Shown here: one piece after another, positions 1 to 64,000 of the stretch
Numbering within the stretch: the stretch's first letter is position 1
Layout of the letters: the number at the start of each line of letters is the position of its first letter
Origin: a virus
Lineage: Duplodnaviria; Caudoviricetes
IMG/VR virus record: IMGVR_UViG_3300010163_000019
Location: 1 to 64,000 of that record
Reading direction: 5' to 3' (one strand)
Length of the DNA: 64,000 nucleotides
Notes under the pieces: generated by a model
Database searches by the model: none
What the model was told of the DNA's origin: nothing
What the model saw: the letters and a program-made list of their open reading frames with translations, nothing else
Program-made: the position numbers and the translations under genes

Positions 1-2
1 CC

Positions 3-104
3 ATTATTTATACAGCATATACAGATGACGAAGATAATGCTTTGTTTGATGCAGCAACAACATTATCAGAGCTGAAAAAGAAAATAGATATTTATTTAAA
101 ATAG
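3..104 (+). CDS. partial hypothetical protein (3' end)
   Basis: Open frame IIYTAYTDDEDNALFDAATTLSELKKKIDIYLK ending in TAG 102-104. Confidence 0.55.
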   Translation: MIYTAYTDDEDNALFDAATTLSELKKKIDIYLK

Positions 105-331
105 ATTTTAAAAATGTTTAATGAGTCTTTGAGAACTAAAACAGGCTAACCACTTGAAACAAGAGTGTAGCATCAAAGCAAGTTAGCCTTTTGGGATATA
201 GTCCCATAAATGAACATTGACAACTGAAGAAATGGGTGTAATAGAATGTACCAATGTAGAATATATGTAGTAGCGGCATAACTGAAAATCTGCTATAATA
301 AAACTACTATATATAAGGAAGGTGAACACAT

Positions 332-556
332 ATGGCTATTAAAACAAATCAAGAACTTGCACAGGCTGTAAATGATGCTATAAAAGAGTCTGGTATTAAA
401 AAAGTATTTATTGCTGAAAAGTTGGGTATAAAACGGGAAGTATTTGCAAGGATGCTAAATAAAAAACAGTTTTCACTTGACGATGCAAATAAAATACTTG
501 AAATCTTAGGATTACAGACAGAAACAAATGTGATTAAAAAAGATACAAAAACGTGA
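332..556 (+). CDS. XRE-family helix-turn-helix regulator
   Basis: 74 aa, GIKKVFIAEKLGIKREVFARMLN HTH pattern; RBS GGAAGGTG; extended -10 TGCTATAAT at 291-299. Confidence 0.8.
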   Translation: MAIKTNQELAQAVNDAIKESGIKKVFIAEKLGIKREVFARMLNKKQFSLDDANKILEILGLQTETNVIKKDTKT

Positions 557-565
557 TAAAAAGTG

Positions 566-594
566 TTGACAATCATTTCAAAACATGATAAGAT
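566..594 (+). promoter_or_regulatory. sigma70/SigA promoter
   Basis: TTGACA(566-571)-17 bp-TAAGAT(589-594); ATCAT/ATGAT inverted repeat between the boxes. Confidence 0.8.
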
Positions 595-690
595 AGTATC
601 AAGTTAAGGGACAACAAAGAAAGCGGTTTACCCTACCAAAGTAATCACCGCTTTCCACCTTCACAACGACATAAGCCATTGCTATATTCT

Positions 691-719
691 ATTATACTTA
701 TCTATTCAGGCTATGTCAA
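691..719 (-). promoter_or_regulatory. consensus sigma70 promoter, antisense
   Basis: Minus strand TTGACA(719-714)-17 bp-TATAAT(696-691). Confidence 0.8.
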
Positions 720-1270
720 GTCGTGAAAATCCTAAAACGAAAAATGATAAAATCCTCATAACCTTAATTGGTTGATTTAAAAGCTCTTAAATGTAGCTTA
801 CAAGGGTTTTGTCAGATACAGAACATTAACAAATAAACAGTTTATCTTTACGATATGTAGACAAGTAGATAGGGGAAGTCGTGAACGGGTATCAATATCG
901 TTAAAGGCCAGGTGATTCTACTCATCATATCGAAAGATAGATTGCACAATAGTTACAGTTTAACTAGTAAAAAGCTGGAATCCTATCAATAATTGAGATA
1001 GTACGGCGGAGACGTCGGATATTTTAGAGCAAATAGCTTTAAGATAGGTGTTCCCCAAAGGGGCAATCATGCACACTATAGTGTGCGGCTTGTGAATAAA
1101 GAATAGCAGGCTTGAAAAATGGTACGGTGAAGGGTATACCCACACACTTAAAAAACGAAACTACAGAACCACTAATTATAGTGGGAGGGCTGGACGGAGG
1201 GTAGTTAGTTTCAATCTATTTTACATATATAAAGGGTACTGTATCAATACCTATTTAAAGATACAGGGAA
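720..1270 (+). ncRNA. candidate long structured leader or ncRNA
   Basis: No credible ORF; stem 846-856/895-906; GNRA hairpins 928-939 and 1004-1017; palindrome 1071-1086; hairpin 1169-1184. Confidence 0.4.
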
Positions 1271-1279
1271 AGAGGGCAT

Positions 1280-2119
1280 ATGTTAAAAATTAATTATGCT
1301 ACCGATATAAGCAACAAAGAAAGAATGAACGCGCTTTTCAATGCTGTTTGTTACGAAGCAAATGAAATGATGATGGCAGTCAATAATGATGCAATTGTAA
1401 TTTGTGACAGGAAGATTGCAAACAAGCTTGGTAAGCTTACAGAAATACAGATCGAAGCTGAAAAAGCAAAGAAATCAGATCTTCAAAAGAGCAACAAAAA
1501 GCTCAAAGAGGAAAACAACACACTTCATGAAAACTGGGAATCTGTTGTTGCCACTATTGCAGGGACAAGTAGAGAATTTGAAAAAGACGGCGAAAAAGTG
1601 GTTGTAACAAATGATGAAATTGCTGTACGTAATGTGTTACGTTTAACGGCGTGTGCAGATAACCGTAAGTTTTTCAATTATGCCATTTTAACAGCATGTG
1701 ATAATTTTGCACAGCTTTATGATAACTTTTATGCACTGCATAAGATTGATGAAGACGTATTTGAGAGCTGCGGAAAACGCAAATATAATGATAACAACGT
1801 TCAGGCATTCAAGACTATTGAAAGAGAAATTCAGATGCTTATCAAAAAGATGTTTTCAATTTCAATTGAGAATGAGTATACAAAGAAAGTAAATGTCAAG
1901 TTCAATGCTGCTGATATGGGTGCACTTCATGAATGCTATACAAGTGAAATCAGTGCATTGGTAAGCTTTAGTAAAAAGGCAGGCACTACAGAATTTAACG
2001 GATACAACTGCAAATTTGCGATTACACGCAAAGAAAGTAAAGATGGCACTGTATCATATGATGGCAGAAAATTCATGAATTTGTTAGCAACTATAGCCTT
2101 TCAGTATATTTGTGGATAA
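1280..2119 (+). CDS. hypothetical protein, 279 aa, first gene after the early promoter
   Basis: Long ORF with RBS; no family recognised. Confidence 0.85.
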   Translation: MLKINYATDISNKERMNALFNAVCYEANEMMMAVNNDAIVICDRKIANKLGKLTEIQIEAEKAKKSDLQKSNKKLKEENNTLHENWESVVATIAGTSREFEKDGEKVVVTNDEIAVRNVLRLTACADNRKFFNYAILTACDNFAQLYDNFYALHKIDEDVFESCGKRKYNDNNVQAFKTIEREIQMLIKKMFSISIENEYTKKVNVKFNAADMGALHECYTSEISALVSFSKKAGTTEFNGYNCKFAITRKESKDGTVSYDGRKFMNLLATIAFQYICG

Positions 2120-2644
2120 AAAAGCGGTCAATTGCTTTTCAAAAGGAATGTGATGATCAAGCAGAGAAATTAATTTTACAATCCTGTGAGGGCTGCCAAT
2201 AAGATCATGAGGGCTACGCAAGTCGTAATAAGTGCATATATTGGTTTTAATGGTAATAAGTGCATATATCAGGCGCAAGGAAAAACGAAACCCGTGACAC
2301 AAGTTTTTTCATGTTTGAAAGATTGCACGTATAAAGAAGGAAGTAAAAACATGATGCAAGATAAGGGCATTAAACTTTCAATCGCTCAAGATCGGCAACG
2401 CGATTAAAAAATTGTGTCGGCATTGTGTAAAAGCAGGTATCACACTTTACAATGATTACCGCCGTTGGGCATTGACGATAATAGAGATGTCTGAAAAATG
2501 GAAGGTTAAAAGGTCAAGGAATACTTCAGAATAACGATAACTTGGACGGGCGCACCCCTGATAAGGAAGAAGGCTATATATTATAGTTGTAAACTTAAAA
2601 AGCTGCTGTCTGGATGTCTGACATATACGACATGATTTTATTAA

Positions 2645-2786
2645 TTATCCTGTCCCACAAAAACAGAATCAAACATAGAGACGGCAAGGAAAGTCGGTAA
2701 ACCACCGTCACCAACGGGACATAGCCATATAGACTGGAAATGCTTAGTCTACATCATTGAAAAGTCTCTTTTGTGGGTATGGATAA
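2645..2786 (+). ncRNA. candidate multibranch RNA structure
   Basis: Closing stem 2645-2662/2769-2786; inner stems gacgg/ccgtc (2680-2709) and tagact/agtcta (2730-2751). Confidence 0.4.
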
Positions 2787-2815
2787 GTAATAAAATGAAG
2801 AAAGGATAAACCACA

Positions 2816-3133
2816 ATGAAATTTATAGAACAAGTTGGAGATATCAAGATTTATGCAGAAAGAATAAAAGAAAATGACGATGTTTTTATTGATATGATGT
2901 GTTGTAATGGCTCAGATATTATGATAAAAGAAGGGCGTTGCATTACAAATACTAAAATGACAGAATTAGAAGTTATAGAAAAAGTATTAAGAAATAGGTT
3001 AAATCTTTATACAGAATGGGCATTGCATTTTCTTTATGCAAATGTGATAAAAGTTAATGAAAACACCTATAAAGTGAAAAGGGGCAATATTTTCAGAAGA
3101 ATAGATAATACAAGATACTTCAAGCAGTCATAA
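2816..3133 (+). CDS. hypothetical protein
   Basis: RBS AAGGA plus ATG, 105 aa. Confidence 0.75.
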   Translation: MKFIEQVGDIKIYAERIKENDDVFIDMMCCNGSDIMIKEGRCITNTKMTELEVIEKVLRNRLNLYTEWALHFLYANVIKVNENTYKVKRGNIFRRIDNTRYFKQS

Positions 3134-3271
3134 AATGCCAATAAAATAACGATTTTATCTATAGTAAAAGGGTATCATTATGTATGGTATCCTTCATAGT
3201 GTAGATAAATGGCTTGAAAAAGTTGTGGAATCTGATATAATATTGATAACAAGCAAAAAGGAGTATACAAA

Positions 3272-3532
3272 ATGCCGGAAATATCATTGTTTTATGGAAT
3301 AAAAGTCACAATGTATTATGACGATCATAATCCACCGCACTTTCATGCAGAATATAATGGAAATAAAATTATTGTAGATATCATAAAGGGAAAAGTTATT
3401 AAGGGTGGATTTCCTAGCAAGCAATTAAAATTAATTCTTGCATGGACAATAATACATCAAGATGAGCTAATGCAAAATTGGGAATTATCAAAGGATGGAA
3501 AGCCTTTAAATAGAATCAATCCGTTAATTTAG
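3272..3532 (+). CDS. DUF4160-family protein (putative toxin)
   Basis: MPEISLFYGIKVTMYYDDHNPPHFHAEY signature; promoter TTGAAA(3214)/TGATATAAT(3233-3241). Confidence 0.85.
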   Translation: MPEISLFYGIKVTMYYDDHNPPHFHAEYNGNKIIVDIIKGKVIKGGFPSKQLKLILAWTIIHQDELMQNWELSKDGKPLNRINPLI

Positions 3533-3543
3533 GGGGTGTATTT

Positions 3544-3825
3544 ATGGATTATTTTCCAGAAATAGTGCAAGTAATACCACATGAAGATTTTACAGTATCT
3601 GTTTATTTTTCTGATGGAAAAATTGTCTTGTACGACATAAAGCCATTTTTGCACATGGAAGTATTTTCTAAAATAAGTGATATTAATATTTTTATGGAAT
3701 CATGTACTATATTAAATGATACACTTGCATGGGATATTACAGGAGATAGAAACGAAAGCAAATGTATAGATATTGATCCAGATACTTTATATAATTTGCC
3801 TGAATCAGTGGAAAGAATAGCATAA
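3544..3825 (+). CDS. DUF2442-family protein (putative antitoxin)
   Basis: VYFSDG..YD..P and TLAW..IDIDPDTLY motifs; follows DUF4160. Confidence 0.8.
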   Translation: MDYFPEIVQVIPHEDFTVSVYFSDGKIVLYDIKPFLHMEVFSKISDINIFMESCTILNDTLAWDITGDRNESKCIDIDPDTLYNLPESVERIA

Positions 3826-3837
3826 GGAGGCGATACT

Positions 3838-4047
3838 ATTACTATACAGCAAAGAGTAAAGGCTGCTTGTGACATTGCTGGAATGAGTTTAACAGAGTTA
3901 GGCGCAAAGATGGGAATGTCACAACAAAATTTTTCAAAACGTTTAAAAGTTGGAAAATTTACACAAGAAGAACTGGAAGAAATGGGAAAATACTTAGGAT
4001 GCGAATATATTTCAATATTTCAATTTCCAGATGGAAAAAGAGTTTAA
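3838..4047 (+). CDS. XRE-family HTH regulator with ATT start (not in ORF track)
   Basis: AGGAGG-7 nt-ATT; (M)TIQQRVKAACDIAGMSLTELGAKMGMSQQNFSKRLKVGKFTQEELEEMGKYLGC. Confidence 0.8.
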   Translation: MTIQQRVKAACDIAGMSLTELGAKMGMSQQNFSKRLKVGKFTQEELEEMGKYLGCEYISIFQFPDGKRV

Positions 4048-4080
4048 AGCATTATTCATCAATTTGAATAGTGCTTTTTT
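4046..4080 (+). terminator. intrinsic terminator
   Basis: aaagcattattca/tgaatagtgcttt stem followed by T tract. Confidence 0.75.
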
Positions 4081-4093
4081 ATTACATACAATA

Positions 4094-4157
4094 ACAACTA
4101 AAAAGTTATAAAAAACAATTAAAAAGTATTGACACAACTAAAAAGTTGTGATAGTAT
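4094..4157 (+). promoter_or_regulatory. promoter overlapped by three palindromic operators
   Basis: TTGACA(4129)-17-TAGTAT(4152); ACAACT-AAAA-AGTTRT at 4094 and 4134, degenerate copy at 4115. Confidence 0.75.
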
Positions 4158-4199
4158 AGTATCAACAAAGAAAACAACACAAACAAACGGAGGTAAGAA

Positions 4200-4469
4200 A
4201 TGAGTAGAAAAGAATTAGGAAATGCGGTAAAAGCAATTCTTGCAACTGTATTAGAAAAATATTGTAGTGGATGCGACACAGAAACGGAAGTGAGAGACCT
4301 TGTAAAATTATTGAATGCCGCAGAAGACATGGCGACGTTTTACGGGTTAAAAGAAATTAATTTTGTAGAATATCAAGCAGTATTAATAAATTCGATGCTT
4401 GTTGATGATAACAAGGCATATCAAATTTTAAAGGAAGGTGGTGAATATAAACTTGTAATAATTTGTTAA
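4200..4469 (+). CDS. hypothetical protein
   Basis: RBS GGAGGT, 89 aa. Confidence 0.8.
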   Translation: MSRKELGNAVKAILATVLEKYCSGCDTETEVRDLVKLLNAAEDMATFYGLKEINFVEYQAVLINSMLVDDNKAYQILKEGGEYKLVIIC

Positions 4470-4478
4470 TCAACAACC

Positions 4479-4530
4479 GCCCAGCGTGGACGCAGGCAAC
4501 ATACACAAGGTTCAATTCCTTGTTTGGGCA
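4479..4530 (+). ncRNA. tRNA-like minihelix (acceptor stem plus T-arm)
   Basis: gcccag/tttgggc stem abutting CAAGG-TTCAATT-CCTTG; no D or anticodon arm. Confidence 0.5.
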
Positions 4531-4911
4531 TTATCCGACTTAAAAATAGAGCAAGTCGCTAACATAGAAAAAGTTATATGTAGAAATCCGCAAAGCGTAA
4601 AACTAGAAAAGGTTTAGATAACCAGAGAGTAAATCACTTTTCTATAATGAAGGGTTGCGTAAGTTCCCGCCGCTTCCGGCATCGTGTAGAAATATAAGAT
4701 GGTGTATGGTGTGTGTAGTCACTCATTAGAGGATGGCAGTATTGCCGATAGTAGCACGGTGCACAAAAACGGTTTTGTTATAACGTGCCTATGATGCGTT
4801 GCAAGTCGCATAGGAAGAAAACGGAGCATAACAGATATCAATAAAAAAGAATATTTATTGTACAGGTAAATTCATTCAATAAATATTATGTAGTTTAAGG
4901 AGGAGACTTGA

Positions 4912-5073
4912 ATGTACGAATTAGGATATTACACAGAAGATGCAGAGATGGTGAAGCTTGGAACAGCTAAAACAAGAGAGGAGGCAAAACAAGTATATAA
5001 TACTTTGCATGAGCGTTACAAGTGTACGATATGGATTTTTAAGATAGAACACATTAATCCTAAAGATTTATAA
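4912..5073 (+). CDS. small hypothetical protein, 53 aa
   Basis: RBS AGGAGGAG; MYELGYYTEDAEMVKLG. Confidence 0.7.
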   Translation: MYELGYYTEDAEMVKLGTAKTREEAKQVYNTLHERYKCTIWIFKIEHINPKDL

Positions 5074-5123
5074 ATCAAAAATAACAACTGAATAGAGCAT
5101 ATGAATGAAAGGGGATTTAAAAC

Positions 5124-5234
5124 ATGTTTTGGATAACCTCGGAAAAGCAGCTAAAAGAGTTAAGATTGTGTTACGACGTAGAGATCACAAAGGTATTTGA
5201 AGATCGCGCTCTTGTAAAAATTGTTGTAGCGTAA
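5124..5234 (+). CDS. small hypothetical protein, 36 aa
   Basis: RBS AAGGGG; MFWITSEKQLKEL. Confidence 0.5.
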   Translation: MFWITSEKQLKELRLCYDVEITKVFEDRALVKIVVA

Positions 5235-5339
5235 AAAATTGGATACAAATTTAAAGTTAGTACATAGGGGATTATGAACGCTGCATAGTCCCTTTTATAG
5301 TAGCTTTAAATTGGATTAAAGAAAGGAAAGGTAAAATTT

Positions 5340-5831
5340 ATGAACATGAATATTTTAGCAGTAGATGTAAAAAGTTGTTTGACTTACGATTTTTTACGAG
5401 ATGGAGAGACAAAGGAACAGCTCTTACAACGTGCTAACGACTCAAAAACAAGAGATATTGCAAGCTGGACAAGAAATGTTGAAGAGTATCCAGATGTGGA
5501 AGATTTTAGAAATTATCTAAAATCAGCACAGGAAAAAGAGTATAAAGTCATGACATGGGAGGAATTTAAACAATTCCAGAAAAGTTTTTTGCTTGATGAC
5601 GAGTTGACAGAAATAACAGCAGAAGTTTTTGAAGATATGCTTGGAGTGTTACCACCTTTATACTGGACGGAATATAACGACATTGAGATGTTTTGTATAT
5701 CAGAAATGTACACAGGAACATATACAAATCAGTATGCACATGATAAACGTACAAATAAGTATTATACAAAGATGGTTGACAGTGCAGACAAAAGCACATG
5801 GATCTGTGAATTGTTGAAAGAGACAGCATAA
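5340..5831 (+). CDS. hypothetical protein, possibly DUF1419-like C-terminus
   Basis: MLGVLPPLYW..F..SEMYTG pattern. Confidence 0.6.
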   Translation: MNMNILAVDVKSCLTYDFLRDGETKEQLLQRANDSKTRDIASWTRNVEEYPDVEDFRNYLKSAQEKEYKVMTWEEFKQFQKSFLLDDELTEITAEVFEDMLGVLPPLYWTEYNDIEMFCISEMYTGTYTNQYAHDKRTNKYYTKMVDSADKSTWICELLKETA

Positions 5832-5843
5832 GAAAGTGAGGTA

Positions 5844-6410
5844 ATGAGCATGATGAATTATACGATAGAAAAAGGAAATGGCCGTATAACATGGATTTAC
5901 GTGACAGAATCCAATCAAAAAGAAGAAACATTGATTATTGAACTTGTAGAATGTACTAACCCAGGCGGGAAAGATACCCTTCCATATTTATGGCACAAGG
6001 CAGGTTATACGGATAAAATATTGAATACTTATTTATCCATTCATACTCATTGTACGGATTCGGAAGGAAATTGCTATAGGAGATATAACCCACAAATAAA
6101 AAGAAGCGACGACGGAAAAAGAAATGAAATCAATTTTGATTGGATATTTGAGAACACAGAGGAAAACAAACAGAAGTTAATCAATGAAGTAATTCGTCTT
6201 TTTGAGTCTGCAACGGGGAAGAGTGCAACACAAGAAAAAATGGAAAGATGTACTAAATATGCAGATGAAAATAAACTTGATATTGTAACAGAAAAACCAG
6301 AAGGATGGCGAGAACTTTTAGGAATTTCTGCACCTGTTGGAAGTGTTGTTATTACAAATAGAAAGTCATTTAAACAGAAAGATTATAAGAAAGTATTATT
6401 AGTATATTAG
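5844..6410 (+). CDS. hypothetical protein
   Basis: RBS GAGGT, 188 aa. Confidence 0.8.
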   Translation: MSMMNYTIEKGNGRITWIYVTESNQKEETLIIELVECTNPGGKDTLPYLWHKAGYTDKILNTYLSIHTHCTDSEGNCYRRYNPQIKRSDDGKRNEINFDWIFENTEENKQKLINEVIRLFESATGKSATQEKMERCTKYADENKLDIVTEKPEGWRELLGISAPVGSVVITNRKSFKQKDYKKVLLVY

Positions 6411-6424
6411 ATGGAAGGAAATTT

Positions 6425-6661
6425 ATGAACACTTTAAAATTTTTAGTAAATAACAATGGTACAATGTGTGTTTCGCAAAGTGAAACTGATGGAGATGTAA
6501 CAGTGCATACTTTTCATAATTTCAACGATTTTGCGGATACAAGAGATGATATACATATTTCTAATGGTGATATGGTAATGCTGATTAATTTGTATCAGTA
6601 CATCAAAAGAAACGATATTCAGAACGATTTTATTAATCCGTATGGAAAAAATAAAGAATAA
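6425..6661 (+). CDS. hypothetical protein
   Basis: RBS GGAAGG, 78 aa. Confidence 0.75.
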   Translation: MNTLKFLVNNNGTMCVSQSETDGDVTVHTFHNFNDFADTRDDIHISNGDMVMLINLYQYIKRNDIQNDFINPYGKNKE

Positions 6662-6771
6662 ATTTGTAAGTTTGTAGGCAGTTAGAACGGCTATGGAGAA
6701 TATAAGACTATAGCCGTTTTATAGTGCTTATAAAAGCGCAAATAAATCATTTGAAAGGTGGAATATAAGCT

Positions 6772-7212
6772 ATGTATGATAGAGGTTTTTACAGCTACAA
6801 AGATGCAAACAAAGATATCAAAACGCATTATTACATTGAATACACTAGAGATCATAAAGTATTTGATATCATGGATACTGTTGAATTTGATTTTAATATG
6901 TTGGATAGACAGGATTTTGACTATTTAGAAGATGCTGTATCATTTTGGAATCATCTTTATTATGATGAATCTATTTTACATGTAATGTTATTTGAGGAAA
7001 TTATTCTTGATGGTGAAACGATTCTTGAACAGTGTAAAGATATGGTTGTACCATCTGTGTTGGATAAAATTTCAGAGCAGGAAGTAAGACGGGCAGAAAT
7101 GGCAATGAAAGAGTATAAAAAGGAAAATGATTTATTTAGAAAATTTCTTGAAAAGTATCATATTGATATGGAAAGGGTTATAAGAGAAATGGAGGAAGAG
7201 AATAATGTTTGA
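6772..7212 (+). CDS. hypothetical protein
   Basis: RBS AAGGTGG, 146 aa. Confidence 0.8.
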   Translation: MYDRGFYSYKDANKDIKTHYYIEYTRDHKVFDIMDTVEFDFNMLDRQDFDYLEDAVSFWNHLYYDESILHVMLFEEIILDGETILEQCKDMVVPSVLDKISEQEVRRAEMAMKEYKKENDLFRKFLEKYHIDMERVIREMEEENNV

Positions 7213-7438
7213 TTTCAGAATTATTAATACACCAGATGGAAATCAAGTTATACGAAGGGATTTAAAGACACCATATAATGCATTGACACCGTTACAGTAT
7301 ATAGAGTATACAAATATGGAAGTACAGTTATATATTGCTGACAGGCAGAAAAAGAAGTTTCTGAAAGAAACAGATCGCCGCCGGAAATTTGCAAGAAATC
7401 CTTTTGTTAGATTTGCTTGCTTTTGTGGGCTGGTGTAA
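7205..7438 (+). CDS. hypothetical protein
   Basis: Overlaps previous stop; RBS GGAGG. Confidence 0.75.
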   Translation: MFDFRIINTPDGNQVIRRDLKTPYNALTPLQYIEYTNMEVQLYIADRQKKKFLKETDRRRKFARNPFVRFACFCGLV

Positions 7439-7475
7439 ATAAATTGTGTTTTATTGAAAGAAGGGAGAACGACAT

Positions 7476-7847
7476 ATGAGTACATATATGCTTTATGGAA
7501 CAAAAATGATTGAAAATGATACTACATTAAAAGATTTTGCATCTTGCATCTATAATAATATTCCAATGGAAATAGAGACAGATGATCCAGAAGAAAGAAA
7601 AGATTATATTTTGGAAATGGCAGAAGAAATTTTAAAGGACGATATCAGTCGTACAGATATTGATTATGAAGAACTTTTATATAAATATAGAGAGGAATTA
7701 GGGGATCTGTTTTATAAAATGTGGAATAGAGATTGTGCAATTCCTACTATAGAATTCTTTGGAGAGGGTGCAAAACAGTTTTTTAATGATATTGTTTATT
7801 ATTTTATTGCTGTACATTATGAAGAGTTTGCAGAAGGAAAAATATAA
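7476..7847 (+). CDS. hypothetical protein
   Basis: RBS GGGAG; stop lies inside junction site 7844. Confidence 0.8.
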   Translation: MSTYMLYGTKMIENDTTLKDFASCIYNNIPMEIETDDPEERKDYILEMAEEILKDDISRTDIDYEELLYKYREELGDLFYKMWNRDCAIPTIEFFGEGAKQFFNDIVYYFIAVHYEEFAEGKI

Positions 7848-7967
7848 ATCGTGTAATTTAAGTCTCATACAAGCCTATATAAAGTCTGAAATTAACGTAT
7901 ATGTAAATATTGTATGTGTGCTGTATTAAGGCTTTATATAGGCAAATATATCTAGGAGGGGTTACAA

Positions 7968-8174
7968 ATGGAGTTTAATAAAATAAATTGGCATGAGTGT
8001 TTACAAGCATTAAATTTTACGGAAAATAGAAATCATTCTTTGGGTGGAATGCAGGTTTATGATGATAAAGGCATACCAAAATTTCAGTATGAAACAGAAA
8101 AAGAGCAACGGCACTTATTTATGTTTCTGTCAGGTGCTTTGTACATGAAAAATCATCTGATGGTTAACAAATAA
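7968..8174 (+). CDS. hypothetical protein
   Basis: RBS AGGAGG, 68 aa. Confidence 0.75.
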   Translation: MEFNKINWHECLQALNFTENRNHSLGGMQVYDDKGIPKFQYETEKEQRHLFMFLSGALYMKNHLMVNK

Positions 8175-8244
8175 AAGAAAAATCTTAAGTAAGTGACAAG
8201 CGGAAAATGTTACTTGCTTTTATGATAGAAATGGAGGTTGTCAC

Positions 8245-8721
8245 ATGAGAATTACAACATATAGAACGGAACTTAATAAAGATAATTTAAATGTTTTAGT
8301 AAAGGAAAAGTCTTGCAATTGTACAGGAGTTGAAACATTGCATACACCATCGTTAATAGCAGAAATGTTTAATGTTGTTTTTCGACTGAGTAAACAAATA
8401 GAAGAATATTTATATATGATTGCATTAGATAATAAACAAAAGCCTTTAGGTATATTTGAAGTATCGCATGGAGCGGTAAACATGACGATATGTAATCCTA
8501 GGGAAATTTTTATAAAAGCATTATTGTGTGGAGCAAGCGGAATTGTTATCGCACATAATCATCCAAGCGGAGATGTAACGCCATCTAAAGAGGATATAGA
8601 ATCATATAACCGTTTGGAAGAAGCCGGAAAACTCATAGGAATAAATGTGTTAGATAGTATTATTGTTGGAGATAGTTATTATAGTTTTGTGGAAAATAGA
8701 ATGCAGGAGGTTAGATTATGA
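8245..8721 (+). CDS. radC: RadC-family JAB domain protein
   Basis: PREIF..AL..A.GIVIAHNHPSGDVTPS.ED..L.EAG.LIGI.VLD. Confidence 0.92.
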   Translation: MRITTYRTELNKDNLNVLVKEKSCNCTGVETLHTPSLIAEMFNVVFRLSKQIEEYLYMIALDNKQKPLGIFEVSHGAVNMTICNPREIFIKALLCGASGIVIAHNHPSGDVTPSKEDIESYNRLEEAGKLIGINVLDSIIVGDSYYSFVENRMQEVRL

Positions 8722-8945
8722 GTACAAACAAATATATTAGAGAGGCAGCAAAACGAAATCATTGGATTAAATATTATTCTATTATGCGTCCTGTGTCTAT
8801 TGGAACACACCCTAAAGGGATAGAAGATTTTATAAATTATGACATTAGAATAGAAATAAATGGGCGTATGGTGTGGGCTGAGTTGTATTACAGTAGAGAA
8901 TTAACACAAAAAGAACTGGAAGATTTTGAAATGATTAGAGGGTGA
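8718..8945 (+). CDS. small protein resembling DarA C-terminal-like domain
   Basis: YYSIMRPVSIGTHPK..WAELYY..LT..EL..FE pattern. Confidence 0.5.
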   Translation: MSTNKYIREAAKRNHWIKYYSIMRPVSIGTHPKGIEDFINYDIRIEINGRMVWAELYYSRELTQKELEDFEMIRG

Positions 8946-8949
8946 GAAA

Positions 8950-9162
8950 ATGGAAAATATTACAGTAGAACAAAAAGAAAGAATCGAAAAGACTTTAGAT
9001 CGTGCGATTGAGCAGGGGAAAATCGAAAATAAATCGGATGCGATTATAAAGGTAAATAAACAGAAAAATGTATGGTTGTCATGGAGAAATAAATATAGAA
9101 GTTTTCGATTTACAATTTTTGAAGATGGTACAATACATAGTAGATTTTTGGGAACAGAATAA
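8950..9162 (+). CDS. hypothetical protein
   Basis: RBS, 70 aa. Confidence 0.7.
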   Translation: MENITVEQKERIEKTLDRAIEQGKIENKSDAIIKVNKQKNVWLSWRNKYRSFRFTIFEDGTIHSRFLGTE

Positions 9163-9198
9163 GACAATAAAAAAATCGTTTGATCGAGAGGGTATATC

Positions 9199-9564
9199 AT
9201 GGGAAATAAAATCAAAAAAGATAGTATTTTTGTTGTAGCGGAAACATTGACAGATAATAGTACATTTAAAGTTGGTATGATAATCGGAAATTATAAAGAC
9301 GATGTTAACAACAGATGGATCACAACGGATTCAAACGGGAAGAAGTGGCAAAATCTCATATGTCATTTAAGAAACGAAAATTATTTCAGAATTATCAATC
9401 AATACTCTATGTCAGACATTATATATTATCTGCAAAGTAAAAATGAGAATTATTTAACTGTTATGGGGGAAATGCTTACAGATGCAGTTAAAACTACATT
9501 TAGGGAAACAAGAGTAATTTGTGTTGATGATATATACAAGTATATAACAGAAAATTTGATTTAA
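9199..9564 (+). CDS. hypothetical protein
   Basis: RBS GAGGGT, 121 aa. Confidence 0.75.
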   Translation: MGNKIKKDSIFVVAETLTDNSTFKVGMIIGNYKDDVNNRWITTDSNGKKWQNLICHLRNENYFRIINQYSMSDIIYYLQSKNENYLTVMGEMLTDAVKTTFRETRVICVDDIYKYITENLI

Positions 9565-9661
9565 AGGCGTTTATGACTGGTCAGAAGGCATTAGCGGAAA
9601 TATTCGTTAGTGCCTTTTATAGTGGCTATAAACCATAAAATTTTAATCAGGAGGAAAAATC

Positions 9662-10411
9662 ATGAAGAATTGGACTATTACAGAAATTGAAAATATTACA
9701 GAGGATTGTGTAAAGGAAATGGCTGTTGATACCATGAAGATTAAAGGACATAATATATATTTTGTGGAGTTTGAGGGCGGTTTTGGTTTTAGTTGTTTAG
9801 TTTTCAAAAATAATCATCATATTCACTATGCTAATGATTATCAGCTGCATCATGAAACAGTAAAAACAAAAGAAGAATTGAAACAAATGTATATTAAAAC
9901 TATGAATAATATTCTTTTTACAGAAGAGGAAATTGCGAAGCCATTAAAGGATTATGACGATTATGGAAGACGGAGTTATTTCTTACATAATTATTATGGA
10001 ATGCAGATTGATTATATTTCCATCTTTCAAATATTCAATAGAGAAGAAGAAAGAAAGGCATTTAAGAGCCAGACGGAAAATATGACATACAATCCCGTTG
10101 GATTTTGTTATATGAATGATATGGATTTCGTAAGACATCACATTGAACTTTTGGAAACATTAGAAAGGGTAAAAGTAGAAGGTTCTACAAATTATGAGTA
10201 TCTCAAAAAGGCGTTTTTGTATGAAATGCATAATCATGAGTATGAAATAAATTGGCAAGCTGATTATGATGTATTGTCTGTTTTTGGAAATATTCAGTAT
10301 TATCATGAAGATTTAAATGCATATTTTGAGGAATTAAAATTTAATGATACACAGAGAAGGGCATATATGGATGCAAGAAGTCAGTATTATACAGAAAATA
10401 ATTGTGAATAG
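9662..10411 (+). CDS. hypothetical protein, 249 aa
   Basis: RBS AGGAGG. Confidence 0.85.
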   Translation: MKNWTITEIENITEDCVKEMAVDTMKIKGHNIYFVEFEGGFGFSCLVFKNNHHIHYANDYQLHHETVKTKEELKQMYIKTMNNILFTEEEIAKPLKDYDDYGRRSYFLHNYYGMQIDYISIFQIFNREEERKAFKSQTENMTYNPVGFCYMNDMDFVRHHIELLETLERVKVEGSTNYEYLKKAFLYEMHNHEYEINWQADYDVLSVFGNIQYYHEDLNAYFEELKFNDTQRRAYMDARSQYYTENNCE

Positions 10412-10502
10412 GAGTTTAAGATAATTTAAAGGATATTTTATTCACTTTTACAAGAATGAAATAGTCAAGGCTTAAAATAAAACGAAAGAAGGAGCTGATA
10501 AG

Positions 10503-11477
10503 TTGACATTTAATTATTATTATGGAGCGGAGGCAGAACAATTTTCTTTTTATCGTATTCCTCGCTTGCTGATTAAGGACGAGCGTTTCAAAGGACTTAG
10601 CAGCGATGCGAAACTTTTGTACGGATTAATGCTTGACAGAATGTCATTGTCTATCAAAAATGAGTGGTTTGATGAGAAAGGCAGAGTATATATCATATAT
10701 ACAATAGACAATATCAGGGAAGATTTAGGATGCAGCAAGGAAAAAGCAGTAAAGGTTCTTGCAGAGCTGGATGCAGATAAGGGTATAGGGCTTGTTGAAA
10801 AAATACGTCGGGGACTTGGACAGCCAGATATTATTTATATAAAGAACTTTATCACATCAGATGAAGATAAAAAAGAGTCTTCAAATGCTGATATTTCCAC
10901 AGAAGTCGGGAAAACCGACTTCAAGAGGTCGGAAAAACTGACTTCAGGAGGTCGGGAAAACCGACTTCAAGAAGTCGGAAAAACCGACCCTAATTATATT
11001 AATTATAATTATACTGATATGAATTATAACAATCCTATCAATCAATCAGAGAAGAATATAGTAGATGACATGCTAGTAAATGAAAAAGATGATAGGATTG
11101 ATGTGATAGATGAAGCAAACATATATATGGAATTAATTCGCGATAATATTGAGTATGAGCATCACATGAAGTATGACCAGCGCGGGGAAAGGGAGTTGTA
11201 TGAGGAAATCTATGAAATAATCTGTGATGTGGTATGTGTGAAGCGTGAAAAAATCCGCATCAATGGGGAGGATTACCCATATGAGCTTGTAAAATCCTGT
11301 TTTCTTAAACTGAATAGTAGTCATGTGGAGTATGTTATGAGGCGCATGAAAGATACTGTTACAAAAATTCTTAATATCAGGGCATATTTGATTACAGCTC
11401 TTTATAATGCCCCCTCCACCATGAATTATTATTATCAGCAAGAGGTGCAACATGATATGTATAGTGGTTATGGATAG
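10503..11477 (+). CDS. repA: RepA_N-family replication initiator (ICE/plasmid type)
   Basis: FSFYRIPRLL..LSSDAKLLYGLMLDRMSLS..W.DE.GRVYI; C-terminal AYLITALYNAP. Confidence 0.92.
   Translation: MTFNYYYGAEAEQFSFYRIPRLLIKDERFKGLSSDAKLLYGLMLDRMSLSIKNEWFDEKGRVYIIYTIDNIREDLGCSKEKAVKVLAELDADKGIGLVEKIRRGLGQPDIIYIKNFITSDEDKKESSNADISTEVGKTDFKRSEKLTSGGRENRLQEVGKTDPNYINYNYTDMNYNNPINQSEKNIVDDMLVNEKDDRIDVIDEANIYMELIRDNIEYEHHMKYDQRGERELYEEIYEIICDVVCVKREKIRINGEDYPYELVKSCFLKLNSSHVEYVMRRMKDTVTKILNIRAYLITALYNAPSTMNYYYQQEVQHDMYSGYG
10902..10992 (+). repeat. intragenic iterons (4 x 23 bp, each self-complementary), probable origin
   Basis: gaagtcgggaaaaccgacttcaa-type units at 10902, 10925, 10948, 10971. Confidence 0.8.
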
Positions 11478-11557
11478 GAACTATATAATGACAGAAAGAT
11501 TGATATGATTAAAAATAGTGGATAATACAATGGATTTATGGAAGGAGTTATTTAAAA

Positions 11558-11836
11558 ATGAGAAGAAAATCGTTAGGAAATGCAAAGTTGATTATTACTA
11601 TAGAGAGTAATAAGAAAACAAAGGAAATCAGAACTAAGTCTGTGTTTGACAATAGAATACAAAACTATTGGACAGAAAAACAGATACAAGAACGTGGAAT
11701 AGTATCATTTCTGAATTTAGATGATCTAAAAGAGACTTTAAATTGGAATCTAAATGGAGATAGTTTAAAGTATCAATTTAAATGGGGACAGTCTGGAAGA
11801 AATACTTCAGAAGGTCGCGCTTATATTTTTGAATAA
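11558..11836 (+). CDS. hypothetical protein
   Basis: RBS AAGGAG, 92 aa. Confidence 0.75.
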   Translation: MRRKSLGNAKLIITIESNKKTKEIRTKSVFDNRIQNYWTEKQIQERGIVSFLNLDDLKETLNWNLNGDSLKYQFKWGQSGRNTSEGRAYIFE

Positions 11837-11890
11837 AGATGAATTTTGGATGGTAAGGAAATGATAATTTTAAATGGAGGTTTAAAATAG

Positions 11891-12556
11891 ATGAACAAAA
11901 ATATAGTTTTGAGTATTGATTGGGATTTCTTTATTAATGCTACAGAAAAGGAAAGAATAAGGTTATTTCCTTGTGATGATATGTATTATGACTCTGAAGA
12001 TATATTTGATGAATGGGCAGAAATGTATGAAGAAAATGAAGATGAATTATATGATATTGATATAAAAGAAAAAGAATATAATTATATCTTTCATAAATTA
12101 AGAGAATTACTGATTGATAATCCTAATATAAAGGTTGTAATAGCTGATTCACATAGACATATTTACAAACACATTAAAAATATGCAAAAAGAATCTGTAT
12201 ATGATTTAAATCTAATCAATATTGATTTTCATCATGATTGTTACAGTAGTGACGAAATAGGCTGTGAGTCTTGGGTTTATCATCTTATTAAGGAGCATAC
12301 TGTTTCTAATTTAGTATGGATATGTGACAAAACAAGTGGCATTGATGCGGAGATAATTGATGAAGATTTTGAGTGGGAAAGTTCAGAAGAAATGGAATCC
12401 TGTTTAGATAAAATTGAGAAATATTCATTAATTTTTATTTGTAGGAGTTCAATATATTCTCCTCCACATTTAAATGCATGTTTTGATAAAATGGTAAATA
12501 TGATAAAAAAATATTCTACGAATTATTATATCGAAAATGACATCATTATAAAGTAG
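11891..12556 (+). CDS. UPF0489/arginase-deacetylase-like fold protein
   Basis: LSIDWDFF, DSH, NIDFHHD, ICRS..YSPPH motifs. Confidence 0.55.
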   Translation: MNKNIVLSIDWDFFINATEKERIRLFPCDDMYYDSEDIFDEWAEMYEENEDELYDIDIKEKEYNYIFHKLRELLIDNPNIKVVIADSHRHIYKHIKNMQKESVYDLNLINIDFHHDCYSSDEIGCESWVYHLIKEHTVSNLVWICDKTSGIDAEIIDEDFEWESSEEMESCLDKIEKYSLIFICRSSIYSPPHLNACFDKMVNMIKKYSTNYYIENDIIIK

Positions 12557-12593
12557 ATAAAAACGCAATTTGATCAGGAGCAGAGGAAATATT

Positions 12594-12710
12594 ATACCAA
12601 CATATAAATTATTATATACTTGCTCAAAAACAGGAATTAAAGTATATACAAATGGAATTTGTAAGAAAATTGTATATCCGAATAGAAAAATAAAATATAT
12701 GAAACACTGA
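12594..12710 (+). CDS. small hypothetical protein with ATA start, 38 aa
   Basis: RBS GAGG; (M)PTYKLLYTCSKTGIKVYTNG. Confidence 0.4.
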   Translation: MPTYKLLYTCSKTGIKVYTNGICKKIVYPNRKIKYMKH

Positions 12711-12808
12711 AAATCAGGATTTCTTTGCCATATTTTTAGATAAAGAAGTTAGTCAAAAAGAGAAGTAAGTATTGGAAACAATATTTATTTCAAAGGAGGG
12801 TTAACTTT

Positions 12809-13372
12809 TTGGCTGAAAAGAAAGGCAATAATTACATAATTGATAACAAAAATGGTGTTGCAAAAATTGAATTGCAAAGAAGAGGAGACGATAGTTTATG
12901 GACTATTATTGATTTAGAAGACTTGGAAAGAGTTTTGAATTTTCCTTTCACATGGTCTGCAAAATATGATCCTGATTTAGATCAATACTATGCAGAATCT
13001 ACTATTCACAAAAAACATAATGGAAAAAGATGGTCAACATCAATGAAACTGCACAAGTTTATTATGAATGTTGAGGAATATAAAGTTGTGGATCACATTA
13101 ATCATGATACATTGGATAATACAAAAGGAAATTTAAGGGTTATTTCTCATAGCAATAATTCAATGAACAGAAAATCAAGAAACAGCAATAACAAGTCTGG
13201 ATATCGGAATGTTTGCTGGAGTAAAAGTGATAATAAATGGATTGTACAGTTACAAGTTAATAAAAAGAATACAGTTCTTGGAAAATTTCCTAAAGATCAG
13301 TTAAAAGAAGCAGCGAAGTTTGCGGAGGAAAAGAGAAAAGAACTATATGGAGAATTTGCTGGATTTAATTAA
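12809..13372 (+). CDS. HNH endonuclease with AP2 domain
   Basis: VDHINHDTLDN..NLR..N..N; SGYRNVCW..WIVQL..LGKF. Confidence 0.9.
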   Translation: MAEKKGNNYIIDNKNGVAKIELQRRGDDSLWTIIDLEDLERVLNFPFTWSAKYDPDLDQYYAESTIHKKHNGKRWSTSMKLHKFIMNVEEYKVVDHINHDTLDNTKGNLRVISHSNNSMNRKSRNSNNKSGYRNVCWSKSDNKWIVQLQVNKKNTVLGKFPKDQLKEAAKFAEEKRKELYGEFAGFN

Positions 13373-13416
13373 AATCCCACGACATCAGAATTTCATCCAG
13401 AGAAGGAGAATGTTTA

Positions 13417-13992
13417 ATGAAAATAGAACAAACATATATTGCAGATGATGGCAAAAGATTTAATGATAGAAATAAATGTATAAAATATGAAAGCGAATTA
13501 AGAGAGAAAGAACGAAATGAAATTCTTCAGGAAATCAAAAAATTAGATTTAGCAATTTGGAAAAAGTATTATCCAGATTATAAAGAAAAAAATGAACCAG
13601 AATTGTATCAATCACCTAAGTGGTTACAGAATGATATAGTCGCAATAATTATAGATTTCCCTGAAAGCGAAAAAGACATAATTTCTATTATTAATAGAGC
13701 AAAATATGGGAAAGAAATTATTGCAGATTATTTGAGGTTTGATGTAATAAAAAATGAAATCAAGGTAAGAATTGATTTTTTATCAGCGTTATGTTCAATA
13801 GAGTCTGGATCAGATTTATCAAGTAGTATTCAATATTCTTTATCGTCTAAAGACTTAATGGAACTTGCAAAATTACATAAAGCGAATAGGTGTAGAAGGA
13901 AAATTGAAGAATTACTAACAAGTTGTAATTTTCATTATGAGTGCGGAAAATTTATCAATAAAGAATATGAAGAGTTTTTAAAGAAACCTTAA
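13417..13992 (+). CDS. hypothetical protein
   Basis: RBS AAGGAG; N-terminal YIADDGKRF; stop inside site 13989. Confidence 0.8.
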   Translation: MKIEQTYIADDGKRFNDRNKCIKYESELREKERNEILQEIKKLDLAIWKKYYPDYKEKNEPELYQSPKWLQNDIVAIIIDFPESEKDIISIINRAKYGKEIIADYLRFDVIKNEIKVRIDFLSALCSIESGSDLSSSIQYSLSSKDLMELAKLHKANRCRRKIEELLTSCNFHYECGKFINKEYEEFLKKP

Positions 13993-14012
13993 AACTCGTA
14001 TTTTAAGGCAGG

Positions 14013-14201
14013 ATGGAGGAAAATATTATGAATGTAAGAGACATTCTGAAAAACGAATTAAAACAGAATCATAACAATATCATTACTGTTATGGAAAATC
14101 ATGTAATGCAGATGATTAGATGTGATAGGCACACTGCTAATTTAGTAGCAAATGAGATATTGGAACTTGACAGACAAGCAGAAGATATATTGTCGGAATA
14201 A
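14013..14201 (+). CDS. small hypothetical protein between sites 13989 and 14198
   Basis: 62 aa; stop inside site 14198. Confidence 0.7.
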   Translation: MEENIMNVRDILKNELKQNHNNIITVMENHVMQMIRCDRHTANLVANEILELDRQAEDILSE

Positions 14202-14291
14202 AATTCGCATTTCAACTACTAAATTATTAAGAAAATAGAAAAGTATTTGGAGAAATATAGTACAGATATTTTTTATTATGGAGGAAAATAT

Positions 14292-15887
14292 ATGATACCA
14301 AAAGAATTTTACCCTACACCAAAAGAATTGTTACACAAAATTACAGAAGGAATAAATTGGGAACAACTTCAATCAGTGTTGGAGCCGTCTGCCGGTAAAG
14401 GGGATATAGCGGAATATGTAAAAGAAAAATATAAGAAAGAAACATGGAATCGTGACTTAGATATTGATTGTATAGAAATTGACGATACTCTTTGTCAGAC
14501 TCTTAAAGGGAAAGAATTAAGAGTAGTACATAATGATTTTTTAACGTTCAATACTTTCAAACATTATGATCTAATCATTATGAACCCGCCATTCAGTGAT
14601 GGAGCAAAGCATCTCTTACATGCATTATCTCTTCAAAGAGATAATTTTGGAATTGTTTGTATTTTGAATGCAGAAACGATTAGAAATCCATATACCAATG
14701 AAAGAAAAGACCTTGTAAACAGATTGGAAAAGATGAATGCAGAAATTAAGTATATGGAAGGACAATTTTTGTCGGCAGAACGGCCAACAGGAGTAGAAAT
14801 AGCGGTAATAAAAATTTTTGTGCCAGAAGAAAAGAAAGAAAGCTATATTTTTGAGGATTTAAAGAGACGGTCGTATCAAGAAAATATATATGAAGATGTG
14901 ACCGATTTAGCACCAAATGATTTTATCAAGGCTATTGTACAGAAGTATAATATTGAAGTGGAAGCAGGAATAAAACTTATTATGGAATATAAAGCGATGG
15001 TTCCACACATATTACAAGATTTTAAAGACAGTTCTTACAATAAGCCAATATTGGAAATGAAAATTCGTGACAGAGAACTTTCAACTAATACGTTTGTTAA
15101 AGAAGTCAGGCGTAAATATTGGACTGCGTTATTCAGTAATCCTAAATTTACTGGAAAAATGACTTCAAATTTAGCAAATAAATATCATAATCAGGTTGCG
15201 GAACTTACAAATTATGATTTTTCTGAATATAATATTCGGACGATACAAATTGAAATGAGTAAAAATTTAGTAAGAGGAATAGAAGACTGTATTATTGAAT
15301 TATTTGATAAATTATCATATCAATACTCATATAGCGATGAACTTTCAAATAACATTCATTATTATAACGGTTGGAAAACAAATAAAGCATGGTATATAAA
15401 TAAAAAAGTTATTTTACCATATATGAATGCCTTTAGCAGTTGGAGTGGAAAGTTTGATCCTGATTATCAAGTGAAATCACAGCTTGCAGATATTGAAAAA
15501 GCATTGAATTACTTAGACGGTGGATTAACCGATGGGAGAGATATGGAGTTATGGCTAAGACATGCAGCGGAAACAGGTCAAACACGAAAGATACAACTTA
15601 AATATTTCTATGTAACATTTTATAAAAAAGGGACTTGTCACATTGAGTTTATCAATGAAGACCTTTTAAAGAAATTAAATATTTTTGGAAGCCAACAGAA
15701 AAAATGGTTGCCGCCTGGATATGGAAAAAAGACATATAATGAAATGCAACCAGAAGAAAAAGCGGTTATTGATGACTTTGAAGGGAAGGCAAAATATGAA
15801 GAAACATTGAAGAACCAGGATTATTTTATTTATAATCCAATGAATTCTATTGGGTGTTTAGAAATGAATACAGAAGAAATTGCATGA
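14292..15887 (+). CDS. N6-adenine methyltransferase-like protein with DUF4942-type C-terminus
   Basis: FYPTP, VLEPSAGKG, IIMNPPF; C-terminal YF...FYKKGTCHI.F; start moved to ATG after GGAGG. Confidence 0.85.
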   Translation: MIPKEFYPTPKELLHKITEGINWEQLQSVLEPSAGKGDIAEYVKEKYKKETWNRDLDIDCIEIDDTLCQTLKGKELRVVHNDFLTFNTFKHYDLIIMNPPFSDGAKHLLHALSLQRDNFGIVCILNAETIRNPYTNERKDLVNRLEKMNAEIKYMEGQFLSAERPTGVEIAVIKIFVPEEKKESYIFEDLKRRSYQENIYEDVTDLAPNDFIKAIVQKYNIEVEAGIKLIMEYKAMVPHILQDFKDSSYNKPILEMKIRDRELSTNTFVKEVRRKYWTALFSNPKFTGKMTSNLANKYHNQVAELTNYDFSEYNIRTIQIEMSKNLVRGIEDCIIELFDKLSYQYSYSDELSNNIHYYNGWKTNKAWYINKKVILPYMNAFSSWSGKFDPDYQVKSQLADIEKALNYLDGGLTDGRDMELWLRHAAETGQTRKIQLKYFYVTFYKKGTCHIEFINEDLLKKLNIFGSQQKKWLPPGYGKKTYNEMQPEEKAVIDDFEGKAKYEETLKNQDYFIYNPMNSIGCLEMNTEEIA

Positions 15888-15913
15888 CAGGCAATGAAAT
15901 GAGGTGATTAAAA

Positions 15914-16333
15914 ATGTTTACAATGAAAATTTTTGATGGAGAAGAAGGTATGTTTGATAAAGTGGAGGATGCGATTAAATATATGAAAGAATCAAACTTT
16001 GAAAAAGAAGTATCAATATATGCTGCTGATTCTAATAAAGCATATAAAAAAGCGTTGGAAATTTTTAAGGTAATAAAAGAGTATAACAAAGGAAAGCCAT
16101 TAGAGGATCAAATTCTTCCATCAAATCCATTTGGTTTTAGAGGTATTTTGGGATGTTTGGGGGTACAAGTGTATAGCATTACACTTGGAAAATATAAGAA
16201 TAATTGTGAATGTATAGCGTTGTTTACTGGGTATAATGAAAGAGTTTTAGATACAAGCGTAGAAAAGGCTCATATAGTACCAGGAGTAAAAGCTATGTCA
16301 TCGTTGGCTTTGATAGGAAGCATGATGCACTAA
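15914..16333 (+). CDS. hypothetical protein
   Basis: RBS GAGGTG, 139 aa. Confidence 0.75.
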   Translation: MFTMKIFDGEEGMFDKVEDAIKYMKESNFEKEVSIYAADSNKAYKKALEIFKVIKEYNKGKPLEDQILPSNPFGFRGILGCLGVQVYSITLGKYKNNCECIALFTGYNERVLDTSVEKAHIVPGVKAMSSLALIGSMMH

Positions 16334-16464
16334 TGAATTATTACTTAGAAAATTTAAGTAATAATGTTTCATGGAAGTTGAAATTAAAATTTGATTTGTT
16401 AAACCACAGGAAAATAATCTTGTGGCTTTTGTATTGGAGAAATGATATAATGGAGGAAATAATA

Positions 16465-16641
16465 ATGAATGAAGAGATAATTGCAAGTTTTATTTGTTGT
16501 GGAAAATGTATGGTAGTTGTTAAGCTGGAACATGGTACGCATGTGATGTCATATGAAGAATGGAAGTGGGCGTATGGACAATTGCACCCTGAGTTGTGGA
16601 TGAAAGATAAGAAAATGAAGAAAAGTAGAAAAATTTCTTAG
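16465..16641 (+). CDS. hypothetical protein
   Basis: RBS GGAGG then MNEEIIASFICCGKC. Confidence 0.65.
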   Translation: MNEEIIASFICCGKCMVVVKLEHGTHVMSYEEWKWAYGQLHPELWMKDKKMKKSRKIS

Positions 16642-16681
16642 AAATTATAGAATGGATTTATAGAAAGAGAGGATTGATAAT

Positions 16682-16954
16682 ATGATGTATCCATACATGA
16701 CACTTAATGATGATACAGAAATCACACATTCTGAGATGCAATCAGATGGAAGGGTAAAGGTATATATCGAAACGCCGGATGAAAAGGTTTGTTTTCGCCA
16801 TGCTACATGTTGGTTGCCTGAATATAAGTGGGAAGATATATATGCTTATTCAGATACCGATATTGAAAAGTTTCAAGAAATTATTGAGTCATCGGCGCAT
16901 TTGATTATGGAATTTTCACAGGAAGGGGGATTTGATAATGCCTCGAATTTTTAG
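16682..16954 (+). CDS. partner (putative antitoxin) of downstream DUF4160 protein
   Basis: MMYPYMTLNDDTEITHS; overlaps DUF4160-like gene. Confidence 0.65.
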   Translation: MMYPYMTLNDDTEITHSEMQSDGRVKVYIETPDEKVCFRHATCWLPEYKWEDIYAYSDTDIEKFQEIIESSAHLIMEFSQEGGFDNASNF

Positions 16955-17216
16955 ATTGGGTTCATACTGGGTTTATTTCTGGACAAATGAAAATAAGCCT
17001 TTAGAGCCTATACATGTCCATATATCAAGTGGAAGTCCAAGTGCGAATGCGACTAAGATATGGATAACAAAGAGTGGAAAATGTTATTTGTGCCATAATA
17101 AATCAAAGATCCCAGAAAGAACTTTGAGAAATATGATGCGTATGATAGAGACAAGAAGTTCTGATATAATAAATAAGTGGTACGAATATTTTGGAGAAAT
17201 TACATATTATTGTTAA
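16938..17216 (+). CDS. DUF4160-like protein (putative toxin)
   Basis: MPRIFRLGSYWVYFWTNE..PLEPIHVH. Confidence 0.75.
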   Translation: MPRIFRLGSYWVYFWTNENKPLEPIHVHISSGSPSANATKIWITKSGKCYLCHNKSKIPERTLRNMMRMIETRSSDIINKWYEYFGEITYYC

Positions 17217-17410
17217 TGGACTTAAAATCTAAGTTTTAAGTGATAAAAAAGATAATTCATATGAAAGTAAAAATTACATTTAAGATAAATTAGCATAATG
17301 AGCTTAAATATTAAAGTATAATTGAATATTTGGAAATATTAAAAAGCATTTGGAGAATAAGTATCCAGATGCTTTTTATTATACAAAAAACAAAAATAAA
17401 CAAGGAGAAG

Positions 17411-18334
17411 ATGATTATGAGATTATCAAGAACTGAAGTAAGGAAACAAAAATTAATGACCAAAGACCAGATGATTGACAAAATGAGGAAAATGAACGCC
17501 AAACATACTGACAACATGGAAAGTCGCAAGAATGCGCTAAAAACACTTATGAGTGGCATTCCAGTTGGAAATAAAGTCTTTGTGTTGGTTCCAGTGGAAG
17601 ACTTGCATATTGATGAATCCTATCAACGCCCTGTTCAGAGTCATGTAAGGACGATTGCGGAAGAATGGGATGATATGAAATGTGATCCTTTAAAAATCAA
17701 TTACAGAGAAGATGGTTATTTTTATGTCTGGGACGGACAGCATAGATTGGTTGCATTAAAAATCATGGGGATTGATTATGTCCTTTGTGTTATAACAGTT
17801 GGATTAACACAGAAACAAGAAGCTGCATTGTTTGGTTGTCAAGGAAACGGAATTAAGAAACCTGATCCCTATGATATTTTTAAGGCTAATGTGTGTTCTG
17901 GGGAACAAATTGATTCGGAAATTAAAAGTATGTGTGACAAATACGACCTTGATGTTAAAAGAAATAGTAAACGTGCTGGAAATTTATCTTGTCTTACTCT
18001 TGCAAGAGAAATCTTTAAAAGAGGAAGTGAAGAACAAGAATGTTTTGAATGGGTGTTACAGTTGTTACATAATGCAAAATGGCATGAATTTGCACAGTCT
18101 CATTGCCACAGAATAATAAATGCATTATTTGAAGTACGGAAAGTATTTGAGGAAGAAAATGAATTTATACAACGAAAATTAACACTTTATTTGAAGAAAA
18201 CCAATCCAGATGAGCTACTACTCAATGCTACAATAAAATATCCACAGTTTAAAGATGAGAGTAAGAAGATTAAATTATATTTAATTGATGTTGTAAATAA
18301 TAACGAAATGATAATGAACACTTTTGGAAATTAA
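17411..18334 (+). CDS. ParB/Srx-fold DGQHR protein (DUF6551-like)
   Basis: IDESYQR...DPLKIN..WDGQHRL; start moved to RBS-linked ATG. Confidence 0.75.
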   Translation: MIMRLSRTEVRKQKLMTKDQMIDKMRKMNAKHTDNMESRKNALKTLMSGIPVGNKVFVLVPVEDLHIDESYQRPVQSHVRTIAEEWDDMKCDPLKINYREDGYFYVWDGQHRLVALKIMGIDYVLCVITVGLTQKQEAALFGCQGNGIKKPDPYDIFKANVCSGEQIDSEIKSMCDKYDLDVKRNSKRAGNLSCLTLAREIFKRGSEEQECFEWVLQLLHNAKWHEFAQSHCHRIINALFEVRKVFEEENEFIQRKLTLYLKKTNPDELLLNATIKYPQFKDESKKIKLYLIDVVNNNEMIMNTFGN

Positions 18335-18444
18335 AAACAGGGTGGAAGATTTATTTACATATTCATGATATAAAGGCGCAGAAATGAGTTTATGCTTTCT
18401 CATTAATAAAAAAGCAGTAAAAAATTATGATTGGAGGTAATGAT

Positions 18445-19467
18445 ATGCAGCAAGCATTAGTATTCGTAAATAATTCAGATAGTGATAATACAGAAAGAAA
18501 AATATGCGTATATCAAGGAGTAACTTATTTTATCAATACTGAGGACAACACAGGAAAAAATTATATTGAAGTTAGAGGAACAAAGAAATATCTTGATAAA
18601 AATGGAAAGGTTTCTAATAAGCAGCCAAATACACGAAATGTAAGGGACTGCATAAATTCATATGAGGATATGCATAAAATACATGATTACTTAATACAAC
18701 GGAAAAAGTGGAATATATATTTATTGTTTATATTAAATTATAATTTAAGCAGACGAATTGGAGACCTTTTGAAAGCAAAATGGTCAGATTTTTTTGATGA
18801 AGACTGGAAAATTAAAAAGTCATGGGAACTGATAGAGGAAAAAACACATAAGAAAAATGAGATAAAGATTAATAAGGCAGTAAGATATGCATTTAAAACT
18901 TATTTTGAAAAGGAAACTGCCTTTGAGAAAACAGATAAAAACTATTATGAACCAATATTTAAACAGCTTTATGGAACCCATAAAGGCAAGGTTCTTTCCC
19001 AGGAAAGGTATAGACAGATTTTAATAAAAATAGGAGATGAACTAGGACTTGAGAAAAAAGTACGTTCTCATGGTTTTAGGCGGGGAGCATTTACAAATAT
19101 GATTGAGTCGCATCCAAATGATCCAAAAGCGAAAATTACAGTGATGAATATATCAAAACATGGAAGTGAATCAACGCTGAGTCATTATATAGGAGAAGAA
19201 GATAAGGAAAAGGAACGATATCTTGATGATTTAGGTGCTGATTTTGAAAAGTATGTTATAAAGGGAGAAGAAGTTCCATTTCATAAAAAAGTACCACAGG
19301 TAGTCTGTGATACCTCAAAACTTATGGAGTGTATGAGAGATGCAGCATCATATTTTATGATTAAAGGGATAGAAATGTCAAATGAGTCAGATCCCAAAGT
19401 TATTTTGCAAGTGGTAAATGAATCTATGAAAAAGTTAGAGGAAATATTAGAGAATATAACAGAGTAA
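18445..19467 (+). CDS. tyrosine recombinase with complete catalytic set
   Basis: SRRIGDLL (R), EEKT (K), SHGFRR (HxxR), SKHGSESTLSHY (H, Y). Confidence 0.9.
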   Translation: MQQALVFVNNSDSDNTERKICVYQGVTYFINTEDNTGKNYIEVRGTKKYLDKNGKVSNKQPNTRNVRDCINSYEDMHKIHDYLIQRKKWNIYLLFILNYNLSRRIGDLLKAKWSDFFDEDWKIKKSWELIEEKTHKKNEIKINKAVRYAFKTYFEKETAFEKTDKNYYEPIFKQLYGTHKGKVLSQERYRQILIKIGDELGLEKKVRSHGFRRGAFTNMIESHPNDPKAKITVMNISKHGSESTLSHYIGEEDKEKERYLDDLGADFEKYVIKGEEVPFHKKVPQVVCDTSKLMECMRDAASYFMIKGIEMSNESDPKVILQVVNESMKKLEEILENITE

Positions 19468-19641
19468 AAAATGATATTCTTATGTAGCAAAATGTGATAT
19501 AATAAGAAAGGGCAACACATGAGCAGAAAATTTGAATTATGGAAAGAGGATTCTTAAAAGTAAAAAGTAAAAAGTGGAAAGAAGAAAGAGTTAAAGTAGG
19601 GAAAGATTGATTTTATTGTGTAAATGTTGTGTATAAATACA

Positions 19642-19670
19642 TTGACTGTTGTGTAATTAGTGTGTATAAT
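19642..19670 (+). promoter_or_regulatory. hicAB promoter
   Basis: TTGACT-17-TATAAT. Confidence 0.8.
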
Positions 19671-19692
19671 ATAAAGATAGGGAGGAGCACTA

Positions 19693-19869
19693 ATGAAACA
19701 AAGAGATTTGATTAAAAAGCTGGAAGCAGGAGGCTTTGTATTTGATCATCATGGAAGTAACCATGATATATACAGGCGAGGAGAAAATGAATTTGAAACG
19801 GTTGAAAGACATAAAGAAATACCAGAAAGATTAGCACAAGCGATTTTAAAGAGACGAGGATTGAAATAG
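19693..19869 (+). CDS. hicA: HicA toxin (not in ORF track)
   Basis: MKQRDLIKKLEAGGF..HGSNHDIY..RHKEIPERLAQAILKRRGLK. Confidence 0.9.
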   Translation: MKQRDLIKKLEAGGFVFDHHGSNHDIYRRGENEFETVERHKEIPERLAQAILKRRGLK

Positions 19870-19893
19870 TCGTTAAATAATGGAGGGAATATT

Positions 19894-20307
19894 ATGCAAG
19901 CAGTATATCCAGTTTTGTTTACAAAAACGGAAGAATGTATTTTGGTTGAAGTTCCTGATTTGAAGGTTTTAACTGAAGGAAAAGATATGAAGAATGCTAT
20001 TGATATGGCGAGAGATGCAATGGAGTTGACGTGTGTTACTCTGGAAGACCATAAAAAAGAAATTCCAACACCATCTGATACATTGGATATTACAAAAGGA
20101 ACTTTTTCGAAGGATGGAGAAACCATTTTGTCTTTTGTTGATATTGATTCAGGAGAATATAGAAGAAAAATAGATACAAAAACAGTTAGAAGAAATGTGG
20201 CACTTCCGAGTTGGCTTAATTACGAAGCTGAACATGCTGGAATTAATGTTTCAAGAGTGTTGCAGGAAGCTTTGATGAATGTGTTGAATGTAAATAGAAA
20301 CATATAG
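19894..20307 (+). CDS. hicB: HicB antitoxin
   Basis: YPVLF..VEVPDL..TEG..AIDMARDA; C-terminal RHH VRRNVALPSWLN..INVSRVLQEAL. Confidence 0.92.
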   Translation: MQAVYPVLFTKTEECILVEVPDLKVLTEGKDMKNAIDMARDAMELTCVTLEDHKKEIPTPSDTLDITKGTFSKDGETILSFVDIDSGEYRRKIDTKTVRRNVALPSWLNYEAEHAGINVSRVLQEALMNVLNVNRNI

Positions 20308-20388
20308 TGTATGATTGATGGATTGGTTTTACCAGTCCATCAGTTATATAATAAATACTTGATTTCAAAGAGAAAAGGAGATTAACTT

Positions 20389-20700
20389 ATGGGAAAGAAA
20401 TTTAAAAAGACAAAAAAAACTAAGAAGTCTGTGTTTTATGAAAATGATGATTATACAGTAAAGATAACAGAAAGTGGGTATGGATATAAAAAGAATGATA
20501 TGTTTAAACCATGGTATAATGATGAAAAAGAAGAAGGAGAGTATTTTTTTGCACCGATGGATAAAATGACAGTTAAAAGTAAGAAAACAGGAAAGAAATC
20601 TACGAAAAGGGTTTACCAGGGAAATCCGATATATGATTTAGAAAACGATTTAGATAGTAAATCTATGTTTGGTGATATGTTTAATAAGATAGATAAATAA
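20389..20700 (+). CDS. hypothetical protein between sites 20351 and 20710
   Basis: RBS AAGGAG, 103 aa. Confidence 0.75.
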   Translation: MGKKFKKTKKTKKSVFYENDDYTVKITESGYGYKKNDMFKPWYNDEKEEGEYFFAPMDKMTVKSKKTGKKSTKRVYQGNPIYDLENDLDSKSMFGDMFNKIDK

Positions 20701-20746
20701 ATATGGGAAATGAAATCCGGTTTTCATGTGGAAAAGGTGATAAACA

Positions 20747-21142
20747 ATGGGAGAAGTAGTAAGTTTTGATAGTCCATATTGGAAAGGTTTTTATCTTCCT
20801 GATGGAAAGCAAAGATGGCTATATACCGATGAAGAGTCTGCTATAAAATTAAAGGATAAAGATTTTTTCAATAAGGATACTATTGGAATTATCATTTATA
20901 AAGGTTATGAGACAGAGGAAAATAAGACTGAGCCGATATCTGATCTGATACACTACATAAGTATTGACTATAAGATTGCGAATTATTTTGGTGATACAAG
21001 TGGAATGCATTTCAGAAGTAAAAGGTATGTAATAATTGATAATAAGATATATCAGCAGCTTAAATTTGGAGAAGTGAAGGAAGTGAAACGGATCACAAAG
21101 GAATTAAAAGGTGCTTTGAGTGAAATAAAATCGAAGGAATAG
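20747..21142 (+). CDS. hypothetical protein
   Basis: RBS AAGGTG, 131 aa. Confidence 0.75.
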   Translation: MGEVVSFDSPYWKGFYLPDGKQRWLYTDEESAIKLKDKDFFNKDTIGIIIYKGYETEENKTEPISDLIHYISIDYKIANYFGDTSGMHFRSKRYVIIDNKIYQQLKFGEVKEVKRITKELKGALSEIKSKE

Positions 21143-21174
21143 AATGTGTTTGAAAATACATAGGGAGAAATTTT

Positions 21175-21824
21175 ATGGGAATGCGAGAGCGGCGCGATCA
21201 AGATGGAAATTTAAAAGGTTATCATAATATGATATTTGATAATATACCAGATGATTATCAAATACAAAAAGTAATATTAGAAGATAAAGTGTATGATTTG
21301 TCATATATTGGTGTAATGAAACACTTGAGAAACATAAAAGCAGGAGAAGAATTTGCAGATAACAGTTTCTATTCGTCAGAAGTTTTATCACATATGGCTT
21401 TAGATTACCTAAATTCAGCCCGATTTCTTTATCAAGGAATCGTAGCAGATAGAGGACAAGATTTAGTGACATATTATTTTATTCCATGTGCATTTCTTTG
21501 TAAACACTCAATAGAATTAAAATTAAAAGAATGTTTATTAAGTAAGGAGTTCATGAGTTAAAAGGTCATAGTGTATTAGGAATCTGGAATGATCTTAATG
21601 AAGATCAAATACCTCATGGAACCAAGTTGAAATTGTTTTTATCTGAAGTAGAAAAAATAGATAATAATGAAATGGCATTGAGATATGGAATTAGTAAAGG
21701 ATTAGCTCCTTTACAAGAAAACTTTAAATTTGATATAGATAATTTGATTTCAAATACAATGTTTTTATTTAATGTTGTAGACGAATATATAATTTGCAAA
21801 TATAGGTATAATAGAGGAGAATGA
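21175..21824 (+). pseudogene. frameshifted HEPN-like protein
   Basis: FLCKHSIELKLKE then frame change near 21545 to GVHELKGHSVLGIW..D..LRYG. Confidence 0.55.
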
Positions 21825-21883
21825 GATTTAGCAATAGAATGTTGCTTTTAAGTCATAAATATCAGACAAGCATCATATAATAA

Positions 21884-21924
21884 AAGTGTACACTATTGAC
21901 ATTGTGTACACTTTTTGCTATGAT
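21884..21924 (+). promoter_or_regulatory. TA promoter with inverted-repeat operator
   Basis: TTGACA(21896)-17-TATGAT(21919); aaaagtgtacac/gtgtacactttt arms. Confidence 0.8.
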
Positions 21925-21940
21925 GGAGGTATCAAAGGAG

Positions 21941-22375
21941 ATGATAGAAATGTTGATGGAACAGGCTACAACTGTGAGAAAAGAGTGGAGTTCAGTTTGC
22001 GATAGCGTTATTCATGAAAAACCAAAGTTTATAAAGCGTATAAGAGACAAAATGTGGTTTTCTAATTTGGAAACAATATCTGAGCTTTTGGAAATATACT
22101 ATTTTTCTGCCACAAAATTTATTGAAGATGATAATTCTGTTACATTGTCTCTTAATGAAATTGATCTTGTAGAAAATGGTAAAGACGAGCAAGAAGCACG
22201 TTTAAATATGGGTAAAGCTATATTGGAATATGCTGTGGATTATTATAATGAATACGAGACGTATTCTCGCAGCATCAATAGAAAGAAACATATCCCTTAT
22301 ATTTTTAAAGCATTGATTATAGATAATCCAGAAAAGATAGGAGATATGTTACAATGCCAAGATGGAAAGAACTAA
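21941..22375 (+). CDS. HicB-like antitoxin (antitoxin-first order)
   Basis: VTLSLNEIDLVENG..EA..L..Y..DYY; precedes HicA-like gene. Confidence 0.65.
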   Translation: MIEMLMEQATTVRKEWSSVCDSVIHEKPKFIKRIRDKMWFSNLETISELLEIYYFSATKFIEDDNSVTLSLNEIDLVENGKDEQEARLNMGKAILEYAVDYYNEYETYSRSINRKKHIPYIFKALIIDNPEKIGDMLQCQDGKN

Positions 22376-22572
22376 AGAGATTTTGTGATAGGGATGGGTG
22401 GGAGTTGTATAAAGATACAGATCATTATTTCTATCGGAAAATAGATGATGATGGCAATATCAGATTAACGAAAGTTTCAAAAGGTTCAGGAGAAATTCGC
22501 CCTCATATGTGGAGGGAAATATTAAAGAAACAATTACAAGTTACGCAGGAATATTTTAACAGTAGAATATAA
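22354..22572 (+). CDS. hicA: HicA-like toxin
   Basis: WKELKRFCDRDGW..TDHYFY..TKVSKG..ILKKQL. Confidence 0.75.
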   Translation: MPRWKELKRFCDRDGWELYKDTDHYFYRKIDDDGNIRLTKVSKGSGEIRPHMWREILKKQLQVTQEYFNSRI

Positions 22573-22632
22573 TTATACTTAAAAAGTAGAAGTTTTATTT
22601 GGAGAAGTGTAAGTATTTTATGTGATATCGAA

Positions 22633-22953
22633 ATGAATGTTCAGTTTTATGATGATCTAATGAGCACAGAAGGACTTATGAGTATTAACACAATGGCAAA
22701 AGAACTTGGAATCGGGGAGTATAAGCTGTTTGCTTTTCTTAGAAAGAAAAAAGTATTTTTCTATGATAAGGATATGGTCAATGTGCCTTATGAGCGATTT
22801 CGGAAAGAAGGCACATTTGCTGTTAAGGAAACACTATGTTATGATGGAAATTTTCGTAGTGTTACATATGGAACGAAAATGGGACTTGATTATGTAAGAA
22901 AGTTGCTAAGAAAGAGTGGGTATTATGATAATCCTATATCAGATATAAATTAA
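22633..22953 (+). CDS. phage antirepressor KilAC-like domain protein
   Basis: FYDDL..SI..MAKELGIG..KLFAFLR..PY..T..G..Y+.KLL. Confidence 0.75.
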   Translation: MNVQFYDDLMSTEGLMSINTMAKELGIGEYKLFAFLRKKKVFFYDKDMVNVPYERFRKEGTFAVKETLCYDGNFRSVTYGTKMGLDYVRKLLRKSGYYDNPISDIN

Positions 22954-23029
22954 GGATGCAAGTGGTCGATAATCTTTTCAATTATTGAGTATAAAATTGA
23001 ATTGTTACAAACGAATTGTTTTATAATAT

Positions 23030-23063
23030 AAAAGCGATACTTATTGAGATGGGTATCGCTTTT
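23030..23063. terminator. bidirectional terminator
   Basis: aaaagcgatac/gtatcgctttt stem. Confidence 0.75.
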
Positions 23064-23584
23064 GTCAAATTGCAGTAAATTATGAAAAAATGACGGTTAT
23101 TTTTTTGTTAGTTTCTAACGAAATTTATTTAAAACATAAGATATGAAAACATGAGGGTAGATTATACGCATTGCAGTGTGGTAAAATCAAATTACATATA
23201 AAAGAAAATTTAGAATTTGAAATAAGGCTACCGCAATTTTACTGGCTTTAGACGATAGATAGTTTACTAAAGAAAAATGGTTTTATTTGATACGAATAGA
23301 GGGTTTTTAATAATTTATTCAGCGATGTATATTGACAATATAATATTAAGTATTGAAAGTGTGATTTATAAGTATTTTTTGGAAGTATTAAATGATATTA
23401 CTTAAAAGTATCACTTTTTCTATCTATAAAATTTATCTCAATGTCACAATCTAGTGCATCACATAATTTTCTTAACTTGTCAAGCGTGATATTAGTTTGT
23501 GAAAATACACTGCTAATAGCTCTAGGAGAGCAGATTCGAGTGATTAGTCATCAGAGAATTAAAAAGAAGATCGGACAGTGACAG

Positions 23585-23896
23585 ATGAATTTGAGAAAAA
23601 AGAAATTCGACGAATATATTATGCAATATGTAGAAATGACAGTAGAGGAAGCGAAAAAGTGTTGTAAAAAGAATGCAAAAGTGTTAGTAGCTATACAAGA
23701 TTTAGCAGAGAAAAACGTTGATATTATGTTTGTTCCAAAGAGAAGAAATGAGTATGAAAAACTTTTTGAAGATGTGAAAACGGTTGCTGGTATATGTGAT
23801 GAATTTATAAACCAATTAAATCTTTTTACTGAAAAACAAGATATAAGGAATATAAGACCCTATGGAAAACAAAAAAAAGTTTTATTACGAGAGTAG
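23585..23896 (+). CDS. hypothetical protein
   Basis: 103 aa ORF. Confidence 0.65.
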   Translation: MNLRKKKFDEYIMQYVEMTVEEAKKCCKKNAKVLVAIQDLAEKNVDIMFVPKRRNEYEKLFEDVKTVAGICDEFINQLNLFTEKQDIRNIRPYGKQKKVLLRE

Positions 23897-23948
23897 ATTG
23901 TATTTCTAAAAATGAAACAAATATTCCGAACAGATATACGTAAATAAG

Positions 23949-23977
23949 TTGACAAATACAATCACATGTTCTATACT
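23949..23977 (+). promoter_or_regulatory. sigma70 promoter
   Basis: TTGACA-17-TATACT. Confidence 0.8.
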
Positions 23978-24197
23978 TGTATTCATCAGTAACAATTAAA
24001 TAAAAAAGACCTATCCAATCATACAAACGGTGCGGCAACACCTCTGATGGGCAGGTCTTTACATACACACGCAGAATGCGCTTATATTATTATTACATAT
24101 TTAACAATATTAATCAAGTAATTTCAAAAAAGTTAATATTTCAAGCGATTCTGCAAAATATTCAAATTGAAAAGAGAATAATTAAATATGGAAATAT

Positions 24198-24270
24198 GGA
24201 TTTATAGCTCGGTTTGGTAGTAGCAACTGATTTTATCAGCATGTCTTGGGTTCGATTCCCAATAAATCCA
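24198..24270 (+). tRNA. pseudo-tRNA (Lys-like) with 5-nt anticodon loop
   Basis: GGATTTA/TAAATCC acceptor; GCTC D-stem; CTGA-TTTTA-TCAG; TTGGG-TTCGATT-CCCAA T-arm; no CCA. Confidence 0.7.
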
Positions 24271-24347
24271 TTGGATTAGTGTATATTTTGTGCACTGTAT
24301 TTTTTATACCCTTTTACAAGTGGTTCATCACAGGAGGAATGGTAATT

Positions 24348-25442
24348 ATGGAAAAGCGTAATCAAAGTTACAACATTGAAGATCTAATTGAGAAAATGGA
24401 GAAAAAGAAATTGACATTCGATTATCCCATCCAGCGTGAAGACGGACAGTGGGACAAATCGCAGAAAGCATTATTGATAGATACTGTGCTAAACGGTTTT
24501 TTGATTCCTCATGTATATATTATTAAAGAGGGTACAGAGGATTTTTCGCCTATGTCAGTGCTTGATGGCAAACAGCGTCTTACAACCTTATATGAGTTTG
24601 TAAATGATAAATTTGCATTGCCTAAAGATATGGATGATGTTGTGATAACAGATGTGACATTTGATGAAAATAAAAATCCTATAAAAGAAGAAAAAATATA
24701 TAAGGTTGCCGGAAAGAAATTTTCCAAGTTGGATATAGAACTTCAGAAGATTTTTAATAAATATAAGATTGATGTGGTTTTGCTTGCAGGATTTACAGAT
24801 GAACAGATTGAAGATCAGTTTTATCGTTTGAATAATGGCTGTACATTTACAAAATCACAAAAGGCAAATGTCAAATTGGGAACAGAACTTGCAGGCAAAA
24901 TTAAAGAGATTGAGGAGTGTGATTTCTTTGAAAATAGAGCAGTGTTTACGAATATACAAAGAAAACGTGGCGAAATTACAAGCTGTATCTTACAGACAAT
25001 GATGCTGCTATCAAATTTCGACTATAAAAATTTTGGTGCAAATGAAGTATTGAGATTTGCAGAAGAATTGAATGATAATCCTGATTATGAGCTGGTAGAG
25101 AAGACGAAAGATTTATATGATAAATTATTCTGTATTCTTCCTAGCTATGATAAGGAAATGGACAAAAATCTTAAAAAAATACATATACCAGTAATTGTAA
25201 AGAATCTTGATTATACTAATGAATTAGAAGAACTGATTACAGACAAAGAGTATGAAGCATTTTTATTGGATTGGTTTACGGCGGGTATGGTTTGTAGCAA
25301 TTATATTGATTATTGTGGACAGGGATCTACTGGTAAAGCAAAGGTTGAAGGAAGAATTTCTTCTATGAAAGAATCTTTAAAAGTATTTATAGAAAATTTA
25401 AGTAGCGGAGGAAGTAGAAATGAGTATGGAAAAGCAGTTTAA
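24348..25442 (+). CDS. DUF262 (GmrSD N-terminal, ParB-like) protein
   Basis: YPIQR..QW..LLIDT+L.G..IP; LDGKQRLTT; F.RLNNG; start at ATG after AGGAGG. Confidence 0.85.
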   Translation: MEKRNQSYNIEDLIEKMEKKKLTFDYPIQREDGQWDKSQKALLIDTVLNGFLIPHVYIIKEGTEDFSPMSVLDGKQRLTTLYEFVNDKFALPKDMDDVVITDVTFDENKNPIKEEKIYKVAGKKFSKLDIELQKIFNKYKIDVVLLAGFTDEQIEDQFYRLNNGCTFTKSQKANVKLGTELAGKIKEIEECDFFENRAVFTNIQRKRGEITSCILQTMMLLSNFDYKNFGANEVLRFAEELNDNPDYELVEKTKDLYDKLFCILPSYDKEMDKNLKKIHIPVIVKNLDYTNELEELITDKEYEAFLLDWFTAGMVCSNYIDYCGQGSTGKAKVEGRISSMKESLKVFIENLSSGGSRNEYGKAV

Positions 25443-26508
25443 GATATTTCAAATTTCTGAATTGAAACCACATCCGAGAAACCAAACAATTTATGGTGAT
25501 GAAGAGTCAGATGACACCTTTTCAGAATTAGTGCAGTTAATAAGAAAGCATGGGTTAAGGACAAAAATTATTGTGAATGAAAATGGAACTATTATTTCTG
25601 GACATCGGCGATTTCGAGCTTTACAGAAACTTGAATATTCTGAAACAGAGTGTGAAGTACGTCATTATGATAATGACATGGAAGAACTTAGAGACTTGGT
25701 TGTCTGCAATTCTGGTCGTAGACAGAAAACAAGAGTTCAACAGCTTAGAGAGGGTGAGGCTATTTATGAAGTAGAGTCTTGGAAGGCTAGCATACGACAA
25801 AAAGCTGTCTTGAATAACAGTCTCGTTACGGAACAGAGTTCCTTAACGAGAGAAGACGAAAAAGGTGAAACCCGCGATATTGTAGCTAAAATTATCAATT
25901 GGGGATCTGGTGCTAAAAGTTCTGGAAAGGACTATAGTCTTGGCAGATCAGCTTTGAAAGAATCGGATAGACTGCGTAAGGAAGGCAATACAGATTTAGC
26001 GGATATTATTGTAACACAAATTAATAAACGTGGTGCACACGCTGCATATGATTTAGCTTTTAAAGTGGATATTGACAAATTAAATGATGTGACAATGGCA
26101 GGTCTTAGGTCTGGTCAGATTAGTGGAAGAGCTAATACACTGCCGCTTAAACCAGAATATGATAAATCTCCTAAAAGGGAAGATGATACAAAAAAAGTAA
26201 TCACTACTTTTACTAAAAACGAGAATACCATAATAACAAGAGCAGATTTAGAAGAGACAGTACAAGAATATAATGCTCAAAGTCGTGGTGAAATTGAAAT
26301 AACAATCCCACAAATGGAAAAAGGTTATGTCAGTAAAACGATTGAAAGTGCAATGAGAGATTTCAAAAATAAGGTTGCACAATGTATGACTCATCAAAGA
26401 GAAATTATAAATCTTAGTGATGAAGAAAAAGCAAGACTCAATAAAATTATGACAAAGTTTATTGAGGATTTTGAAAAAGATAAAAAATATATCACAGGAG
26501 GAATGTAA
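25420..26508 (+). CDS. ParB N-terminal domain protein
   Basis: LKPHPRN..IRKHGL..IIV..IISGHRRFRA. Confidence 0.85.
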   Translation: MSMEKQFKIFQISELKPHPRNQTIYGDEESDDTFSELVQLIRKHGLRTKIIVNENGTIISGHRRFRALQKLEYSETECEVRHYDNDMEELRDLVVCNSGRRQKTRVQQLREGEAIYEVESWKASIRQKAVLNNSLVTEQSSLTREDEKGETRDIVAKIINWGSGAKSSGKDYSLGRSALKESDRLRKEGNTDLADIIVTQINKRGAHAAYDLAFKVDIDKLNDVTMAGLRSGQISGRANTLPLKPEYDKSPKREDDTKKVITTFTKNENTIITRADLEETVQEYNAQSRGEIEITIPQMEKGYVSKTIESAMRDFKNKVAQCMTHQREIINLSDEEKARLNKIMTKFIEDFEKDKKYITGGM

Positions 26509-26509
26509 A

Positions 26510-27406
26510 ATGTTAGAAATGTTCAACAGAAAAAATGAATCAGTTTGTAAGAGAGAAAATGAGGACGAAACATTAATTGTCCTATATGATTTGGGATACG
26601 ATACAGGCATGTATTCTCATATCAAAGTACAATTAGGCCTGATAGATGTAAGAACTGTGAAAAGTGCAGTTTCCGACGAAGATGGCGGATATCAAAGAAT
26701 TTTAAAATCTCATAGAATTATAGATATTACAAGTGATTTTCATTGGGCAAAATTCAATCCTATTACAATATCTATTAGACAAAATGGTGAAAGATATAAT
26801 GTTGATGGACAGGCAAGGGTATCAAGTGTTAGAACTTTATATCGCAAGGGAGAAATTTCAACGCCTATGGTTCCTTGTCTGATTTTAACCAACACAAGCG
26901 TTGAAGATGAAGCAATGTTGTTTGGGACTCAGGATGATGGGAAAACACAGCTTAAAGAAAGTCAGAGAATAAAAAGTAAATATATTGGAAAGGATAAGAA
27001 GATTTGTGATTTATCTGATACCTTAGAGGAATGTGGAATTGGATTGTTTAGAGATATACAAGCACGCAAGACAATTCAGGAAATCTATAAGAATATTGAT
27101 AAGGATATCTTTATTAGATTTTGTAAAGTTATTAGTAAGTCTTGGCTGAATGGAACTAAGGCACAAAGAAAAAATGCCACATGCGCAGATATTTTAACAG
27201 GAATTTCAGTATTTTATCAAAAATATGCTGATGTTATTGATGATAAAAATCTAGTAAGCAAATTATCAATGACTACCCCAGATGCAGTTCGTGAACTATT
27301 TGATAATTACAAAAACAAGCTTGATCCTGATAGAAAATATTTGAAAACATTTACTGAAATTTATAATAAAAGTAGACGTACTAATAACAGGATTGATTAC
27401 ATATAA
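26510..27406 (+). CDS. ParB/Srx-fold protein (DUF6551-like)
   Basis: GYQR..NPITIS..YNVDGQAR; EDEAMLF..Q; start approximate. Confidence 0.7.
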   Translation: MLEMFNRKNESVCKRENEDETLIVLYDLGYDTGMYSHIKVQLGLIDVRTVKSAVSDEDGGYQRILKSHRIIDITSDFHWAKFNPITISIRQNGERYNVDGQARVSSVRTLYRKGEISTPMVPCLILTNTSVEDEAMLFGTQDDGKTQLKESQRIKSKYIGKDKKICDLSDTLEECGIGLFRDIQARKTIQEIYKNIDKDIFIRFCKVISKSWLNGTKAQRKNATCADILTGISVFYQKYADVIDDKNLVSKLSMTTPDAVRELFDNYKNKLDPDRKYLKTFTEIYNKSRRTNNRIDYI

Positions 27407-27425
27407 AATCTATTCCGTTTTGTAT

Positions 27426-27466
27426 AGGGCATATGTGATTGAAATATGTCATATATGCCTTTTTTG
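27426..27466 (+). terminator. intrinsic terminator
   Basis: ggcatatgtga/tcatatatgcc stem plus T6. Confidence 0.65.
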
Positions 27467-27496
27467 TACCCATTTTTAGGAAAGGAGAATGAAAAT

Positions 27497-28140
27497 ATGT
27501 TTATTTTAACAGATGGGAAAAATTATATTATGGAGAATCCTGTAAAACAGGGGGTTTATATTAGCACAGTTTCACCAACTATGGCAAAAAATTTACTTAC
27601 AAACAGGCAAGAACAGTATTAAATGACAGAAGCAAAAAGAATGCGTGGATTAAGACATACTACATGGTAGATGAAGGTACAGGAAAAGTTGCTGAGACAT
27701 CAGCAAATTATAAGGGGAATGCTGGAATCTATATTGGACAAAACGATATTAAGTTTGATGAATCTATTGTTACGAAAATATATGAGGAGACAAAAACAAT
27801 TACTGGACTTGCAGGTTGGAGTATGGCACAGCTTAAAGCGTATAAGGAACAACTTAATATTGGATTATCAAAGTATGATTCAGCAGTATCGGATATTGAA
27901 CATGCTCTTCAAAAATATAAAGAAGTTAATAAAGGCAAGAATCCACAAGCTCATAAAGCTGCAAAAATTGGTTATCTTTTAGGAGAGATAAGAGATAAGC
28001 ACGAGAATATTAAACAGTGTATAGATTACATACAGGTATTTGAAAATGCAATTACATATAACTATACAATAGAGAAGATTAAATTAGAACTTGAAAAAGC
28101 AAAACATGCATCTTATCAAGGTCGGACAGAGTATTATTAG
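27497..28140 (+). pseudogene. hypothetical gene split by a -1 shift in an A6 run
   Basis: MFILTDGKNY..TMAK continues as KFTYKQAR in the -1 frame at 27586-27591; possibly early TAG at 28138. Confidence 0.6.
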
Positions 28141-28177
28141 ATTGCGTTAGAAATATTGGATTGTGGAGGGGAAAAGA

Positions 28178-28375
28178 ATGTGGTGTAAAAAATGTAATAT
28201 CATAATGAGCATTTCAGGGACTTCGTATCATAAAAAAGAGAATAGAAATGATAAGGGATATAAAAGATATGATGAGTGTCCAAGCTGTCATTATAGAAAG
28301 TATAATAATGGATTAAATTTTCAAGAAATAATGAATAAGGAAATTCAGAAAAGCAGAAGAAGACAACATACATAA
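28178..28375 (+). CDS. small zinc-ribbon protein
   Basis: CKKC..CPSC. Confidence 0.65.
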   Translation: MWCKKCNIIMSISGTSYHKKENRNDKGYKRYDECPSCHYRKYNNGLNFQEIMNKEIQKSRRRQHT

Positions 28376-28398
28376 AAAATAGACAAAATAAGGCGGTT

Positions 28399-30486
28399 TT
28401 GCATATGGGTAAGTACGTTGATTACTATTGTGGTGATAATAATAAGGAATTGAAGAAATTAGTTAATCCTATATTAATGAATCATTTTGGGTGGCTTCCA
28501 AGTCAATATTATGATGATTTTTATTCCATTTTGGCACAAGTTGTATGGGATTGTGAAAAAAACTTTAATGAACAAAAAGTGAAAACTAATAAATTTAAGA
28601 GTTATTTATTGTCATGCATAAGTAATAAGATCAAAAGCCAGCTTACCCATATGCATAGAGATAAAAGATGTTTAAAAGATGATGAAGGGAATCCTGTTTA
28701 TACAGTTTCTTTAGATTCTCCTGTTGGAGATGATGAAAAGATTACAATTGGAGATACCATTCAGTCAGATTTTGATATTGATGAAGAATTACAAGGTGTT
28801 TTAAAAGATGAAAAATTAGAAAAATTTCTAAATAATTTACCCAGAATACAGCGACAGATTGCAGAAATGATTATGGAAGGCTTTTCTATTGATGAAATAA
28901 AGCAAAGATTGAAATTAAGTGATAAGAAGTATCATGATAATTTTAATGCCTTAAAATTATTTAAAAATATTAGCATTTTATGTAATGATCAAAACCAAAT
29001 AAAAATTATGGAGGATGAGGAAATGAGTATGACTACACAAACACAGACTGCTGAGAATTGTAAAACTGATAAGATTAGTATTGCTTCTATTATTAAAAAA
29101 ATAGACAAGCATACAATTCGTTTTGATCACCCGTTACAGAGGGAATCTGATCAATGGTCTCCGTCTATGAAAGGAAATCTGGTTTCTGATATCCTCCAGG
29201 GAAATAAATTACAACCGCTTATTTTTGCAGAACAGATTATTAATGGTGTTCCGATTATATGGGATCTTGATGGCAAACAGCGTTGTACAAATGTCTATTT
29301 ATATTCTAAGAATGGATATAAAGTATCTAAGAATATTAGACGTTGGATGATTAAATACCAGACAACGGAGAAAGATGAGAACGGGAATGATGTTTTAGAT
29401 GAGAATGGATTTCCGATTGCAGTAAATGCAGAATTTGATATTCGTGGTAAGAAGTTTTCGGATTTGCCGGAAGAATTAAGAGATAGATTTTTAGATTATA
29501 GTTTTAATTATGATCAGTATCTAAATTGTTCTGAAGAAGATATAGGGTATCATATTGAAAGATATAATGATGGAAAAACAATGACAAAACCACAAAAAGG
29601 CATTACTAAGATTGGAACGGAATTTGCTGAAATGGTTAAATCAATTTCCAATATGTCATTTTTTAAAAATATTGGTGGGTATAAAGTTTCAGAATTTAAG
29701 AATGGAGCAATAGATAGAGTAGTAATTGAATCAGTAATGGCTACTAATTATTTTGATGACTGGAAAAAAGATATGGAGAAGCAATGTGAATATCTTAAAG
29801 AGAATGCTACATCAGAAATATTTGACAATTTTGAAGATATGGTAGAGAGATTAGAAAAGGTTATTACAGATGATGTGGCAGATATGTTTGATTCAAAGGA
29901 TAGTTTTTTGTATTTTGGTTTATTTTCTAAATTTATTAATATTGGATTAAATGATGAAAAGTTTATTGAATTCATGGCTGAGTTTACTCGGTCATTACAT
30001 AGTAAAGAGATTGATGGCATCACATATGATGAACTATGTGTAAATCCAAAAACTGGTAAGGCATATGGAACAAAAGATAAGTATATTGTAATTCCTAAAA
30101 TGGAAAGACTTGAAAATCTTATGTTTGATTTCCTTAATATAAGCAGAAGTAAAATAAAAAATGGTGTAGATAAAAATATACTTATCGCTAACTATGTTGA
30201 TATGTCAATCGAAGAAATAAGTCAAGATATTGATTTTTATGAGGATACTTTGGACGAATTAGAAAACAAAACAATTAAAGATGGTTCAAAATTATTGGAA
30301 CCAGAAAATAGAGTATCTTTATTGGCAATGATTGTTTACTCATTTAAAAATGATGTAGATCTAGATGATTGGATGGAAGAATATGCAAAGAGCAATAATA
30401 TGTATTTCCCAGATCAGAGAAAGAATTTCTTATATATGAAGAAAGATTTTATTAATTACATAGAAACAAAAGAGAAAGCAGGTTAG
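28399..30486 (+). CDS. sigma70-like factor fused to a DUF262 domain
   Basis: N-terminal region-2-like FKSYL..I.NKI and region-4 LP..QR.I..M..GFS..EI..L; then HPLQR..W..LDGKQR; internal RBS plus ATG at 29023. Confidence 0.75.
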   Translation: MHMGKYVDYYCGDNNKELKKLVNPILMNHFGWLPSQYYDDFYSILAQVVWDCEKNFNEQKVKTNKFKSYLLSCISNKIKSQLTHMHRDKRCLKDDEGNPVYTVSLDSPVGDDEKITIGDTIQSDFDIDEELQGVLKDEKLEKFLNNLPRIQRQIAEMIMEGFSIDEIKQRLKLSDKKYHDNFNALKLFKNISILCNDQNQIKIMEDEEMSMTTQTQTAENCKTDKISIASIIKKIDKHTIRFDHPLQRESDQWSPSMKGNLVSDILQGNKLQPLIFAEQIINGVPIIWDLDGKQRCTNVYLYSKNGYKVSKNIRRWMIKYQTTEKDENGNDVLDENGFPIAVNAEFDIRGKKFSDLPEELRDRFLDYSFNYDQYLNCSEEDIGYHIERYNDGKTMTKPQKGITKIGTEFAEMVKSISNMSFFKNIGGYKVSEFKNGAIDRVVIESVMATNYFDDWKKDMEKQCEYLKENATSEIFDNFEDMVERLEKVITDDVADMFDSKDSFLYFGLFSKFINIGLNDEKFIEFMAEFTRSLHSKEIDGITYDELCVNPKTGKAYGTKDKYIVIPKMERLENLMFDFLNISRSKIKNGVDKNILIANYVDMSIEEISQDIDFYEDTLDELENKTIKDGSKLLEPENRVSLLAMIVYSFKNDVDLDDWMEEYAKSNNMYFPDQRKNFLYMKKDFINYIETKEKAG

Positions 30487-30496
30487 GAGGGATATT

Positions 30497-30835
30497 ATGG
30501 GACTAAATATTTCCGAACAGGAAACAACAGTTAGTTTTACACGAGACAGTGATATTTGTACTGTTTACACATCTGACAGGACTATTATGACAAGGCTTGA
30601 TAAATTGGTTGAAAGTGATAGTTCGCCATATTGGAAATTGAAAGAAGAATACAGACTAAATAATGGTGAATTGATCGGGAAGACATATGAAACACATAAG
30701 CGTTTAATTTCGTTTAGGTCAAACATCACTACAAGAGAACTGTCAGAAGAACAAAAAGAAGCTGCCAGTGAAAGGTTCAAACAGATGTGGAAAGATAAAC
30801 GTGAAAATGGAGAAAGTGAGGAAAATGAAATATGA
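30497..30835 (+). CDS. hypothetical protein
   Basis: RBS AGGAGG; EQETTV.F.RD. Confidence 0.8.
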   Translation: MGLNISEQETTVSFTRDSDICTVYTSDRTIMTRLDKLVESDSSPYWKLKEEYRLNNGELIGKTYETHKRLISFRSNITTRELSEEQKEAASERFKQMWKDKRENGESEENEI

Positions 30836-31362
30836 GAAGAACAATGAAATTGTCAGATATTAGAATCAAAGGATCATTTAAAAATTCCGTTCCAAATGAT
30901 TATAAGATTGCACAGTGTAGGGAATATTGGAATCAGCACGGCATGTATCTTCACGACATTGTTGTGAATAATAACAGTCATCTTGTGGATGGTTATATTC
31001 AATATTTGGTTTTAAAAGAGAATGGTATAAAAGACATTGTAGTCAATGATTTTGATAAGAGAATATACAAAAGAAGAAAGCCAAATGTAAGAAAAAGAGA
31101 TAAGAAGAAAGCAAAATCGTATAAAGACGCAGAAACTCTTTACATATTTGGTATTCATTTAGGAGGAATTAAAGAACGAGTTTGGAGAGCGCCAAACAAG
31201 TTTCAGAAAGAATGGGAAGATATATTAAGTATTGGTGATATCGTAATAGTAAAAACAAAACATGGGAATGCGCCGATTAAAGTTACAAGAATTGAAAGAC
31301 TGACTAAATGTCCAGTAGATATACCAGTTAAGAGAATTGTAAAAAGGTTGGTGATAGAATGA
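30832..31362 (+). CDS. hypothetical protein, tentative ParB-like N-terminus
   Basis: IVVN..LVDGYIQYLVLKE. Confidence 0.55.
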   Translation: MRRTMKLSDIRIKGSFKNSVPNDYKIAQCREYWNQHGMYLHDIVVNNNSHLVDGYIQYLVLKENGIKDIVVNDFDKRIYKRRKPNVRKRDKKKAKSYKDAETLYIFGIHLGGIKERVWRAPNKFQKEWEDILSIGDIVIVKTKHGNAPIKVTRIERLTKCPVDIPVKRIVKRLVIE

Positions 31363-31772
31363 GTTTGATAGGATATGCATTAAGAATGGCAAAGCAATAT
31401 TACGAACCCAAAACATATGAACATGCATTAAGAGTTGCAGGGTATGTTGTAGAGAATCCAATGATTCCAGAGGATAAAATGGATAATTGTATTGCTTTAG
31501 CGATTATGCATGATTTAATTGAGGATACAGATTATTCTAATGGCTACTTTGGAAAAGGATATAGTTATTTTGAAGAATGTTTAAAATTACTTACAAAATC
31601 TAAAGATATGGATTATTTAGAATATATAAAGAAAATTAGAGATTTTTCAAATATAAGACCAGAAGCATACTGGGTTAAGATGGCTGATATGAAGGATCAT
31701 CTGTCTCAAACAGAAACATTAACGGATAATCTTAAAGAAAAATATTTAAAAGCATTGCCATATTTATTATAG
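31359..31772 (+). CDS. HD-domain protein (SpoT/Mesh1-like hydrolase)
   Basis: HALRVA..A+MHDLIEDT..VKMAD..H. Confidence 0.8.
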   Translation: MSLIGYALRMAKQYYEPKTYEHALRVAGYVVENPMIPEDKMDNCIALAIMHDLIEDTDYSNGYFGKGYSYFEECLKLLTKSKDMDYLEYIKKIRDFSNIRPEAYWVKMADMKDHLSQTETLTDNLKEKYLKALPYLL

Positions 31773-31801
31773 GAAGGGAAAAGCATTAGAGGTGATTAAA
31801 C

Positions 31802-32020
31802 GTGAATATCAAAACATATAAAATTAAACAATATAATTCAACATACAAACATATTCTTGTGGTTGATGGAGAGCCAGTTTGTGCAGCACAAGGCGGAAAA
31901 CAGATGAGTAAATGTATCCAATATCTTAGTGGATATAATGTGAATATTAGTGATGGCAGAATTAAAAAGGTATTGAACAAGTATCGACACGCTTTAGAAA
32001 ATGAAGAGTGTAAATCATAA
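31802..32020 (+). CDS. hypothetical protein
   Basis: RBS GAGGTG; stop inside site 32017. Confidence 0.7.
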   Translation: MNIKTYKIKQYNSTYKHILVVDGEPVCAAQGGKQMSKCIQYLSGYNVNISDGRIKKVLNKYRHALENEECKS

Positions 32021-32069
32021 AAGCCGCATTTCATTGGGATATTTTATTTATTTTAGAGAGGATAAAACA

Positions 32070-32885
32070 ATGTATAATACAGATTTTGATATGAAAAAAG
32101 CAAGATATTCTGTTATAAAAAAGACAGAATTTATTAAGTATCATAATGGATTGAATGTTGGTTGGAATCGTTTTATTTACATGGAATCAAAATATGGTAT
32201 TTATACTTACTCTTTAGAAGATGCAGCGACTTTTATAATAAAGGAACTAATAAAGTTTTATTCAAGTTATGGTTTAAAAAATAAAGATTTTTACGAAAGA
32301 AGAAAACTGTTGCTTGATGAATATGAAAAGTATGTTGTTATGGATTTAAGATTAGAAAAATCCATTTCTGGACGAGTTTCTTTCCTTGAAAAAGGAGTAT
32401 TTGATACTTATGTATTAGGCTCAGTTAGCATCTGGAGTTTTAATGCTACATATCCTTTAATCAATAATATTATAGCATGGAATAAAAATAGAATTGATTT
32501 AAAATATTTATATCCTGTTTATGTGGTTGATGAAGAACATTATAGATATTCATGGCAAAAAAGGCAGCATAGACCAAGATTCCATAGTAAAAGATATAAA
32601 CCTTGTCTTGGAATTCCCAAAAGGGAAAAAGTGGAAGGTTCTGATCCTGAATATAGTTGCGTCTTGTCTGCAAGACAGAAGAATAGAGAACGGACTTGCA
32701 ACTGGGGAAAGACATATCATAAGAATAGAAATAATGTTCCTGGTGATTGGAAACATTACAATAAATGCCGGAAGCAATGGGCAAAGAATATTGAAAATCC
32801 GTCATATGAAAAGTTGTCAAAAGCAGTTTGGAAACAAGATCTATTAGAGGAGGAAAAGTTATTTGAACAATTTAATGATTTTTGA
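32070..32885 (+). CDS. hypothetical protein
   Basis: Start moved past site 32017; C-terminal WKHY.K.RKQW. Confidence 0.75.
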   Translation: MYNTDFDMKKARYSVIKKTEFIKYHNGLNVGWNRFIYMESKYGIYTYSLEDAATFIIKELIKFYSSYGLKNKDFYERRKLLLDEYEKYVVMDLRLEKSISGRVSFLEKGVFDTYVLGSVSIWSFNATYPLINNIIAWNKNRIDLKYLYPVYVVDEEHYRYSWQKRQHRPRFHSKRYKPCLGIPKREKVEGSDPEYSCVLSARQKNRERTCNWGKTYHKNRNNVPGDWKHYNKCRKQWAKNIENPSYEKLSKAVWKQDLLEEEKLFEQFNDF

Positions 32886-33669
32886 GGGACATGAAGTAGA
32901 AGTTTTTGAGTTAGCTGGGAAAGTTCTATTTAATCCATATCATGTAGGAGAATGTTTAGAACTTACTGACAGTGCCGTAAGAAAAGCTATATGTAATATG
33001 ACAGAAAAACAGGTAATTAAGTTGAAAAATTCGGATGTGAAAGAAAGTAACATCCGAAAATTAAATAACGCAGGTGAAAATTTTCTTACAGAAAGTGGAG
33101 TTTATAAATTAATATTTAGAAGTAATAAGCCAAATGCAGAGGCGTTTACAGATTGGGTGACAGACGAGGTATTGCCCACAATACGTAAAACTGGCGGGTA
33201 TGTAAATAATGATGATTTATTTATAGCAACATATTTACCTTATGCAGATGAATCAATAAAATTGATGTTTAAATCCACGCTATCTACAGTTAGAAAACAA
33301 AATGAAATTATTGAAAATCAAAAGAAAGAAATTGAGCATAAGGAAGATGTAATTATTGGGCTTGTGGATGAAATTTCTCTTGCTGAGAAGCGGCAGATAC
33401 TTAATCGCGTTGTAAGATACAATCATGCAAATTATCGTGAACGATGGTCTGTTTTATATAGAGAATTTGAAAATAAATATCATATCAATCTGCAAAACAA
33501 GTTTGAAACATATAATGAAACACATAAACCTAAATGTAAGGGGAAATTGGATTACATAGACAAAGTTATGAATAAAGTATCAGAGCTATATGAGATAGCA
33601 GCAAAACTTTTTGAAAATGATGTTAAGGCATTGGTGGAAGAAATGTATAGTATAACAGGTAAAAATTGA
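32863..33669 (+). CDS. BRO-N antirepressor-like protein
   Basis: FEG..V..LFN..VG.CL; FLTESGVYKLIFRS.KP.A..F..WV..EVLP.IRKTG.Y. Confidence 0.9.
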   Translation: MNNLMIFEGHEVEVFELAGKVLFNPYHVGECLELTDSAVRKAICNMTEKQVIKLKNSDVKESNIRKLNNAGENFLTESGVYKLIFRSNKPNAEAFTDWVTDEVLPTIRKTGGYVNNDDLFIATYLPYADESIKLMFKSTLSTVRKQNEIIENQKKEIEHKEDVIIGLVDEISLAEKRQILNRVVRYNHANYRERWSVLYREFENKYHINLQNKFETYNETHKPKCKGKLDYIDKVMNKVSELYEIAAKLFENDVKALVEEMYSITGKN

Positions 33670-33694
33670 TATATTTATGGATTGGAGAAAATTG

Positions 33695-34111
33695 ATGAAA
33701 AAAATTTGTAATTGTGGATATGAGACAGAAAAAAAGAATTTTAATTTCTGTCCTTTGTGTGGAAACAAATTAATGATTTTAGAGCTAGAAGCAGATGGAA
33801 CATATGAGGCTGAAAGAAAAGCATGTAGAATTATTGATCATGATTGGATGAATCCTAATAAAATTTATTACTATAAGGTGAGTCCAATAGATAAAGAATT
33901 AGTTTGGATCTATAAATCGCCCGTTTCGCCACACTGGATATTCGGATGTCATATTTCAAAGGTTAAGCCATTGGAAGTAGAAAGAATTGAAAGATGTTCC
34001 TTTAGAAAAAATGATGAATGTGGACATATGGGTTCATGTAAAATGTGTCCTGTTTATAAGGGTGATGTGGATGAACTTATTATGAATCTTGTCAATGTAA
34101 TAAAAGAGTAG
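33695..34111 (+). CDS. hypothetical Cys-rich protein
   Basis: CNCG..FCPLCG. Confidence 0.7.
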   Translation: MKKICNCGYETEKKNFNFCPLCGNKLMILELEADGTYEAERKACRIIDHDWMNPNKIYYYKVSPIDKELVWIYKSPVSPHWIFGCHISKVKPLEVERIERCSFRKNDECGHMGSCKMCPVYKGDVDELIMNLVNVIKE

Positions 34112-34122
34112 GAGAAATAATT

Positions 34123-34407
34123 ATGGAAAATAAGATTTGTACAGAACAGTTTTGTGGTGTTGATATTTTTAATTGGAAAGAATGGGATGTTATGGACACC
34201 GATAACTTTTATTTTTATAACGTAGAATTTTTTATGCCATCAATGCAGAAATACAATGGTATGAATGTAAGCAGATGGTTTGATGGAAAGATGGAAATAC
34301 ATAAGGACAGTGATCCAGATGCTGATGAATCTGTTTTTGATGTTGTTTGGAGTGGATATGTTACAGATATTCATGAGGTTATGGAAGCATTGAACAGGAA
34401 AGTATAA
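34123..34407 (+). CDS. hypothetical protein
   Basis: RBS AGGAG. Confidence 0.75.
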   Translation: MENKICTEQFCGVDIFNWKEWDVMDTDNFYFYNVEFFMPSMQKYNGMNVSRWFDGKMEIHKDSDPDADESVFDVVWSGYVTDIHEVMEALNRKV

Positions 34408-34499
34408 AAGGCAATGAAAACTACGTATGATTGATGAAATAGATATATTATAGTTTAGATTCGATATAACCACAATATATAGAATGAAGGGAGAAGAGT

Positions 34500-35058
34500 A
34501 TGATAGCGATAAATTGTGAAGAAGAAAAATTGTATGGATGCCCAAGTTGTGGATGTGATACATGGGTTAGAGATAGCTTTTTAAGGTAATCAGCCTGCTG
34601 GCACATGTAAGTCATGTAGGCTTCATTATCAGATTTTTGCGAATGGAATAAGGAAGTCTTTTGTTGGATTTGGAACAAATAGAAAAGATAAAGATGGAAA
34701 CACAATTATGGAATATCCAGTTTTGTCTCCTCATCCAAGAAAAGGTATTCCTTCTCGGCACTGGGAAGCTCCTGATTTTAAACCTGAATATGGTGAATAT
34801 TGGAGTCCTAGAGGAATCGGTTATGATTTGAGTGGGTTTGTCAAATCATAACAGGCTGGTGAGCGTTTACTAGAAATAGTTAAAGAAGTATTAGGGAAAG
34901 AGGAACCTGCTTCTTGGCTTGATTGGAGAGAATATGAGCCAGAGTGGATTCAGTTTAAATTTCAAAAAGAGGAATTTGATTTGGAGAAGCTGGAGAAGAT
35001 GGCTATTGAAAATGACAAAATTTTAAATAAGGAAATTCTAATTACATGTAAGTTATAG
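34500..35058 (+). pseudogene. disrupted hypothetical gene
   Basis: Frameshift near 34583 and in-frame TAA at 34849; reading frame continues on both sides. Confidence 0.65.
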
Positions 35059-35077
35059 GGGATTGGGGGTGATGGTA

Positions 35078-35362
35078 ATGAGTTATATAATGTTGCAATT
35101 TAAGGAAGTCGCAAAAAATATTTTAGATTTGGAAGAAAAGAAAAAGCTGATGCGTTCCAATTTTGAGAAATCCACAAGTGAATTATCTGAGTGTTTTCAT
35201 TGGATTATGGAGGCAGAATTAGATGGTAGAAAGCATACATGTCTTACTATTTATACATGTCCAGAGTTATATGCAAAAGAATTAGAAGGTATGGGATTTG
35301 TTGTAGAAGAACAAAGAAATGTTTTTGATACTCTTTGTGGATATGATATTAAATGGCAATGA
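35078..35362 (+). CDS. hypothetical protein
   Basis: Ends CAA TGA inside site 35359. Confidence 0.7.
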   Translation: MSYIMLQFKEVAKNILDLEEKKKLMRSNFEKSTSELSECFHWIMEAELDGRKHTCLTIYTCPELYAKELEGMGFVVEEQRNVFDTLCGYDIKWQ

Positions 35363-35415
35363 AACTAACATTTTATTCAGATAAATGAATGATTAAAGAA
35401 AGGAAAAACAATACA

Positions 35416-35730
35416 ATGGAAAAGTATTATAACCAAAATGGTGAACTTGGAGTATTAATTAGTCCAGGATTTGGTGCTGGTTGGAGTACATGGAATGATG
35501 AAAGAATTGCATATGATAAAAGAGTTGTGGAATATTGGTTAAATGAAAATCCAACATCAGAAGAAATGAAGGAATTTCTTGAATCTATTGGATATGGAAA
35601 TATATATATGGGAGGTTATAGTTCTCTTACAATTAGATATATTCCAAGAGGAACGATGTTCTGTATTCATGAATATGACGGTTCAGAGTCAATTGAAACA
35701 CCTGAAACAATGTGTATGATGGTATCTTAA
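35416..35730 (+). CDS. phage hypothetical protein
   Basis: VLISPGFGAGWSTWN..EYDGSE motif. Confidence 0.75.
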   Translation: MEKYYNQNGELGVLISPGFGAGWSTWNDERIAYDKRVVEYWLNENPTSEEMKEFLESIGYGNIYMGGYSSLTIRYIPRGTMFCIHEYDGSESIETPETMCMMVS

Positions 35731-35752
35731 TAGTGTTGAAAGGAAAATATTT

Positions 35753-36283
35753 ATGTTTAAAGTAGAAAAAGATTTTGAGTATCAGGGACATAGATGCGTT
35801 GTAATTTTCACGGACATGGGGCATAGATGTGGTTATGTTTCTGTAAATGAGAACAGTCCATTATGGTGTAAAGATTATTCTGATTATTTGGACATTAAAA
35901 AGACTGAATTAAATGGAGAAGAAATAGGAAAAAGAGGAATAATTCCACTACTTATGTCTGCCTGTGATAAAGATGAAAGAATACAAATTGACTCTTATTT
36001 TGATGTCCATGGTGGAATTACATATTCTGGTGGTGGTATTGGGTCAAAATATCCCGTAGAAAGTGATTTATATTGGTTTGGATTCGATTGCGCCCATTGT
36101 TATGATTTGATAGATTGTGAAAAATTAAGAGAATATTTTCTAAATGAAAAATTTACAGAATCCAGAATTGCTATGGCATTGAATTTTGAAGGTAGTGAAG
36201 TTAGGACTTTGGAATATGTTGAGCAGGAATGCAAGAATTTGGCGGATCAAATAGAAAATGTAGAAAATATATTAAGGCAATGA
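35753..36283 (+). CDS. phage hypothetical protein
   Basis: GHRCGYV..VHGGITY..WFGFDCAH. Confidence 0.8.
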   Translation: MFKVEKDFEYQGHRCVVIFTDMGHRCGYVSVNENSPLWCKDYSDYLDIKKTELNGEEIGKRGIIPLLMSACDKDERIQIDSYFDVHGGITYSGGGIGSKYPVESDLYWFGFDCAHCYDLIDCEKLREYFLNEKFTESRIAMALNFEGSEVRTLEYVEQECKNLADQIENVENILRQ

Positions 36284-36328
36284 ATTCATTTCAAATAACA
36301 TTATATAAATTAAAAATGGAGGTACAGT

Positions 36329-36502
36329 ATGTCAAAATATAGAATGGAATTAGTAGATACTTGTTCTATGCGTAGTGGTGTGATATTTGAGTGTAATGCT
36401 GATAATGAAAAAGAGGCGTTAGAGAAAATGTATAAAAAGTTTTCTGGTGGTGTATGCGCTACAAAAATTGAAAAAGTAGAAGACAATGAATTTATACGTT
36501 GA
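36329..36502 (+). CDS. small hypothetical protein, 57 aa
   Basis: RBS GGAGGT; stop inside site 36499. Confidence 0.65.
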   Translation: MSKYRMELVDTCSMRSGVIFECNADNEKEALEKMYKKFSGGVCATKIEKVEDNEFIR

Positions 36503-36552
36503 AAATTTGTTTTAAGTGTGGAAAAACAAAATATAGAAAGAAGTGATTAATT

Positions 36553-37104
36553 ATAGGATTAAATATAGGATATTTAACATCTGATAAAGAAGATAGTGAA
36601 TTGTATACACCTGCATATGCAGTAGATCTAATTATAAAATACCTTCCAAAAGATAAGATTATTTGGTGTCCATTTTCTGAAGAATGGTCAATGTTTTACA
36701 AAAGGTTGAAAGAGGTAGGATTTAAAGTTATTAGAAGTTCATTAGTGGAGGGTCAAGATTTCTTTGAGTATAAACCAGACAAATTTGATTTAATTGTAGA
36801 TAATCCACCATTTTCAACAAAAGATAAAGTCTTAGAACGATTATATTCATTTAACAAACCGTTTGCAATTCTGTTACCCTTAAATTCCCTACAAGGCAAA
36901 TCAAGATATAAATATTTTAAACAGGGTATTCAGATATTAAGTTTCGATGCGAGAGTTTCTTATCATGACAGAAATCATATGAAGAATGTAGTAAAAGGAA
37001 GTCCATTTGCAACGGCATATTTTTGTAGAGATTTGTTGCCAAAAGATTTGATTATAGAGAAATTGGTTACATACGAAAGACCATTGTTGGAAAGAAAACG
37101 ATAA
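36553..37104 (+). CDS. small amino-DNA methyltransferase (NPPF), probable ATA start
   Basis: LYTP..IWCPF..DFF..IVDNPPFS; frame open upstream to (M)GLNIGYLTSDK. Confidence 0.75.
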   Translation: MGLNIGYLTSDKEDSELYTPAYAVDLIIKYLPKDKIIWCPFSEEWSMFYKRLKEVGFKVIRSSLVEGQDFFEYKPDKFDLIVDNPPFSTKDKVLERLYSFNKPFAILLPLNSLQGKSRYKYFKQGIQILSFDARVSYHDRNHMKNVVKGSPFATAYFCRDLLPKDLIIEKLVTYERPLLERKR

Positions 37105-37128
37105 AATTAATTGGAGGTAAATATTTAA

Positions 37129-37314
37129 ATGATATATATTTGTGTAAGAACTTATAGTAATGGAAAATACATGAATAAAGTATATAATGTGTTTTTTGAA
37201 TGGTTATCTCAGGCTGAAAAGATGGCAGGTGAATTAAACAAAATAGATCGTGATGGTGGTGAAAAATGGATTTGTATTCCTCTAAATAAATATGTAGAAA
37301 GCGTACATGATTAA
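37129..37314 (+). CDS. small hypothetical protein
   Basis: RBS GGAGGT. Confidence 0.65.
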   Translation: MIYICVRTYSNGKYMNKVYNVFFEWLSQAEKMAGELNKIDRDGGEKWICIPLNKYVESVHD

Positions 37315-37353
37315 AAATAATATAAAATATTGAAGAACAAAGGATATAGAATT

Positions 37354-38124
37354 ATGAGTGAATTTAAGAGTGCAATTATTTTAAAGAACAAAGTAGTTTT
37401 AGCACCAGAAGGGAATGAAAATCATTCAGATTTATTGGAAAGTCTTGGAATTGAAGATACTTATATGAATGCGTCAAGGATATTTGTAAGAGTTGAGTTG
37501 ATTCCAAAAGATAATAATAAAATGAATGACGTAAAGGATTGGAAATATAGAGTAGTTCAAGATATTTTACCTGATTGGTATGAAAAGGATTCAAAGAGAT
37601 ATGAGCAGGATTTTAGAGATGCAGTTGAAGAATGTATAAAAGAATGGAGAAAACAGTTTAAATTTATTTGTGGGTATTATTGGACAAGTGTTAAAGATGG
37701 AAATTTTACATATTACTTTATGAATGGGATTTTTAAAGAATCAAAGTTTGGTAAAACAAACAATTATGCTGAATCTAATATTCGTAATATTCTTGTTAAT
37801 AGTAAATTGGCTGCGGATTTAAAGAAAGAATTTGGAAATAAACTTGTTCCTATTTCTTTAGATTTAACAGCTATGGATGGATCGAAAGATTATGGAAGTA
37901 TTGAAGGAGATATTTTAGCTATTTTAAACATTCAATTACTTATGAAATTTGGAGAGAGTATTCCATTAATTGGTGACTGGTATTGGCTTGCGACACCTAA
38001 TCAGACACCAAAAAGAGGAGACGATCTTTGTGTTCAGTTTGTCGATGCCGATAGCTTTGTGGGATGCTGTGATTGTAATGATGATACGATGGGGGTGTTT
38101 CCGTTTTTTATCCTTCAATCTTAA
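37354..38124 (+). CDS. DUF6273-like protein
   Basis: C-terminal WYWLATP..V..GVFPF..L. Confidence 0.6.
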   Translation: MSEFKSAIILKNKVVLAPEGNENHSDLLESLGIEDTYMNASRIFVRVELIPKDNNKMNDVKDWKYRVVQDILPDWYEKDSKRYEQDFRDAVEECIKEWRKQFKFICGYYWTSVKDGNFTYYFMNGIFKESKFGKTNNYAESNIRNILVNSKLAADLKKEFGNKLVPISLDLTAMDGSKDYGSIEGDILAILNIQLLMKFGESIPLIGDWYWLATPNQTPKRGDDLCVQFVDADSFVGCCDCNDDTMGVFPFFILQS

Positions 38125-38268
38125 ATCTTTGAATTTTAAGAAAACATATCAGATTACAAATAAACAGATGAGAACATAAACTTAGTCCTTGCAAATGGTC
38201 CATATGTTATTGGAAATATATGAAAAATAATAAAACACGAGTTTTATGTGAAATGGAGGTAAAACCGT

Positions 38269-38727
38269 ATGATGACAGTAAGAGAATTATTTCAAAAAAC
38301 GCATTACGAAGATGTTTGGAAAGAGTATATAAAAATAGAAGATTTAGATGAAGAAAAATATCCTTACGATAAAGAAGGACGAAAAAGGGTATTTGATTTT
38401 GTAAAAGACTATAAAGGTGAGAAAGCTGAAAAACATATTATTGTATGTATTAAAGACTGTGTAAATTTTTTGGCTGTTTCAGGGTTTTATACTGATACTG
38501 ATTTGCCATGTAATATTGAAGAAATGAGTAATGAAGATCTCTGGAAAATTGAAACATATGGATTAGAATGTAGTGAATTTTATGAATGGTGTGATTGGAA
38601 AGTATTTGACTTATCCATTCAAACATATGGAGAAGTAGTATGTGCAGCATACATATTATATGAAATGACCTATCATGGAACCACGGAAGAAGTACGAAGA
38701 GAACGATTGAAAAGTATTTTGGAATAG
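38269..38727 (+). CDS. hypothetical protein between sites 38230 and 38737
   Basis: RBS GGAGGT; ILYEMTYHG. Confidence 0.8.
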   Translation: MMTVRELFQKTHYEDVWKEYIKIEDLDEEKYPYDKEGRKRVFDFVKDYKGEKAEKHIIVCIKDCVNFLAVSGFYTDTDLPCNIEEMSNEDLWKIETYGLECSEFYEWCDWKVFDLSIQTYGEVVCAAYILYEMTYHGTTEEVRRERLKSILE

Positions 38728-38778
38728 TGGGTAGCAATAAAATTTCCGTTTTATTTATTGAGAGAAGGAGACAAATGT

Positions 38779-39165
38779 ATGATTAATTTAAATGATTTAA
38801 CTGTTGAGGATTTAAAAGATATTGAAGAATTACAGAAATTTAGAAAAGAGTCTCAAAGATTATATAATATTGTTGTTAATAATCAGAAAGTGCCATTGAT
38901 TCTTGATGATAAGAATAGATATAAATTATGGGATGATACAAACAATGCTGAGTATCTTGCACTCATTGATGGTGAATGGATATGGCAAGCAAGATATTTA
39001 CATCAAAAGTATGATGTTCCAATTAATGTAGAAAAAATATATAAGACTATGGTAAATGCCTATGAAATGGAAAAGGATATAACGAAGGGGGGGTTTGCTA
39101 ATGGCAATAAGGAAGCAATAGGCTATTTTACGGCTTATGTAAACAAATTGATAACCAAGCAATGA
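38779..39165 (+). CDS. hypothetical protein between sites 38737 and 39162
   Basis: Ends CAA TGA inside the site. Confidence 0.8.
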   Translation: MINLNDLTVEDLKDIEELQKFRKESQRLYNIVVNNQKVPLILDDKNRYKLWDDTNNAEYLALIDGEWIWQARYLHQKYDVPINVEKIYKTMVNAYEMEKDITKGGFANGNKEAIGYFTAYVNKLITKQ

Positions 39166-39201
39166 ATCGAAGGTTTTATATAATAAATTTGGAAGTTTGG
39201 T

Positions 39202-39378
39202 ATGACAAAGTTAATAGACAGCATGTTTGATATAAATTGTAATACTTGTATCTGCAACAAATGTAGGCATAACACTAAATATGGATTTAATCAATGTTTT
39301 AATTGTCGTGATTGTTATGAAGGAAATAATCATTGTGAAGAATGTTCTATGTTTGAAGAAGGAGTGGATGAAGAGTGA
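39202..39378 (+). CDS. small Cys-rich protein, 58 aa
   Basis: CNTCICNKC..CFNCRDC..CEEC. Confidence 0.6.
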   Translation: MTKLIDSMFDINCNTCICNKCRHNTKYGFNQCFNCRDCYEGNNHCEECSMFEEGVDEE

Positions 39379-39527
39379 CAGATAATGAAAGAGAACTAAT
39401 TGGCATAATTGAAACATTATGTGATACAGTTAGTGATTCTCCTTGTGGTTGTGATGCTTGCCCCTATGTTGATACAAAAACTGATGGACAATGCGAAGTA
39501 TATAATGTTGTTGAAAAATGTAAATAA
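39375..39527 (+). CDS. small Cys-rich protein, 50 aa
   Basis: GTG overlapping previous TGA; stop inside site 39524. Confidence 0.55.
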   Translation: MTDNERELIGIIETLCDTVSDSPCGCDACPYVDTKTDGQCEVYNVVEKCK

Positions 39528-39560
39528 AAGAAACATTTTAATTGGAAAGAAGGTGAATTT

Positions 39561-39932
39561 GTGTATCAAAATTGTTGTAAGAAATGTGGAAGTATATCTT
39601 TACATATAGAAATAAAAGGCAATAATACTGGTCTATATTGTGATGATTGTGGAACTTGGGTAAAGTGGTTATCGAAAAATGAATTAAGAGTATTTGAACA
39701 CAAGAAAAAAGAGGAAAGTAATAATGTATCTCCCAATAGTGAAGATATGATATTAAGATTTAAAAAATTTGTTGAGTTTCTTGATAAGACAATTGATGCA
39801 GAATATAGTAAATTACCATTGTCCACAGAGGATGCAATTAGAAAGAATTCGTATTGTCTAGCTTTAGAACGCGATAAGAGAGCAATCCAAAATATCTTGA
39901 ATGGACATGAGTTTAATTATATAGGAGAGTGA
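39561..39932 (+). CDS. zinc-finger hypothetical protein
   Basis: CKKCGS..GLYCDDCG.W+KW. Confidence 0.75.
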   Translation: MYQNCCKKCGSISLHIEIKGNNTGLYCDDCGTWVKWLSKNELRVFEHKKKEESNNVSPNSEDMILRFKKFVEFLDKTIDAEYSKLPLSTEDAIRKNSYCLALERDKRAIQNILNGHEFNYIGE

Positions 39933-40044
39933 GTAAGCATTCTGATGCATTTAATAACAAGCAGAGTGTTTATTAACACAAAATAAATCCTTTAAGTAGT
40001 GAATAGAATCCCACGTTTCAATGAAAAGGAAGGAGAAATATATT

Positions 40045-40509
40045 ATGGGATATAAATATATTGATGACAAAATTGAACCATATTTAGATATCTTAATTGA
40101 TTGTGTGAAATTAAATGGTGAAGCAATAGAGGAACAAATTAAGAGGATTACAAGTGATACAGATACAATGGGAGAGTGTTTGGAAGATAATTTTCTTGCC
40201 TTCAAATTACATTCCAAAAAGGTTAGAGATGAGTATGAAAAAGCAGTTACAGAAGAACTACAGAAATCAGAAAAGGTATGGGAGAAATGTGATAATTTAA
40301 TACACGAGTCTAAACCTAAAATTGAAAGAGTAAAAGATGATATGCAAGAATTATTAGACATGATTTCTGAAGTGGATAAATCATTGGATTCTATGCCAGT
40401 TTATAAGGCAGAGAAATTTATTGAGCTTATTGAAAAGTTTAATAATATGCCATCAGTGGAGAAGAAATTATTTACAAAATTATTAGAAGTAAGTAATGAT
40501 ATGGTTTAA
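40045..40509 (+). CDS. coiled-coil hypothetical protein
   Basis: RBS AAGGAG after site 40004. Confidence 0.75.
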   Translation: MGYKYIDDKIEPYLDILIDCVKLNGEAIEEQIKRITSDTDTMGECLEDNFLAFKLHSKKVRDEYEKAVTEELQKSEKVWEKCDNLIHESKPKIERVKDDMQELLDMISEVDKSLDSMPVYKAEKFIELIEKFNNMPSVEKKLFTKLLEVSNDMV

Positions 40510-40544
40510 AATCTGCGATTCCTGTGGTGAAAGGTGAAAAGTAT

Positions 40545-40712
40545 ATGGTAGAAACTATTAGTGAAAATGATGAGAAGAGATTCAAAGAAAAAGTAGAAAA
40601 CTTTCTTTTACAAGGATATAAAATTTCTTCAACAAATTGCGGTTATTCTGGTGAAATTGGCAGTAATGTATATAATTGTGAATACTGGATGGCGATTTTG
40701 ATTAAGGAGTAA
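40545..40712 (+). CDS. small hypothetical protein
   Basis: RBS AAGGTG. Confidence 0.6.
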   Translation: MVETISENDEKRFKEKVENFLLQGYKISSTNCGYSGEIGSNVYNCEYWMAILIKE

Positions 40713-40715
40713 GAA

Positions 40716-41192
40716 ATGAAAATATGTGTTACTGGTCATAGACCAAATAAGATGTATGGTTATGACATTTATAATAAACAATGGACGGAATTAAAAAATA
40801 AATTCAAAGAATTACTTGTAGAAAACAATTGTGGTGAAGCAATTACTGGCATGGCATTAGGGGTAGATACAGTATTTGCATTAGCTGTTTTAGAATTAAG
40901 AGAAGAAGGATATGATATAAAACTACATTGTGCAATCCCATGTAAAAATCATTCGTGTAAGTGGATTAAGGAAAGTGTTGATTTGTACAATGATATTTTA
41001 TCCAAAGCAGATATGGTGAAATTTGTGTCAGATGAAGAATACAAACCTTGGTTGATGCAAAAGAGAAATGAATATATGGTTGATTTAGCAGATAAGGTTA
41101 TTGCTGTTTGGGATGGTTTTAATGGTGGTACTGGTAATTGTGTAAGATATGCTGAGAAATGTGGTAAAGAAATTATTAGGATTGTGCCATAA
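40716..41192 (+). CDS. SLOG-superfamily YspA/DUF1273-like protein
   Basis: ICVTGHRP..ITGMALGVD..RNEYMVD..IAVWDG..GGT. Confidence 0.85.
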   Translation: MKICVTGHRPNKMYGYDIYNKQWTELKNKFKELLVENNCGEAITGMALGVDTVFALAVLELREEGYDIKLHCAIPCKNHSCKWIKESVDLYNDILSKADMVKFVSDEEYKPWLMQKRNEYMVDLADKVIAVWDGFNGGTGNCVRYAEKCGKEIIRIVP

Positions 41193-41215
41193 ATTTTAAT
41201 ATATAGGGAGATTTT

Positions 41216-41515
41216 ATGAAAAAGAAAGACTTAAAATCTGGAATGATTGTTATGACCAATAACGGATTTTTCTATTTGGTGTTACGTGATACGGGTATGG
41301 ATATTTCTGAATACAAAGACAAAGATGTCTTTCTTGGAGTTAGTGCAAGCGGAAATATTATATCAGGGTGGATGAGATTATCAGATTATAGTGATGAATT
41401 AGAAAATAAAGATAATGATTATACTATTGCAGAAGTATTTGTTGTAAATCGTGCAGCTAATATTGGAAAAATAAAACACTATAAAAGCATATGGAAAAGA
41501 GAATTGAATAGATAA
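41216..41515 (+). CDS. hypothetical protein
   Basis: MKKKDLKSGMIV; stop inside site 41512. Confidence 0.75.
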   Translation: MKKKDLKSGMIVMTNNGFFYLVLRDTGMDISEYKDKDVFLGVSASGNIISGWMRLSDYSDELENKDNDYTIAEVFVVNRAANIGKIKHYKSIWKRELNR

Positions 41516-41549
41516 ATCTTGTATTTCAAAAGGAGAAAGGAAAGAGAAG

Positions 41550-41732
41550 ATGTTTAAATGGAAATTTGATGCAGTAATTTATAGAAAATCCAGTGGTGAA
41601 GTGTTATTTTCCAAAATGTGTGATACATATGAGGAGGCACAAAAGGTAATTGAAGAAAATATTAGTAACTATGCGGATAAAGACTATCCGCCAACAGGAC
41701 ATATCAATAAAGAATATGTACAAGTAGATTAA
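41550..41732 (+). CDS. small hypothetical protein
   Basis: RBS AAGGA. Confidence 0.65.
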   Translation: MFKWKFDAVIYRKSSGEVLFSKMCDTYEEAQKVIEENISNYADKDYPPTGHINKEYVQVD

Positions 41733-41746
41733 AGGAGAAGGATGAA

Positions 41747-42838
41747 ATGTCAAATAGAAAATTAGCACATGTTGAAAAAATAGAATGGATAAAACCGATT
41801 GAGGGGAAAGATAGAATAGCATTGGCAGGTGTGCTTGGTTGGACAGTAATAGTCCAGAAATCAGATTATGAAGTTGGTCAAAAATGCGTATTTTGTGAAA
41901 TTGATTCTGTGTTTCCAGAAAAGCCAGAATTTGAGTTTTTGAGAAGTAAGAAATTTAGGATCAAAACAATGAAAATGAGTGGTGTTTTGAGTCAAGGAAT
42001 TTGCTTCCCATTGTCTATATTGCCAGAAGGCAATTATGAAATTGGAGATGATGTGACAGACATCATAGGAATTACACAGTATGAGCCAACGATGGACAAA
42101 GAAGAATTATGTGATACAGAAAATGAAAAGAGTGTAAAAAAATATCCACAATTTCTTATGAGATGGGCATGGTTTAGAAAACTTGTTCTGCCAAAGAAAC
42201 AGTCAAAAGGTTTTCCAAGTTTTATCAGTAAAACTGATGAAACGAGAATTCAAAATGCACCATTTTATCTTGAAATGGAATGCAATTATGTGGCGACAGA
42301 AAAAGTAGATGGGCAGTCTGGTTCCTTTACATTGCAGCGAATTAAAGGAAAGCATTTCTGGAACAAAGATACTTATGATTTTGCCGTATGTTCAAGAAAT
42401 CTTAGGAAGTGGAAGAAAGACACATCTTCGTTTTGGAGCGTGGCAGAGAAATATAATATTGAGCAGATTCTACATCAACTTATTGGAGATAATGAGTGGG
42501 TTGCGATTCAGGGTGAGTGTATAGCATCAAATGTACAGGGAAATAAATATAAGGTTACTGAGCCAGATTTGTATGTATTCAATCTGATTTATCCAAGTGG
42601 AAGAGTTGGATCAGTCGAAGCAAAAAGGATTGTTGGTGAATATGGATTAAAGTTTGTGCCAATCATTGATGAATCAGTAAATCTTAAAGGTATGAGCGTA
42701 GCTGATGTATTAAAATATGCAACAGGTAAAAGTCAGTTATATGACACTTTAAGAGAGGGTATCGTATTTAGAAGTTTAGATGGTAAACAGTCATTTAAGG
42801 CGGTTAGTCCAGATTTTCTGATTAAACATGGGGAATAG
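41747..42838 (+). CDS. ATP-dependent RNA ligase (Rnl2/DRB0094-like)
   Basis: TEKVDG (motif I), QGE, YVFN, REGIV, SFKAVS. Confidence 0.85.
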   Translation: MSNRKLAHVEKIEWIKPIEGKDRIALAGVLGWTVIVQKSDYEVGQKCVFCEIDSVFPEKPEFEFLRSKKFRIKTMKMSGVLSQGICFPLSILPEGNYEIGDDVTDIIGITQYEPTMDKEELCDTENEKSVKKYPQFLMRWAWFRKLVLPKKQSKGFPSFISKTDETRIQNAPFYLEMECNYVATEKVDGQSGSFTLQRIKGKHFWNKDTYDFAVCSRNLRKWKKDTSSFWSVAEKYNIEQILHQLIGDNEWVAIQGECIASNVQGNKYKVTEPDLYVFNLIYPSGRVGSVEAKRIVGEYGLKFVPIIDESVNLKGMSVADVLKYATGKSQLYDTLREGIVFRSLDGKQSFKAVSPDFLIKHGE

Positions 42839-42883
42839 GTAATCAATAAATTCGAGATTTTAAGGTAGAAAAGAGGTGATATA

Positions 42884-43180
42884 ATAAGTAAATTTAAGAT
42901 TGTATCAGATGAATATTATTCAAATTGTCTAATAGAAGCAATAAGAGCAAAGATACATAATCCACAAATAAAGATATATTTTTGCAAACCTCGGATTGCT
43001 GAAAATGGTAGATTTCAGATGTTTCATTTTATGTGGAGTGATGGAATAGCAGATTATGATTTTTCTGATTTAAATGATGAAGAAACGCCTTGGTATAAAG
43101 ACTTTGTTTTTAAAGGACATTTGAGAAAATTTAAGAGAGGTTTTGCAGAAAGATATAGTACATATAGAAATAACTTGTGA
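42884..43180 (+). CDS. hypothetical protein with ATA start (not in ORF track)
   Basis: GAGGTG RBS; (M)SKFKIVSDEYYSNCLIEAIRAK..FHFMW, 98 aa. Confidence 0.65.
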   Translation: MSKFKIVSDEYYSNCLIEAIRAKIHNPQIKIYFCKPRIAENGRFQMFHFMWSDGIADYDFSDLNDEETPWYKDFVFKGHLRKFKRGFAERYSTYRNNL

Positions 43181-43305
43181 TAAAAGTCAATGTGTCAGAC
43201 CTTATTAAATTTGACACTTTATTGTTATAGATATTCTAAAATAAATAAAACAGAAAAGAAAAAGAATCAGAATATTATGAAGGGTATGATGATTAAAAAG
43301 AACAA

Positions 43306-43722
43306 ATGAAAGAGATTATAGACTTTAAGATAGAAATGAGGGATTTTATATTTTCGATGGGTGATGTTGGAAAAGCTTTAAAATTGATTTCTGAAAGAAT
43401 ATTGAATACAAATTATGATGATTATTGTGAAAATGAAACATGTAAACCATATGGATGTTTAGAGTGTAAGAACTTTGGACGACAGGAGGGATATAATCAA
43501 CAAAGAGGAAGTTTTATTTTTCAACACTTTAAATGTAAAAAGCAAACAGATAGAGATATGTATAATCATGACAATACATACAACATATTTGATATAGAAT
43601 CTGATTGTAGTCCATACTTTCATTATGATAATGCAAAAGGAGAGTGCCCATATTTTGAGTGTAGTGAAAATGATTTGGTTTATATGTCCGAAAAAGAGAA
43701 AAGGAAGTGTATAGGGCGATAA
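43306..43722 (+). CDS. hypothetical Cys-rich protein
   Basis: Stop inside site 43719. Confidence 0.75.
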   Translation: MKEIIDFKIEMRDFIFSMGDVGKALKLISERILNTNYDDYCENETCKPYGCLECKNFGRQEGYNQQRGSFIFQHFKCKKQTDRDMYNHDNTYNIFDIESDCSPYFHYDNAKGECPYFECSENDLVYMSEKEKRKCIGR

Positions 43723-43756
43723 ATAATCTGTTTTGTTGTTAAAATTAAAAATAATA

Positions 43757-43803
43757 CAGAAAGGACAAAGGTGCTGCAGCCGTAAGAGAATTCTGCCTTT
43801 CTG
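43757..43803 (+). promoter_or_regulatory. double-palindrome leader element, copy 1
   Basis: CAGAAAGG..GCTGCAGC..AGAATTCT..CCTTTCTG. Confidence 0.65.
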
Positions 43804-43814
43804 GGTGAAGAAAA

Positions 43815-44571
43815 ATATTCGAGAATAGTAATTATGAATTATGGCAAGGTGATTGTCTGAAATTGATGGACAATATCCCTGACAAATCAGTAGATGCAAT
43901 TATAACTGACCTACCTTATGGGTCTACACGATGTCGTTGGGATAGCATCATTCCCTTTGAACCACTATGGAAACAGTTTAACAGAATTATAAGAGATAAT
44001 GGCGCGATAGTGTTATTTGGAACAGAACCATTTTCAAGTCATTTAAGGTTAAGCAATCTGAAAAATTATAAGTATGACTGGATATGGGATTAAAGTAAAA
44101 GGAACAGGATTTTTAAACGCTAAAAAACAACCAATGAGAAATCATGAGTTGATTAGTGTTTTTTACAAGAAACAATGTACATATAATCCTCAAAAAACAT
44201 ATGGACACAAGATGAAAAAATCTTATCGAAGTAAAGATTTGCAGACGGAAGTGTATGGTGAAATGAAAAATGACTATACATATGAGTCTACAGAGCGTTA
44301 TCCAAGAAGTATTCAAGTGTTTTCTACAGATACTCAAAATTCATCGTTGCATCCAACACAGAAACCAGTAGCTTTAATTGAATATTTGATTAAAACTTAT
44401 ACGAATGAAGGAGAAATAATACTTGATTCCTGTGCTGGTTCTGGAACGACTGGTGTTGCATGTTTAAATACCAATAGAAAATGTATTTTGATTGAAAAGG
44501 ATATAGATATATTCAATGTATCAAGAAATAGAATAGAAGGTATTATAAGTGAAAGAAAAAATAATTCCTAA
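43815..44571 (+). pseudogene. N4C/N6A DNA methyltransferase split by a +1 frameshift
   Basis: GDCL..ITDLPYG; extra T at 44090-44091 (WD/KVKG); HPTQKP..ILDSCAGSGTT; probable ATA start. Confidence 0.85.
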
Positions 44572-45103
44572 AGGTACACAATTTGGTAGATTAACGGTAT
44601 TAGAAAAAACTGATAAGAGAAATAGATCGGGAAGAAAGCTATATAAATGTAAATGCTCTTGTGGAAACATTCATTATGTGTCTAATGATTGTTTAAGAAG
44701 TGGAAGATCAAAGTCGTGTGGATGTTTAAAGATTGAAACAGTAAGATCTCAAGGTTTTAAAAACAGAGAAGAAGCAATTATAAGATCATTATATAGTCAA
44801 ACGAAAAAGAGACACAGGAATCATAATGATCCAGAACCTCCAATTTCATATAAAGATTATTACAAATTAATACATATGCCATGTTTTTATTGTGGAGAAA
44901 AATATAGTAGTGAAGCAAAAGATGATAAAACAGATACTACAGTAAAATATAATGGGTTGGATAGAATTGATAGCTCAAAAGGATATTCTCAAAATAATGT
45001 TGTAACATGTTGTAAAAAATGTAATATTGCGAAATCAACTATGACTATTATTGAATTTAAGGAATGGATAAATAAGATATATTTTAAATTTGGCACTAGT
45101 TAA
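44549..45103 (+). CDS. HNH endonuclease (homing type)
   Basis: FGRLTV..CKCSCG..SKSCGC; CFYCG..GLDRIDS.KGY..NVV.CC..CN. Confidence 0.85.
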   Translation: MKEKIIPKGTQFGRLTVLEKTDKRNRSGRKLYKCKCSCGNIHYVSNDCLRSGRSKSCGCLKIETVRSQGFKNREEAIIRSLYSQTKKRHRNHNDPEPPISYKDYYKLIHMPCFYCGEKYSSEAKDDKTDTTVKYNGLDRIDSSKGYSQNNVVTCCKKCNIAKSTMTIIEFKEWINKIYFKFGTS

Positions 45104-45281
45104 TATGTGGAATTGCTGCAATTAACACAAACAGGAAAGTAATTTGCATAGAGAATGATAAAAAGATTTTTGATATTGGTAGAAATAGGATTATGGAACA
45201 TTTAAAAGAAAGAAACAGCATTTAGACGAGGAAAAGCCAATTTCAAAGAAAAAATTTAAATGAGAAAGGTGGTGAAAAGTA

Positions 45282-45638
45282 GTGCTGCATCCAAGTAAGT
45301 TTTTTGAATGGTGTGCGATCAGAACAGGAATTGATGTGTTTGAAAATTTTGATGATAGTCTAAAGAAAATGTTGATGAATATCCATCCTAGAAATTTTAT
45401 CAAATCCAAATTAGAACTTCCGGTTTATAAAGTATCTGTAGGATACGAGACAGAAAAAGGCAATTATAAAGAAGCCGAAAAATATATGATCCTAAATAAT
45501 AGTAATGAACAAGAATATGATGATATGTGGGCTGATATGTTTGCTAAAGATTACGAGTCAGAACATAAAACATCTATTAAAAATATACAAATATTAAATG
45601 TAGAATTTGTAGGAGATGCTGTGCTACAGATTGGTTAG
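45282..45638 (+). CDS. hypothetical protein
   Basis: RBS AGGTGG, 118 aa. Confidence 0.7.
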   Translation: MLHPSKFFEWCAIRTGIDVFENFDDSLKKMLMNIHPRNFIKSKLELPVYKVSVGYETEKGNYKEAEKYMILNNSNEQEYDDMWADMFAKDYESEHKTSIKNIQILNVEFVGDAVLQIG

Positions 45639-45788
45639 TCCATCACCCAAAGTATTTATAACCTTTAGCTAATAAAGGTTGTCACAAGATTGTTTATTGT
45701 GGCACGTTGATAATAAATAATCGAAAAAGTTATGTGGTAGTGACGTAAAAAGACACCCGCGAATACGAATATAATTCGTGAATAAAGT

Positions 45789-46862
45789 ATGGCTTTACCT
45801 CACGTAAACGTAGATCAATTACGTGAGGAAAGATACATATTGGGTGAAAAGACTTTAGTAGGGCTATTAGAAAACTGTCCTAAAAATCAAATTATTGGAG
45901 ATAATCTGGTAAGAGCATGGTCGAGGATAAATAGTGATAAATATGAAAAAATAGTATGTTCAATATCTGGCGGATCAGATAGTGATGTGATGTTAGATAT
46001 TTGTATAAAATGTGACAAGGATAACAAAATTGAATATGTTTGGTTTGATACTGGCTTAGAGTATCAGGCAACAAAAGAACATTTAAAATATCTTGAAAAG
46101 AAATATGGTATAGAAATCAAATCATATAAAGCGATAAAACCAATTCCAACAACTTGTAAACAGTATGGTCAACCATTTTTATCAAAACAGGTAAGCGAAT
46201 ATATAAAAAGACTTCAAAGTCATAATTTTAAATGGGAGGATAAATCGTTTGAGGAATTATATCAAGAGTATCCAAAATGTAAGGCTGCATTGCTATGGTG
46301 GTGTAATAAAAAAGAATGTAATTCTTTTAATATCCAATGGAATAAATGGTTAAAAGAATTTTTGATAGAAAATCCTCCAACATTTTCAATTTCAAGTGTC
46401 TGTTGCAAATATGCAAAGAAAGATGTGTCTCATAAACTATTAGATGAAAATAGATATGATTTGAATATTGTCGGTGTAAGAAAAGCAGAGGGAGGTGTCA
46501 GAGCAGGATCATATAAAAGTTGCTTTGATGAAAATGGTAAAAGTAAGTGTGGATCATATGATAACTATCGTCCTTTATTCTGGTATAAAAGATCTGATAA
46601 AGAAGATTATGAAAATCATTATGGGATTGTACATAGCAGATGTTATACAGAATATGGTCTTTCGCGTACTGGTTGCGCAGGTTGTCCATACGGCAGATAC
46701 TTTGAACGAGAGTTGGAAATTATAGAGAAGTATGAACCAAAGTTATTTGTAGCCGTAAACAATATTTTTAAAGATAGCTATGAGTACACAAGAAAGTACA
46801 AAGAATTTTGTAAGGATATGGATGAGAAAAGAGAAATAAGTAAGTGTATCCGAAAAATTTGA
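45789..46862 (+). CDS. PAPS-reductase-family (PP-loop) protein
   Basis: SISGGSDS, DTGLEY, CC, VGVRKAE, RTGCAGCP. Confidence 0.85.
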   Translation: MALPHVNVDQLREERYILGEKTLVGLLENCPKNQIIGDNLVRAWSRINSDKYEKIVCSISGGSDSDVMLDICIKCDKDNKIEYVWFDTGLEYQATKEHLKYLEKKYGIEIKSYKAIKPIPTTCKQYGQPFLSKQVSEYIKRLQSHNFKWEDKSFEELYQEYPKCKAALLWWCNKKECNSFNIQWNKWLKEFLIENPPTFSISSVCCKYAKKDVSHKLLDENRYDLNIVGVRKAEGGVRAGSYKSCFDENGKSKCGSYDNYRPLFWYKRSDKEDYENHYGIVHSRCYTEYGLSRTGCAGCPYGRYFERELEIIEKYEPKLFVAVNNIFKDSYEYTRKYKEFCKDMDEKREISKCIRKI

Positions 46863-46884
46863 TTCATGATGTAAGGAGGAACTT

Positions 46885-47010
46885 ATGGATATTAGAGAAA
46901 GATTAATTCAGGCATTAGATGATTTTGGTGTTGGAAATGAAATGTATGATGAAACTAATGAGTCTTTGGCAAATTATTTAATAGAGGTAATTGCTGAATT
47001 AAGTCAGTAA
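46885..47010 (+). CDS. small hypothetical protein, 41 aa
   Basis: RBS AGGAGG. Confidence 0.55.
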   Translation: MDIRERLIQALDDFGVGNEMYDETNESLANYLIEVIAELSQ

Positions 47011-47080
47011 TTAGATAATGTTCATTATCAAAAAGTAGAAGTAACAAATAAGCATATGCAAAAATTAAAATAATAAAAAC

Positions 47081-47126
47081 AGGAGGAAATGAGGTTTCTG
47101 CGCAGAATAAATCATGATTTACTCCT
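47081..47126 (+). promoter_or_regulatory. double-palindrome leader element, copy 2
   Basis: AGGAG..TTCTGCGCAGAA..AAATCATGATTT..CTCCT. Confidence 0.7.
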
Positions 47127-47134
47127 AATAAAGA

Positions 47135-48022
47135 ATGGAATATCAAAAGAAAATTAAGTGTGAACTGTATAGGGATTCTATGCAGAATTATAAGAAATAT
47201 GCAATTCATCCTGCTCAGTTAATCATAGCAGACGTTCCTTATAACGTAGGAAATAATTTTTATGGCTCAAATCCGATGTGGTACAACGGAGGAGATAACA
47301 AAAAAGGCGAAAGTAAATTAGCAGGTAAAGCAGCTTTCAACTCTGATTTCAATTTTAATCTGTATGAGTATTTTCATTTTTGTTCCAAGATGCTTAAAAA
47401 GGATGATACAAGACCAGTTCCAAGAGGCAGAAGTAGCGATTCGCCTTGTATGATAGTTTTTTGTTCATTTGAACAGATTCAGACACTTATTAAAGCTGCT
47501 GAAAAACATGGATTTATTCATTACATACCGCTTGTATTCTGTAAGAATTATAGTCCACAGGTGCTTAAAGCAAATATGCGTGTAGTAGGTGCAACAGAAT
47601 ATGCTTTGCTTTTATATCGTGATAAGTTACCTAAATTCAGAAATGGTCTTCAGATTGATGAGAATGGTAAGAATATTCCAGGCACAGGACATATGATTTT
47701 TAACTGGTTTGATGGTGGCAATGAAGACGAATGGGGAAAAACTTATTACAACAACGGTACATATATGATGTGGGAAAAGGATAAGTCAAAGGAAGTTCCT
47801 AAAATCCATCCAGCTCAGAAGCCAGTCGCGGTTTTGAAACGTTTGATTGAGATATTTACCGACCCTGGCGATGTGGTTATTGATCCGTGTGCCGGAAGTG
47901 GAGCTACGTTAAGAGCAGCTTATGAACTTGGTAGAAGTGCTTATGGGTTTGAAATTGACCGTAATTTCTATCAGAGAGCAAAAGATGAGATGTTGAACTT
48001 TGAAAAGGATAATGAAAATTGA
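47135..48022 (+). CDS. N4C/N6A DNA methyltransferase
   Basis: IADVPY, HPAQKP, VIDPCAGSG, YGFEID. Confidence 0.9.
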   Translation: MEYQKKIKCELYRDSMQNYKKYAIHPAQLIIADVPYNVGNNFYGSNPMWYNGGDNKKGESKLAGKAAFNSDFNFNLYEYFHFCSKMLKKDDTRPVPRGRSSDSPCMIVFCSFEQIQTLIKAAEKHGFIHYIPLVFCKNYSPQVLKANMRVVGATEYALLLYRDKLPKFRNGLQIDENGKNIPGTGHMIFNWFDGGNEDEWGKTYYNNGTYMMWEKDKSKEVPKIHPAQKPVAVLKRLIEIFTDPGDVVIDPCAGSGATLRAAYELGRSAYGFEIDRNFYQRAKDEMLNFEKDNEN

Positions 48023-48810
48023 AAGAAGAATTGATACAAGATAATGGAATCTACAATTATGATGCATCTGATTTTATTCATGCACTATATGAGGATTATG
48101 GAGATGAAAGTATAGACATGTTTCTTTGTGATTTTCCCTATACATTTAAAGGAAAGAACAGAGTGACAGCAAATAAATGGGATTTACCAATAGATGATAA
48201 AGAGTTTTTTGAAATTGCTATGAAAATGCTAACACCAGAGGGGTGTATAGCATTAACAGCAGGGCAACCATTTACAAGTTATTTAGTAATGAATCATCTT
48301 GACTGTTTTAAATATGAATGGATTTGGGAGAAAGATAATGGTAGCAATTTTTCAAGTGTGAATCATCAACCATTTAAGGTTCACGAATCTGTATTAATTT
48401 TTGGGAAAGCTCCAACTACATATAATAAAGCAGAAAGATATATGAAGTATAATCCGCAATTTACAGATGGAAAGCCTTATAAGATGAAGAGAAGTGGAAT
48501 GACTGAGAATTTGGCTACTTCATCTGGTTATGAAAGAACAAATGGAGAATATGAAGGTAAACGTTATCCAAGAAGTGTTGTCAAATTTAACTTGGAAAAG
48601 GGACTTCATCCTACACAAAAACCTACAAAATTATTTGAGTATCTCATTAAAACTTATACTAACGAAGGCGGGCGGGTTGTTGATGTGTGTTGTGGTAGTG
48701 GAACAACTGCTAAAGCGGCACAGAACACAGGAAGAGTTTATATTGTAAATGATAATAATTTGGATTATGTGAGAATCTCTGAAAAACGATTAGGTGTTAT
48801 TAATGGTTGA
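48019..48810 (+). CDS. N4C/N6A DNA methyltransferase
   Basis: CDFPY, HPTQKP, VDVCCGSGTT; stop inside site 48807. Confidence 0.9.
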   Translation: MKEELIQDNGIYNYDASDFIHALYEDYGDESIDMFLCDFPYTFKGKNRVTANKWDLPIDDKEFFEIAMKMLTPEGCIALTAGQPFTSYLVMNHLDCFKYEWIWEKDNGSNFSSVNHQPFKVHESVLIFGKAPTTYNKAERYMKYNPQFTDGKPYKMKRSGMTENLATSSGYERTNGEYEGKRYPRSVVKFNLEKGLHPTQKPTKLFEYLIKTYTNEGGRVVDVCCGSGTTAKAAQNTGRVYIVNDNNLDYVRISEKRLGVING

Positions 48811-48832
48811 ATCATCGGTTTTATTTAAATAT

Positions 48833-48862
48833 AAAAATGATGCCCCATCCTGCCAGGGCATT
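48833..48862 (-). terminator. intrinsic terminator of the minus-strand cassette
   Basis: Minus strand atgccct/ggggcat stem then cattttt. Confidence 0.65.
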
Positions 48863-48867
48863 GTCTG

Positions 48868-49014
48868 TTAAAAATTGCTTTGGTATAAGAACAGTAAAAC
48901 TATTCTTATTATTAAGTAGATAATGTTTAGTAATACACATATTGCCTTCAACTCCATATAAATTTTGTTGATTCTGTTTATGGTACTCTTCACAATTAAT
49001 TTAATTTCACGCAT
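48868..49014 (-). CDS. 48-aa peptide with hydrophobic C-terminal helix (not in ORF track)
   Basis: AGGAGG RBS; MREIKLIVKSTINRINKIYMELKAICVLLNIIYLIIRIVLLFLYQSNF. Confidence 0.7.
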   Translation of the reverse strand: MREIKLIVKSTINRINKIYMELKAICVLLNIIYLIIRIVLLFLYQSNF

Positions 49015-49247
49015 ATGCACATACCTCCTCAGATTTTATTCTGGGATGGCACATATAAGAAGGTATTCCGAAATCTCAACTTGCGACTTTTCTTCTCTTA
49101 TTGAGCAGGATATGTAGACAAATTCAATAAGATACATTCCCTAAGCTGGTTTTTTGGTAAAACATTTTTATGTACAACCAATACGCAAGATACATAAATA
49201 GTTCAATGCGTGAGTCAGATTACGGATTGCCTACAACCTTAGTTAAT

Positions 49248-49276
49248 ATTATATGCATAAATTTGATTAGTGTAAA
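49248..49276 (-). promoter_or_regulatory. sigma70 promoter for the minus-strand cassette
   Basis: TTTACA(49276-49271)-17-TATAAT(49253-49248). Confidence 0.7.
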
Positions 49277-49398
49277 GAGGTTTTATAAAATTTTGCTTTT
49301 ATTGGGTGACGTGAAAGAGGTGGTTACAGATTAAAAAGGAAGAAAATTTCTTAGAAGAAAACTTCAATATAAGTTTTACTTGGTATCAAAAAATAGAA

Positions 49399-49644
49399 AT
49401 GAAAATTATGAGACTTGTTGAATTGTTTAAGGTGGCATGTCATAGACCATACATGATTAAATCAATTCTAAGTATGAGATGCCCTCATTGTGGCAGATGG
49501 TTTAGTTTCTCAACAATATCGCAACAGAGAACACAATATCAGGATAAATATTCTAATTATTTTTGTGGATGTAAATATTGTCGTGAAGAAAATGCTAATT
49601 ATTGGAATGATATGTGGAATGAGTATTATAGTAGCAGATTATAA
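49399..49644 (+). CDS. hypothetical zinc-binding protein
   Basis: CPHCG..C..C. Confidence 0.6.
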   Translation: MKIMRLVELFKVACHRPYMIKSILSMRCPHCGRWFSFSTISQQRTQYQDKYSNYFCGCKYCREENANYWNDMWNEYYSSRL

Positions 49645-49666
49645 GAGGAAAAGGAGAAAGAAATTT

Positions 49667-50218
49667 ATGAATAGGAAAACAAATTGGAAGTTACCGTTAA
49701 TCATTGGGACAGGTGTTGTTGCCGTTATCTTACTTTGTGTATTTGGAGTACAGAGTTCGCAGAATAGAGCTTTTGCTTTGGAGGAACAGGTAAACACAGC
49801 ACAGTCGGATATTAAAGTACAGGAGAAGCGAAGAGTAGATTTAGTGTACAACCTTGCTGATTGTGTAAAGCAGTATGATAAACATGAATCTGAAACTCTT
49901 ACAGCTATTGCAGAGGGGCGTGGATCAGCAGGTGATATTGAAAATGTAACAACAGCCATTACGGCAGTTTCAGAAGCATATCCTGAGTTGAAGTCAAATG
50001 AAAACTATAAGCAGCTTATGAATGAATTGGCAATGACTGAAAACCTGATTGCAGAATATAGAAGTAATTATAATAAACAGGTCAAGGAATACAACAGATA
50101 TGTTCGCAAGTTTCCAATAAGAATGTTTCTGAATATGCTTGGATATGAGGTGCAGAATTATACATATCTTGATTATGATGCCCCTTCTGACGCACCAAAA
50201 AATCTTTTTGGAGAATAA
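49667..50218 (+). CDS. lemA: LemA family protein
   Basis: N-terminal TM; RRVDL+.NL..V..Y..HE; EAYPELKSNENY..L..TEN.I..R..YN. Confidence 0.9.
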   Translation: MNRKTNWKLPLIIGTGVVAVILLCVFGVQSSQNRAFALEEQVNTAQSDIKVQEKRRVDLVYNLADCVKQYDKHESETLTAIAEGRGSAGDIENVTTAITAVSEAYPELKSNENYKQLMNELAMTENLIAEYRSNYNKQVKEYNRYVRKFPIRMFLNMLGYEVQNYTYLDYDAPSDAPKNLFGE

Positions 50219-50220
50219 AT

Positions 50221-50982
50221 ATGAGTAGATACAGTTATAGAAAACGTGGGTTTGATTTTGGCGATTTTGAAATTACCAAAAGAGAAATTTTGGCAAGTAT
50301 TTCTATTATAGCTGTAATGTTACTTATTGGTGTTCTGATTTCTAGCAAGATTTCAGAACACAAGCTAGACGCAAATGAAGTCTATAACAAAGCGGTGAAA
50401 ATAGATAATACAGATTTGTTTCAGTATGGCATGGACACAAATGTAGGTAATGCTTTTGTGTATGGTGATTTAGTAGCAGTTGATATAGTTACATATCCTG
50501 AAATTGGTGGAGAGTATATGTATATTGAAAAAGTGAAAGAGAAATATACAAAGCACACTCGTACTGTTACATATAAGGACAGTAATGGCAAGACGCATAC
50601 TAAAAAAGAAACATATTGGACATGGGACAGAGTAAGCAGTGAAGATAAGAAATGTCAGGAAATTTCTTTTTGTGGAATTACTTTTAATAGCAATAAGATT
50701 GATTTACCAAGCACAGATTATATTGATACTATCAAAGAATCAAGCCATATAAGATATAAATATTATGGTATAGGGACAAATTATAAAGGAACAATATTTA
50801 CAGATTTGAGAGATCAGACTATTTCAGATAATACTCAATTTTATAATAATAAGAATATAGAAGAAACAGTTGAATATTTAGAATCTGGCGGTGGAGTGAT
50901 TTTATTCTGGATATTTTGGATTGTACTGATTTGTGGTTGTGTGTTTGGATTTTATTATACAGAGAATAAGTGTTTGGAATAA
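50221..50982 (+). CDS. membrane protein (2 TM) downstream of LemA
   Basis: Hydrophobic segments near both ends. Confidence 0.75.
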   Translation: MSRYSYRKRGFDFGDFEITKREILASISIIAVMLLIGVLISSKISEHKLDANEVYNKAVKIDNTDLFQYGMDTNVGNAFVYGDLVAVDIVTYPEIGGEYMYIEKVKEKYTKHTRTVTYKDSNGKTHTKKETYWTWDRVSSEDKKCQEISFCGITFNSNKIDLPSTDYIDTIKESSHIRYKYYGIGTNYKGTIFTDLRDQTISDNTQFYNNKNIEETVEYLESGGGVILFWIFWIVLICGCVFGFYYTENKCLE

Positions 50983-50995
50983 AAGAAAGGGTGAT

Positions 50996-51712
50996 TTGAT
51001 TATAGAAAGAGAAGTAGTATACATAGCAGAACTTGATGCTGATGTAGATGATGTAATAGCGGCAGAGTATTTACATCAGAAAGGTGTTTTGAAAGAAGTG
51101 GTCTGTGATCCACTACCTTCTACATGGCATGGAAAGGATAGAAAAGAGCAACTTGAAAAATTAGGAATAAAAGTATCTAATAAAATACCACCTATTGCAA
51201 GATATGTGTTTGTAGGCGGAGCCTTAACTGAACTCGCAAGATATCTGATAAATCACAAGATAGAGTGTTTGGTGATGAATGGTGGTTTTGTTGGTTGTAA
51301 TATTGTGAAAAATCCTTTAGATAAGTTTAAGGATAAGCAGGCAATCAGAACATTTAATTTTAATTGTGATGTAACTGCAACCGAATCAGTTCTCAAAAAT
51401 AAGAATATAGAGAATATAATATTGATTGGTAAAAATGTATGTCATAGTGAGAAAAACACTTTCTTAGGTGTTTGGAGTGATGAAAAGAGGTTATTAGATA
51501 AATATCATTCAAAGCCTGGGAAAAGACAACATGACATGCTTGCTTGTAGAGAAGGGTTAATTATACTTGGTATGTTGGATCAGGAATCGTATTTGGATTA
51601 TAAGATAGTTCGTCCATATAATACAGGATTAAAGGGAAATATGACTGAATGGGGAAGTACATTTGGTAAATCAACTTATAGAAGTGTAATGGCGGCTGTA
51701 GGCTGGAGATAG
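50996..51712 (+). CDS. nucleoside hydrolase-like protein
   Basis: ELDADVDD (DxDxDD), GGALT, MNGG, FNFNCD. Confidence 0.6.
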   Translation: MIIEREVVYIAELDADVDDVIAAEYLHQKGVLKEVVCDPLPSTWHGKDRKEQLEKLGIKVSNKIPPIARYVFVGGALTELARYLINHKIECLVMNGGFVGCNIVKNPLDKFKDKQAIRTFNFNCDVTATESVLKNKNIENIILIGKNVCHSEKNTFLGVWSDEKRLLDKYHSKPGKRQHDMLACREGLIILGMLDQESYLDYKIVRPYNTGLKGNMTEWGSTFGKSTYRSVMAAVGWR

Positions 51713-51721
51713 AATAAAACA

Positions 51722-51769
51722 TAGGAGGTAAAGAGGTTTGTCATGACAGGAAAGTGCACTTTACTCCTA
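51722..51769 (+). promoter_or_regulatory. double-palindrome leader element, copy 3
   Basis: TAGGAG..TGTCATGACA..AAAGTGCACTTT..CTCCTA. Confidence 0.7.
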
Positions 51770-51776
51770 AACAATA

Positions 51777-52883
51777 TTGAAAGTAGCAATTATAGATGCT
51801 GATCTGATAGGTAGAGACAAGCACAGGTTTCCAAACTTAGTTTGTATGAAACTATCGGGATATTACAAAGAACTCGGTGCTGAAGTTGAATTGAAAACAG
51901 ATTATGAAGACTTAGCAGCGTATGACAAAGTATTCATTTCTAAAGTATTTACTGATACGCCGATAAACAAAGATATTTTGAAACTTCCAAATGTACAATA
52001 TGGTGGTACAGGATTCTTTTATGACAAAGCTCCGAAACTTCCTGATGAAGTGGAACATCATATGCCGGATTATCACTTGTATGATGATTGGGTAAATGAG
52101 CAAATTGACAGTGGTAAAGAGAGAAATGATTTTAAATATTATTTTGATTATTCAATTGGATACACAACGAGAAAATGTTTCAGACAGTGTGAATTTTGTG
52201 TAAACCGTAATTACAAAAAAGTGGAATTACATAGTCCGTTAAGTGAGTTTCTTGACCCATCAAGAAAGAGGATATGTTTATTAGATGACAATATCCTTGG
52301 AAGCTCTTATTGGCGAGAAATATTTGAAGAACTGCAATCTACTGGCAAACCATTTCAGTATAAACAAGGTATAGATGAGAGACTTTTAACAGATGAAAAG
52401 AGTGAAGTGCTTTTCAAAAGTAAGTACGATGGAGATTACATATTTGCATTTGATAATGTGGCAGATTATGACCTGATAGAAAAGAAATTGCAGTTGTTAA
52501 GAAGACACACAGATAAGATTCCAAAGTTTTATACATTTTGTGGTTTTGATAGAGAAGATAAGTGGGATGAGGAATTTTGGAAACAAGATTTATGGGATTT
52601 ATGGAAACGAATCGAGTTACTCATGAAATATCAGTGTTTGCCATACATAATGAGATTCAATAGATATGAAGAATCCCCATATAGAGGTACATATATTAAT
52701 CTTGCTGCGTGGTGTAATCAGCCCAGTGCTTTTAAAAAGAAGTCTTATAGAGAGTTTGTTGAGTATCAACAATCAAGACATCAAAAAGAATGTTCTGAAA
52801 TGAGATATTTGAAACAAGTTGAAAAGGATATGCCTGAGTTGGCAGAGAGATATTTTGATATGAAATTTATGGATTTTGTGTGA
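51777..52883 (+). CDS. radical SAM-like protein
   Basis: TRKCFRQCEFC (CxxxCxxC); N-terminal IIDAD..FPNL..MKLSGY. Confidence 0.75.
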   Translation: MKVAIIDADLIGRDKHRFPNLVCMKLSGYYKELGAEVELKTDYEDLAAYDKVFISKVFTDTPINKDILKLPNVQYGGTGFFYDKAPKLPDEVEHHMPDYHLYDDWVNEQIDSGKERNDFKYYFDYSIGYTTRKCFRQCEFCVNRNYKKVELHSPLSEFLDPSRKRICLLDDNILGSSYWREIFEELQSTGKPFQYKQGIDERLLTDEKSEVLFKSKYDGDYIFAFDNVADYDLIEKKLQLLRRHTDKIPKFYTFCGFDREDKWDEEFWKQDLWDLWKRIELLMKYQCLPYIMRFNRYEESPYRGTYINLAAWCNQPSAFKKKSYREFVEYQQSRHQKECSEMRYLKQVEKDMPELAERYFDMKFMDFV

Positions 52884-52903
52884 AAGGATATCGGAGGAAA
52901 AAT

Positions 52904-53383
52904 ATGAGAGTAAAACAGAATCCAAATTATGAATTAATTATAAAGACAAACAGATACACAGGAAATTTTGAAAGAGAACTGATAAGTTATACTTTGGGGA
53001 CTCTTGATAATGTACAGATGGAAATGAGTGATTTTCATGGCGAATATGAGATGGATTTGTTCTGGGAAGAAGAATTTAATTCTGAAAGAAAAGATTATTA
53101 TGACGATTACGAATTGAAAGACGAATATTTAATGGAAACATTTCAAGACGTGGATGATTGGGAACAGATGACATTCTATCATATAGCTGATGATATCAAT
53201 TCACTGGCAATTCAGTTGGTAAAACCTTTGAATGATTACTGGGAAGAAATTATTGTCAGAAGAATCAAGAAATTTTTTGATGAGCACCCATGCAGATATA
53301 GTTATACGTTGCCTGAAGATGCGAAACTGATAGATTTATACCTGATTGATTCAAATGGAGACAGAATAAAAGATTATATGTGA
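52904..53383 (+). CDS. hypothetical protein
   Basis: RBS GGAGG; TN.YTGNFERE. Confidence 0.75.
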   Translation: MRVKQNPNYELIIKTNRYTGNFERELISYTLGTLDNVQMEMSDFHGEYEMDLFWEEEFNSERKDYYDDYELKDEYLMETFQDVDDWEQMTFYHIADDINSLAIQLVKPLNDYWEEIIVRRIKKFFDEHPCRYSYTLPEDAKLIDLYLIDSNGDRIKDYM

Positions 53384-53434
53384 GGCAACAAAACCAGAGT
53401 TTCAAAGGTAGAATCGAGGTGATTTTCTAGTAAA

Positions 53435-53728
53435 ATGAGAGACATTAACGTAACAAAATACAGAAAAAATCTTGTATATTTACAAAACTTTTGTACAAAA
53501 GCAAAAAGAAGTGGATTGGGATTTTTGGAGCTAAATGGTATTTTTCGTTCCACACCAATGAATGACCGTATAACAAAAAGAAAAAATTTAACTGATTTTG
53601 AGCGTGGTTATATTCAGGGAAAACATTCAGCGTTTAATGATGTTTTGATTGAGTTGCATAAAATGATTGAGTATGCAGATATTGACTGGGAGAATACCCA
53701 TTGCAGAGAAGAAAGGTATGGTGATTAA
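53435..53728 (+). CDS. hypothetical protein
   Basis: Follows site 53388. Confidence 0.7.
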   Translation: MRDINVTKYRKNLVYLQNFCTKAKRSGLGFLELNGIFRSTPMNDRITKRKNLTDFERGYIQGKHSAFNDVLIELHKMIEYADIDWENTHCREERYGD

Positions 53729-54230
53729 TTTGCAAGAAATCTTAGCAGAGAATTTAGAAGATTTTTTTAGTAACACAAAATTGGAAGGAAAACGTATATA
53801 TAAAGGCAACGACTATGAAGTGTGGGAAGTTTCAGATGAAGATTTTCAATTAATGTGTGAAATAGATGAGGAAGAATTTGAGAGATTATGCCCTGAAGGT
53901 ATGTGGAGAAGTTCTATTGGCAGCAATATGGGAAGACCAGATGTAGAATATAAAATTAATGGCAATACAATTCTAGCGTGGGATGGCAATAGTAGAAGTG
54001 ACAATGATTCTGAATGTAAAAAATGTTTGGATAGAGAAAGTGGTGCTTGTTCTGGTACAGAAGAAGATTTTAATGAATGTTTTGGAGCAAGAGAATATTC
54101 TGGATTGTTAGAATATTTGTGTGAAGAGATTGGTGCTTCACAGCCTAAAAATGTATGCGCTTTAGCTGTTGATTTGGTAAGGTATAATAACATGACAATG
54201 GGAGAATTGTTTACAAAATATGAAGGATAA
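53718..54230 (+). CDS. hypothetical protein
   Basis: Overlapping start; EGMWRSSIGSNMG. Confidence 0.75.
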   Translation: MVINLQEILAENLEDFFSNTKLEGKRIYKGNDYEVWEVSDEDFQLMCEIDEEEFERLCPEGMWRSSIGSNMGRPDVEYKINGNTILAWDGNSRSDNDSECKKCLDRESGACSGTEEDFNECFGAREYSGLLEYLCEEIGASQPKNVCALAVDLVRYNNMTMGELFTKYEG

Positions 54231-54507
54231 GGAATACACAAGAAAAGAAAAGGTATGTCCTCTGATCAGTGATTATTGTAACGAAGAACATAAAAATTGT
54301 GATAGGTGCGTAGCTGAAGAAGATGCCTGGCAGCGTCTACGATGTTACATAGATTGCTATAATTATGATTGGACATTTGATAGGATCAAACATGATTATC
54401 AGAAGTATTATCTAAATGGTGCTTATTGTAGCCATACACTTATGGATATTATAGAGAATAATAAAAACGACTGTGAAATGTTGTTTGGATTGGAAGAATG
54501 TAAATGA
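54220..54507 (+). CDS. hypothetical protein
   Basis: Overlapping start, Cys-rich. Confidence 0.7.
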   Translation: MKDKEYTRKEKVCPLISDYCNEEHKNCDRCVAEEDAWQRLRCYIDCYNYDWTFDRIKHDYQKYYLNGAYCSHTLMDIIENNKNDCEMLFGLEECK

Positions 54508-54815
54508 AAAAATTTGAAGAGAATGGCTTTACAGCCACAGTAACAGATAAGGTGGTACGTTGGGAAATTCCGATTAGTTCCCTTATAGAAGCATTTAATA
54601 ATAGTCCAGAAAATTATAGCGATGATGGAGAACATTATATTACGGTAAAACGAGGAAAGAGACAAGAATTTGCTGAATATGTGGCACAACAATTAATGTT
54701 GGAATGTGATTCGGAAACTGGCGCAAGTCATATAGAAAATGCGATTGATAATGTGTTTTTAAATGTATTTGAAGGTGATGAAGATTTTGCACATTATCCA
54801 GAATATGATGAATGA
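54504..54815 (+). CDS. hypothetical protein
   Basis: Overlapping start. Confidence 0.75.
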   Translation: MKKFEENGFTATVTDKVVRWEIPISSLIEAFNNSPENYSDDGEHYITVKRGKRQEFAEYVAQQLMLECDSETGASHIENAIDNVFLNVFEGDEDFAHYPEYDE

Positions 54816-54897
54816 AAATAAGTCAATAAAAGGTTAATTTTATGGCACGAAAGTAGAAGAAATGTAATGTGATAGTTGCAAATATCACAAATAAAGT

Positions 54898-54945
54898 TAG
54901 GAGGAAACGAGATTTGACTGGTCGATAAATGTACATTTGCTCCTA
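54898..54945 (+). promoter_or_regulatory. double-palindrome leader element, copy 4
   Basis: TAGGAG..GACTGGTC..AAATGTACATTT..CTCCTA. Confidence 0.7.
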
Positions 54946-54953
54946 AAAGGTAA

Positions 54954-55967
54954 TTGACAGAAAATAAGCATACAACAGAAGATTTAGTGTCAATGCAAAG
55001 TAGAGATTTTTACGATAAGATTCAAACTTCTGTCGCAAAAATCTTAGAAGCATTAAGTAGATACAATAAGAAATGCTATGTTTCTTTTTCTGGAGGCAAG
55101 GATAGTACGGTTTTAGCAGATTTAGTTGCACAATGTTGTCAACTATTTAATTGCAAATTAACACTATGGTATTCTCACACTGGACTTGAATATCCAGAAG
55201 TTACACAACACGTTAAAGATTTTGCTAAGTGGTTGAAAGAGAAATATGAAATAGAAGTTAATTTGATAATTGATTATCCAAAAGATAAAAACGGAAAGAG
55301 AATTACATTCAAAGATGTAGTTACAAAATACGGATATCCGTTGATTAGCAAAGAAGTATCAAGAGATGTAGCCATTGCAAAAAATAAACCAGATGGTAAA
55401 ACGGCACAAAAATTTGTAAGAGGATCTGACTATCATAAAAAATATGGAGATACATGGTTACTTGAACGATGGGCATATCTTATAAACGCACCATTTAGAA
55501 TTTCTAATCAATGCTGCAATATCATGAAGAAAACACCAGCTCACAAATTCAACAAAGAGAGTGAAATGATACCTATTATCGGTACAATGGCTTGTGAATC
55601 TGTTTTGAGAAAGAAAGAATGGTTACGTTCAGGTTGCAATGCTTTTGACAATAAAAATCCAAGCAGTAAGCCGTTGTCATTTTGGACAGAACAAGATATT
55701 TTAAGATATCTTAAAGAGTTTAACATACCTTATCCATCTGTATATGGAGAGATATTACAAGACAGTAAAGGTAAATATTATACTTCTGGGTGTGATAGAA
55801 CAGGCTGTGTATTTTGTGGATATGGCTGTCATTTAAAAAATGACCATAGATTTGAGAGATTAAAACTGAGTCATCCTAAATTGTTTGAATATTGTATGAA
55901 ATCTGTTGAAGATGGTGGTCTTGGTATGAAGGAAGTTTTAGAGTATATAGGTGTAAAAATAGAATAA
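54954..55967 (+). CDS. PAPS-reductase-family (PP-loop) protein
   Basis: SFSGGKDS, TGLEYPE, CC..MKK, IGTMA.ES, RTGCVFC. Confidence 0.88.
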   Translation: MTENKHTTEDLVSMQSRDFYDKIQTSVAKILEALSRYNKKCYVSFSGGKDSTVLADLVAQCCQLFNCKLTLWYSHTGLEYPEVTQHVKDFAKWLKEKYEIEVNLIIDYPKDKNGKRITFKDVVTKYGYPLISKEVSRDVAIAKNKPDGKTAQKFVRGSDYHKKYGDTWLLERWAYLINAPFRISNQCCNIMKKTPAHKFNKESEMIPIIGTMACESVLRKKEWLRSGCNAFDNKNPSSKPLSFWTEQDILRYLKEFNIPYPSVYGEILQDSKGKYYTSGCDRTGCVFCGYGCHLKNDHRFERLKLSHPKLFEYCMKSVEDGGLGMKEVLEYIGVKIE

Positions 55968-55998
55968 ATTAGTATTGAAATCTTGGTTTTAAGGGGGA

Positions 55999-56256
55999 TT
56001 GTTATATTTGAAAGATTATTTAGTAACAAGCAGTTATGGTCAATGGGATAATATTTTTATTGTATCAGCAAAAAACGCGAAAGATGCGATTGAGCAAGTA
56101 TATCAATCCTATATTATTTCTATGAACGAAGATATTAAAAGAAAAAATAAAGAAGTAGGATATAATTCTTATCGTATTTGTTTGAAAAGAGAATTACATG
56201 CGAGAAGTATTAGAAGTCTTCATAATGAAAATGGAAAAATTATTCAAGTGAACTAG
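55999..56256 (+). CDS. hypothetical protein
   Basis: Follows site 55975. Confidence 0.65.
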   Translation: MLYLKDYLVTSSYGQWDNIFIVSAKNAKDAIEQVYQSYIISMNEDIKRKNKEVGYNSYRICLKRELHARSIRSLHNENGKIIQVN

Positions 56257-56272
56257 AGGGAGGATATTGCAC

Positions 56273-56440
56273 ATGGACAAAGAAGATATGTCTGAGTATT
56301 GTGATTTCAAATATAACGAATATTGGTTAGCGGCAAATCATTTGCATACAATGCCACAAGATAAATGGAATAAATGGTTTAACGAACATTGTGGTAAGTG
56401 TAAATATATGTGTGAGATCTGCATGTATGGGGATGAATAG
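56273..56440 (+). CDS. small Cys-rich protein, 55 aa
   Basis: RBS GGGAGG; HCGKCKYMCEIC. Confidence 0.6.
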   Translation: MDKEDMSEYCDFKYNEYWLAANHLHTMPQDKWNKWFNEHCGKCKYMCEICMYGDE

Positions 56441-56484
56441 AAATAATTTTGAGTTTTAATTTGTGAACTATCAGTTGATTAAAA

Positions 56485-56676
56485 GTGGAGGTGATTAAAG
56501 TATTTGAAGTAAATAGAAAAGATAGTGTGGAATATGATAATAATTCAGGAATAAGTCTCTCACCTGTAAAAGTCTATAATGTGAGAGATGATAAAAATGG
56601 ATACCCACAATTCTTAATTTATGAAAATGGAGAATGGAAGTATATGAGTGCAAAATATTTTGTACCTAATAATTAA
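56485..56676 (+). CDS. small hypothetical protein
   Basis: VYNVRDDKNGYPQFLIY..W.Y.SAK. Confidence 0.65.
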   Translation: MEVIKVFEVNRKDSVEYDNNSGISLSPVKVYNVRDDKNGYPQFLIYENGEWKYMSAKYFVPNN

Positions 56677-56702
56677 AAGATTGGAGATGACAAGTTATTA
56701 GT

Positions 56703-57443
56703 ATGAATAAAGAACTATTTTTAATCATTGAAGAAAAAGTAAAAATAGAAAACGAATTAAAAGAGATTGCCAATAAATTGAAGTTACAAGCAAATGGTGT
56801 AGATGTATCTGATTTAGATGACTATAGCTATGAAGAATGTAGAGATTTATTTGAGCATATTAAATACTATGTTGATGATAAAAAGATATTAAACGTATTG
56901 TCGGAAGTCATTGAAAAGAAAAAGATTGAAAAATATCCAGAGTTATTAAAACCTACATATTACCCAGAAATTGATGTGCTAAACATTTCTGATGCAGAGA
57001 AGATAAGATTAGACAAAGCAGCACGATGGAATTTTAGAAATTATATTAGTGAGAATAATATCAAGAAATCAAAATATCCTTTATTCATTGAAGATTTGGA
57101 ATTGTTAAAAAGTGTTAACATTGTTGAAAAGAAATATAATTTTAGATGTAAAAGTTGCGGAAGTTCATGTGTTGTAATCCTAGAGGGTGATTTGGAAAAG
57201 TATAAAAAAGCTTGGAAACTTTTTGAACTCGAAAAACAGAATACAATTACAGAGGAACAACTAAATGAATTGGATCAGCTAGAGAGGGATGGATTTTTTG
57301 AAATTTATTTTTGTTGTGTAGATGAAGACGAAGGATATGGTGTTGAAATCAGAAATGAAAAAGAATTATCTGACTATATGGAAAATGTAGAAGTAGTTTA
57401 TATGGTAGTGAAAAGTCCAGATTTAACTTATGAAAAATTATAA
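56703..57443 (+). CDS. hypothetical protein, 246 aa
   Basis: RBS GGAG; FRCKSCG. Confidence 0.8.
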   Translation: MNKELFLIIEEKVKIENELKEIANKLKLQANGVDVSDLDDYSYEECRDLFEHIKYYVDDKKILNVLSEVIEKKKIEKYPELLKPTYYPEIDVLNISDAEKIRLDKAARWNFRNYISENNIKKSKYPLFIEDLELLKSVNIVEKKYNFRCKSCGSSCVVILEGDLEKYKKAWKLFELEKQNTITEEQLNELDQLERDGFFEIYFCCVDEDEGYGVEIRNEKELSDYMENVEVVYMVVKSPDLTYEKL

Positions 57444-57584
57444 AAATAATGGTTTTGGTTTATGAAACAGACCTCATAATTAAATGAATGAAATTTAAGG
57501 CACAGTGTAGTCAGGTATTCTTTAGGGAGAAGAAATCCACAAGTTCATTCAGCCAAAACTTGATAAAAAGGAGAATTAATACAT

Positions 57585-57797
57585 ATGGCATTATCAAAGA
57601 AACAAGAGAAACAGTTAAACAATGAAATTAAAAAGACTTTAGAAGAAGTTAGATTTCAAGGATTAAAAGCTGGTGCTGCTGGTATTCTTGGAGCAGTTTT
57701 AGAAATGTGTAACAGTGATAAGACTGATGCAGAGATTGTTAAGGATATTAAGGATTTCTGTGAGAAGTCGTTGAATTTGGATGGGATGAAAAACTAA
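57585..57797 (+). CDS. hypothetical protein
   Basis: RBS AAGGAG. Confidence 0.75.
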   Translation: MALSKKQEKQLNNEIKKTLEEVRFQGLKAGAAGILGAVLEMCNSDKTDAEIVKDIKDFCEKSLNLDGMKN

Positions 57798-57819
57798 TAG
57801 AAAAGGAGAATGAAGAAGT

Positions 57820-58071
57820 ATGCCAAACGAATTGAGAGACACAATTGAAATGATGAACAGTGAGGATTATAAGGAGCGATTCAAAGCAGAATATTATCAG
57901 GTAGTAATTCGCTATCAGAAATTGAAATCTATGCTTGATAAGTGGGATAATGATCAGCTTGAATTTACACCTACTTGCCCACGAAGTACCTATAATATGC
58001 AGATTACAGCTATGACAGATTATATTGCAGTTCTGGAGGCGAGAGCAGTTATGGAAGGTGTGGAACTGTAG
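57820..58071 (+). CDS. phage hypothetical protein
   Basis: M.SEDYKERFKAEY.Q..PTCP..LEARA. Confidence 0.75.
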   Translation: MPNELRDTIEMMNSEDYKERFKAEYYQVVIRYQKLKSMLDKWDNDQLEFTPTCPRSTYNMQITAMTDYIAVLEARAVMEGVEL

Positions 58072-58072
58072 A

Positions 58073-58300
58073 ATGGATAAAAGTGCATTGGATCAGGCAA
58101 ATTCGATAATAAGTGCGATGAAAGTATTAGACGATTTAAACATTGTTATGAACGTACCATATCCTCAATTTTCGTGCAGTGATACGGAAGTTAATTCAGC
58201 TTGTTTTGATAAGATTACATTAAACAATCTAAAAATAATTATAAAAGATTTTATAGAAAAGAGAAAATTAGAATTACAGAAGGAGTTTGAATCATTATAA
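58073..58300 (+). CDS. hypothetical protein
   Basis: ATG directly after previous stop. Confidence 0.65.
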   Translation: MDKSALDQANSIISAMKVLDDLNIVMNVPYPQFSCSDTEVNSACFDKITLNNLKIIIKDFIEKRKLELQKEFESL

Positions 58301-58327
58301 ATATTTATGTGTTGAAAGGAAAACATA

Positions 58328-58726
58328 ATGGTAGAATTAAAACTTAATTTTGATGAACTTACTGAAATGTCTTTAGAAGATGCAAAGAAAATTATTGAAG
58401 AATTTGATAATGAAAGTTTTCTTGAAGATATTAGAGAAGAAGTAAAAGGAACTAATTATGGTGTAAAGGTACTTGATGAAGGTGATTGGATAGACGAAGG
58501 AAAATATCAGTATAGAACAGATATTGGAGTTTTATGCGAGTTTGATGATAAATGGAACATAGCAAAGATGTTTGATATTGCAGTTACTTCTGAAATTACA
58601 CGCAATGGATCTTATTTCAGTGATTACAACTATGATTATGATGATTTGGTGGTAAATAAGATTATTAAGAAAGTTATTCCAAAGCAGATTATTCCTGAGA
58701 GAACAGTGGTTACTTTAGAGGGATGA
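58328..58726 (+). CDS. hypothetical protein
   Basis: DEGDWIDEGKYQY..RNGSYFSDY. Confidence 0.75.
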   Translation: MVELKLNFDELTEMSLEDAKKIIEEFDNESFLEDIREEVKGTNYGVKVLDEGDWIDEGKYQYRTDIGVLCEFDDKWNIAKMFDIAVTSEITRNGSYFSDYNYDYDDLVVNKIIKKVIPKQIIPERTVVTLEG

Positions 58727-58738
58727 ATGTGCGATTTT

Positions 58739-59152
58739 ATGGCATATAGAAGGGGTGATATTATAGAAGAAAATATAAATAATGCATTTAAATCTATGAG
58801 GATGATAACAGAGAAAATACCTACTGTTGCTATTTGTGGTATGGGAAAATCAATAAATAATTTAGCAAAAAAAATGATAAAAGCTGAAGAAGAATATATA
58901 AAAATGGAACAGATGAAGGTTTTAGGTTTGAATGAGGAAATATTGAACTGTAGATCGACTCTAACATTAGAAGAATTGAATAAAATGTTTTGTGAAATTG
59001 ATACAGAAATAATTGATACAGAAAGTATCTCAAATCTTAAAAAGAGAATAAAGTATTGCAAAAACCCTATGGAACGAAAACAGTTAGAAAAAAAATTGAA
59101 TGATTTGTATAAAGAGCAAAAAAGGAATAGAAAAAATGTTAAAAACAAGTGA
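58739..59152 (+). CDS. hypothetical protein
   Basis: KKRIKYCKNPMERKQLEK. Confidence 0.7.
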   Translation: MAYRRGDIIEENINNAFKSMRMITEKIPTVAICGMGKSINNLAKKMIKAEEEYIKMEQMKVLGLNEEILNCRSTLTLEELNKMFCEIDTEIIDTESISNLKKRIKYCKNPMERKQLEKKLNDLYKEQKRNRKNVKNK

Positions 59153-59489
59153 AGTAATCAATTATATAGAAAAAATGTATGATATTAAATTGATGGATTA
59201 TCAGAAAGAATTTGTTAAGCACATTATCCAAGGAGATGTGATTTATACTCCAAGATGTTTTGGAAGAAGCATGATTTATAACGGTTATGCTGATTATTTG
59301 AAAAATGTTATTGGTAAAGAAACCGACTATTCTGTAGATCCAAATGATTTTGATAAGATTTATACATATAGGGATGTACCAATAGGTGCCTTATATCCAA
59401 GTGAGCATATTGAAAGTGCTATGAATAAAAATAAGAAACTGTTTGAAAAAGAATATGAGTGTAAGTATGGACTAAATACGAAGTCTTAA
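59136..59489 (+). CDS. hypothetical protein
   Basis: KLMDYQKEF..PRCFGRS; stop inside site 59486. Confidence 0.7.
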   Translation: MLKTSEVINYIEKMYDIKLMDYQKEFVKHIIQGDVIYTPRCFGRSMIYNGYADYLKNVIGKETDYSVDPNDFDKIYTYRDVPIGALYPSEHIESAMNKNKKLFEKEYECKYGLNTKS

Positions 59490-59506
59490 AATTCTTATTT
59501 CAAAGG

Positions 59507-59824
59507 GTGAGTTTGGAGGAGGTGAGATTTATAAAAACAAGCAATCCATTAACAATAGGACAGTTAAAGGAGTGGTGTGATGATAACAATATCTTAGATG
59601 ATACACCAATTGGTATTTACTTGGGAGATTCAGAAAGAGGAGATATTGCATTTGGTGTAATTGGCGATACTAAAAGCGAATATAATGATGATTTCTATGT
59701 GACCAATCTTACTGAAACGACAGGAGAACATTGTTATTGTAAGAATATTTATAGTCTATTTGAAGATGCAAATTCAGATAAAGTTGTAATGATTACAGAT
59801 GGGTGCCACAGTGAAGAGGTATAG
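59507..59824 (+). CDS. hypothetical protein
   Basis: 105 aa. Confidence 0.7.
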   Translation: MSLEEVRFIKTSNPLTIGQLKEWCDDNNILDDTPIGIYLGDSERGDIAFGVIGDTKSEYNDDFYVTNLTETTGEHCYCKNIYSLFEDANSDKVVMITDGCHSEEV

Positions 59825-60173
59825 ATTGGATGGAGGTAAAATATTGGAGAAACAAGAGAATGTATTAGTAGCTATTCCACATCAAGAGATTTTTAAAGAT
59901 ATTCTTATTTTGGATAATGAAAAGGATATTATTTTGAGTAGCATAAAAGTATATACACTCAAAGAAAATTACATTGATAAGAATGTAAATTTTGATATAT
60001 GTGTATCTGGCGATAAAATGATACTTCGTCCATTAGAAAAATCAAACGAATATATACTATTTTGTCAAAGGGTTTTGAGTGCATCTGTTATTAAAATTGA
60101 AGCAACTGAATATTTTAGCAAGACTGAAAAAGATGGAAGTTTTACATTTTATATGGAGAATAAAGAAAAATAA
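59799..60173 (+). CDS. hypothetical protein (start uncertain)
   Basis: Open frame of about 120 aa. Confidence 0.65.
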   Translation: MGATVKRYRLDGGKILEKQENVLVAIPHQEIFKDILILDNEKDIILSSIKVYTLKENYIDKNVNFDICVSGDKMILRPLEKSNEYILFCQRVLSASVIKIEATEYFSKTEKDGSFTFYMENKEK

Positions 60174-60188
60174 GGAGAAAATATACAT

Positions 60189-60317
60189 ATGGGACTTACA
60201 GCGAAACAGGTGGGTAAAATGAGAAGTATCACAAGAAAGTTAGAGAACCAGTTAGCAGAGGAAGCAAAGTTACAGAAAGAGAAGAAGGAGATGAAGAAAA
60301 ATAGTAAAAATAATTGA
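60189..60317 (+). CDS. small basic protein, 42 aa
   Basis: RBS AAGGAG; MGLTAKQVGKMRSI. Confidence 0.55.
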   Translation: MGLTAKQVGKMRSITRKLENQLAEEAKLQKEKKEMKKNSKNN

Positions 60318-60351
60318 AACAAATCTAAGTTTAGATAATATCAACAATATT

Positions 60352-60585
60352 ATGGATCATCAGAGTAGAATTGTAGAAGTAAATAGTTGGGAAGATTATT
60401 GTAAGGCATTTCAAGAATACAGAGGTGATTCGGTAGAGTTTAAATCTTTGACACTTATGAAAGGCGATACACTTCAAAAGAATTGTAGTATTACAAATTT
60501 CGTGTATGACGAATTCCATTTATCATGTGACATTTTGAAAGGTAAGATTAGAACTAAGAAATTAGCGTATCTGGTAATAGAATAA
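60352..60585 (+). CDS. hypothetical protein (may start upstream)
   Basis: 77 aa ORF. Confidence 0.65.
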   Translation: MDHQSRIVEVNSWEDYCKAFQEYRGDSVEFKSLTLMKGDTLQKNCSITNFVYDEFHLSCDILKGKIRTKKLAYLVIE

Positions 60586-60605
60586 TAGATAGTAACAGTT
60601 AAACA

Positions 60606-60811
60606 TTTCGCACAATTATTCGTAGAAAATCCAATATTAACAACTTAACAGACATATCCGTTTTGGGTGGTGAACAGCATACCCTTGGCTTAGATTACGT
60701 AAAAATTCAGTTTAAATAAGCCATAAACCACTGATGACATAGATTTTAACATAAAGTTATTATCCTATGTTCCAGTCTGAAAAGGCTGTTGATGTTATAT
60801 ATGATGTGAAA
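60606..60811 (+). ncRNA. structured leader upstream of the SSB-like gene
   Basis: Stems 60665-60684, 60686-60723, 60738-60769; cagtct-GAAA-aggctg 60773-60788. Confidence 0.45.
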
Positions 60812-60850
60812 ATTTTAAAATAATTTTATTTACAGGAGGATATTAAATTA

Positions 60851-62029
60851 ATGGCAAAAAAGGAAAAGAGAGTGTTAGAAAAGAAGAACTGGTCAAATTC
60901 ATTTATACTTATTGGTGAAGCAAAGATCAATGAATATACTTATAAGACAGATGAGAAGTCAGAGAAGTCAGATTGGATTTATAACAGTCTAAACTTGGGT
61001 GTATATTGCGGAGAAACTTGCGGAACTGTATATGCAGAATTGATGGGGGGATATGGAGCAGAAAGAGATAATGTGGTTTATGTTCATGGTAAAGACGAAG
61101 ATGGCAAAGATGATTTTGACAATAAATTTACTATTGATTGGGAGGATAGATTTGATGAAACAATTCTTGAATCCGTTGGTGATCTTTGCTTCCTGACCGT
61201 AGGTTTGGAACGTGATAAAGGTGGAAAAGTGTTTTATAAGAAATTCCTTTCGCCTTATGACATGATTGCTTATATCAAGGACAACTTGGAAGAGGGTACG
61301 GTAGTAAATGTCAAAGGCAATCTGAAATACTCTACATACAACGAAGTGACACAGGTTAAGAAAGAAATCAACAGTGTTGTACTTTCTAAGGTAGATGATA
61401 GTAGTAAATATTGCGCAAGATTCACTCAGACAATGTTGCTTACAAAAGACAGCGTAGGTAAGGCAGATAAGGATACTGGCGTTCTTCCTATTTACGCAAA
61501 AGTGCTTGATTACGTCAAGGAATATAAGAGTAAGGAAGTAAAGACTAATATTCCATATGATAAGACATTTGAATATGAGCTAAATCTTTCTGAACCTGAA
61601 ACTTGTAAAAAGGTTGTAGAGAAAGTATTTAAAGTACAAAAGGGTGTAACAGAAGTTACATTTGAAGGCGATTTGATTGAGGGTGGGGCTGTGGTTACAG
61701 CTACAGAAGATGACATTCCTGATGATATCAAGACTCTTATCGAGATCGGTGTTTATACTCTCGAAGAAGCACTGGCAAAATGCACTGTAAGTTCTGGCAG
61801 AGAAAAGAGAATGGTAATCAGAAAGCCTTCTATTAAGATGGTTGAGGACAAGGAGGGCAACAAGACCCCTATTATTCAGAAGTTTGAGAAGAAGTACGAG
61901 GAAGAGGATCTAATTCTTGATTTTATGATTGGTAATAATGATAGCAAAGATACATTTGAAGAAACAGCAGATACAGATGATGAAGAGATTCCTGTTAATA
62001 ATGACACTGATTGGCTGAATAATCTGTAA
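60851..62029 (+). CDS. ssDNA-binding-like protein (position of SPbeta yorF)
   Basis: Beta-rich sequence, acidic tail DDEEIPVNNDTDWLNNL; first gene of the replication module. Confidence 0.6.
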   Translation: MAKKEKRVLEKKNWSNSFILIGEAKINEYTYKTDEKSEKSDWIYNSLNLGVYCGETCGTVYAELMGGYGAERDNVVYVHGKDEDGKDDFDNKFTIDWEDRFDETILESVGDLCFLTVGLERDKGGKVFYKKFLSPYDMIAYIKDNLEEGTVVNVKGNLKYSTYNEVTQVKKEINSVVLSKVDDSSKYCARFTQTMLLTKDSVGKADKDTGVLPIYAKVLDYVKEYKSKEVKTNIPYDKTFEYELNLSEPETCKKVVEKVFKVQKGVTEVTFEGDLIEGGAVVTATEDDIPDDIKTLIEIGVYTLEEALAKCTVSSGREKRMVIRKPSIKMVEDKEGNKTPIIQKFEKKYEEEDLILDFMIGNNDSKDTFEETADTDDEEIPVNNDTDWLNNL

Positions 62030-62103
62030 AAATATAGAGTTTATTTATATAGAGGTTGTTTAAATGCAACCTCACAAATTCAACATATAAGGAGAATAAT
62101 AAA

Positions 62104-63246
62104 ATGGGAAAATACGGTAAAAAGAACCATGTAAAGTTAGACCCTTTGGCATATAATATTTGCCTTCTTGGGGAAAGTAAAGTTGGTAAAACTACTTTGA
62201 TTAAAGAAGTCTGCGAGAAACTTTCTGGCGAGGATGGATATATGTTCCTAGAGTGCGGACAGGAACGTGGTGCAGATGCTATTGAAGGAATTAATCATGT
62301 AAATTGTCCTGAGTGGAATATGGATTATGATGAAATTACAAACAGTGTTGGGTTTGAAGATGTATGTGATGACATTATTGATAATAAGACATCTGAATAT
62401 CCAGATTTGAAAGTAGTTATTATTGATACATATGATCAGTTGATTAATATTGCAGAAAGTGAATCAATAAGACTGTGGAATAGGGATAATCCAGACAAGA
62501 GAACAAATAGTATTAATGCAGCATGGGGTGGTTTTGGTAAAGGAGAAAAGAAAGCAATTGAAATTATGTTTGATAAGATTGCAGAGTTAAGAAGTGTTGG
62601 AGTATCGACTATTATTATTGGACACATTAAGACAAAAGATATTTCTGATCCTGTATCTGGTGAGACATATCAGATTCTTACATCAGACCAGCAGCAGAAT
62701 TATTTCAATGCACTTAAAAAGAATCTTCATTTTCTTGGTCTTGCTTATATTGACAGACAAATTGTTAAAGAGAAGATAGGAAAGAAAAATATTGTTACAA
62801 ACAAAGAGGAACAGGTTAATAAAGTTAAAGGCGAGTCAAGAAAAATTAAGTTTAGAGATGATAATTTCTGTGTAGATAGTGGTTCTAGGTTTGCAGAAAT
62901 TATTGATGAAATTGATTTGGATGCAGAACAATTTATTACGGCTATTACAGATGCAATCAAAGCTGAACAGTCCAAGTCTGGTAAATCTTTTGATGAAACC
63001 AAGGCAGAGCAGGAAGCAAAAGAAGCGGAAAAGTTAAAAGAGATTACAAAGGCAGAACAAAATAAGAAGGAAGCGAAGAAACTGGAAGACGTAGTATCAA
63101 GGATTACTGATTTTATCAAAGAGAATAAGTCAAATATGGATAAGATCAAGCCTATTATTGCAAAGTCAAAGGAACTTGGATATGATAATCCGACTCTGAT
63201 TACAGATATTGACGATGCCAATAAGGTATTAGCACTGATTTCATAA
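62104..63246 (+). CDS. AAA_24-type P-loop ATPase (Sak4/YorG-like)
   Basis: Walker A GESKVGKT, Walker B VIIDT; AAWGGFGKG. Confidence 0.8.
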   Translation: MGKYGKKNHVKLDPLAYNICLLGESKVGKTTLIKEVCEKLSGEDGYMFLECGQERGADAIEGINHVNCPEWNMDYDEITNSVGFEDVCDDIIDNKTSEYPDLKVVIIDTYDQLINIAESESIRLWNRDNPDKRTNSINAAWGGFGKGEKKAIEIMFDKIAELRSVGVSTIIIGHIKTKDISDPVSGETYQILTSDQQQNYFNALKKNLHFLGLAYIDRQIVKEKIGKKNIVTNKEEQVNKVKGESRKIKFRDDNFCVDSGSRFAEIIDEIDLDAEQFITAITDAIKAEQSKSGKSFDETKAEQEAKEAEKLKEITKAEQNKKEAKKLEDVVSRITDFIKENKSNMDKIKPIIAKSKELGYDNPTLITDIDDANKVLALIS

Positions 63247-63266
63247 TATTCTAGGGAGGAATTGAA

Positions 63267-63728
63267 TTGAGAAGTAAGAAAATGACGAGTGTTGAAAAAG
63301 AGCAATGGGATAAATTATACCAGTATGTAAAAAATGAGATACTCTTATATGACGGCTCTCAGTCAATTCCTTCTGGTCTTGTATTAAGGCTAAAAGGGTT
63401 GACAAAAGGAAAGTATATAGAAAATAGAAACACTAAGGATAAAGCAGATTATTCTTATGAGATTGTTTTATATACTTTCCAAATTTGTAAACCATCAATT
63501 ATGAGTGCTATTTCAAATAAGGTATTTGAGTCTGAAAGTAATAAGTTCAACTATATATGCAAAATAGTAGAGAATAATATCAATGATGTTTATTTGAGGG
63601 TACAAAGAGCGAAGAAATCAGAAGAAAATATAGATAAGTTAGACACGAATATTTTATCTCATAATGGTGGTGAATATCAAAAAAAGACAGAAGAATTGAG
63701 AAATAAAAGACTAAATGAATTGTGGTAA
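63267..63728 (+). CDS. hypothetical protein (position of SPbeta yorH)
   Basis: W.KLYQYVK..LRLKGL..YSYEIVLYTF. Confidence 0.7.
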   Translation: MRSKKMTSVEKEQWDKLYQYVKNEILLYDGSQSIPSGLVLRLKGLTKGKYIENRNTKDKADYSYEIVLYTFQICKPSIMSAISNKVFESESNKFNYICKIVENNINDVYLRVQRAKKSEENIDKLDTNILSHNGGEYQKKTEELRNKRLNELW

Positions 63729-63741
63729 GGTGGTGAAAAAT

Positions 63742-63999
63742 ATATCAACAGTAAAATCTTCCACAAAAGGAAAGAAATTAAGTGCTTTTGAACAGGAATT
63801 GATTGATACAATCAAAAAAATAAATGAATATAAAGAAGCGGCGGAGGCAAATATAGTTTCAATTCTATATAAGGTTCCAGATGCTATTTATGATACAAAC
63901 TTAGAACTTGAGGAATTTAATAATAATATTTGGAGAGTCTATTGGACGATTGCAAATGATATTATTAAACTTGAAAAGAAAAGTTCTCTTGATGATATT
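63742..63999 (+). CDS. partial probable replicative helicase N-terminus, ATA start
   Basis: RBS AGGTGG; EANIVSILYK..D.I; open to window end; called mainly by synteny. Confidence 0.55.
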   Translation, partial: MSTVKSSTKGKKLSAFEQELIDTIKKINEYKEAAEANIVSILYKVPDAIYDTNLELEEFNNNIWRVYWTIANDIIKLEKKSSLDDI

Positions 64000-64000
64000 A

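Follow-up and report, generated by a model that had tools for sequence, protein, structure and literature searches.

What does a palindromic word do when it recurs at gene junction after gene junction of a phage genome, each time around a different centre? The window (the whole 64,000-nucleotide stretch of gut phage DNA analysed) carries an 18-base two-fold symmetric site at about 33 gene junctions, each copy having its own six-base centre; the palindromic junction sites first reported in an earlier note are real. The motif ATRAAW-N6-TTTYAW has 26 strand matches, at 17 places, where 3.76 would be expected, and none of 100 dinucleotide-preserving shuffles has as many as 26; in summary form the same count is WTRAAW-N6-TTTYAW, 26 strand matches against 3.8 expected. 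The test of spacing proposed in that note, run from N0 to N14, found 16 matches at N6 and between 0 and 3 at each of the others, N5 and N7 thus not being equally common. An iterated weight matrix returned 29 sites, and a two-strand matrix scan of the 73-kb contig returned 35 at a score of at least 11, 33 of them inside the window (Table 1). Of the matrix matches, those at 16378, 18116 and 22633 fall within genes or coincide with a start codon, and they may be non-functional; the word at 22633 may be conserved as coding sequence, its upstream flank being homologous too.

Nearly all sites in the window lie on a stop codon or just after one. The stop falls on left-arm bases 2-4 in 11 of 35, besides the degenerate copies at 7844, 36499 and 43719 that the earlier note had counted, and another 12 of the 35 begin 0-12 nt after a stop. 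The register at bases 2-4 is not special, because any TRA word in three frames gives about one third. Beyond the right arm, at 4-30 nt, come a ribosome-binding site (RBS) and a start codon, the RBS as had been described. The spacers also conform to their first description: there are no identical pairs, the last base is a purine in 31 of 35, and CG occurs in 15 of 35 (about 2.4 expected). Their first base is a pyrimidine in 24 of 35, and their C content is 23% against 10.8% for the genome. Arm positions R3 and Y16 vary independently of each other: opposite C at position 16 there is A in six copies and G in three. Across 278 sites no spacer was palindromic (p = 0.013), and no two spacers inside any one genome were identical. 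The two-strand matrix scan agreed that the ParB/sigma block (23.5-31.8 kb) is without sites; in the replication block (>60.8 kb) it gave nothing but weak in-gene matches up to a real site that lies past the end of the window, at contig position 73254.

Table 1. Sites and candidate enzyme in the window. G0 is this genome; G6 and G10 are related contigs, followed by the position of the site concerned. Centres (spacers) are in lower case.
Feature	Position	Strand	Remarks
Junction site ATAAAA taacga TTTTAT	3141-3158	.	perfect motif, 7 nt past stop; spacer absent from G6/G10 sites
Degenerate site ATAAAT cgtgta ATTTAA	7844-7861	.	stop = bases 2-4; cgtgta also at sites G6:8136, G10:72254
Junction site ATAAAA aaatcg TTTGAT	9167-9184	.	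score 13.7; stop 4 nt before
Site ATAATA caatgg ATTTAT	11522-11539	.	spacer also at G6:10981, G10:75460
Site AGGAAA tgataa TTTTAA	11856-11873	.	score 11.5; stop 19 nt before
Junction site ATAAAA acgcaa TTTGAT	12557-12574	.	TAG stop immediately before
Weak site TGAAAA tcagga TTTCTT	12708-12725	.	spacer in order at G6:14271, G10:77221
Site ACGACA tcagaa TTTCAT	13379-13396	.	stop 6 nt before; then RBS
Junction site TTAAAA ctcgta TTTTAA	13989-14006	.	stop = bases 2-4; spacer at G6:15241, G10:77779 with different arms
Junction site ATAAAA ttcgca TTTCAA	14198-14215	.	stop = bases 2-4; spacer at G6:15893, G10:78374
Junction site TTAAAA tctaag TTTTAA	17222-17239	.	stop 5 nt before
Tyrosine recombinase, 340 aa, candidate enzyme	18445-19467	+	PF00589, phrog_216 and phrog_1
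Site ATAAAT acttga TTTCAA	20351-20368	.	common to G6:28154, G10:86238
Junction site ATGAAA tccggt TTTCAT	20710-20727	.	perfect dyad; common to G6:31045, G10:88078
Junction site ATAGAA tgttgc TTTTAA	21834-21851	.	common to G6:32207, G10:89055
Site-like word ATGAAT gttcag TTTTAT	22633-22650	.	on start codon; common to G6:36787
Junction site ATAAAA gccgca TTTCAT	32017-32034	.	stop = bases 2-4; at G6:44201; ends site-free ParB/sigma block
Weak site ATGAAA actacg TATGAT	34414-34431	.	score 10.8; stop 6 nt before
Junction site ATGAAA ctaaca TTTTAT	35359-35376	.	stop = bases 2-4; common to G6:45563
Junction site ATAAAA cacgag TTTTAT	38230-38247	.	common to G6:53542, G10:100092
Junction site ATAAAA tttccg TTTTAT	38737-38754	.	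common to G6:53867, G10:100568
Junction site ATGAAT cgaagg TTTTAT	39162-39179	.	stop = bases 2-4; common to G6:55143, G10:100893
Junction site ATAAAA gaaaca TTTTAA	39524-39541	.	stop = bases 2-4; common to G6:55507, G10:101257
Site TAGAAT cccacg TTTCAA	40004-40021	.	common to G6:57104; spacer also at G10:105039
Half-decayed site TTAAAA tctgcg ATTCCT	40506-40523	.	stop = bases 2-4; spacer at G6:58163
Junction site ATAAAT cttgta TTTCAA	41512-41529	.	stop = bases 2-4
Junction site ATAAAT tcgaga TTTTAA	42846-42863	.	RNA ligase stop 7 nt before; common to G6:64451, G10:108279
Degenerate site ATAAAT aatctg TTTTGT	43719-43736	.	stop = bases 2-4; aatctg at sites G6:71387, G10:112421
Site AGGAAA agccaa TTTCAA	45229-45246	.	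common to G6:73317, G10:113495
Junction site TTGAAT catcgg TTTTAT	48807-48824	.	stop = bases 2-4; G6:74605, G10:115767; minus-strand moron left border
Junction site ATAAAA ttttgc TTTTAT	49285-49302	.	G6:77558, G10:118510; minus-strand moron right border
Junction site ACAAAA ccagag TTTCAA	53388-53405	.	common to G6:79199, G10:120599
Junction site ATAAAA ggttaa TTTTAT	54826-54843	.	common to G6:80338, G10:122167
Junction site TTGAAA tcttgg TTTTAA	55975-55992	.	common to G6:81475, G10:122780
Junction site ATGAAT gtgcga TTTTAT	58723-58740	.	stop = bases 2-4
Junction site TTAAAA ttctta TTTCAA	59486-59503	.	stop = bases 2-4; common to G6:88471, G10:126639

The centres are private to their sites and are kept between relatives. 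In the main gut comparison, two IMG/VR contigs of 129 and 159 kb (G6, G10) were set against this genome (G0); just 12-26% of the DNA of the three aligns, and identity of the polymerase is 26%. Identical six-base spacers number 23-24 for G0-G6, 19 for G0-G10 and 44 for G6-G10, against 0.8-2 expected, and all are colinear (LCS 44/44) and in the same orientation. The 40-nt flanks on each side of these shared-spacer sites have random identity (about 0.4), and arm positions 1, 3, 16 and 18 are scrambled between partner sites (identities 0.67, 0.38, 0.50 and 0.58). The tolerance of unlike spacers known from Tn916-type integrases, to which the earlier note appealed, is not supported here, partner sites across genomes having identical spacers. 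That note's view that the sites delimit blocks of genes was borne out, in that the 1-5 or more genes between them are replaced by others from one related phage to the next. The slot 38230-38737 and its counterparts in G6 and G10 measure 507, 325 and 476 bp and hold unrelated genes, as do most slots; in a few the contents are 70-96% identical. One block 90% identical between G0 and G6 begins exactly at site 14198, and a second G0-G6 block (54823-55996) spans site 54826 to the next site, 55975. Site 59486 opens the replication-module slot, closed at contig 73254 (taggac), and the replication genes of this slot, ttctta..taggac, are 20-27% identical. Those of G0 are closest to G4 and G5, two genomes that share zero spacers with it, which counts against the exchange reading given below. 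The motif is enriched in relatives as well, G006 having 51 forward matches against 3 in the control.

The motif extends to cultured phages. SPbeta carries 38 matches at N6 against 2-6 across N3-N9, at junctions of plus-strand and minus-strand gene clusters alike and in the same symmetric form. Five cultured SPbeta relatives have 5-12 common centres per pair, always colinear; these centres differ from those of the gut clade, and the arms are nearly identical from Bacillus to gut phages.

Where homology begins and ends relative to the sites was mapped by counting left-arm and right-arm differences of partner sites, grouped by homologous flank. Each arm follows its own flank, and homology breaks between the arms. 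With only the upstream flank homologous, the gut clade had 1 left-arm and 13 right-arm differences (n = 12); with only the downstream flank, 6 and 3 (n = 8); with both, 0 and 1 (n = 12). The Bacillus SPbeta-like phages showed the same pattern, the corresponding counts being 0 and 11 (n = 15), 3 and 0 (n = 14), and 0 and 0 (n = 21). Fisher tests gave p = 0.005 in the gut clade and 0.003 in Bacillus, with 1.6e-5 for the two together, the pairwise counts not being independent events. In G4 an insertion of about 1 kb is bordered by two sites of the same centre, (t/g)aacta, at a place where G5 has one hybrid site. Among low-density relatives the expected excess of breakpoints at sites did not appear (2.9% in sites vs 2.6% for ORF stop codons), and site-less events were also seen, including some indels and one swap of two genes.

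On balance, we lean towards reading the sites as stationary joints in the genome of an SPbeta-like phage, heterospecific crossover sites with tyrosine-recombinase core geometry that exchange gene blocks in register. Each joint would consist of two inverted arms of generic sequence (C-N-WTRAAA ... TTTYAW-N-G) enclosing a 6-bp centre that is private and asymmetric. In a cell that two related phages share, strands would be exchanged within the invariant core (AAA + centre + TTT) of same-centre copies, and the block between two joints would be swapped in register with gene order preserved. Since the centres within a genome are all different and none is palindromic, joints of the same genome should not recombine with one another and their orientation should be fixed. 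The exchange would then be enzyme-catalysed site-specific recombination, and its chemistry is likely that of a tyrosine recombinase, judging from the inverted arms of 6-8 bp, the 6-bp overlap and the need for identical centres; inverted arms around a 6-bp spacer are indeed, as the earlier note pointed out, the form of such core sites. We found no paper describing spacer-addressed gene-swap joints.

The enzyme is most likely a phage tyrosine recombinase, here the candidate encoded at 18445-19467, with YopP perhaps its SPbeta counterpart; a host recombinase is also possible. The candidate is situated among the sites and has a conserved catalytic set (R104 D107 K133/K136 H209 R212 H239 Y248, unchanged across 17 homologues with identities as low as 44%). 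Every genome examined has 1-3 PF00589 genes, and G6 has one in the same slot as G0, ttcgca..acttga. The G0 protein is outside phrog_5830, the family of MrpR, and shares phrog_216 and phrog_1 with YopP, similarity to which was not significant; it is 30% identical to that of G5, and blastp between the G0 and G6 candidates gave zero matches. The candidates are thus very diverged and the arms nearly constant, so the fit is better with a host factor that is conserved, or with some other phage protein. Arms of 6-8 bp are also short beside the 11-13 bp of Xer or Cre, a counterpoint to a recombinase, and are presumably unlike Bacillus dif. Confinement of crossovers to the 12-bp core is equally predicted by exchange guided by microhomology with no dedicated enzyme, because the core is the only sequence common to two diverged genomes there.

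In a possible, if rather doubtful, alternative, a dimeric DNA-binding protein docks at the sites (as operators, stoperator-like roadblocks or nucleoid-protein sites) and punctuates transcription or organises the genome. Exchange would be a by-product, the sites being the sole short identities between diverged phages, where general or microhomology-mediated recombination resolves. Dyad symmetry, independent half-sites and the 6-bp gap suit such a protein, the 434 operator and CRP sites having a comparable gap, as do the strict junction placement with an RBS close downstream and the conservation of the arms, but not of the recombinases, from Bacillus to gut phages. Between 32 and 46 kb there are 0 intrinsic terminators vs 2.6 expected and 63 sigma-70-like promoters vs 85 in shuffles, so that other punctuation is plausible there. 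SPbeta provides a precedent in a repeated operator under a recombinase-fold repressor, MrpR (PMC10516654). However, the ten MrpR ChAP-seq peaks all lie at SPBRE promoters, SPBRE being a different word, and none was reported at the junction motif (PMC10516654); the gap from site to RBS is, moreover, too small for a promoter. A protein reading the arms also leaves unexplained why private centres are kept 6/6 at 19-44 sites per pair, with degenerate arm positions and flanks scrambled, and why no centre is palindromic.

Exchange by integron-like cassettes, each carrying its own site, which the phage recombinase would cut out as circles and insert at other places, is very improbable. The same-centre sites either side of the G4 insertion look as they would after circle integration, and a self-contained moron on the minus strand occupies exactly the interval from site 48807 to site 49285; the sites bordering it, however, are conserved in G6 and G10 with different content between them. 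The closest relative, L001, has shared genes in a different order, but there with other neighbours, other sites and other centres. Centre order is fixed in G0, G6, G10 and five SPbeta-like phages, an attI-like primary site is absent, as is any array beside the recombinase, and the integron analogy drawn earlier founders on sites that stay while genes go: homologues of gene 39561 occur in 14 other phages without the site. It is scarcely credible that the site acts in RNA, as a small A-U hairpin at the cistron 3' end serving as a processing, termination or translational coupling signal. It does always lie on the coding-strand side, directly past the stop and ahead of the next RBS, with a right arm more conserved than the left; yet stems would reach only 3-5 A-U pairs, the same symmetric form stands at SPbeta junctions on both strands, and the conserved private centres go unexplained. 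An RNA hairpin was rejected because the paired R/Y arm positions do not covary, with A-C or A-G there in about 30% of copies.

Several known systems resemble the proposed joints in part. In recombinase-mediated cassette exchange, heterospecific lox or FRT sites have common arms and different spacers; only same-spacer sites recombine, and a pair placed around a block allows in-register exchange without deletion or inversion. The proposed joints follow the same logic of shared arms with differing spacers, but lox/FRT exchange was devised in the laboratory, its arms being 13 bp and its spacers 8 bp, whereas here the array would be natural, with 30-70 sites per genome, and dependence on spacer identity is read from conservation. 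The promoter-early stem-loops (PeSL) of Arbiol et al. 2010 reportedly flank mobile small genes in T4-type phages. They too are short repeated elements at junctions of small early or accessory genes, with proposed shuffling between co-infecting phages; unlike the junction site, which contains neither promoter nor terminator, they combine promoter and terminator, measure some tens of bases, use ordinary homology and have no private address. Integrons resemble the proposed joints in using a tyrosine recombinase with short inverted core sites, and in units of one gene with the site at its 3' end. However, an attC site accompanies its cassette, reacts in the form of a folded single strand and is inserted at a single attI beside intI, whereas here the sites stay, are double-strand dyads of fixed length and keep a fixed order.

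The pdif sites that flank dif modules on Acinetobacter plasmids belong to the XerC/XerD system (PMC6449649). There, as here, many core-type copies with inverted inner arms and a variable 6-bp centre flank small accessory blocks, one block recurs between such sites in different replicons, and the mechanism is deduced mainly from comparative genomics. In contrast, pdif sites are 28 bp long and clearly related to host dif, have 11-bp arms (6-8 bp here), lie on plasmids rather than in a phage, and alternate in orientation (XerC/D, XerD/C) where the junction sites have a single one; their modules appear in new contexts and so move, while the present sites are fixed and ordered, with private conserved centres. 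From the same phage group comes SPBRE with MrpR (YopR), likewise a repeated short intergenic dyad and a tyrosine-recombinase-fold protein (PMC10516654). The SPBRE word, derived here as AAATACAAAWAATATGTATA, stands at about ten promoters, unlike the junction motif with its 38 occurrences in SPbeta, and MrpR, of phrog_5830, is without the catalytic residues that the window recombinase retains.

The joints considered here are 18-bp dyads (WTRAAW-N6-TTTYAW) lying at gene junctions, each with a private six-base centre; the DNA between two of them is called a slot. The earlier note had counted about 29 such palindromic sites, and their enrichment is borne out: ATRAAW-N6-TTTYAW occurs 26 times with both strands counted, against 3.8 expected, a number reached in none of 100 shuffles, and a scan of spacings from N0 to N14 gave 16 matches at N6 and 0-3 at any other spacing. 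So strict a peak is not explained by base composition. An iterated matrix returned 29 sites and a two-strand scan 33 within the window, while a looser definition allowing one mismatch was discarded because it lacked N6 specificity. Of the two arms the right one tolerates less variation, T13-15 and A17 being constant; 6-8 bp are conserved in each arm, with a weak extra symmetry outside the arms (C at -1, G at +20) and background levels beyond -1/+20. The spacer does end preferentially in a purine (position 12, 31 of 35 sites) and is rich in CpG (15 of 35 spacers, 2.4 expected), as had been proposed; in addition, position 7 is a pyrimidine in 24 of 35 sites and the C content is 23% vs 10.8%. Inverted arms around a strictly six-base overlap have the geometry of a tyrosine-recombinase core-type site.

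The placement of the sites is similarly regular. The upstream stop codon forms bases 2-4 of the site in 11 cases, a register that in about one third of sites is what the TRA word yields by itself, and 12 more sites begin no more than 12 nt past a stop, with the next ribosome-binding site (RBS) a few bases on. The ParB/sigma block (23.5-31.8 kb) contains no site, as first noticed; the replication block, likewise thought to be devoid of sites, is so within the window, but a site is present at contig position 73254. Among 278 sites in the genomes scanned, none had a palindromic centre (p = 0.013) and no centre was repeated within one genome, two features that would follow from a centre deciding which partner is chosen and in which direction. 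Identical centres, sought within the window genome (G0) as traces of cassette insertion, were not found beyond chance, the sole case being a degenerate pair in the related contig G4.

The window comprises the first 64 kb of an IMG/VR virus record of 73,371 bp (CheckV completeness 44%), has a G+C content of 31%, and carries its convincing genes on the plus strand apart from one at 48821-49300. The ParB/Srx-fold and DUF262 proteins, of which there are several, cluster at 17-31 kb, and the 695-aa protein has a homologue, 34% identical, in the same site-free slot of the 129-kb relative G6. Intergenic promoter-like sites amount to a handful in the whole contig (3214, 19642, 23949, 60734). The single minus-strand gene lies between sites 48807 and 49285; its promoter (TTTACA-17-TATAAT) directly adjoins site 49285 and is followed by some 225 nt of leader and the RBS GGAGG. 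The gene encodes a 48-aa peptide, basic then hydrophobic and type I toxin-like, and ends in a G+C-rich hairpin and T run ahead of site 48807. A similar small minus-strand gene of SPbeta, yosA, has been described as a putative type I toxin (supplement, Dragos preprint).

Protein-coding features recognised in the window and its continuation
Feature	Position	Strand	Basis
DNA methyltransferases, several ParB/Srx-fold proteins, GmrSD_N (DUF262) protein	window	+	gene recognition
RNA ligase, PAPS-reductase-like and radical-SAM proteins	window	+	gene recognition
Tyrosine recombinase	18445-19467	+	gene recognition
695-aa protein with ECF-sigma (sigma-70 region-4-like) stretch, residues 119-177	28399-30486	+	sole Pfam match
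Replication block: DnaB-like helicase, primase, exonuclease, 1065-aa polymerase, RecD/Dda-like helicase	beyond 60.8 kb	+	gene recognition

Comparison with relatives showed that the centres, rather than the DNA around them, are what is conserved. G6, found through a search with a 531-aa methyltransferase-like protein, has 51 forward matches to the motif (3 in the control) and shares about 24 sites with G0 that have identical six-base centres and follow the same order throughout, where 1.5 would be expected by chance. Between these partner sites, identity over the 40 nt on each side is no higher than random, the bases at the degenerate arm positions (1, 3, 16 and 18) have been scrambled, and the slots hold mostly unrelated genes, a few having genes 70-96% identical. 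A third genome, G10 (a 159-kb contig classified as proviral), has 19 centres in common with G0 and 44 with G6, the latter all colinear (44/44), and only 12-26% of the DNA aligns among the three. Other clades have centre sets of their own, with 8 in common between the contigs G4 and G5 and 11 between G11 and G12, and no sharing was seen between these three clades. Where orthology could be set by the flanks, the centre was usually unchanged, with one clear point change (cagaga to cagagc). A scan of IMG/VR with one site (cacgag) returned 112 stretches, by our estimate mostly chance-like, and only those with neighbouring sites were kept.

The replication genes in the slot ttctta..taggac (60851-64000 and on in the contig to 73192) are just 20-27% identical to those of G6 and 55-73% identical to those of G4 and G5, while the flanking centres are common to G6 and none is common to G4/G5; it looks as though the entire replication module has been swapped. 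Elsewhere, the small genes 57585 and 57820 (window 57448-58084; 83142-83765 in G6) occur in reversed order in the two genomes, with proteins 80-96% identical, and none of the three borders of these reordered genes carries a junction site.

The motif extends well beyond this clade. It is N6-specific in L001, the closest relative among 66 IMG/VR loci found by an RNA-ligase search (6 sites in 6 kb), and in G4 and G5, and some contigs of 150-200 kb carry a G/C-richer form, ATGAAA-N6-TTTCAT. The complete 148,651-bp genome L002, which has terminal repeats and an RNA ligase 83% identical, has roughly eight WTGAAA-N6-TTTCAW sites, hardly more than the control, so site density varies widely among related phages. 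In SPbeta itself the motif gives 38 matches at N6 and 2-6 at N3-N9, which fall on stop codons and at gene boundaries in yop, yoq, yor and yos as well as in the late cluster; in SPR there are 20 at N6 vs 0-3. Comparison of regions of SPbeta, SPR, SPbetaL5, SPbetaL2 and BUCT083 revealed 5-12 identical centres in each of the 10 pairs, all colinear, with slot lengths and contents that differ between shared centres. The anti-defence gene Gad1 is annotated in two of these regions (27455-28342 in SPbetaL5; 26911-27804 in SPbetaL2). Like these phages, the window genome has the junction motif with private centres that stay colinear among its own relatives, and it is called SPbeta-like in this sense rather than for gene-level kinship to SPbeta. 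A literature search, which did not extend to the SPbeta genome paper (Lazarevic et al., 1999), returned no published description of the motif.

The proposal that breakpoints between relatives fall at the sites held in part. G4 and G5 are mosaics of blocks 97-99% identical, and five block ends lie exactly at site edges, but other indels have no site; in one place G4 has an insertion of about 1 kb between two same-centre sites where G5 has one hybrid site. G4 also carries a 1.5-kb insertion (8866-10358) that precisely separates an RBS from its start codon; it has G+C-rich ends and no junction site, and may represent an intron or homing-endonuclease element. Across the 66 RNA-ligase loci as a whole, sites contained breakpoints at ten times the rate of random positions, but at no higher rate than ORF stop codons (2.9% vs 2.6%), and thus the breakpoint test alone is not decisive, going no further than a gene-boundary effect. 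The arms were compared as well. Partner sites were classed by homology of the upstream or downstream 50 nt, and differences were counted in the left and right arms. With only the upstream flank homologous, the left/right differences were 1/13 in the gut clades (n=12) and 0/11 in the Bacillus phages (n=15); with only the downstream flank homologous they were 6/3 (n=8) and 3/0 (n=14), and with both flanks homologous 0/1 (n=12) and 0/0 (n=21). Fisher tests gave p = 0.005 (gut clades), 0.003 (Bacillus) and 1.6e-5 (both together), the pairs not being independent events. Each arm tracks its own flank, and therefore homology breaks between the arms, within the invariant core. Identical partner centres and a break between the arms are the prediction for a core site; exchange by microhomology predicts both equally.

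Several other explanations can be weighed against these data. An RNA hairpin or terminator would require the arms to pair, and R3 and Y16 vary independently (6 A-C, 3 G-C and 2-3 A-G pairs); this lack of covariation indicates that the dyad is not a conserved RNA stem. A promoter is ruled out by position, since the RBS begins 4-12 nt past the right arm and leaves no space for one, and sigma-70-like promoters are depleted: between 32000 and 46000 there are 63, vs 85 in shuffles, and intrinsic-terminator-like sites number 0 vs 2.6 expected. The integron-like cassettes suggested in the earlier note should each carry their own site, but in 14 phages the homologues of gene 39561 have no preceding site, and genes common to the window and L001 have other sites there and another gene order. 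The sites thus do not travel with genes, which argues against such a system. An integron, moreover, has a single attI beside intI and a promoter into the array, whereas here the sites are distributed over 60 kb, to both sides of the recombinase gene, and their order is fixed between genomes. By resemblance, the nearest known system is that of the pdif sites and dif modules. The pdif sites used by Xer are 28 bp long with 11-bp XerC and XerD arms, resemble the host dif, alternate in orientation between neighbours and bound modules that change context (PMC6449649). In contrast, 6-8 bp per arm are conserved here, and shared centres never differ in orientation (reverse-complement matches do not exceed chance level) and keep one order. 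The arms also seem unlike B. subtilis dif.

The main rival is that a DNA-binding protein docks at the joint and gene exchange is a by-product, akin to the regulator or stoperator alternative raised previously. Mycobacteriophage stoperators are bound by the phage immunity repressor, and the sequence shared by their copies is the recognised part. A docking site, however, gives no account of the conserved centres. In SPbeta the repeated operator SPBRE, bound by the recombinase-fold repressor MrpR (YopR), is a word different from the junction motif, and all MrpR ChAP-seq peaks are at SPBRE promoters (PMC10516654). In laboratory phi3T-SPbeta hybrids, 15 of the 16 junctions are within ordinary homology and the remaining one, near yosA, is non-homologous.

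As to candidate enzymes for the joints, every genome examined has 1-3 PF00589 genes, one of which occupies the same slot in G0 as in G6, and in SPbeta-like phages the tyrosine recombinase YopP adjoins MrpR. The window recombinase belongs with YopP by profile (phrog_216 and phrog_1, not phrog_5830 of MrpR); pairwise BLASTP with YopP and with MrpR was not significant. A large protein search returned 71 homologues, from gut metagenomes and with one labelled a Eubacterium MAG, while peptide patterns found no close relatives in IMG/VR. R104, D107, K133/K136, H209, R212, H239 and Y248 are the same in all of 17 homologues compared, the most distant at 44% identity, and this catalytic set argues for probable catalysis rather than mere binding. 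The recombinases are mutually too diverged for BLASTP while the arms are near constant from Bacillus to gut phages, which counts against the phage tyrosine recombinase; the alternatives are a recombinase of the host or a different protein of the phage.

In summary, the sites are real mosaic joints of SPbeta-like genomes, with private centres that are conserved as addresses. This pattern is best read as gene blocks being exchanged in register at heterospecific recombination sites, a chemistry, and a candidate enzyme, that we infer from the comparisons. We further propose, tentatively and at slightly under an even chance, that SPbeta-like phages, ranging from those of Bacillus to those of Clostridia in the human gut, naturally carry 30-70 heterospecific sites per genome, that a recombinase would exchange DNA solely between sites of equal 6-bp centre, and that any two related phages in one cell could thereby trade modules in register, be they accessory, anti-defence or even replication modules. 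If an enzyme does act on the joints, this would be a new viral route of gene trading that leaves gene order intact, and would offer a candidate role for YopP, a conserved yet unexplained protein. The same sites are present in SPbeta, phi3T-type and SPR phages of Bacillus subtilis, so the idea is directly testable by standard genetics. The centres could further be used as fixed points when these highly mosaic genomes are aligned and classified, and they offer natural landing pads for engineering them.

Although phage genomes are mosaics, it is rare, to our knowledge, for the sequences that guide exchange at the borders of modules to have been identified. The joints here are explicit, short and countable, each with an address kept by relatives. 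Susskind and Botstein reportedly proposed 'linker' sequences for modular phage evolution, of which these joints, if the proposal is correct, would be a physical realisation; the array would likewise be the natural counterpart of cassette exchange at heterospecific lox sites.

Follow-up and report, generated by a model that had tools for sequence, protein, structure and literature searches.

A candidate mRNA leader family with two self-complementary segments precedes DNA-modification genes of Clostridia phages

Leader elements and genes at the locus

The window, that is the whole 64,000-nt stretch of phage DNA analyzed here, carries four short elements (E1 to E4) placed directly ahead of genes. 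A first-pass annotation had described them as copies of one design, and all four were found at the positions it gave. E2, E3 and E4 align without gaps, while E1 has the same layout in other letters. The annotated gene functions also hold, namely N6_N4 methyltransferases, a radical SAM protein (phrog_9298) and a PAPS reductase (phrog_424). The features are as follows.

43757..43803, + strand: E1 leader, second sequence class, layout CAGAAAGG / GCTGCAGC / AGAATTCT / CCTTTCTG
43757-43764, + strand: E1 5' arm CAGAAAGG, followed at 43765-43772 by a linker with AAAGGT
43773-43780 and 43787-43794, + strand: E1 palindromes GCTGCAGC and AGAATTCT
43796-43803, + strand: E1 3' arm CCTTTCTG
43809..44571, + strand: N6_N4-type DNA methyltransferase gene after E1, apparently damaged (Pfam PF01555 on its second piece)
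47081..47128, + strand: E2 leader, main class (49.2 bits with covariance model R1; this copy is part of the training set)
47081-47085 and 47091-47097, + strand: E2 SD-like arm AGGAG and GAGGTTT
47096-47107 and 47109-47120, + strand: E2 self-complementary segments TTCTGCGCAGAA and AAATCATGATTT
47122-47126, + strand: E2 anti-SD-like arm CTCCT
47135..48022, + strand: N6_N4 DNA methyltransferase gene after E2, ATG 9 nt past CTCC (Pfam PF01555, E=1.6e-27)
48019-48810: second methyltransferase gene, overlapping the end of the preceding one and with no leader of its own (Pfam PF01555, E=5.9e-24)
51722..51770, + strand: E3 leader, main class (R1, 40.2 bits)
51722-51727, 51733-51739 and 51764-51769, + strand: E3 arm TAGGAG, GAGGTTT and arm CTCCTA
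51739-51748 and 51751-51762, + strand: E3 inner segments TGTCATGACA and AAAGTGCACTTT
51777..52883, + strand: radical-SAM-domain protein gene after E3, TTG 9 nt past CTCC (phrog_9298, E=5e-45)
54897..54946, + strand: E4 leader, main class (R1, 36.6 bits)
54897-54903, 54909-54915 and 54940-54946, + strand: E4 arm TTAGGAG, GAGATTT and arm CTCCTAA
54916-54923 and 54927-54938, + strand: E4 inner segments GACTGGTC (central U.G) and AAATGTACATTT
54954..55967, + strand: PAPS-reductase / PP-loop protein gene after E4, TTG 10 nt past CTCC (Pfam PF01507, E=1.8e-15; phrog_424, E=1.3e-45)

The gap-free alignment of E2 (47081-47128), E3 (51723-51770) and E4 (54899-54946) gives the consensus AGGAGG-N4-GAGRTTT-(8-nt palindrome)-N3-AAA(6-nt palindrome)TTT-N-CTCCTAA. 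The pattern GGAG-N30-60-CTCCTAA has five matches in the window against 0.14 expected, a count equalled in none of 100 shuffles. A generic descriptor of two palindromes inside a stem gave 85 matches against 63 in shuffles and was dropped as evidence, being unspecific in AT-rich DNA. The palindromes alone thus do not make the elements significant; what does is the conserved motif, together with its relatives elsewhere.

Some details of the earlier description needed correction. Palindromes are present in the four elements as reported, except that GACTGGTC of E4 is not a Watson-Crick palindrome, yet stays self-complementary through central U.G/G.U pairs. Likewise, a start codon 8-11 nt downstream is found for E2, E3 and E4, whose CTCC ends 9, 9 and 10 nt before it, but E1 has no canonical start. 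The gene behind E1 has no ATG, GTG or TTG; its frame opens at 43809, with ATA at 43815 where relatives have ATG, and a frameshift at about 44088-44093 leaves two pieces in translation (43809-44093 and 44074-44571). E1 was missed by R1, the main-class model. It has relatives of its own (L380, L395, L431, L470), which share its arms, bear different but perfect palindromes, have ATG 8 nt past the 3' arm, and precede genes for D12 and Eco57I-like methyltransferases.

Distribution and downstream genes

The main class comprises about 150 copies, of which about 100 are distinct; they come from viral contigs, from metagenomes and from prophages of Clostridia. The leader is present in more than 100 related Clostridia phages, with one to four copies per phage genome. 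Among viral loci, 29 have the strict pattern and at least 116 the core pattern, and metagenomes hold further copies. The copies in genomes are confined to Clostridia (Lachnospiraceae, Anaerotignum, Robinsoniella, Herbinix, Roseburia and others). Dulem virus 39, in which the leader precedes a SNF2 helicase gene, is the sole match among deposited phage genomes, so there is no cultured model phage.

Of the 101 distinct proteins encoded downstream, about 90% are DNA methyltransferases (at least five families), PAPS-reductase-like proteins or radical-SAM proteins. Pfam assigns them to C5 methylase (18), D12 (12), N6_N4 (12), PAPS_reduct (9), N6_Mtase (6), Eco57I (2), MT-A70 (1) and Mom (1). With PHROGs, the same set includes methyltransferase families of 25, 18, 16 and 12 members, 16 PAPS reductases (phrog_424) and seven radical SAM proteins; the radical-SAM family behind E3 follows the motif at seven other loci. 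The suggested tie of the radical SAM and PP-loop genes to DNA modification is thus supported by association, the same leader being found ahead of methyltransferases from at least five families and ahead of a Mom-family protein. By the same association, PAPS-reductase-like, radical-SAM, SNF2 and unknown proteins become candidates for new DNA hypermodification chemistry. The leader can also serve as a sequence tag for the DNA-modification/anti-restriction module that many Clostridia phages of gut and rumen carry.

This compact element of about 48 nt, with its many natural occurrences, is not in Rfam. A cmscan of the 64-kb window with Rfam 15 returned no match at gathering score, and at E<=10 the intervals 43600-55100 and 47050-47160 (111 nt) gave unrelated chance matches only; no family matches any of the four elements, including D12-methyl, which had been named for comparison. 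D12-methyl, from the 2017 set of Weinberg et al., is reportedly a candidate RNA with a cis-regulatory role ahead of genes for D12 methyltransferases. Both motifs are associated with D12 adenine methyltransferase genes of phages or metagenomes, but the leader precedes at least five methyltransferase families as well as genes for other proteins. Our search of the literature on D12-methyl, methyltransferase leader motifs and phage mRNA dimerization found no description of the element. A 2023 catalogue drawn from IMG/VR contains 10,006 candidate structured RNAs, four of which are mentioned as lying ahead of genes for N6-adenine methyltransferases (PMC10690425), and the motif may already be present, uncharacterized, in that catalogue.

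Position and outer arms

The leader always lies on the coding strand. An ORF of at least 70 codons follows 142 of the 149 distinct copies that have enough downstream sequence. In 93 of these 142, the end of CUCC lies 9 nt from the start codon, and in 125 the distance is 8-10 nt; in ordinary genes of this phage, GGAG stands 8 nt ahead of the start (range 7-10). No other SD occurs between the 3' arm and the start codon. About half of the leaders begin within 15 nt of the upstream stop codon, as does E3 (10 nt past the stop codon at 51712), and over all leaders this distance takes values between -1 and over 140 nt. An integron attC-like cassette site was rejected, given the fixed distance to the downstream start and the variable distance from the upstream stop. 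No sigma-70 promoters were predicted directly upstream, where promoter-like sites are fewer than in shuffles. We also discarded a leader peptide, or mini-ORF, that would begin with the TTG of GAGGTTTG: its stop positions are as in the other two frames, and the TTG is missing in 15 of 127 copies.

Read from its 5' end, the leader has first a purine arm that is SD-like and corresponds to part of AGAAAGGAGG, then another SD-like stretch, GAGG or AAGG, and then two inner segments, each fully self-complementary and 8-14 nt long. The 3' arm is a copy of the 16S anti-SD (ACUCCU or CCUUUCU), and the start codon comes 9 +/- 1 nt after it. The arms, which are predicted to pair as the helix P1, covary between classes: AGGAG/CUCCU, GGAGU/ACUCC, GGAGC/GCUCC, GGAGC/GCUCU, GGGGU/ACUCC, CAGAAAGG/CCUUUCUG, UAAGAAAG/CUUUCUUA and AGAAGG/CCUUCU. 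All of these covarying pairs, at least eight in number, precede methyltransferase or PAPS-reductase genes. Within the main class the P1 core GGAG/CUCC is invariant and its outward extension averages 1.22 pairs against 1.01 in shuffles, so support for P1 comes mainly from the comparison between classes and is weak inside the main class. In the folding ensemble of 108 leaders, treated as monomers, the probability of P1 is 0.98. If P1 opens, about 50 nt still separate the SD from the start codon, so that no canonical 'on' state can be derived.

These features bear on whether the leader is simply a recombination module, a homology block or structured hotspot for swapping DNA-modification cassettes that has no regulatory role. 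Two loci, L012 and L026, have the same leader and upstream sequence with different genes, the switch falling directly after CTCCTAA, and first and second palindromes assort independently among leaders. We consider this explanation very improbable, since a homology block needs no compensatory changes, G.U tolerance, SD/anti-SD arms or 9-nt spacing, and several classes share the layout without sharing sequence. Gene swapping is compatible with a regulatory leader that doubles as a shared boundary.

Inner self-complementary segments

Self-complementarity of the inner segments extends through their centers. In 75 distinct cores, taken from an alignment that was picked without regard to the inner layers, the central dinucleotides pair in 149 of 150 cells; the adjacent central columns form standard pairs in 75/75 and 74/75 cores (CG, GC, AU, UA, UG). 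Across the inner layers 99.4% of cells are paired, compared with 66% in shuffles (0 of 500 reach the observed value) and 33-46% with slid partners. The letters vary widely, with at least 13 different palindromic 4-mer cores. Opposite the closing U of the first segment stands A in 53 cases, G in 18 and some other base in four. About 10% of the second segments are odd-length (for example CGCAGCG and CACAGTG).

Perfect dyad symmetry running through the center is the kind of signal that dimeric DNA enzymes recognize. The cores belong to the typical type II targets, and the genes that follow the leader encode DNA modification. It could therefore be supposed that the palindromes act at the DNA level, as targets of restriction/modification enzymes or other dimeric DNA-binding proteins, and in particular as a methylation sensor, an option raised in the first-pass annotation. 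Several methyltransferase genes (CfrBI, SsoII, EcoRII and LlaDII) are self-regulated through a cognate site or operator in their promoter, and the leader resembles them in having palindromes directly upstream of a DNA methyltransferase gene. The 73-kb genome, moreover, has a single CTGCAG where 9.1 would be expected, and this copy is in E1. Unlike in those systems, however, the leader palindromes are independent of the methyltransferase, tolerate G.U pairs and lie inside the SD/anti-SD helix of a transcribed leader. The same leader stands ahead of unrelated N6_N4 and D12 methyltransferases, methyltransferases that are 95-98.6% identical bear different palindromes (TCATGA or TCCGGA), and up to eight specificities would be needed in one phage. 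The idea of rare restriction sites reserved for leaders was dropped because only CTGCAG is rare: the 4-mer cores are common in the genome (CATG 210, TGCA 307, GTAC 115, GCGC 25). Transitions that would destroy a DNA site but keep G.U pairing on the mRNA strand, such as CTGG for CCGG, are common; they account for 13 distinct imperfect palindromes, against two of the A.C type. The palindromes also always lie between SD/anti-SD arms at a fixed distance from the start. As they do not follow methyltransferase specificity, the methylation-sensor idea is unsupported, and we regard a DNA-level element of any of these kinds as improbable. The comparative evidence favors action at the RNA level.

The other earlier option, an RNA three-way switch, fares better in part. 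An RNA element controlling translation agrees with the coding-strand location, the 9 +/- 1 nt spacing, the covariation of the arms and the G.U tolerance, but its hairpins do not agree with pairing through the segment centers. Mean free energies for 108 leaders are -0.2 and 0.0 kcal/mol for the isolated first and second hairpins, and -16.5 and -12.0 kcal/mol for the corresponding self-duplexes. Hairpins are thus predicted to be unlikely in a single molecule, with ensemble probabilities of 0.31 and 0.01. Because the central pairs are unusable by a hairpin and the hairpins are predicted to be unstable, the three-way hairpin switch needs revision.

A variant of it is a monomeric three-way junction binding a phage or host protein or a small ligand (SAM, SAH), in which the palindromes are hairpins held by the partner and their full symmetry is a by-product, for example of recombination between leaders. 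Invariant junction letters in the main class (GAGGUUU, AAA/UUU, ACUCC) would suit such a junction, although they are missing from other classes with the same layout and downstream genes. SAM is used by most of the downstream enzymes, but Mom and PAPS-reductase proteins are no SAM enzymes; what the downstream genes share, these two included, is DNA modification and not one cofactor. A zinc-ribbon protein (203-aa DZR) that in many phages is itself encoded behind the motif is reminiscent of Com, the zinc finger that acts on mom mRNA. This protein has no homologue in the present phage genome, and a Com-like zinc-ribbon regulator was accordingly rejected for this phage. For the odd-length second segments, a triloop hairpin is no worse a fit than a duplex mismatched at its center. 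Covariation of the central adjacent nucleotides is needed by no hairpin, and together with the predicted instability, above all of the second hairpin, it makes the partner-held junction unlikely in our view.

Proposed function and comparison with known systems

Judged by comparative sequence evidence, the element is probably a new family of RNA motifs, divided into several sequence classes, that acts in cis as a conserved mRNA leader and controls translation initiation of phage DNA-modification genes. In common with SD-sequestering mRNA leaders, it occupies the coding-strand 5' UTR at a fixed short distance from the start and has an SD-like sequence with a covarying complementary segment. The arm helix P1 would hide the only strong SD and would sit exactly at the place of the initiating ribosome's SD:anti-SD helix, so that free initiation should be prevented or strictly limited. 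To be expressed, the gene would then need something that remodels P1. This might be a ribosome that terminates on the gene upstream, whose stop codon lies within 15 nt of about half of the leaders; it might also be the 16S tail invading the helix, or a factor made by the phage. The layout is unusual, with an anti-SD copy at the SD position and the SD far upstream, and poses a question about translation in SD-dependent Firmicutes.

The rationale for such a leader would lie in close control over the amount of enzymes whose over-production does harm, as with Mom of phage Mu. The mom product is harmful in excess, and an mRNA structure hiding the ribosome-binding site keeps the gene off; this translation-inhibition stem-loop is opened by the zinc-finger protein Com, as described by Hattman, Kahmann and co-workers. 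The leader resembles this system in preceding phage DNA-modification genes, one of the downstream proteins being a Mom-family member. However, mom has a simple hairpin over the SD and start codon, whereas the leader has its SD-like strand about 40 nt upstream, an anti-SD-like strand at the SD position and two self-complementary inserts. There is no sequence similarity between the two, and no Com-like activator was identified for the leader.

Among reviewed SD-sequestering leaders, SAM-III (SMK box) and guanidine-II (mini-ykkC) (PMC7357161) are likewise short 5'-UTR elements at the ribosome-binding site with SD/anti-SD pairing. The leader classes differ from these riboswitches in apparently sharing no ligand pocket, and Rfam models do not match them. 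A further parallel is the pair of tiny stem-loops in guanidine-II, which contact each other by loop pairing at a palindromic CG (PMC7357161). These loops are conserved ACGR, whereas the leader accepts any palindromic core; with the 13 or more cores in place of ACGR tetraloops, membership in this family was rejected.

Palindromic dimerization sites are known from the HIV-1 DIS (GCGCGC or GUGCAC), the oskar 3'UTR and the Hatchet ribozyme (PMC7357161), and the bacterial RNAs ROOL and GOLLD were recently solved as homo-oligomers (bioRxiv 10.1101/2024.12.08.627333). The leader shares with DIS-like sites a symmetry that includes the center and is kept among relatives while the letters vary (75 cores, four to six pair types), and pairing of this kind seems possible only between two copies. 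Those precedents are genome-packaging, localization or large non-coding RNAs, whereas the leader is a 48-nt mRNA element for which a dimer is predicted only.

The inner segments may pair as intermolecular duplexes between two leader copies, which would make the state of the leader dependent on transcript concentration. We offer this tentatively, at somewhat less than even chances; its two supports are the symmetry and nearest-neighbor energies. These energies place the dimer 15.9 kcal/mol below two monomers, although a favorable cofold is expected for any palindrome. A further step, which we think rather doubtful, is that the leader works as an RNA homodimer, formed with the same mRNA leader or with leaders sharing a palindrome, whose SD/anti-SD helix would sense transcript concentration and so report enzyme dosage. 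In this picture the arm helix might in addition imitate an SD:anti-SD helix, supplied in cis and set at the usual distance from the start codon. Palindrome orthogonality was not seen within a genome; leaders in one genome can share a palindrome, giving no sign that orthogonality is enforced. We know of no 48-nt bacterial or phage mRNA leader with two palindromic dimerization sites at the start codon, and a homodimer, if true, would make this the first case of symmetric dimerization regulating an mRNA leader of a bacterium or phage. With covariation through both segment centers and hairpins predicted to be absent, the leader is among the clearer comparative cases for a naturally dimerizing small RNA.

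Leader elements of the window and their genes

The window belongs to a 73-kb IMG/VR virus record of 31% G+C in which almost every gene lies on one strand. It contains four leader elements, all at the positions reported by the first-pass annotation. Three of these (E2, E3 and E4, the main class) align with one another without gaps and share the order AGGAGG, N4, GAGRTTT, 8-nt palindrome, N3, AAA + 6-nt palindrome + TTT, N, CTCCTAA. The fourth, E1, follows the same design in other letters and represents a second sequence class. A loose two-arm pattern has five matches in the window against 0.14 expected, a count equalled in none of 100 shuffles.

Leader elements of the window and adjoining features
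43757-43803: E1 (CAGAAAGG, AAAGGT, GCTGCAGC, AGAATTCT, CCTTTCTG)
43809-44571: methyltransferase gene after E1, apparently damaged
44549-45103: HNH endonuclease gene (phrog_1035/374), directly after this methyltransferase
47081-47128: E2; start codon ATG 47135, 9-10 nt from CTCC
51723-51770: E3; start codon TTG 51777, 9-10 nt from CTCC
54899-54946: E4; start codon TTG 54954, 9-10 nt from CTCC

The gene assignments of the first-pass annotation also hold: the leaders precede DNA methyltransferases, here classed as N6_N4, a radical-SAM gene (phrog_9298) and a PAPS-reductase/PP-loop protein (phrog_424). The methyltransferase downstream of E1 lacks a canonical start codon: its frame runs from 43809, with ATA (43815) where relatives carry ATG, and breaks at GAT TAA A (about 44088-44093). 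The gene may be a pseudogene or be recoded, or the damage may stem from an assembly error.

Two neighbouring genes are recorded separately. A second PAPS-reductase paralogue (45789-46862, phrog_424) is without a leader of this family and carries another inverted repeat, ACGAAT-ATA-ATTCGT, about 15 nt upstream of its ATG. Between the methyltransferase pair and a structural-protein-like gene lies an 81-aa ORF (49399-49644) with two CxxC pairs, zinc-ribbon-like, which received no annotation from the families searched.

Distribution and gene partners

The shared leader proposed in the first-pass annotation is real and extends more broadly than is visible from the window alone. Among viral contigs, the main-class leader is found at 29 loci with a strict pattern and at least 116 loci with a core pattern (GAGGTTT, palindrome region, AAA-N6/7-TTT, N, CTCC), with additional copies in metagenomes. 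Whole phage records carry one to four copies. Among prokaryote genomes, true copies occur only in Clostridia (Lachnospiraceae, Anaerotignum, Robinsoniella peoriensis, Herbinix, Anaerovorax, Roseburia porci, a Clostridium species and an Epulonipiscium MAG), presumably within prophages. Dulem virus 39 is the only deposited phage genome with the motif, which there precedes an SNF2 helicase gene. No Rfam 15 family matches the leader, even at E<=10 with a 111-nt piece. The literature search found no paper describing the element, which may be listed in a 2023 catalogue of candidate structured RNAs in IMG/VR (PMC10690425).

The leader is conserved and strand-specific, and its spacing to the start codon of the DNA-modification gene behind it is fixed. 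Among the 149 distinct main-class copies with sufficient downstream sequence, 142 are followed by a same-strand ORF of at least 70 codons. The distance from CUCC to the start codon is exactly 9 nt in 93 copies and 8-10 nt in 125; ATG predominates among the start codons, and TTG accounts for a sizeable share. Pfam searches of 101 distinct downstream proteins identified C5 methylases (18), D12 (12), N6_N4 (12), PAPS_reduct (9), N6_Mtase (6), Eco57I (2), MT-A70 (1) and Mom (1). In PHROGs, the same proteins fall into methyltransferase families (n=25, 18, 16 and 12), PAPS reductase (16), radical SAM (7) and helicase (5). Random genes behind the motif, named by the first-pass annotation as a refuting outcome, do not occur; the shared theme is DNA modification rather than a single cofactor. 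The leader family marks the DNA-modification module of Clostridia phages.

Among the commonest non-methyltransferase genes after the leader is one whose 203-aa product has numerous CxxC pairs and a double zinc ribbon (PF18912; L005:1371-1979 and about 20 related loci). The protein is probably phrog_17284 and is absent from this phage.

The leader also serves in the exchange of gene cassettes. In two pairs of loci (L012 and L026, L001 and L009), the leader and upstream sequence are identical, and one phage has a D12 methyltransferase gene downstream, the other an N6_N4 methyltransferase gene. Since divergence begins right after CTCCTAA, the 3' end of the leader forms the boundary at which methyltransferase cassettes recombine. 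It is nevertheless highly improbable that the element is a swap point alone, devoid of regulatory role, as this would not need the arms, the spacing or the compensatory changes described below.

Proposed pairing of the outer arms

The leader combines complementary SD and anti-SD arms with two self-complementary inserts under pairing constraint. The loci that carry main-class leaders also yielded leaders of other classes, whose arms differ in sequence and are listed here by locus.

Outer arms (5'/3') of the other leader classes
CAGAAAGG/CCTTTCTG: E1 of the window, and twice in L380
TAAGAAAG/CTTTCTTA: L362
AGAAGG/CCTTCT: L124
AAAGGAG...GAACC/GGTTCCTTT: L371 and L346

All of these leaders contain two perfect palindromes (8-14 nt), and their start codons lie about 8-10 nt past the 3' arm; the genes behind them are D12, N6_N4, Eco57I-like and PAPS-reductase. 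Main-class arms likewise co-vary (GGAGU/ACUCC, GGAGC/GCUCC, GGAGC/GCUCU, GGGGU/ACUCC). Every 5' arm is part of the extended SD, and the 3' arm changes to suit in each case. It is mainly because the 3' arm tracks the 5' arm in all classes that the two are considered to pair, as a helix termed P1. Its core is invariant in the main class, and outward extension is only modestly above shuffles. In most classes, a second SD-like stretch directly before the first palindrome could be an alternative partner of that 3' arm; it is seen in the E1, L124 and L362 types and amounts to only 3-4 bp in the main class.

Inner self-complementary segments

The inner segments were aligned across 75 distinct cores, for which admission required outer-layer pairing only. 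Standard pairs fill 99.4% of cells, compared with 66% in shuffled cores and 33-46% with slid partners, and none of 500 shuffles equalled this value. The innermost pair is standard in all 75 first segments (CG 51, GC 14, AU 8, UA 1, UG 1) and in 74 of 75 second segments (AU 23, GC 16, CG 15, UA 11, UG 8, GU 1). In both segments this pair consists of adjacent nucleotides, a pairing that no hairpin allows. Close relatives among the leaders also show double changes exactly at the centre (TCATGA/TCCGGA, GTGCAC/GTATAC, GGTCGACC/GGTATACC).

These patterns point to segments that would pair in the transcript rather than a symmetry read on duplex DNA, because imperfections preserve G.U on the mRNA strand and the invariant U ahead of the first palindrome mostly faces A or G. 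Imperfect palindromes of the G.U-keeping kind number 13 distinct cases (for example CTGG centres, GTGCGC, TGCGCG, GGATTC, GTCGGC) versus two of the A.C kind; opposite the invariant U are A (53 times), G (18) or another base (4). Variants that would abolish a DNA site are frequent, which weakens the other option raised by the first-pass annotation, namely that the palindromes sense DNA methylation. Nor are the palindromes tied to methyltransferase type: unrelated enzymes (N6_N4 and D12) follow identical leaders, TCATGA or TCCGGA precedes methyltransferases that are 95-98.6% identical, and the palindrome cores are frequent elsewhere in the genome. A methylation sensor is hence considered improbable.

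As a separate observation, palindromes of at least 8 nt are depleted in the window (231 versus about 350 in Markov shuffles). In the whole 73-kb record, GGCC is strongly avoided (5 versus 38.6 expected), and CTAG, CCGG and GATC also occur less often than expected. The pattern suggests that the phage avoids restriction sites even though it has methyltransferases of its own.

Energetics and proposed function

Nearest-neighbour parameters give mean predicted dG values of -0.2 (first) and 0.0 kcal/mol (second) for the isolated hairpins, and of -16.5 and -12.0 kcal/mol for the self-duplexes. In the predicted monomer ensemble of 108 leaders, P1 has a probability of 0.98, the first hairpin 0.31 and the second 0.01. 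The pairs preserved by evolution are therefore not those predicted to form within a single molecule. A nested two-strand fold is predicted to lie 15.9 kcal/mol below two monomers, a favourable dimer energy that is trivial for any palindrome. By topological argument rather than computation, a symmetric dimer with its duplexes side by side is possible, with P1 still closable in each strand.

Most simply, the inserts may pair between two leader copies, making the element sensitive to transcript dose; we put this forward tentatively. A monomeric junction with a bound protein or ligand appears unlikely, since it leaves both the central covariation and the absence of junction letters common to the classes unexplained.

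The leader would belong to a known kind, the RBS-occluding mRNA leader, but with an unusual layout, a place outside Rfam and an unexplained symmetry; if pairing between copies is true, it would be categorically new. The stretch from the 3' arm to the start codon contains no SD. The phage's ordinary genes have GGAG ending 8 nt (range 7-10) ahead of their starts, so the 3' arm occupies the exact SD position, although it matches the 16S anti-SD in sequence and polarity. P1 would hide the only strong SD and fill the SD position, blocking or limiting initiation. Such control would suit DNA-modification enzymes, which may be harmful to the host and would be required in small amounts at the right time. 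Mu mom is the classic case, with an inhibitory stem-loop and the Com activator.

One plausible trigger is coupling to translation of the upstream gene. For about half of the distinct leaders, an upstream ORF stops within 15 nt of where the leader begins, and in 25 of these its TAG overlaps TAGGAGG; a terminating ribosome would therefore melt P1. Coupling could not be the sole trigger, because many leaders, E2 among them, stand alone. Opening P1 would leave the SD some 50 nt away from the start codon, from which no canonical 'on' state follows.

A separate dyad site

In a separate dyad site, TRAAW-N6-TTTYA, the arms are conserved and the centre is not palindromic. Between 460 and 59502 of the window there are 41 occurrences, counting both strands, versus 13.7 expected, a count equalled in none of 100 shuffles. 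Examples lie at 13990-14005, 38231-38246, 48808-48823, 54827-54842 and 55976-55991, and one copy is about 55 nt upstream of E4. The site resembles an operator for a dimeric protein.

Follow-up and report, generated by a model that had tools for sequence, protein, structure and literature searches.

A counter-oriented cassette for a predicted membrane peptide between palindromic junction sites of a temperate phage

A minus-strand module in a plus-strand genome

We analysed a window of 64 kb, the first part of a 73-kb IMG/VR virus record that is rated 44% complete. Nearly all non-overlapping ORFs of at least 90 amino acids in this window lie on the plus strand. Searches with neighbouring genes identified related phage records of 100–190 kb. 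Several of them (G002, G004, G005, G006, G007 and G010) are classed as proviruses, and the phage group is therefore temperate. The window encodes a tyrosine recombinase (18427–19467) and a Sak4-like annealing protein (62056–63246).

The cassette described here lies within a variable island of 2.8 kb (46863–49666). On the plus strand, this island contains a 41-aa ORF, two methyltransferase genes (MTase 1, 47135–48022; MTase 2, 48019–48810) and, beyond the cassette, an 81-aa zinc-finger ORF (49399–49644). Nine relatives that are more distant, and have none of the junction sites discussed below, carry LemA about 85 nt after a PAPS-reductase-like gene. This near-adjacency identifies the whole of 46863–49666 as an accessory island.

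Positions 48825–49284 form an autonomous minus-strand expression module that runs against the flow of the neighbouring genes. The initial annotation had placed a promoter, a leader, a ribosome-binding site, a membrane-peptide ORF and a terminator on the minus strand here, and we found all five in place and co-oriented. The promoter (TTTACA-17-TATAAT, minus strand, 49248–49276) has a consensus score of 11/12. It is one of four minus-strand sites that score at least 11/12 in the 64 kb, and one of nine when both strands are counted. Measured from a putative transcription start near 49241, the 5' leader is 227 nt long (minus strand, 49015–49241), and this untranslated leader makes up more than half of the cassette transcript. 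No Rfam family matched the leader, either at gathering thresholds over the whole window or at E <= 10 over 48600–49500, where the permissive scan returned just two snoRNA-like chance matches. The fold of the leader is likewise not significant (z = -1.46). Two candidates for a second ORF in the leader (33 and 27 aa) were rejected, both having no usable ribosome site.

The 48-codon ORF occupies 48868–49014 on the minus strand (codons 49014–48871, stop codon 48870–48868). A GAGGAGG Shine–Dalgarno (SD) sequence (49030–49024) lies 9 nt ahead of the ATG at 49014. A GTG located 6 bases upstream of this ATG is not the start, because it is too close to the SD sequence. The SD sequence is predicted to pair with CCAUCCC (49049–49043), 13 nt upstream, in a short-looped hairpin (minus strand, 49024–49049) that would lock the ribosome site. 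These pairs have probabilities of 0.91–1.00 in the computed fold of the full-length mRNA; compared with shuffled upstream sequence, the lock is not significant (0.115).

An intrinsic terminator (minus strand, 48830–48861) closes the module. It consists of an 8-bp hairpin (48861–48840) with four G-C pairs and a 6-nt loop, followed by a T run (48839–48830). The cassette converges with the MTase genes over this shared hairpin. For plus-strand transcription, the hairpin has a weaker stem and a tail with few T residues, and it would terminate MTase transcripts incompletely at best.

Two palindromic sites enclose the 460-nt cassette interior. The left site (TTGAAT-CATCGG-TTTTAT, 48807–48824) contains the TGA stop codon of MTase 2 as its bases 2–4. 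The right site (ATAAAA-TTTTGC-TTTTAT, 49285–49302) lies upstream of the promoter. An earlier description of the cassette as bounded exactly by these sites proved accurate to within a few nucleotides, as 5 nt separate the end of the T run from the left site and 8 nt separate the end of the -35 element from the right site. The right site is followed by a stub of 4 codons that has a strong ribosome site.

A weak divergent promoter-like sequence (TTGATT-17-TAAAAT, plus strand, 49263–49291) has its -10 element inside the right site. Its score of 9/12 is common by chance, and it has no counterpart beside a second cassette, described below, in the related locus L155. A consensus scan, which a weak promoter could escape, found no plus-strand promoter scoring at least 9/12 in 48825–49262. 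Antisense RNA to the cassette would thus be expected only from MTase read-through.

Junction sites and slot content

We identified five exact copies of ATAAAA-N6-TTTTAT, one of them the right site, against 0.2 expected. The degenerate form TRAAW-N6-TTTYA gives 41 strand-hits at 25 places, against 13.7 expected. The left site matches this form exactly and has three mismatches to ATAAAA-N6-TTTTAT; on its sequence and judged without relatives, it would pass for chance. The sites occupy short intergenic positions. Sixteen of the 25 either follow a plus-strand stop codon by no more than 11 nt or contain the stop codon as bases 2–4, and most lie from a few to 30 nt ahead of the next start. High densities of the motif are confined to the closest relatives.

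Only the arms of the sites are symmetric; the 6-nt spacers are asymmetric and differ between left and right. The arms vary at their degenerate positions without covariation (Fisher p = 0.09 and 0.41), and we therefore rejected RNA or DNA hairpins as an explanation of the sites. A role as promoters was rejected as well, with 3 of the 25 sites near any plus-strand promoter-like match. The tyrosine recombinase of the window is not conserved in site-bearing relatives. It is therefore not supported as a conserved partner of the sites, and this weighs against the simplest recombinase model. Searches with the corresponding domain (Pfam accession PF00589) were uninformative, as tyrosine recombinases occur in all records, including the one that has no sites.

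The CATCGG and TTTTGC pair recurs in six relatives with both spacers unchanged and with its order and orientation preserved, the TTTTGC site lying downstream of the CATCGG site on the same strand. Same-spacer CATCGG sites are found at the equivalent position in L025, L139/L211, L193, L187, G009 and G010. Same-spacer TTTTGC sites are found in L025, L034/L225, L139/L211, L193, L187, L168/G010, G009, G011 and G012. The gene before the CATCGG site encodes an N6_N4-family MTase in the window and in L139, a D12-class MTase in L025 and L187, and an SNF2-family helicase in L193. The two sites are separated by 460 nt in the window, and the relatives have about 1.4 kb (G009), 2.3 kb (L187), 2.7 kb (L139/L211), 2.9 kb (L025), 4.1 kb (G010) and 4.2 kb (L193) between them, so that the interior in the window is the smallest among the seven slots compared. 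In the relatives, the slot interiors hold plus-strand genes that are unrelated to the cassette and patchily related to each other, in a mosaic fashion.

The cassette is missing at the same position in all six relatives that have both sites. It was also not found in 14 related records, in a search whose positive control worked. Comparison with GenBank phages by blastn matched only the MTases, and blastn and tblastx searches of 2.1 Mb of related loci found nothing. Among the related records and loci, we detected neither an inverted copy nor any second copy of the cassette DNA.

Several observations bear on the proposal that the sites are module boundaries. First, the six relatives keep both sites around different content, and the breakpoints in relatives fall at the sites rather than away from them. 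Second, the flanks of same-spacer sites assort freely: for sites with the spacer ACCTGA, three left flanks (A, B and C) and two right flanks (X and Y) occur in all six combinations. Third, pairs of site contexts that have only one flank in common agree in their spacer in 20/20 and 23/27 cases. The conservation of same-spacer sites, together with the free assortment of left and right flanks, indicates that the sites are true module junctions, as had been proposed at first. The spacers CATCGG and TTTTGC are slot-specific and conserved across the clade, and these comparisons show that exchange runs between sites of the same slot.

Some exchange events in the island bypass the sites. MTase 2 is an additional gene relative to L139, and its left breakpoint (48010–48019) has no site.

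Two further points of the initial annotation were not supported. It had suggested that the symmetry of the sites would allow the cassette to insert in either orientation. The spacers are asymmetric and unlike each other, and the orientation of the sites is the same in every relative, so that a simple inversion between the two sites is not expected. We rejected such an inversion, as the two spacers differ and neither is palindromic. The annotation had also proposed a search for relatives in which a single site joins the MTase directly to position 49303 onward; among the relatives we found no such arrangement.

The peptide and a second cassette

The N-terminal 24 residues of the 48-aa peptide have a net charge of +4. 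Residues 25–43 are hydrophobic, with a Kyte-Doolittle hydropathy of 2.85. The peptide thus consists of a basic, amphipathic N-terminal half and a membrane span at the C-terminus with a single Arg in it. In the AlphaFold2 model, one helix extends across residues 2–47 (pLDDT 94). These features predict a single-helix, tail-anchored membrane peptide.

A search of 5.8 billion clusters and 1.84 billion representatives found a single homologue, P0001. P0001 has 43 aa and 81% identity to the 48-aa peptide, and it begins at the same Met. Its eight substitutions include seven that are both single-base and conservative, and its stop falls at codon 44. Two ENA contigs encode P0001, the longer of them measuring 363,076 bp.

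Searches for more distant similarity gave no match. The peptide belongs to no family in Pfam, PHROGs, NCBIfam or PADLOC. In the same four collections, the described toxin families (Fst/Ldr, TxpA/BsrG, Hok and others) gave no match, and neither did the superinfection-exclusion families (Sie, Ltp, Imm and similar) in PHROGs and PADLOC. A tblastn search with the peptide found none in 50,697 GenBank phage records and none in plasmids, and scans of viral, metagenome and genome contigs with the back-translated peptide found nothing. The ESM Atlas contained no informative neighbour (best score 0.80). Open frames of 50 codons arise commonly in this AT-rich DNA, and a span of 500 nt contains three. Judged on the homologue evidence alone, there would be a modest but real chance that the ORF is incidental.

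We identified a second counter-oriented cassette, unrelated to the first, in two related loci (L155, 5245–5583; L229, 2907–3232). It is counter-oriented in both and encodes a 54-aa peptide. The order of its parts is a junction site, 9 nt, a promoter (TTTACT-17-TATAAT or TTTACT-17-TACAAT), an SD-locking hairpin, the peptide gene, a terminator and a second site with the spacer TTGGCT. The SD hairpin pairs CCTCCT with AGGAGG in one phage and CCTCCA with TGGAGG in the other, a compensatory change. The 54-aa peptide has an N-terminal membrane span and a lysine-rich tail, 14 homologues at 72–96% identity and a dN/dS of 0.18.

Only three composites of a junction site with a promoter after it exist in 2.2 Mb, against our estimate of about 0.2 by chance. 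All three occurrences are counter-oriented and followed by a membrane-peptide ORF. In all three cassettes, the junction site lies at about -45 to -62 of the promoter, a position suggesting that the site has a second role at that promoter, as a regulator site or an UP-like element. The finding of two unrelated peptide genes in one layout beside a junction site suggests that this site and the promoter 8–9 nt away are functionally linked. By analogy, the cassette of L155 and L229 provides the strongest indirect support for the peptide gene in the window.

Proposed function and comparison with known systems

The best reading of these observations is that the cassette is a moron-type gene for a small membrane peptide, toxin-like or exclusion-like in action. 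In full, we propose a self-contained, counter-oriented membrane-peptide module in a swappable slot that is expressed from the prophage and acts as a toxin-like, addiction-like or exclusion-like factor, an explanation that we hold to be slightly better than an even bet. The peptide gene is probably expressed from the prophage. A type I toxin or exclusion function is plausible by analogy with described systems.

According to this proposal, the module would have arrived through exchange at the junctions, and it would carry its own promoter and terminator because it faces against the flow of transcription. The cassette would be transcribed in the prophage, while plus-strand (early) transcription is quiet, and the SD lock would throttle translation of the peptide. 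During lytic growth, MTase read-through would collide with the cassette and run antisense to it, leading to its silencing. The peptide would insert into the host membrane with its N-terminus inside and may act there as a toxin-like, addiction or exclusion factor.

As a single gene, the cassette is of modest novelty. The new part is the pair of convergent counter-oriented peptide cassettes that are tied to slot-specific junction sites. They provide a concrete example of how large temperate gut phages may acquire and hold accessory genes, with modules placed in addressable slots that are bordered by short conserved palindromes. They also suggest that a gene against the transcription flow survives only with its own promoter, translational lock and terminator. 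This pattern suggests that current annotation misses a class of small membrane peptides encoded in prophages. If these peptides are toxins or exclusion factors, they would have a bearing on prophage stability and on phage–phage competition in the gut.

A true type I toxin–antitoxin pair is unlikely. Such a system would consist of a membrane toxin whose mRNA is neutralised by a plus-strand antisense RNA or by 3' read-through of the MTase genes, with the prophage being stabilised or superinfection aborted. The small hydrophobic peptide, the long 5' UTR and the sequestered SD sequence are consistent with this possibility, as is the convergence with the MTase genes over the shared hairpin. The span and lysine-rich tail of the 54-aa sister peptide resemble those of clostridial prophage toxins, and the phage SPbeta has two such systems, yonT/SR6 and bsrG/SR4 (PMC5848175). 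However, the consensus scan of 48825–49262 found no plus-strand promoter at the 9/12 threshold, and an antisense promoter candidate in L229 is not conserved in L155. The toxin families searched gave no match, and the polarity of the 48-aa peptide is opposite to that of classical toxins.

It is also improbable that the cassette acts as RNA or through its transcription, as a counter-oriented insulator or antisense RNA that blocks MTase read-through into downstream genes, the ORF being incidental. The large untranslated share of the transcript would suit such a role, as would the location of the module exactly between two transcription blocks. The ORF is moreover nearly an orphan in a stretch where frames of 50 codons are frequent. 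This explanation nevertheless has to account for a consensus SD sequence at ideal spacing from the ATG, and for a homologue that keeps the frame and the start codon and differs mainly by conservative changes. The parallel 54-aa cassette is clearly protein-coding, by its dN/dS and its 14 homologues, and Rfam gave no match to an RNA.

The role of the sites allows for more than one reading. One possibility is that a dimeric DNA-binding protein uses them as operators and that they also provide short homologies; another is that they are true recombinase core sites. In an extended form of the latter, the 18-bp palindromes would be the cores of a phage site-specific exchange system in which the spacer serves as an address, same-slot sites of co-resident phages recombine and the reversed toxin-like cassettes are selfish cargo. 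Such a system would parallel, in nature, the recombinase-mediated cassette exchange that uses heterospecific lox sites; we consider it quite unlikely. Finally, a decaying or neutral remnant left after loss of the plus-strand slot genes, with signal-like motifs arising by chance, is very unlikely: although the slot interior is the smallest of the seven compared, the 4-codon stub after the right site has a strong ribosome site and isolated matches to a promoter or terminator are not unusual in AT-rich DNA, the cassette has no similarity (tblastx included) to any slot content or to the 2.1 Mb of related loci, its five co-oriented signals have the correct order and spacing, and its site-to-promoter geometry recurs in an independent cassette.

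The preferred reading, a prophage-expressed membrane-peptide gene in an exchangeable slot, can be compared with several known systems. Integron attC sites are 57–141 bp long and separate promoterless, co-oriented cassettes that depend on an IntI/attI/Pc platform. The locus described here is similar in having discrete modules separated by imperfect inverted-repeat sites. However, these sites are 18 bp long and the module is reversed and has its own promoter, and we therefore rejected the interpretation of the sites as attC. An IntI/attI/Pc platform was not identified here.

The PeSL elements of T4-type phages consist of a promoter and a terminator stem-loop, and form a short repeated intergenic motif in hyperplastic regions (PMC2839356, PMC4122927). 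In both cases, a short repeated intergenic motif is found at the junctions of shuffled modules. The sites described here differ from PeSL in being 18-bp palindromes with slot-specific spacers, in having no sigma-70-like promoter association and in having arms without covariation.

Repeated operators offer a further comparison. The SPbeta operator SPBRE is bound by MrpR and has a copy at the promoter of the toxin gene spbT/yonT (PMC10516654), and the stoperators of Cluster A mycobacteriophages are asymmetric repeated operators (PMC6550527). The approximately 25 copies of the site in short intergenic gaps of one transcription direction resemble both. As for SPBRE, the window contains a gene with a tyrosine-recombinase fold, and the SPBRE copy at a toxin promoter in SPbeta parallels the junction site ahead of each peptide promoter. 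In contrast to stoperators, the sites here are palindromic, and their role as operators is putative. The comparison with SPBRE differs in that the recombinase of the window, as noted above, is not shared by the site-bearing relatives; a search of this protein against the PDB gave no sequence match to MrpR.

The type I toxins of Firmicute prophages share more features with the cassette. Those of Clostridioides difficile phages have long 5' UTRs, sequestration of the ribosome site and a prophage location (PMC6563280). The cassette similarly encodes a peptide of less than 60 aa that is predicted to insert into membranes, with a long 5' UTR and a sequestered ribosome site in a prophage, and the sister 54-aa peptide has the typical hydrophobic N-terminus and lysine-rich tail. 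The cassette differs in having no sequence membership in these families and no antitoxin RNA gene that we could find, and the 48-aa peptide is reversed, with a basic N-terminus and a hydrophobic C-terminus.

A moron, in the concept of Hendrix and Juhala, is reportedly an additional gene that brings a promoter and a terminator of its own and is inserted between genes adjacent in relatives. Two features set the cassette apart from this description. It is counter-oriented, with a 227-nt leader in which the ribosome site is locked, and it is bounded by conserved palindromic sites, whereas morons are bounded by arbitrary breakpoints. In other respects the likeness is close: the cassette has its own promoter and terminator, lies in an accessory island of a phage whose relatives include proviruses, and is missing at the same position in those relatives that retain the slot. 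By its structure, the cassette qualifies as a moron.

Palindromic sites shared across the clade

We identified 18-bp palindromes with the consensus TTGAAA-N6-TTTCAA that form a clade-wide system, occurring in the window (between positions 3141 and 59503) and in 11 loci of related phages (L025, L034, L139, L187, L193, L194, L212, L219, L130, L164 and L182). Each genome position has its own 6-nt spacer, which is kept from phage to phage. Among palindromes that share a spacer, left and right flanks are found reassorted in all combinations.

Near the window start, a minus-strand promoter-like sequence (TTGACA-17-TATAAT, a perfect 12/12 match, 691-719) is directed leftward, and a small plus-strand ORF (332-556) lies in its path. 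On the minus strand, we saw no ORF preceded by a ribosome site.

The variable island and its neighbours

The 2.8-kb island at window positions 46863-49666 is absent as a whole from nine more distant relatives, in which about 85 nt and a terminator-like hairpin lie between a PAPS-reductase-like gene and LemA. DNA-modification genes always occupy the slot left of the CATCGG site (the left junction site, 48807-48824, named for its spacer) in the window, L139, L025, L187 and L193. The genes come from different families: methyltransferases (MTases) of the N6_N4 family, Dam MTases of the D12 class, and an MTase accompanied by an SNF2 helicase. This is non-orthologous replacement inside one slot. In L139, the CATCGG site lies directly 3' of MTase 1 (95% amino acid identity to the window's MTase 1). 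Compared with this arrangement (window 48010-48022 against L139:1241-1278), the window has MTase 2 inserted between MTase 1 and the CATCGG site, and the left breakpoint of the insertion lacks a junction site.

Directly after the TTTTGC site (the right junction site, 49285-49302), window positions 49303-49335 contain a GTG mini-ORF of four codons together with a ribosome site that is strong (AAGAGGTGG). A gene of about 90 amino acids (MEELE...) begins at the equivalent place in L025, L187 and L184. The mini-ORF appears to be what remains of a gene that was lost.

Farther right, window positions 49667-50982 encode LemA and an adjacent 253-aa membrane protein (phrog_3886), a pair that is also conserved across a set of 229 viral contigs. 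This pair is missing from L139 and L187, where a radical-SAM-like gene region lies closer behind the TTTTGC slot.

A second counter-oriented peptide cassette

We also identified a second counter-oriented peptide cassette, bounded by two sites, in two related phages (L155:5245-5583 and L229:2907-3232). Its 54-aa product is conserved (14 homologues, dN/dS 0.18) and has both a membrane span and a lysine-rich tail. Between the L155 and L229 copies, the hairpin that locks the cassette's Shine-Dalgarno sequence has undergone a compensatory base change.
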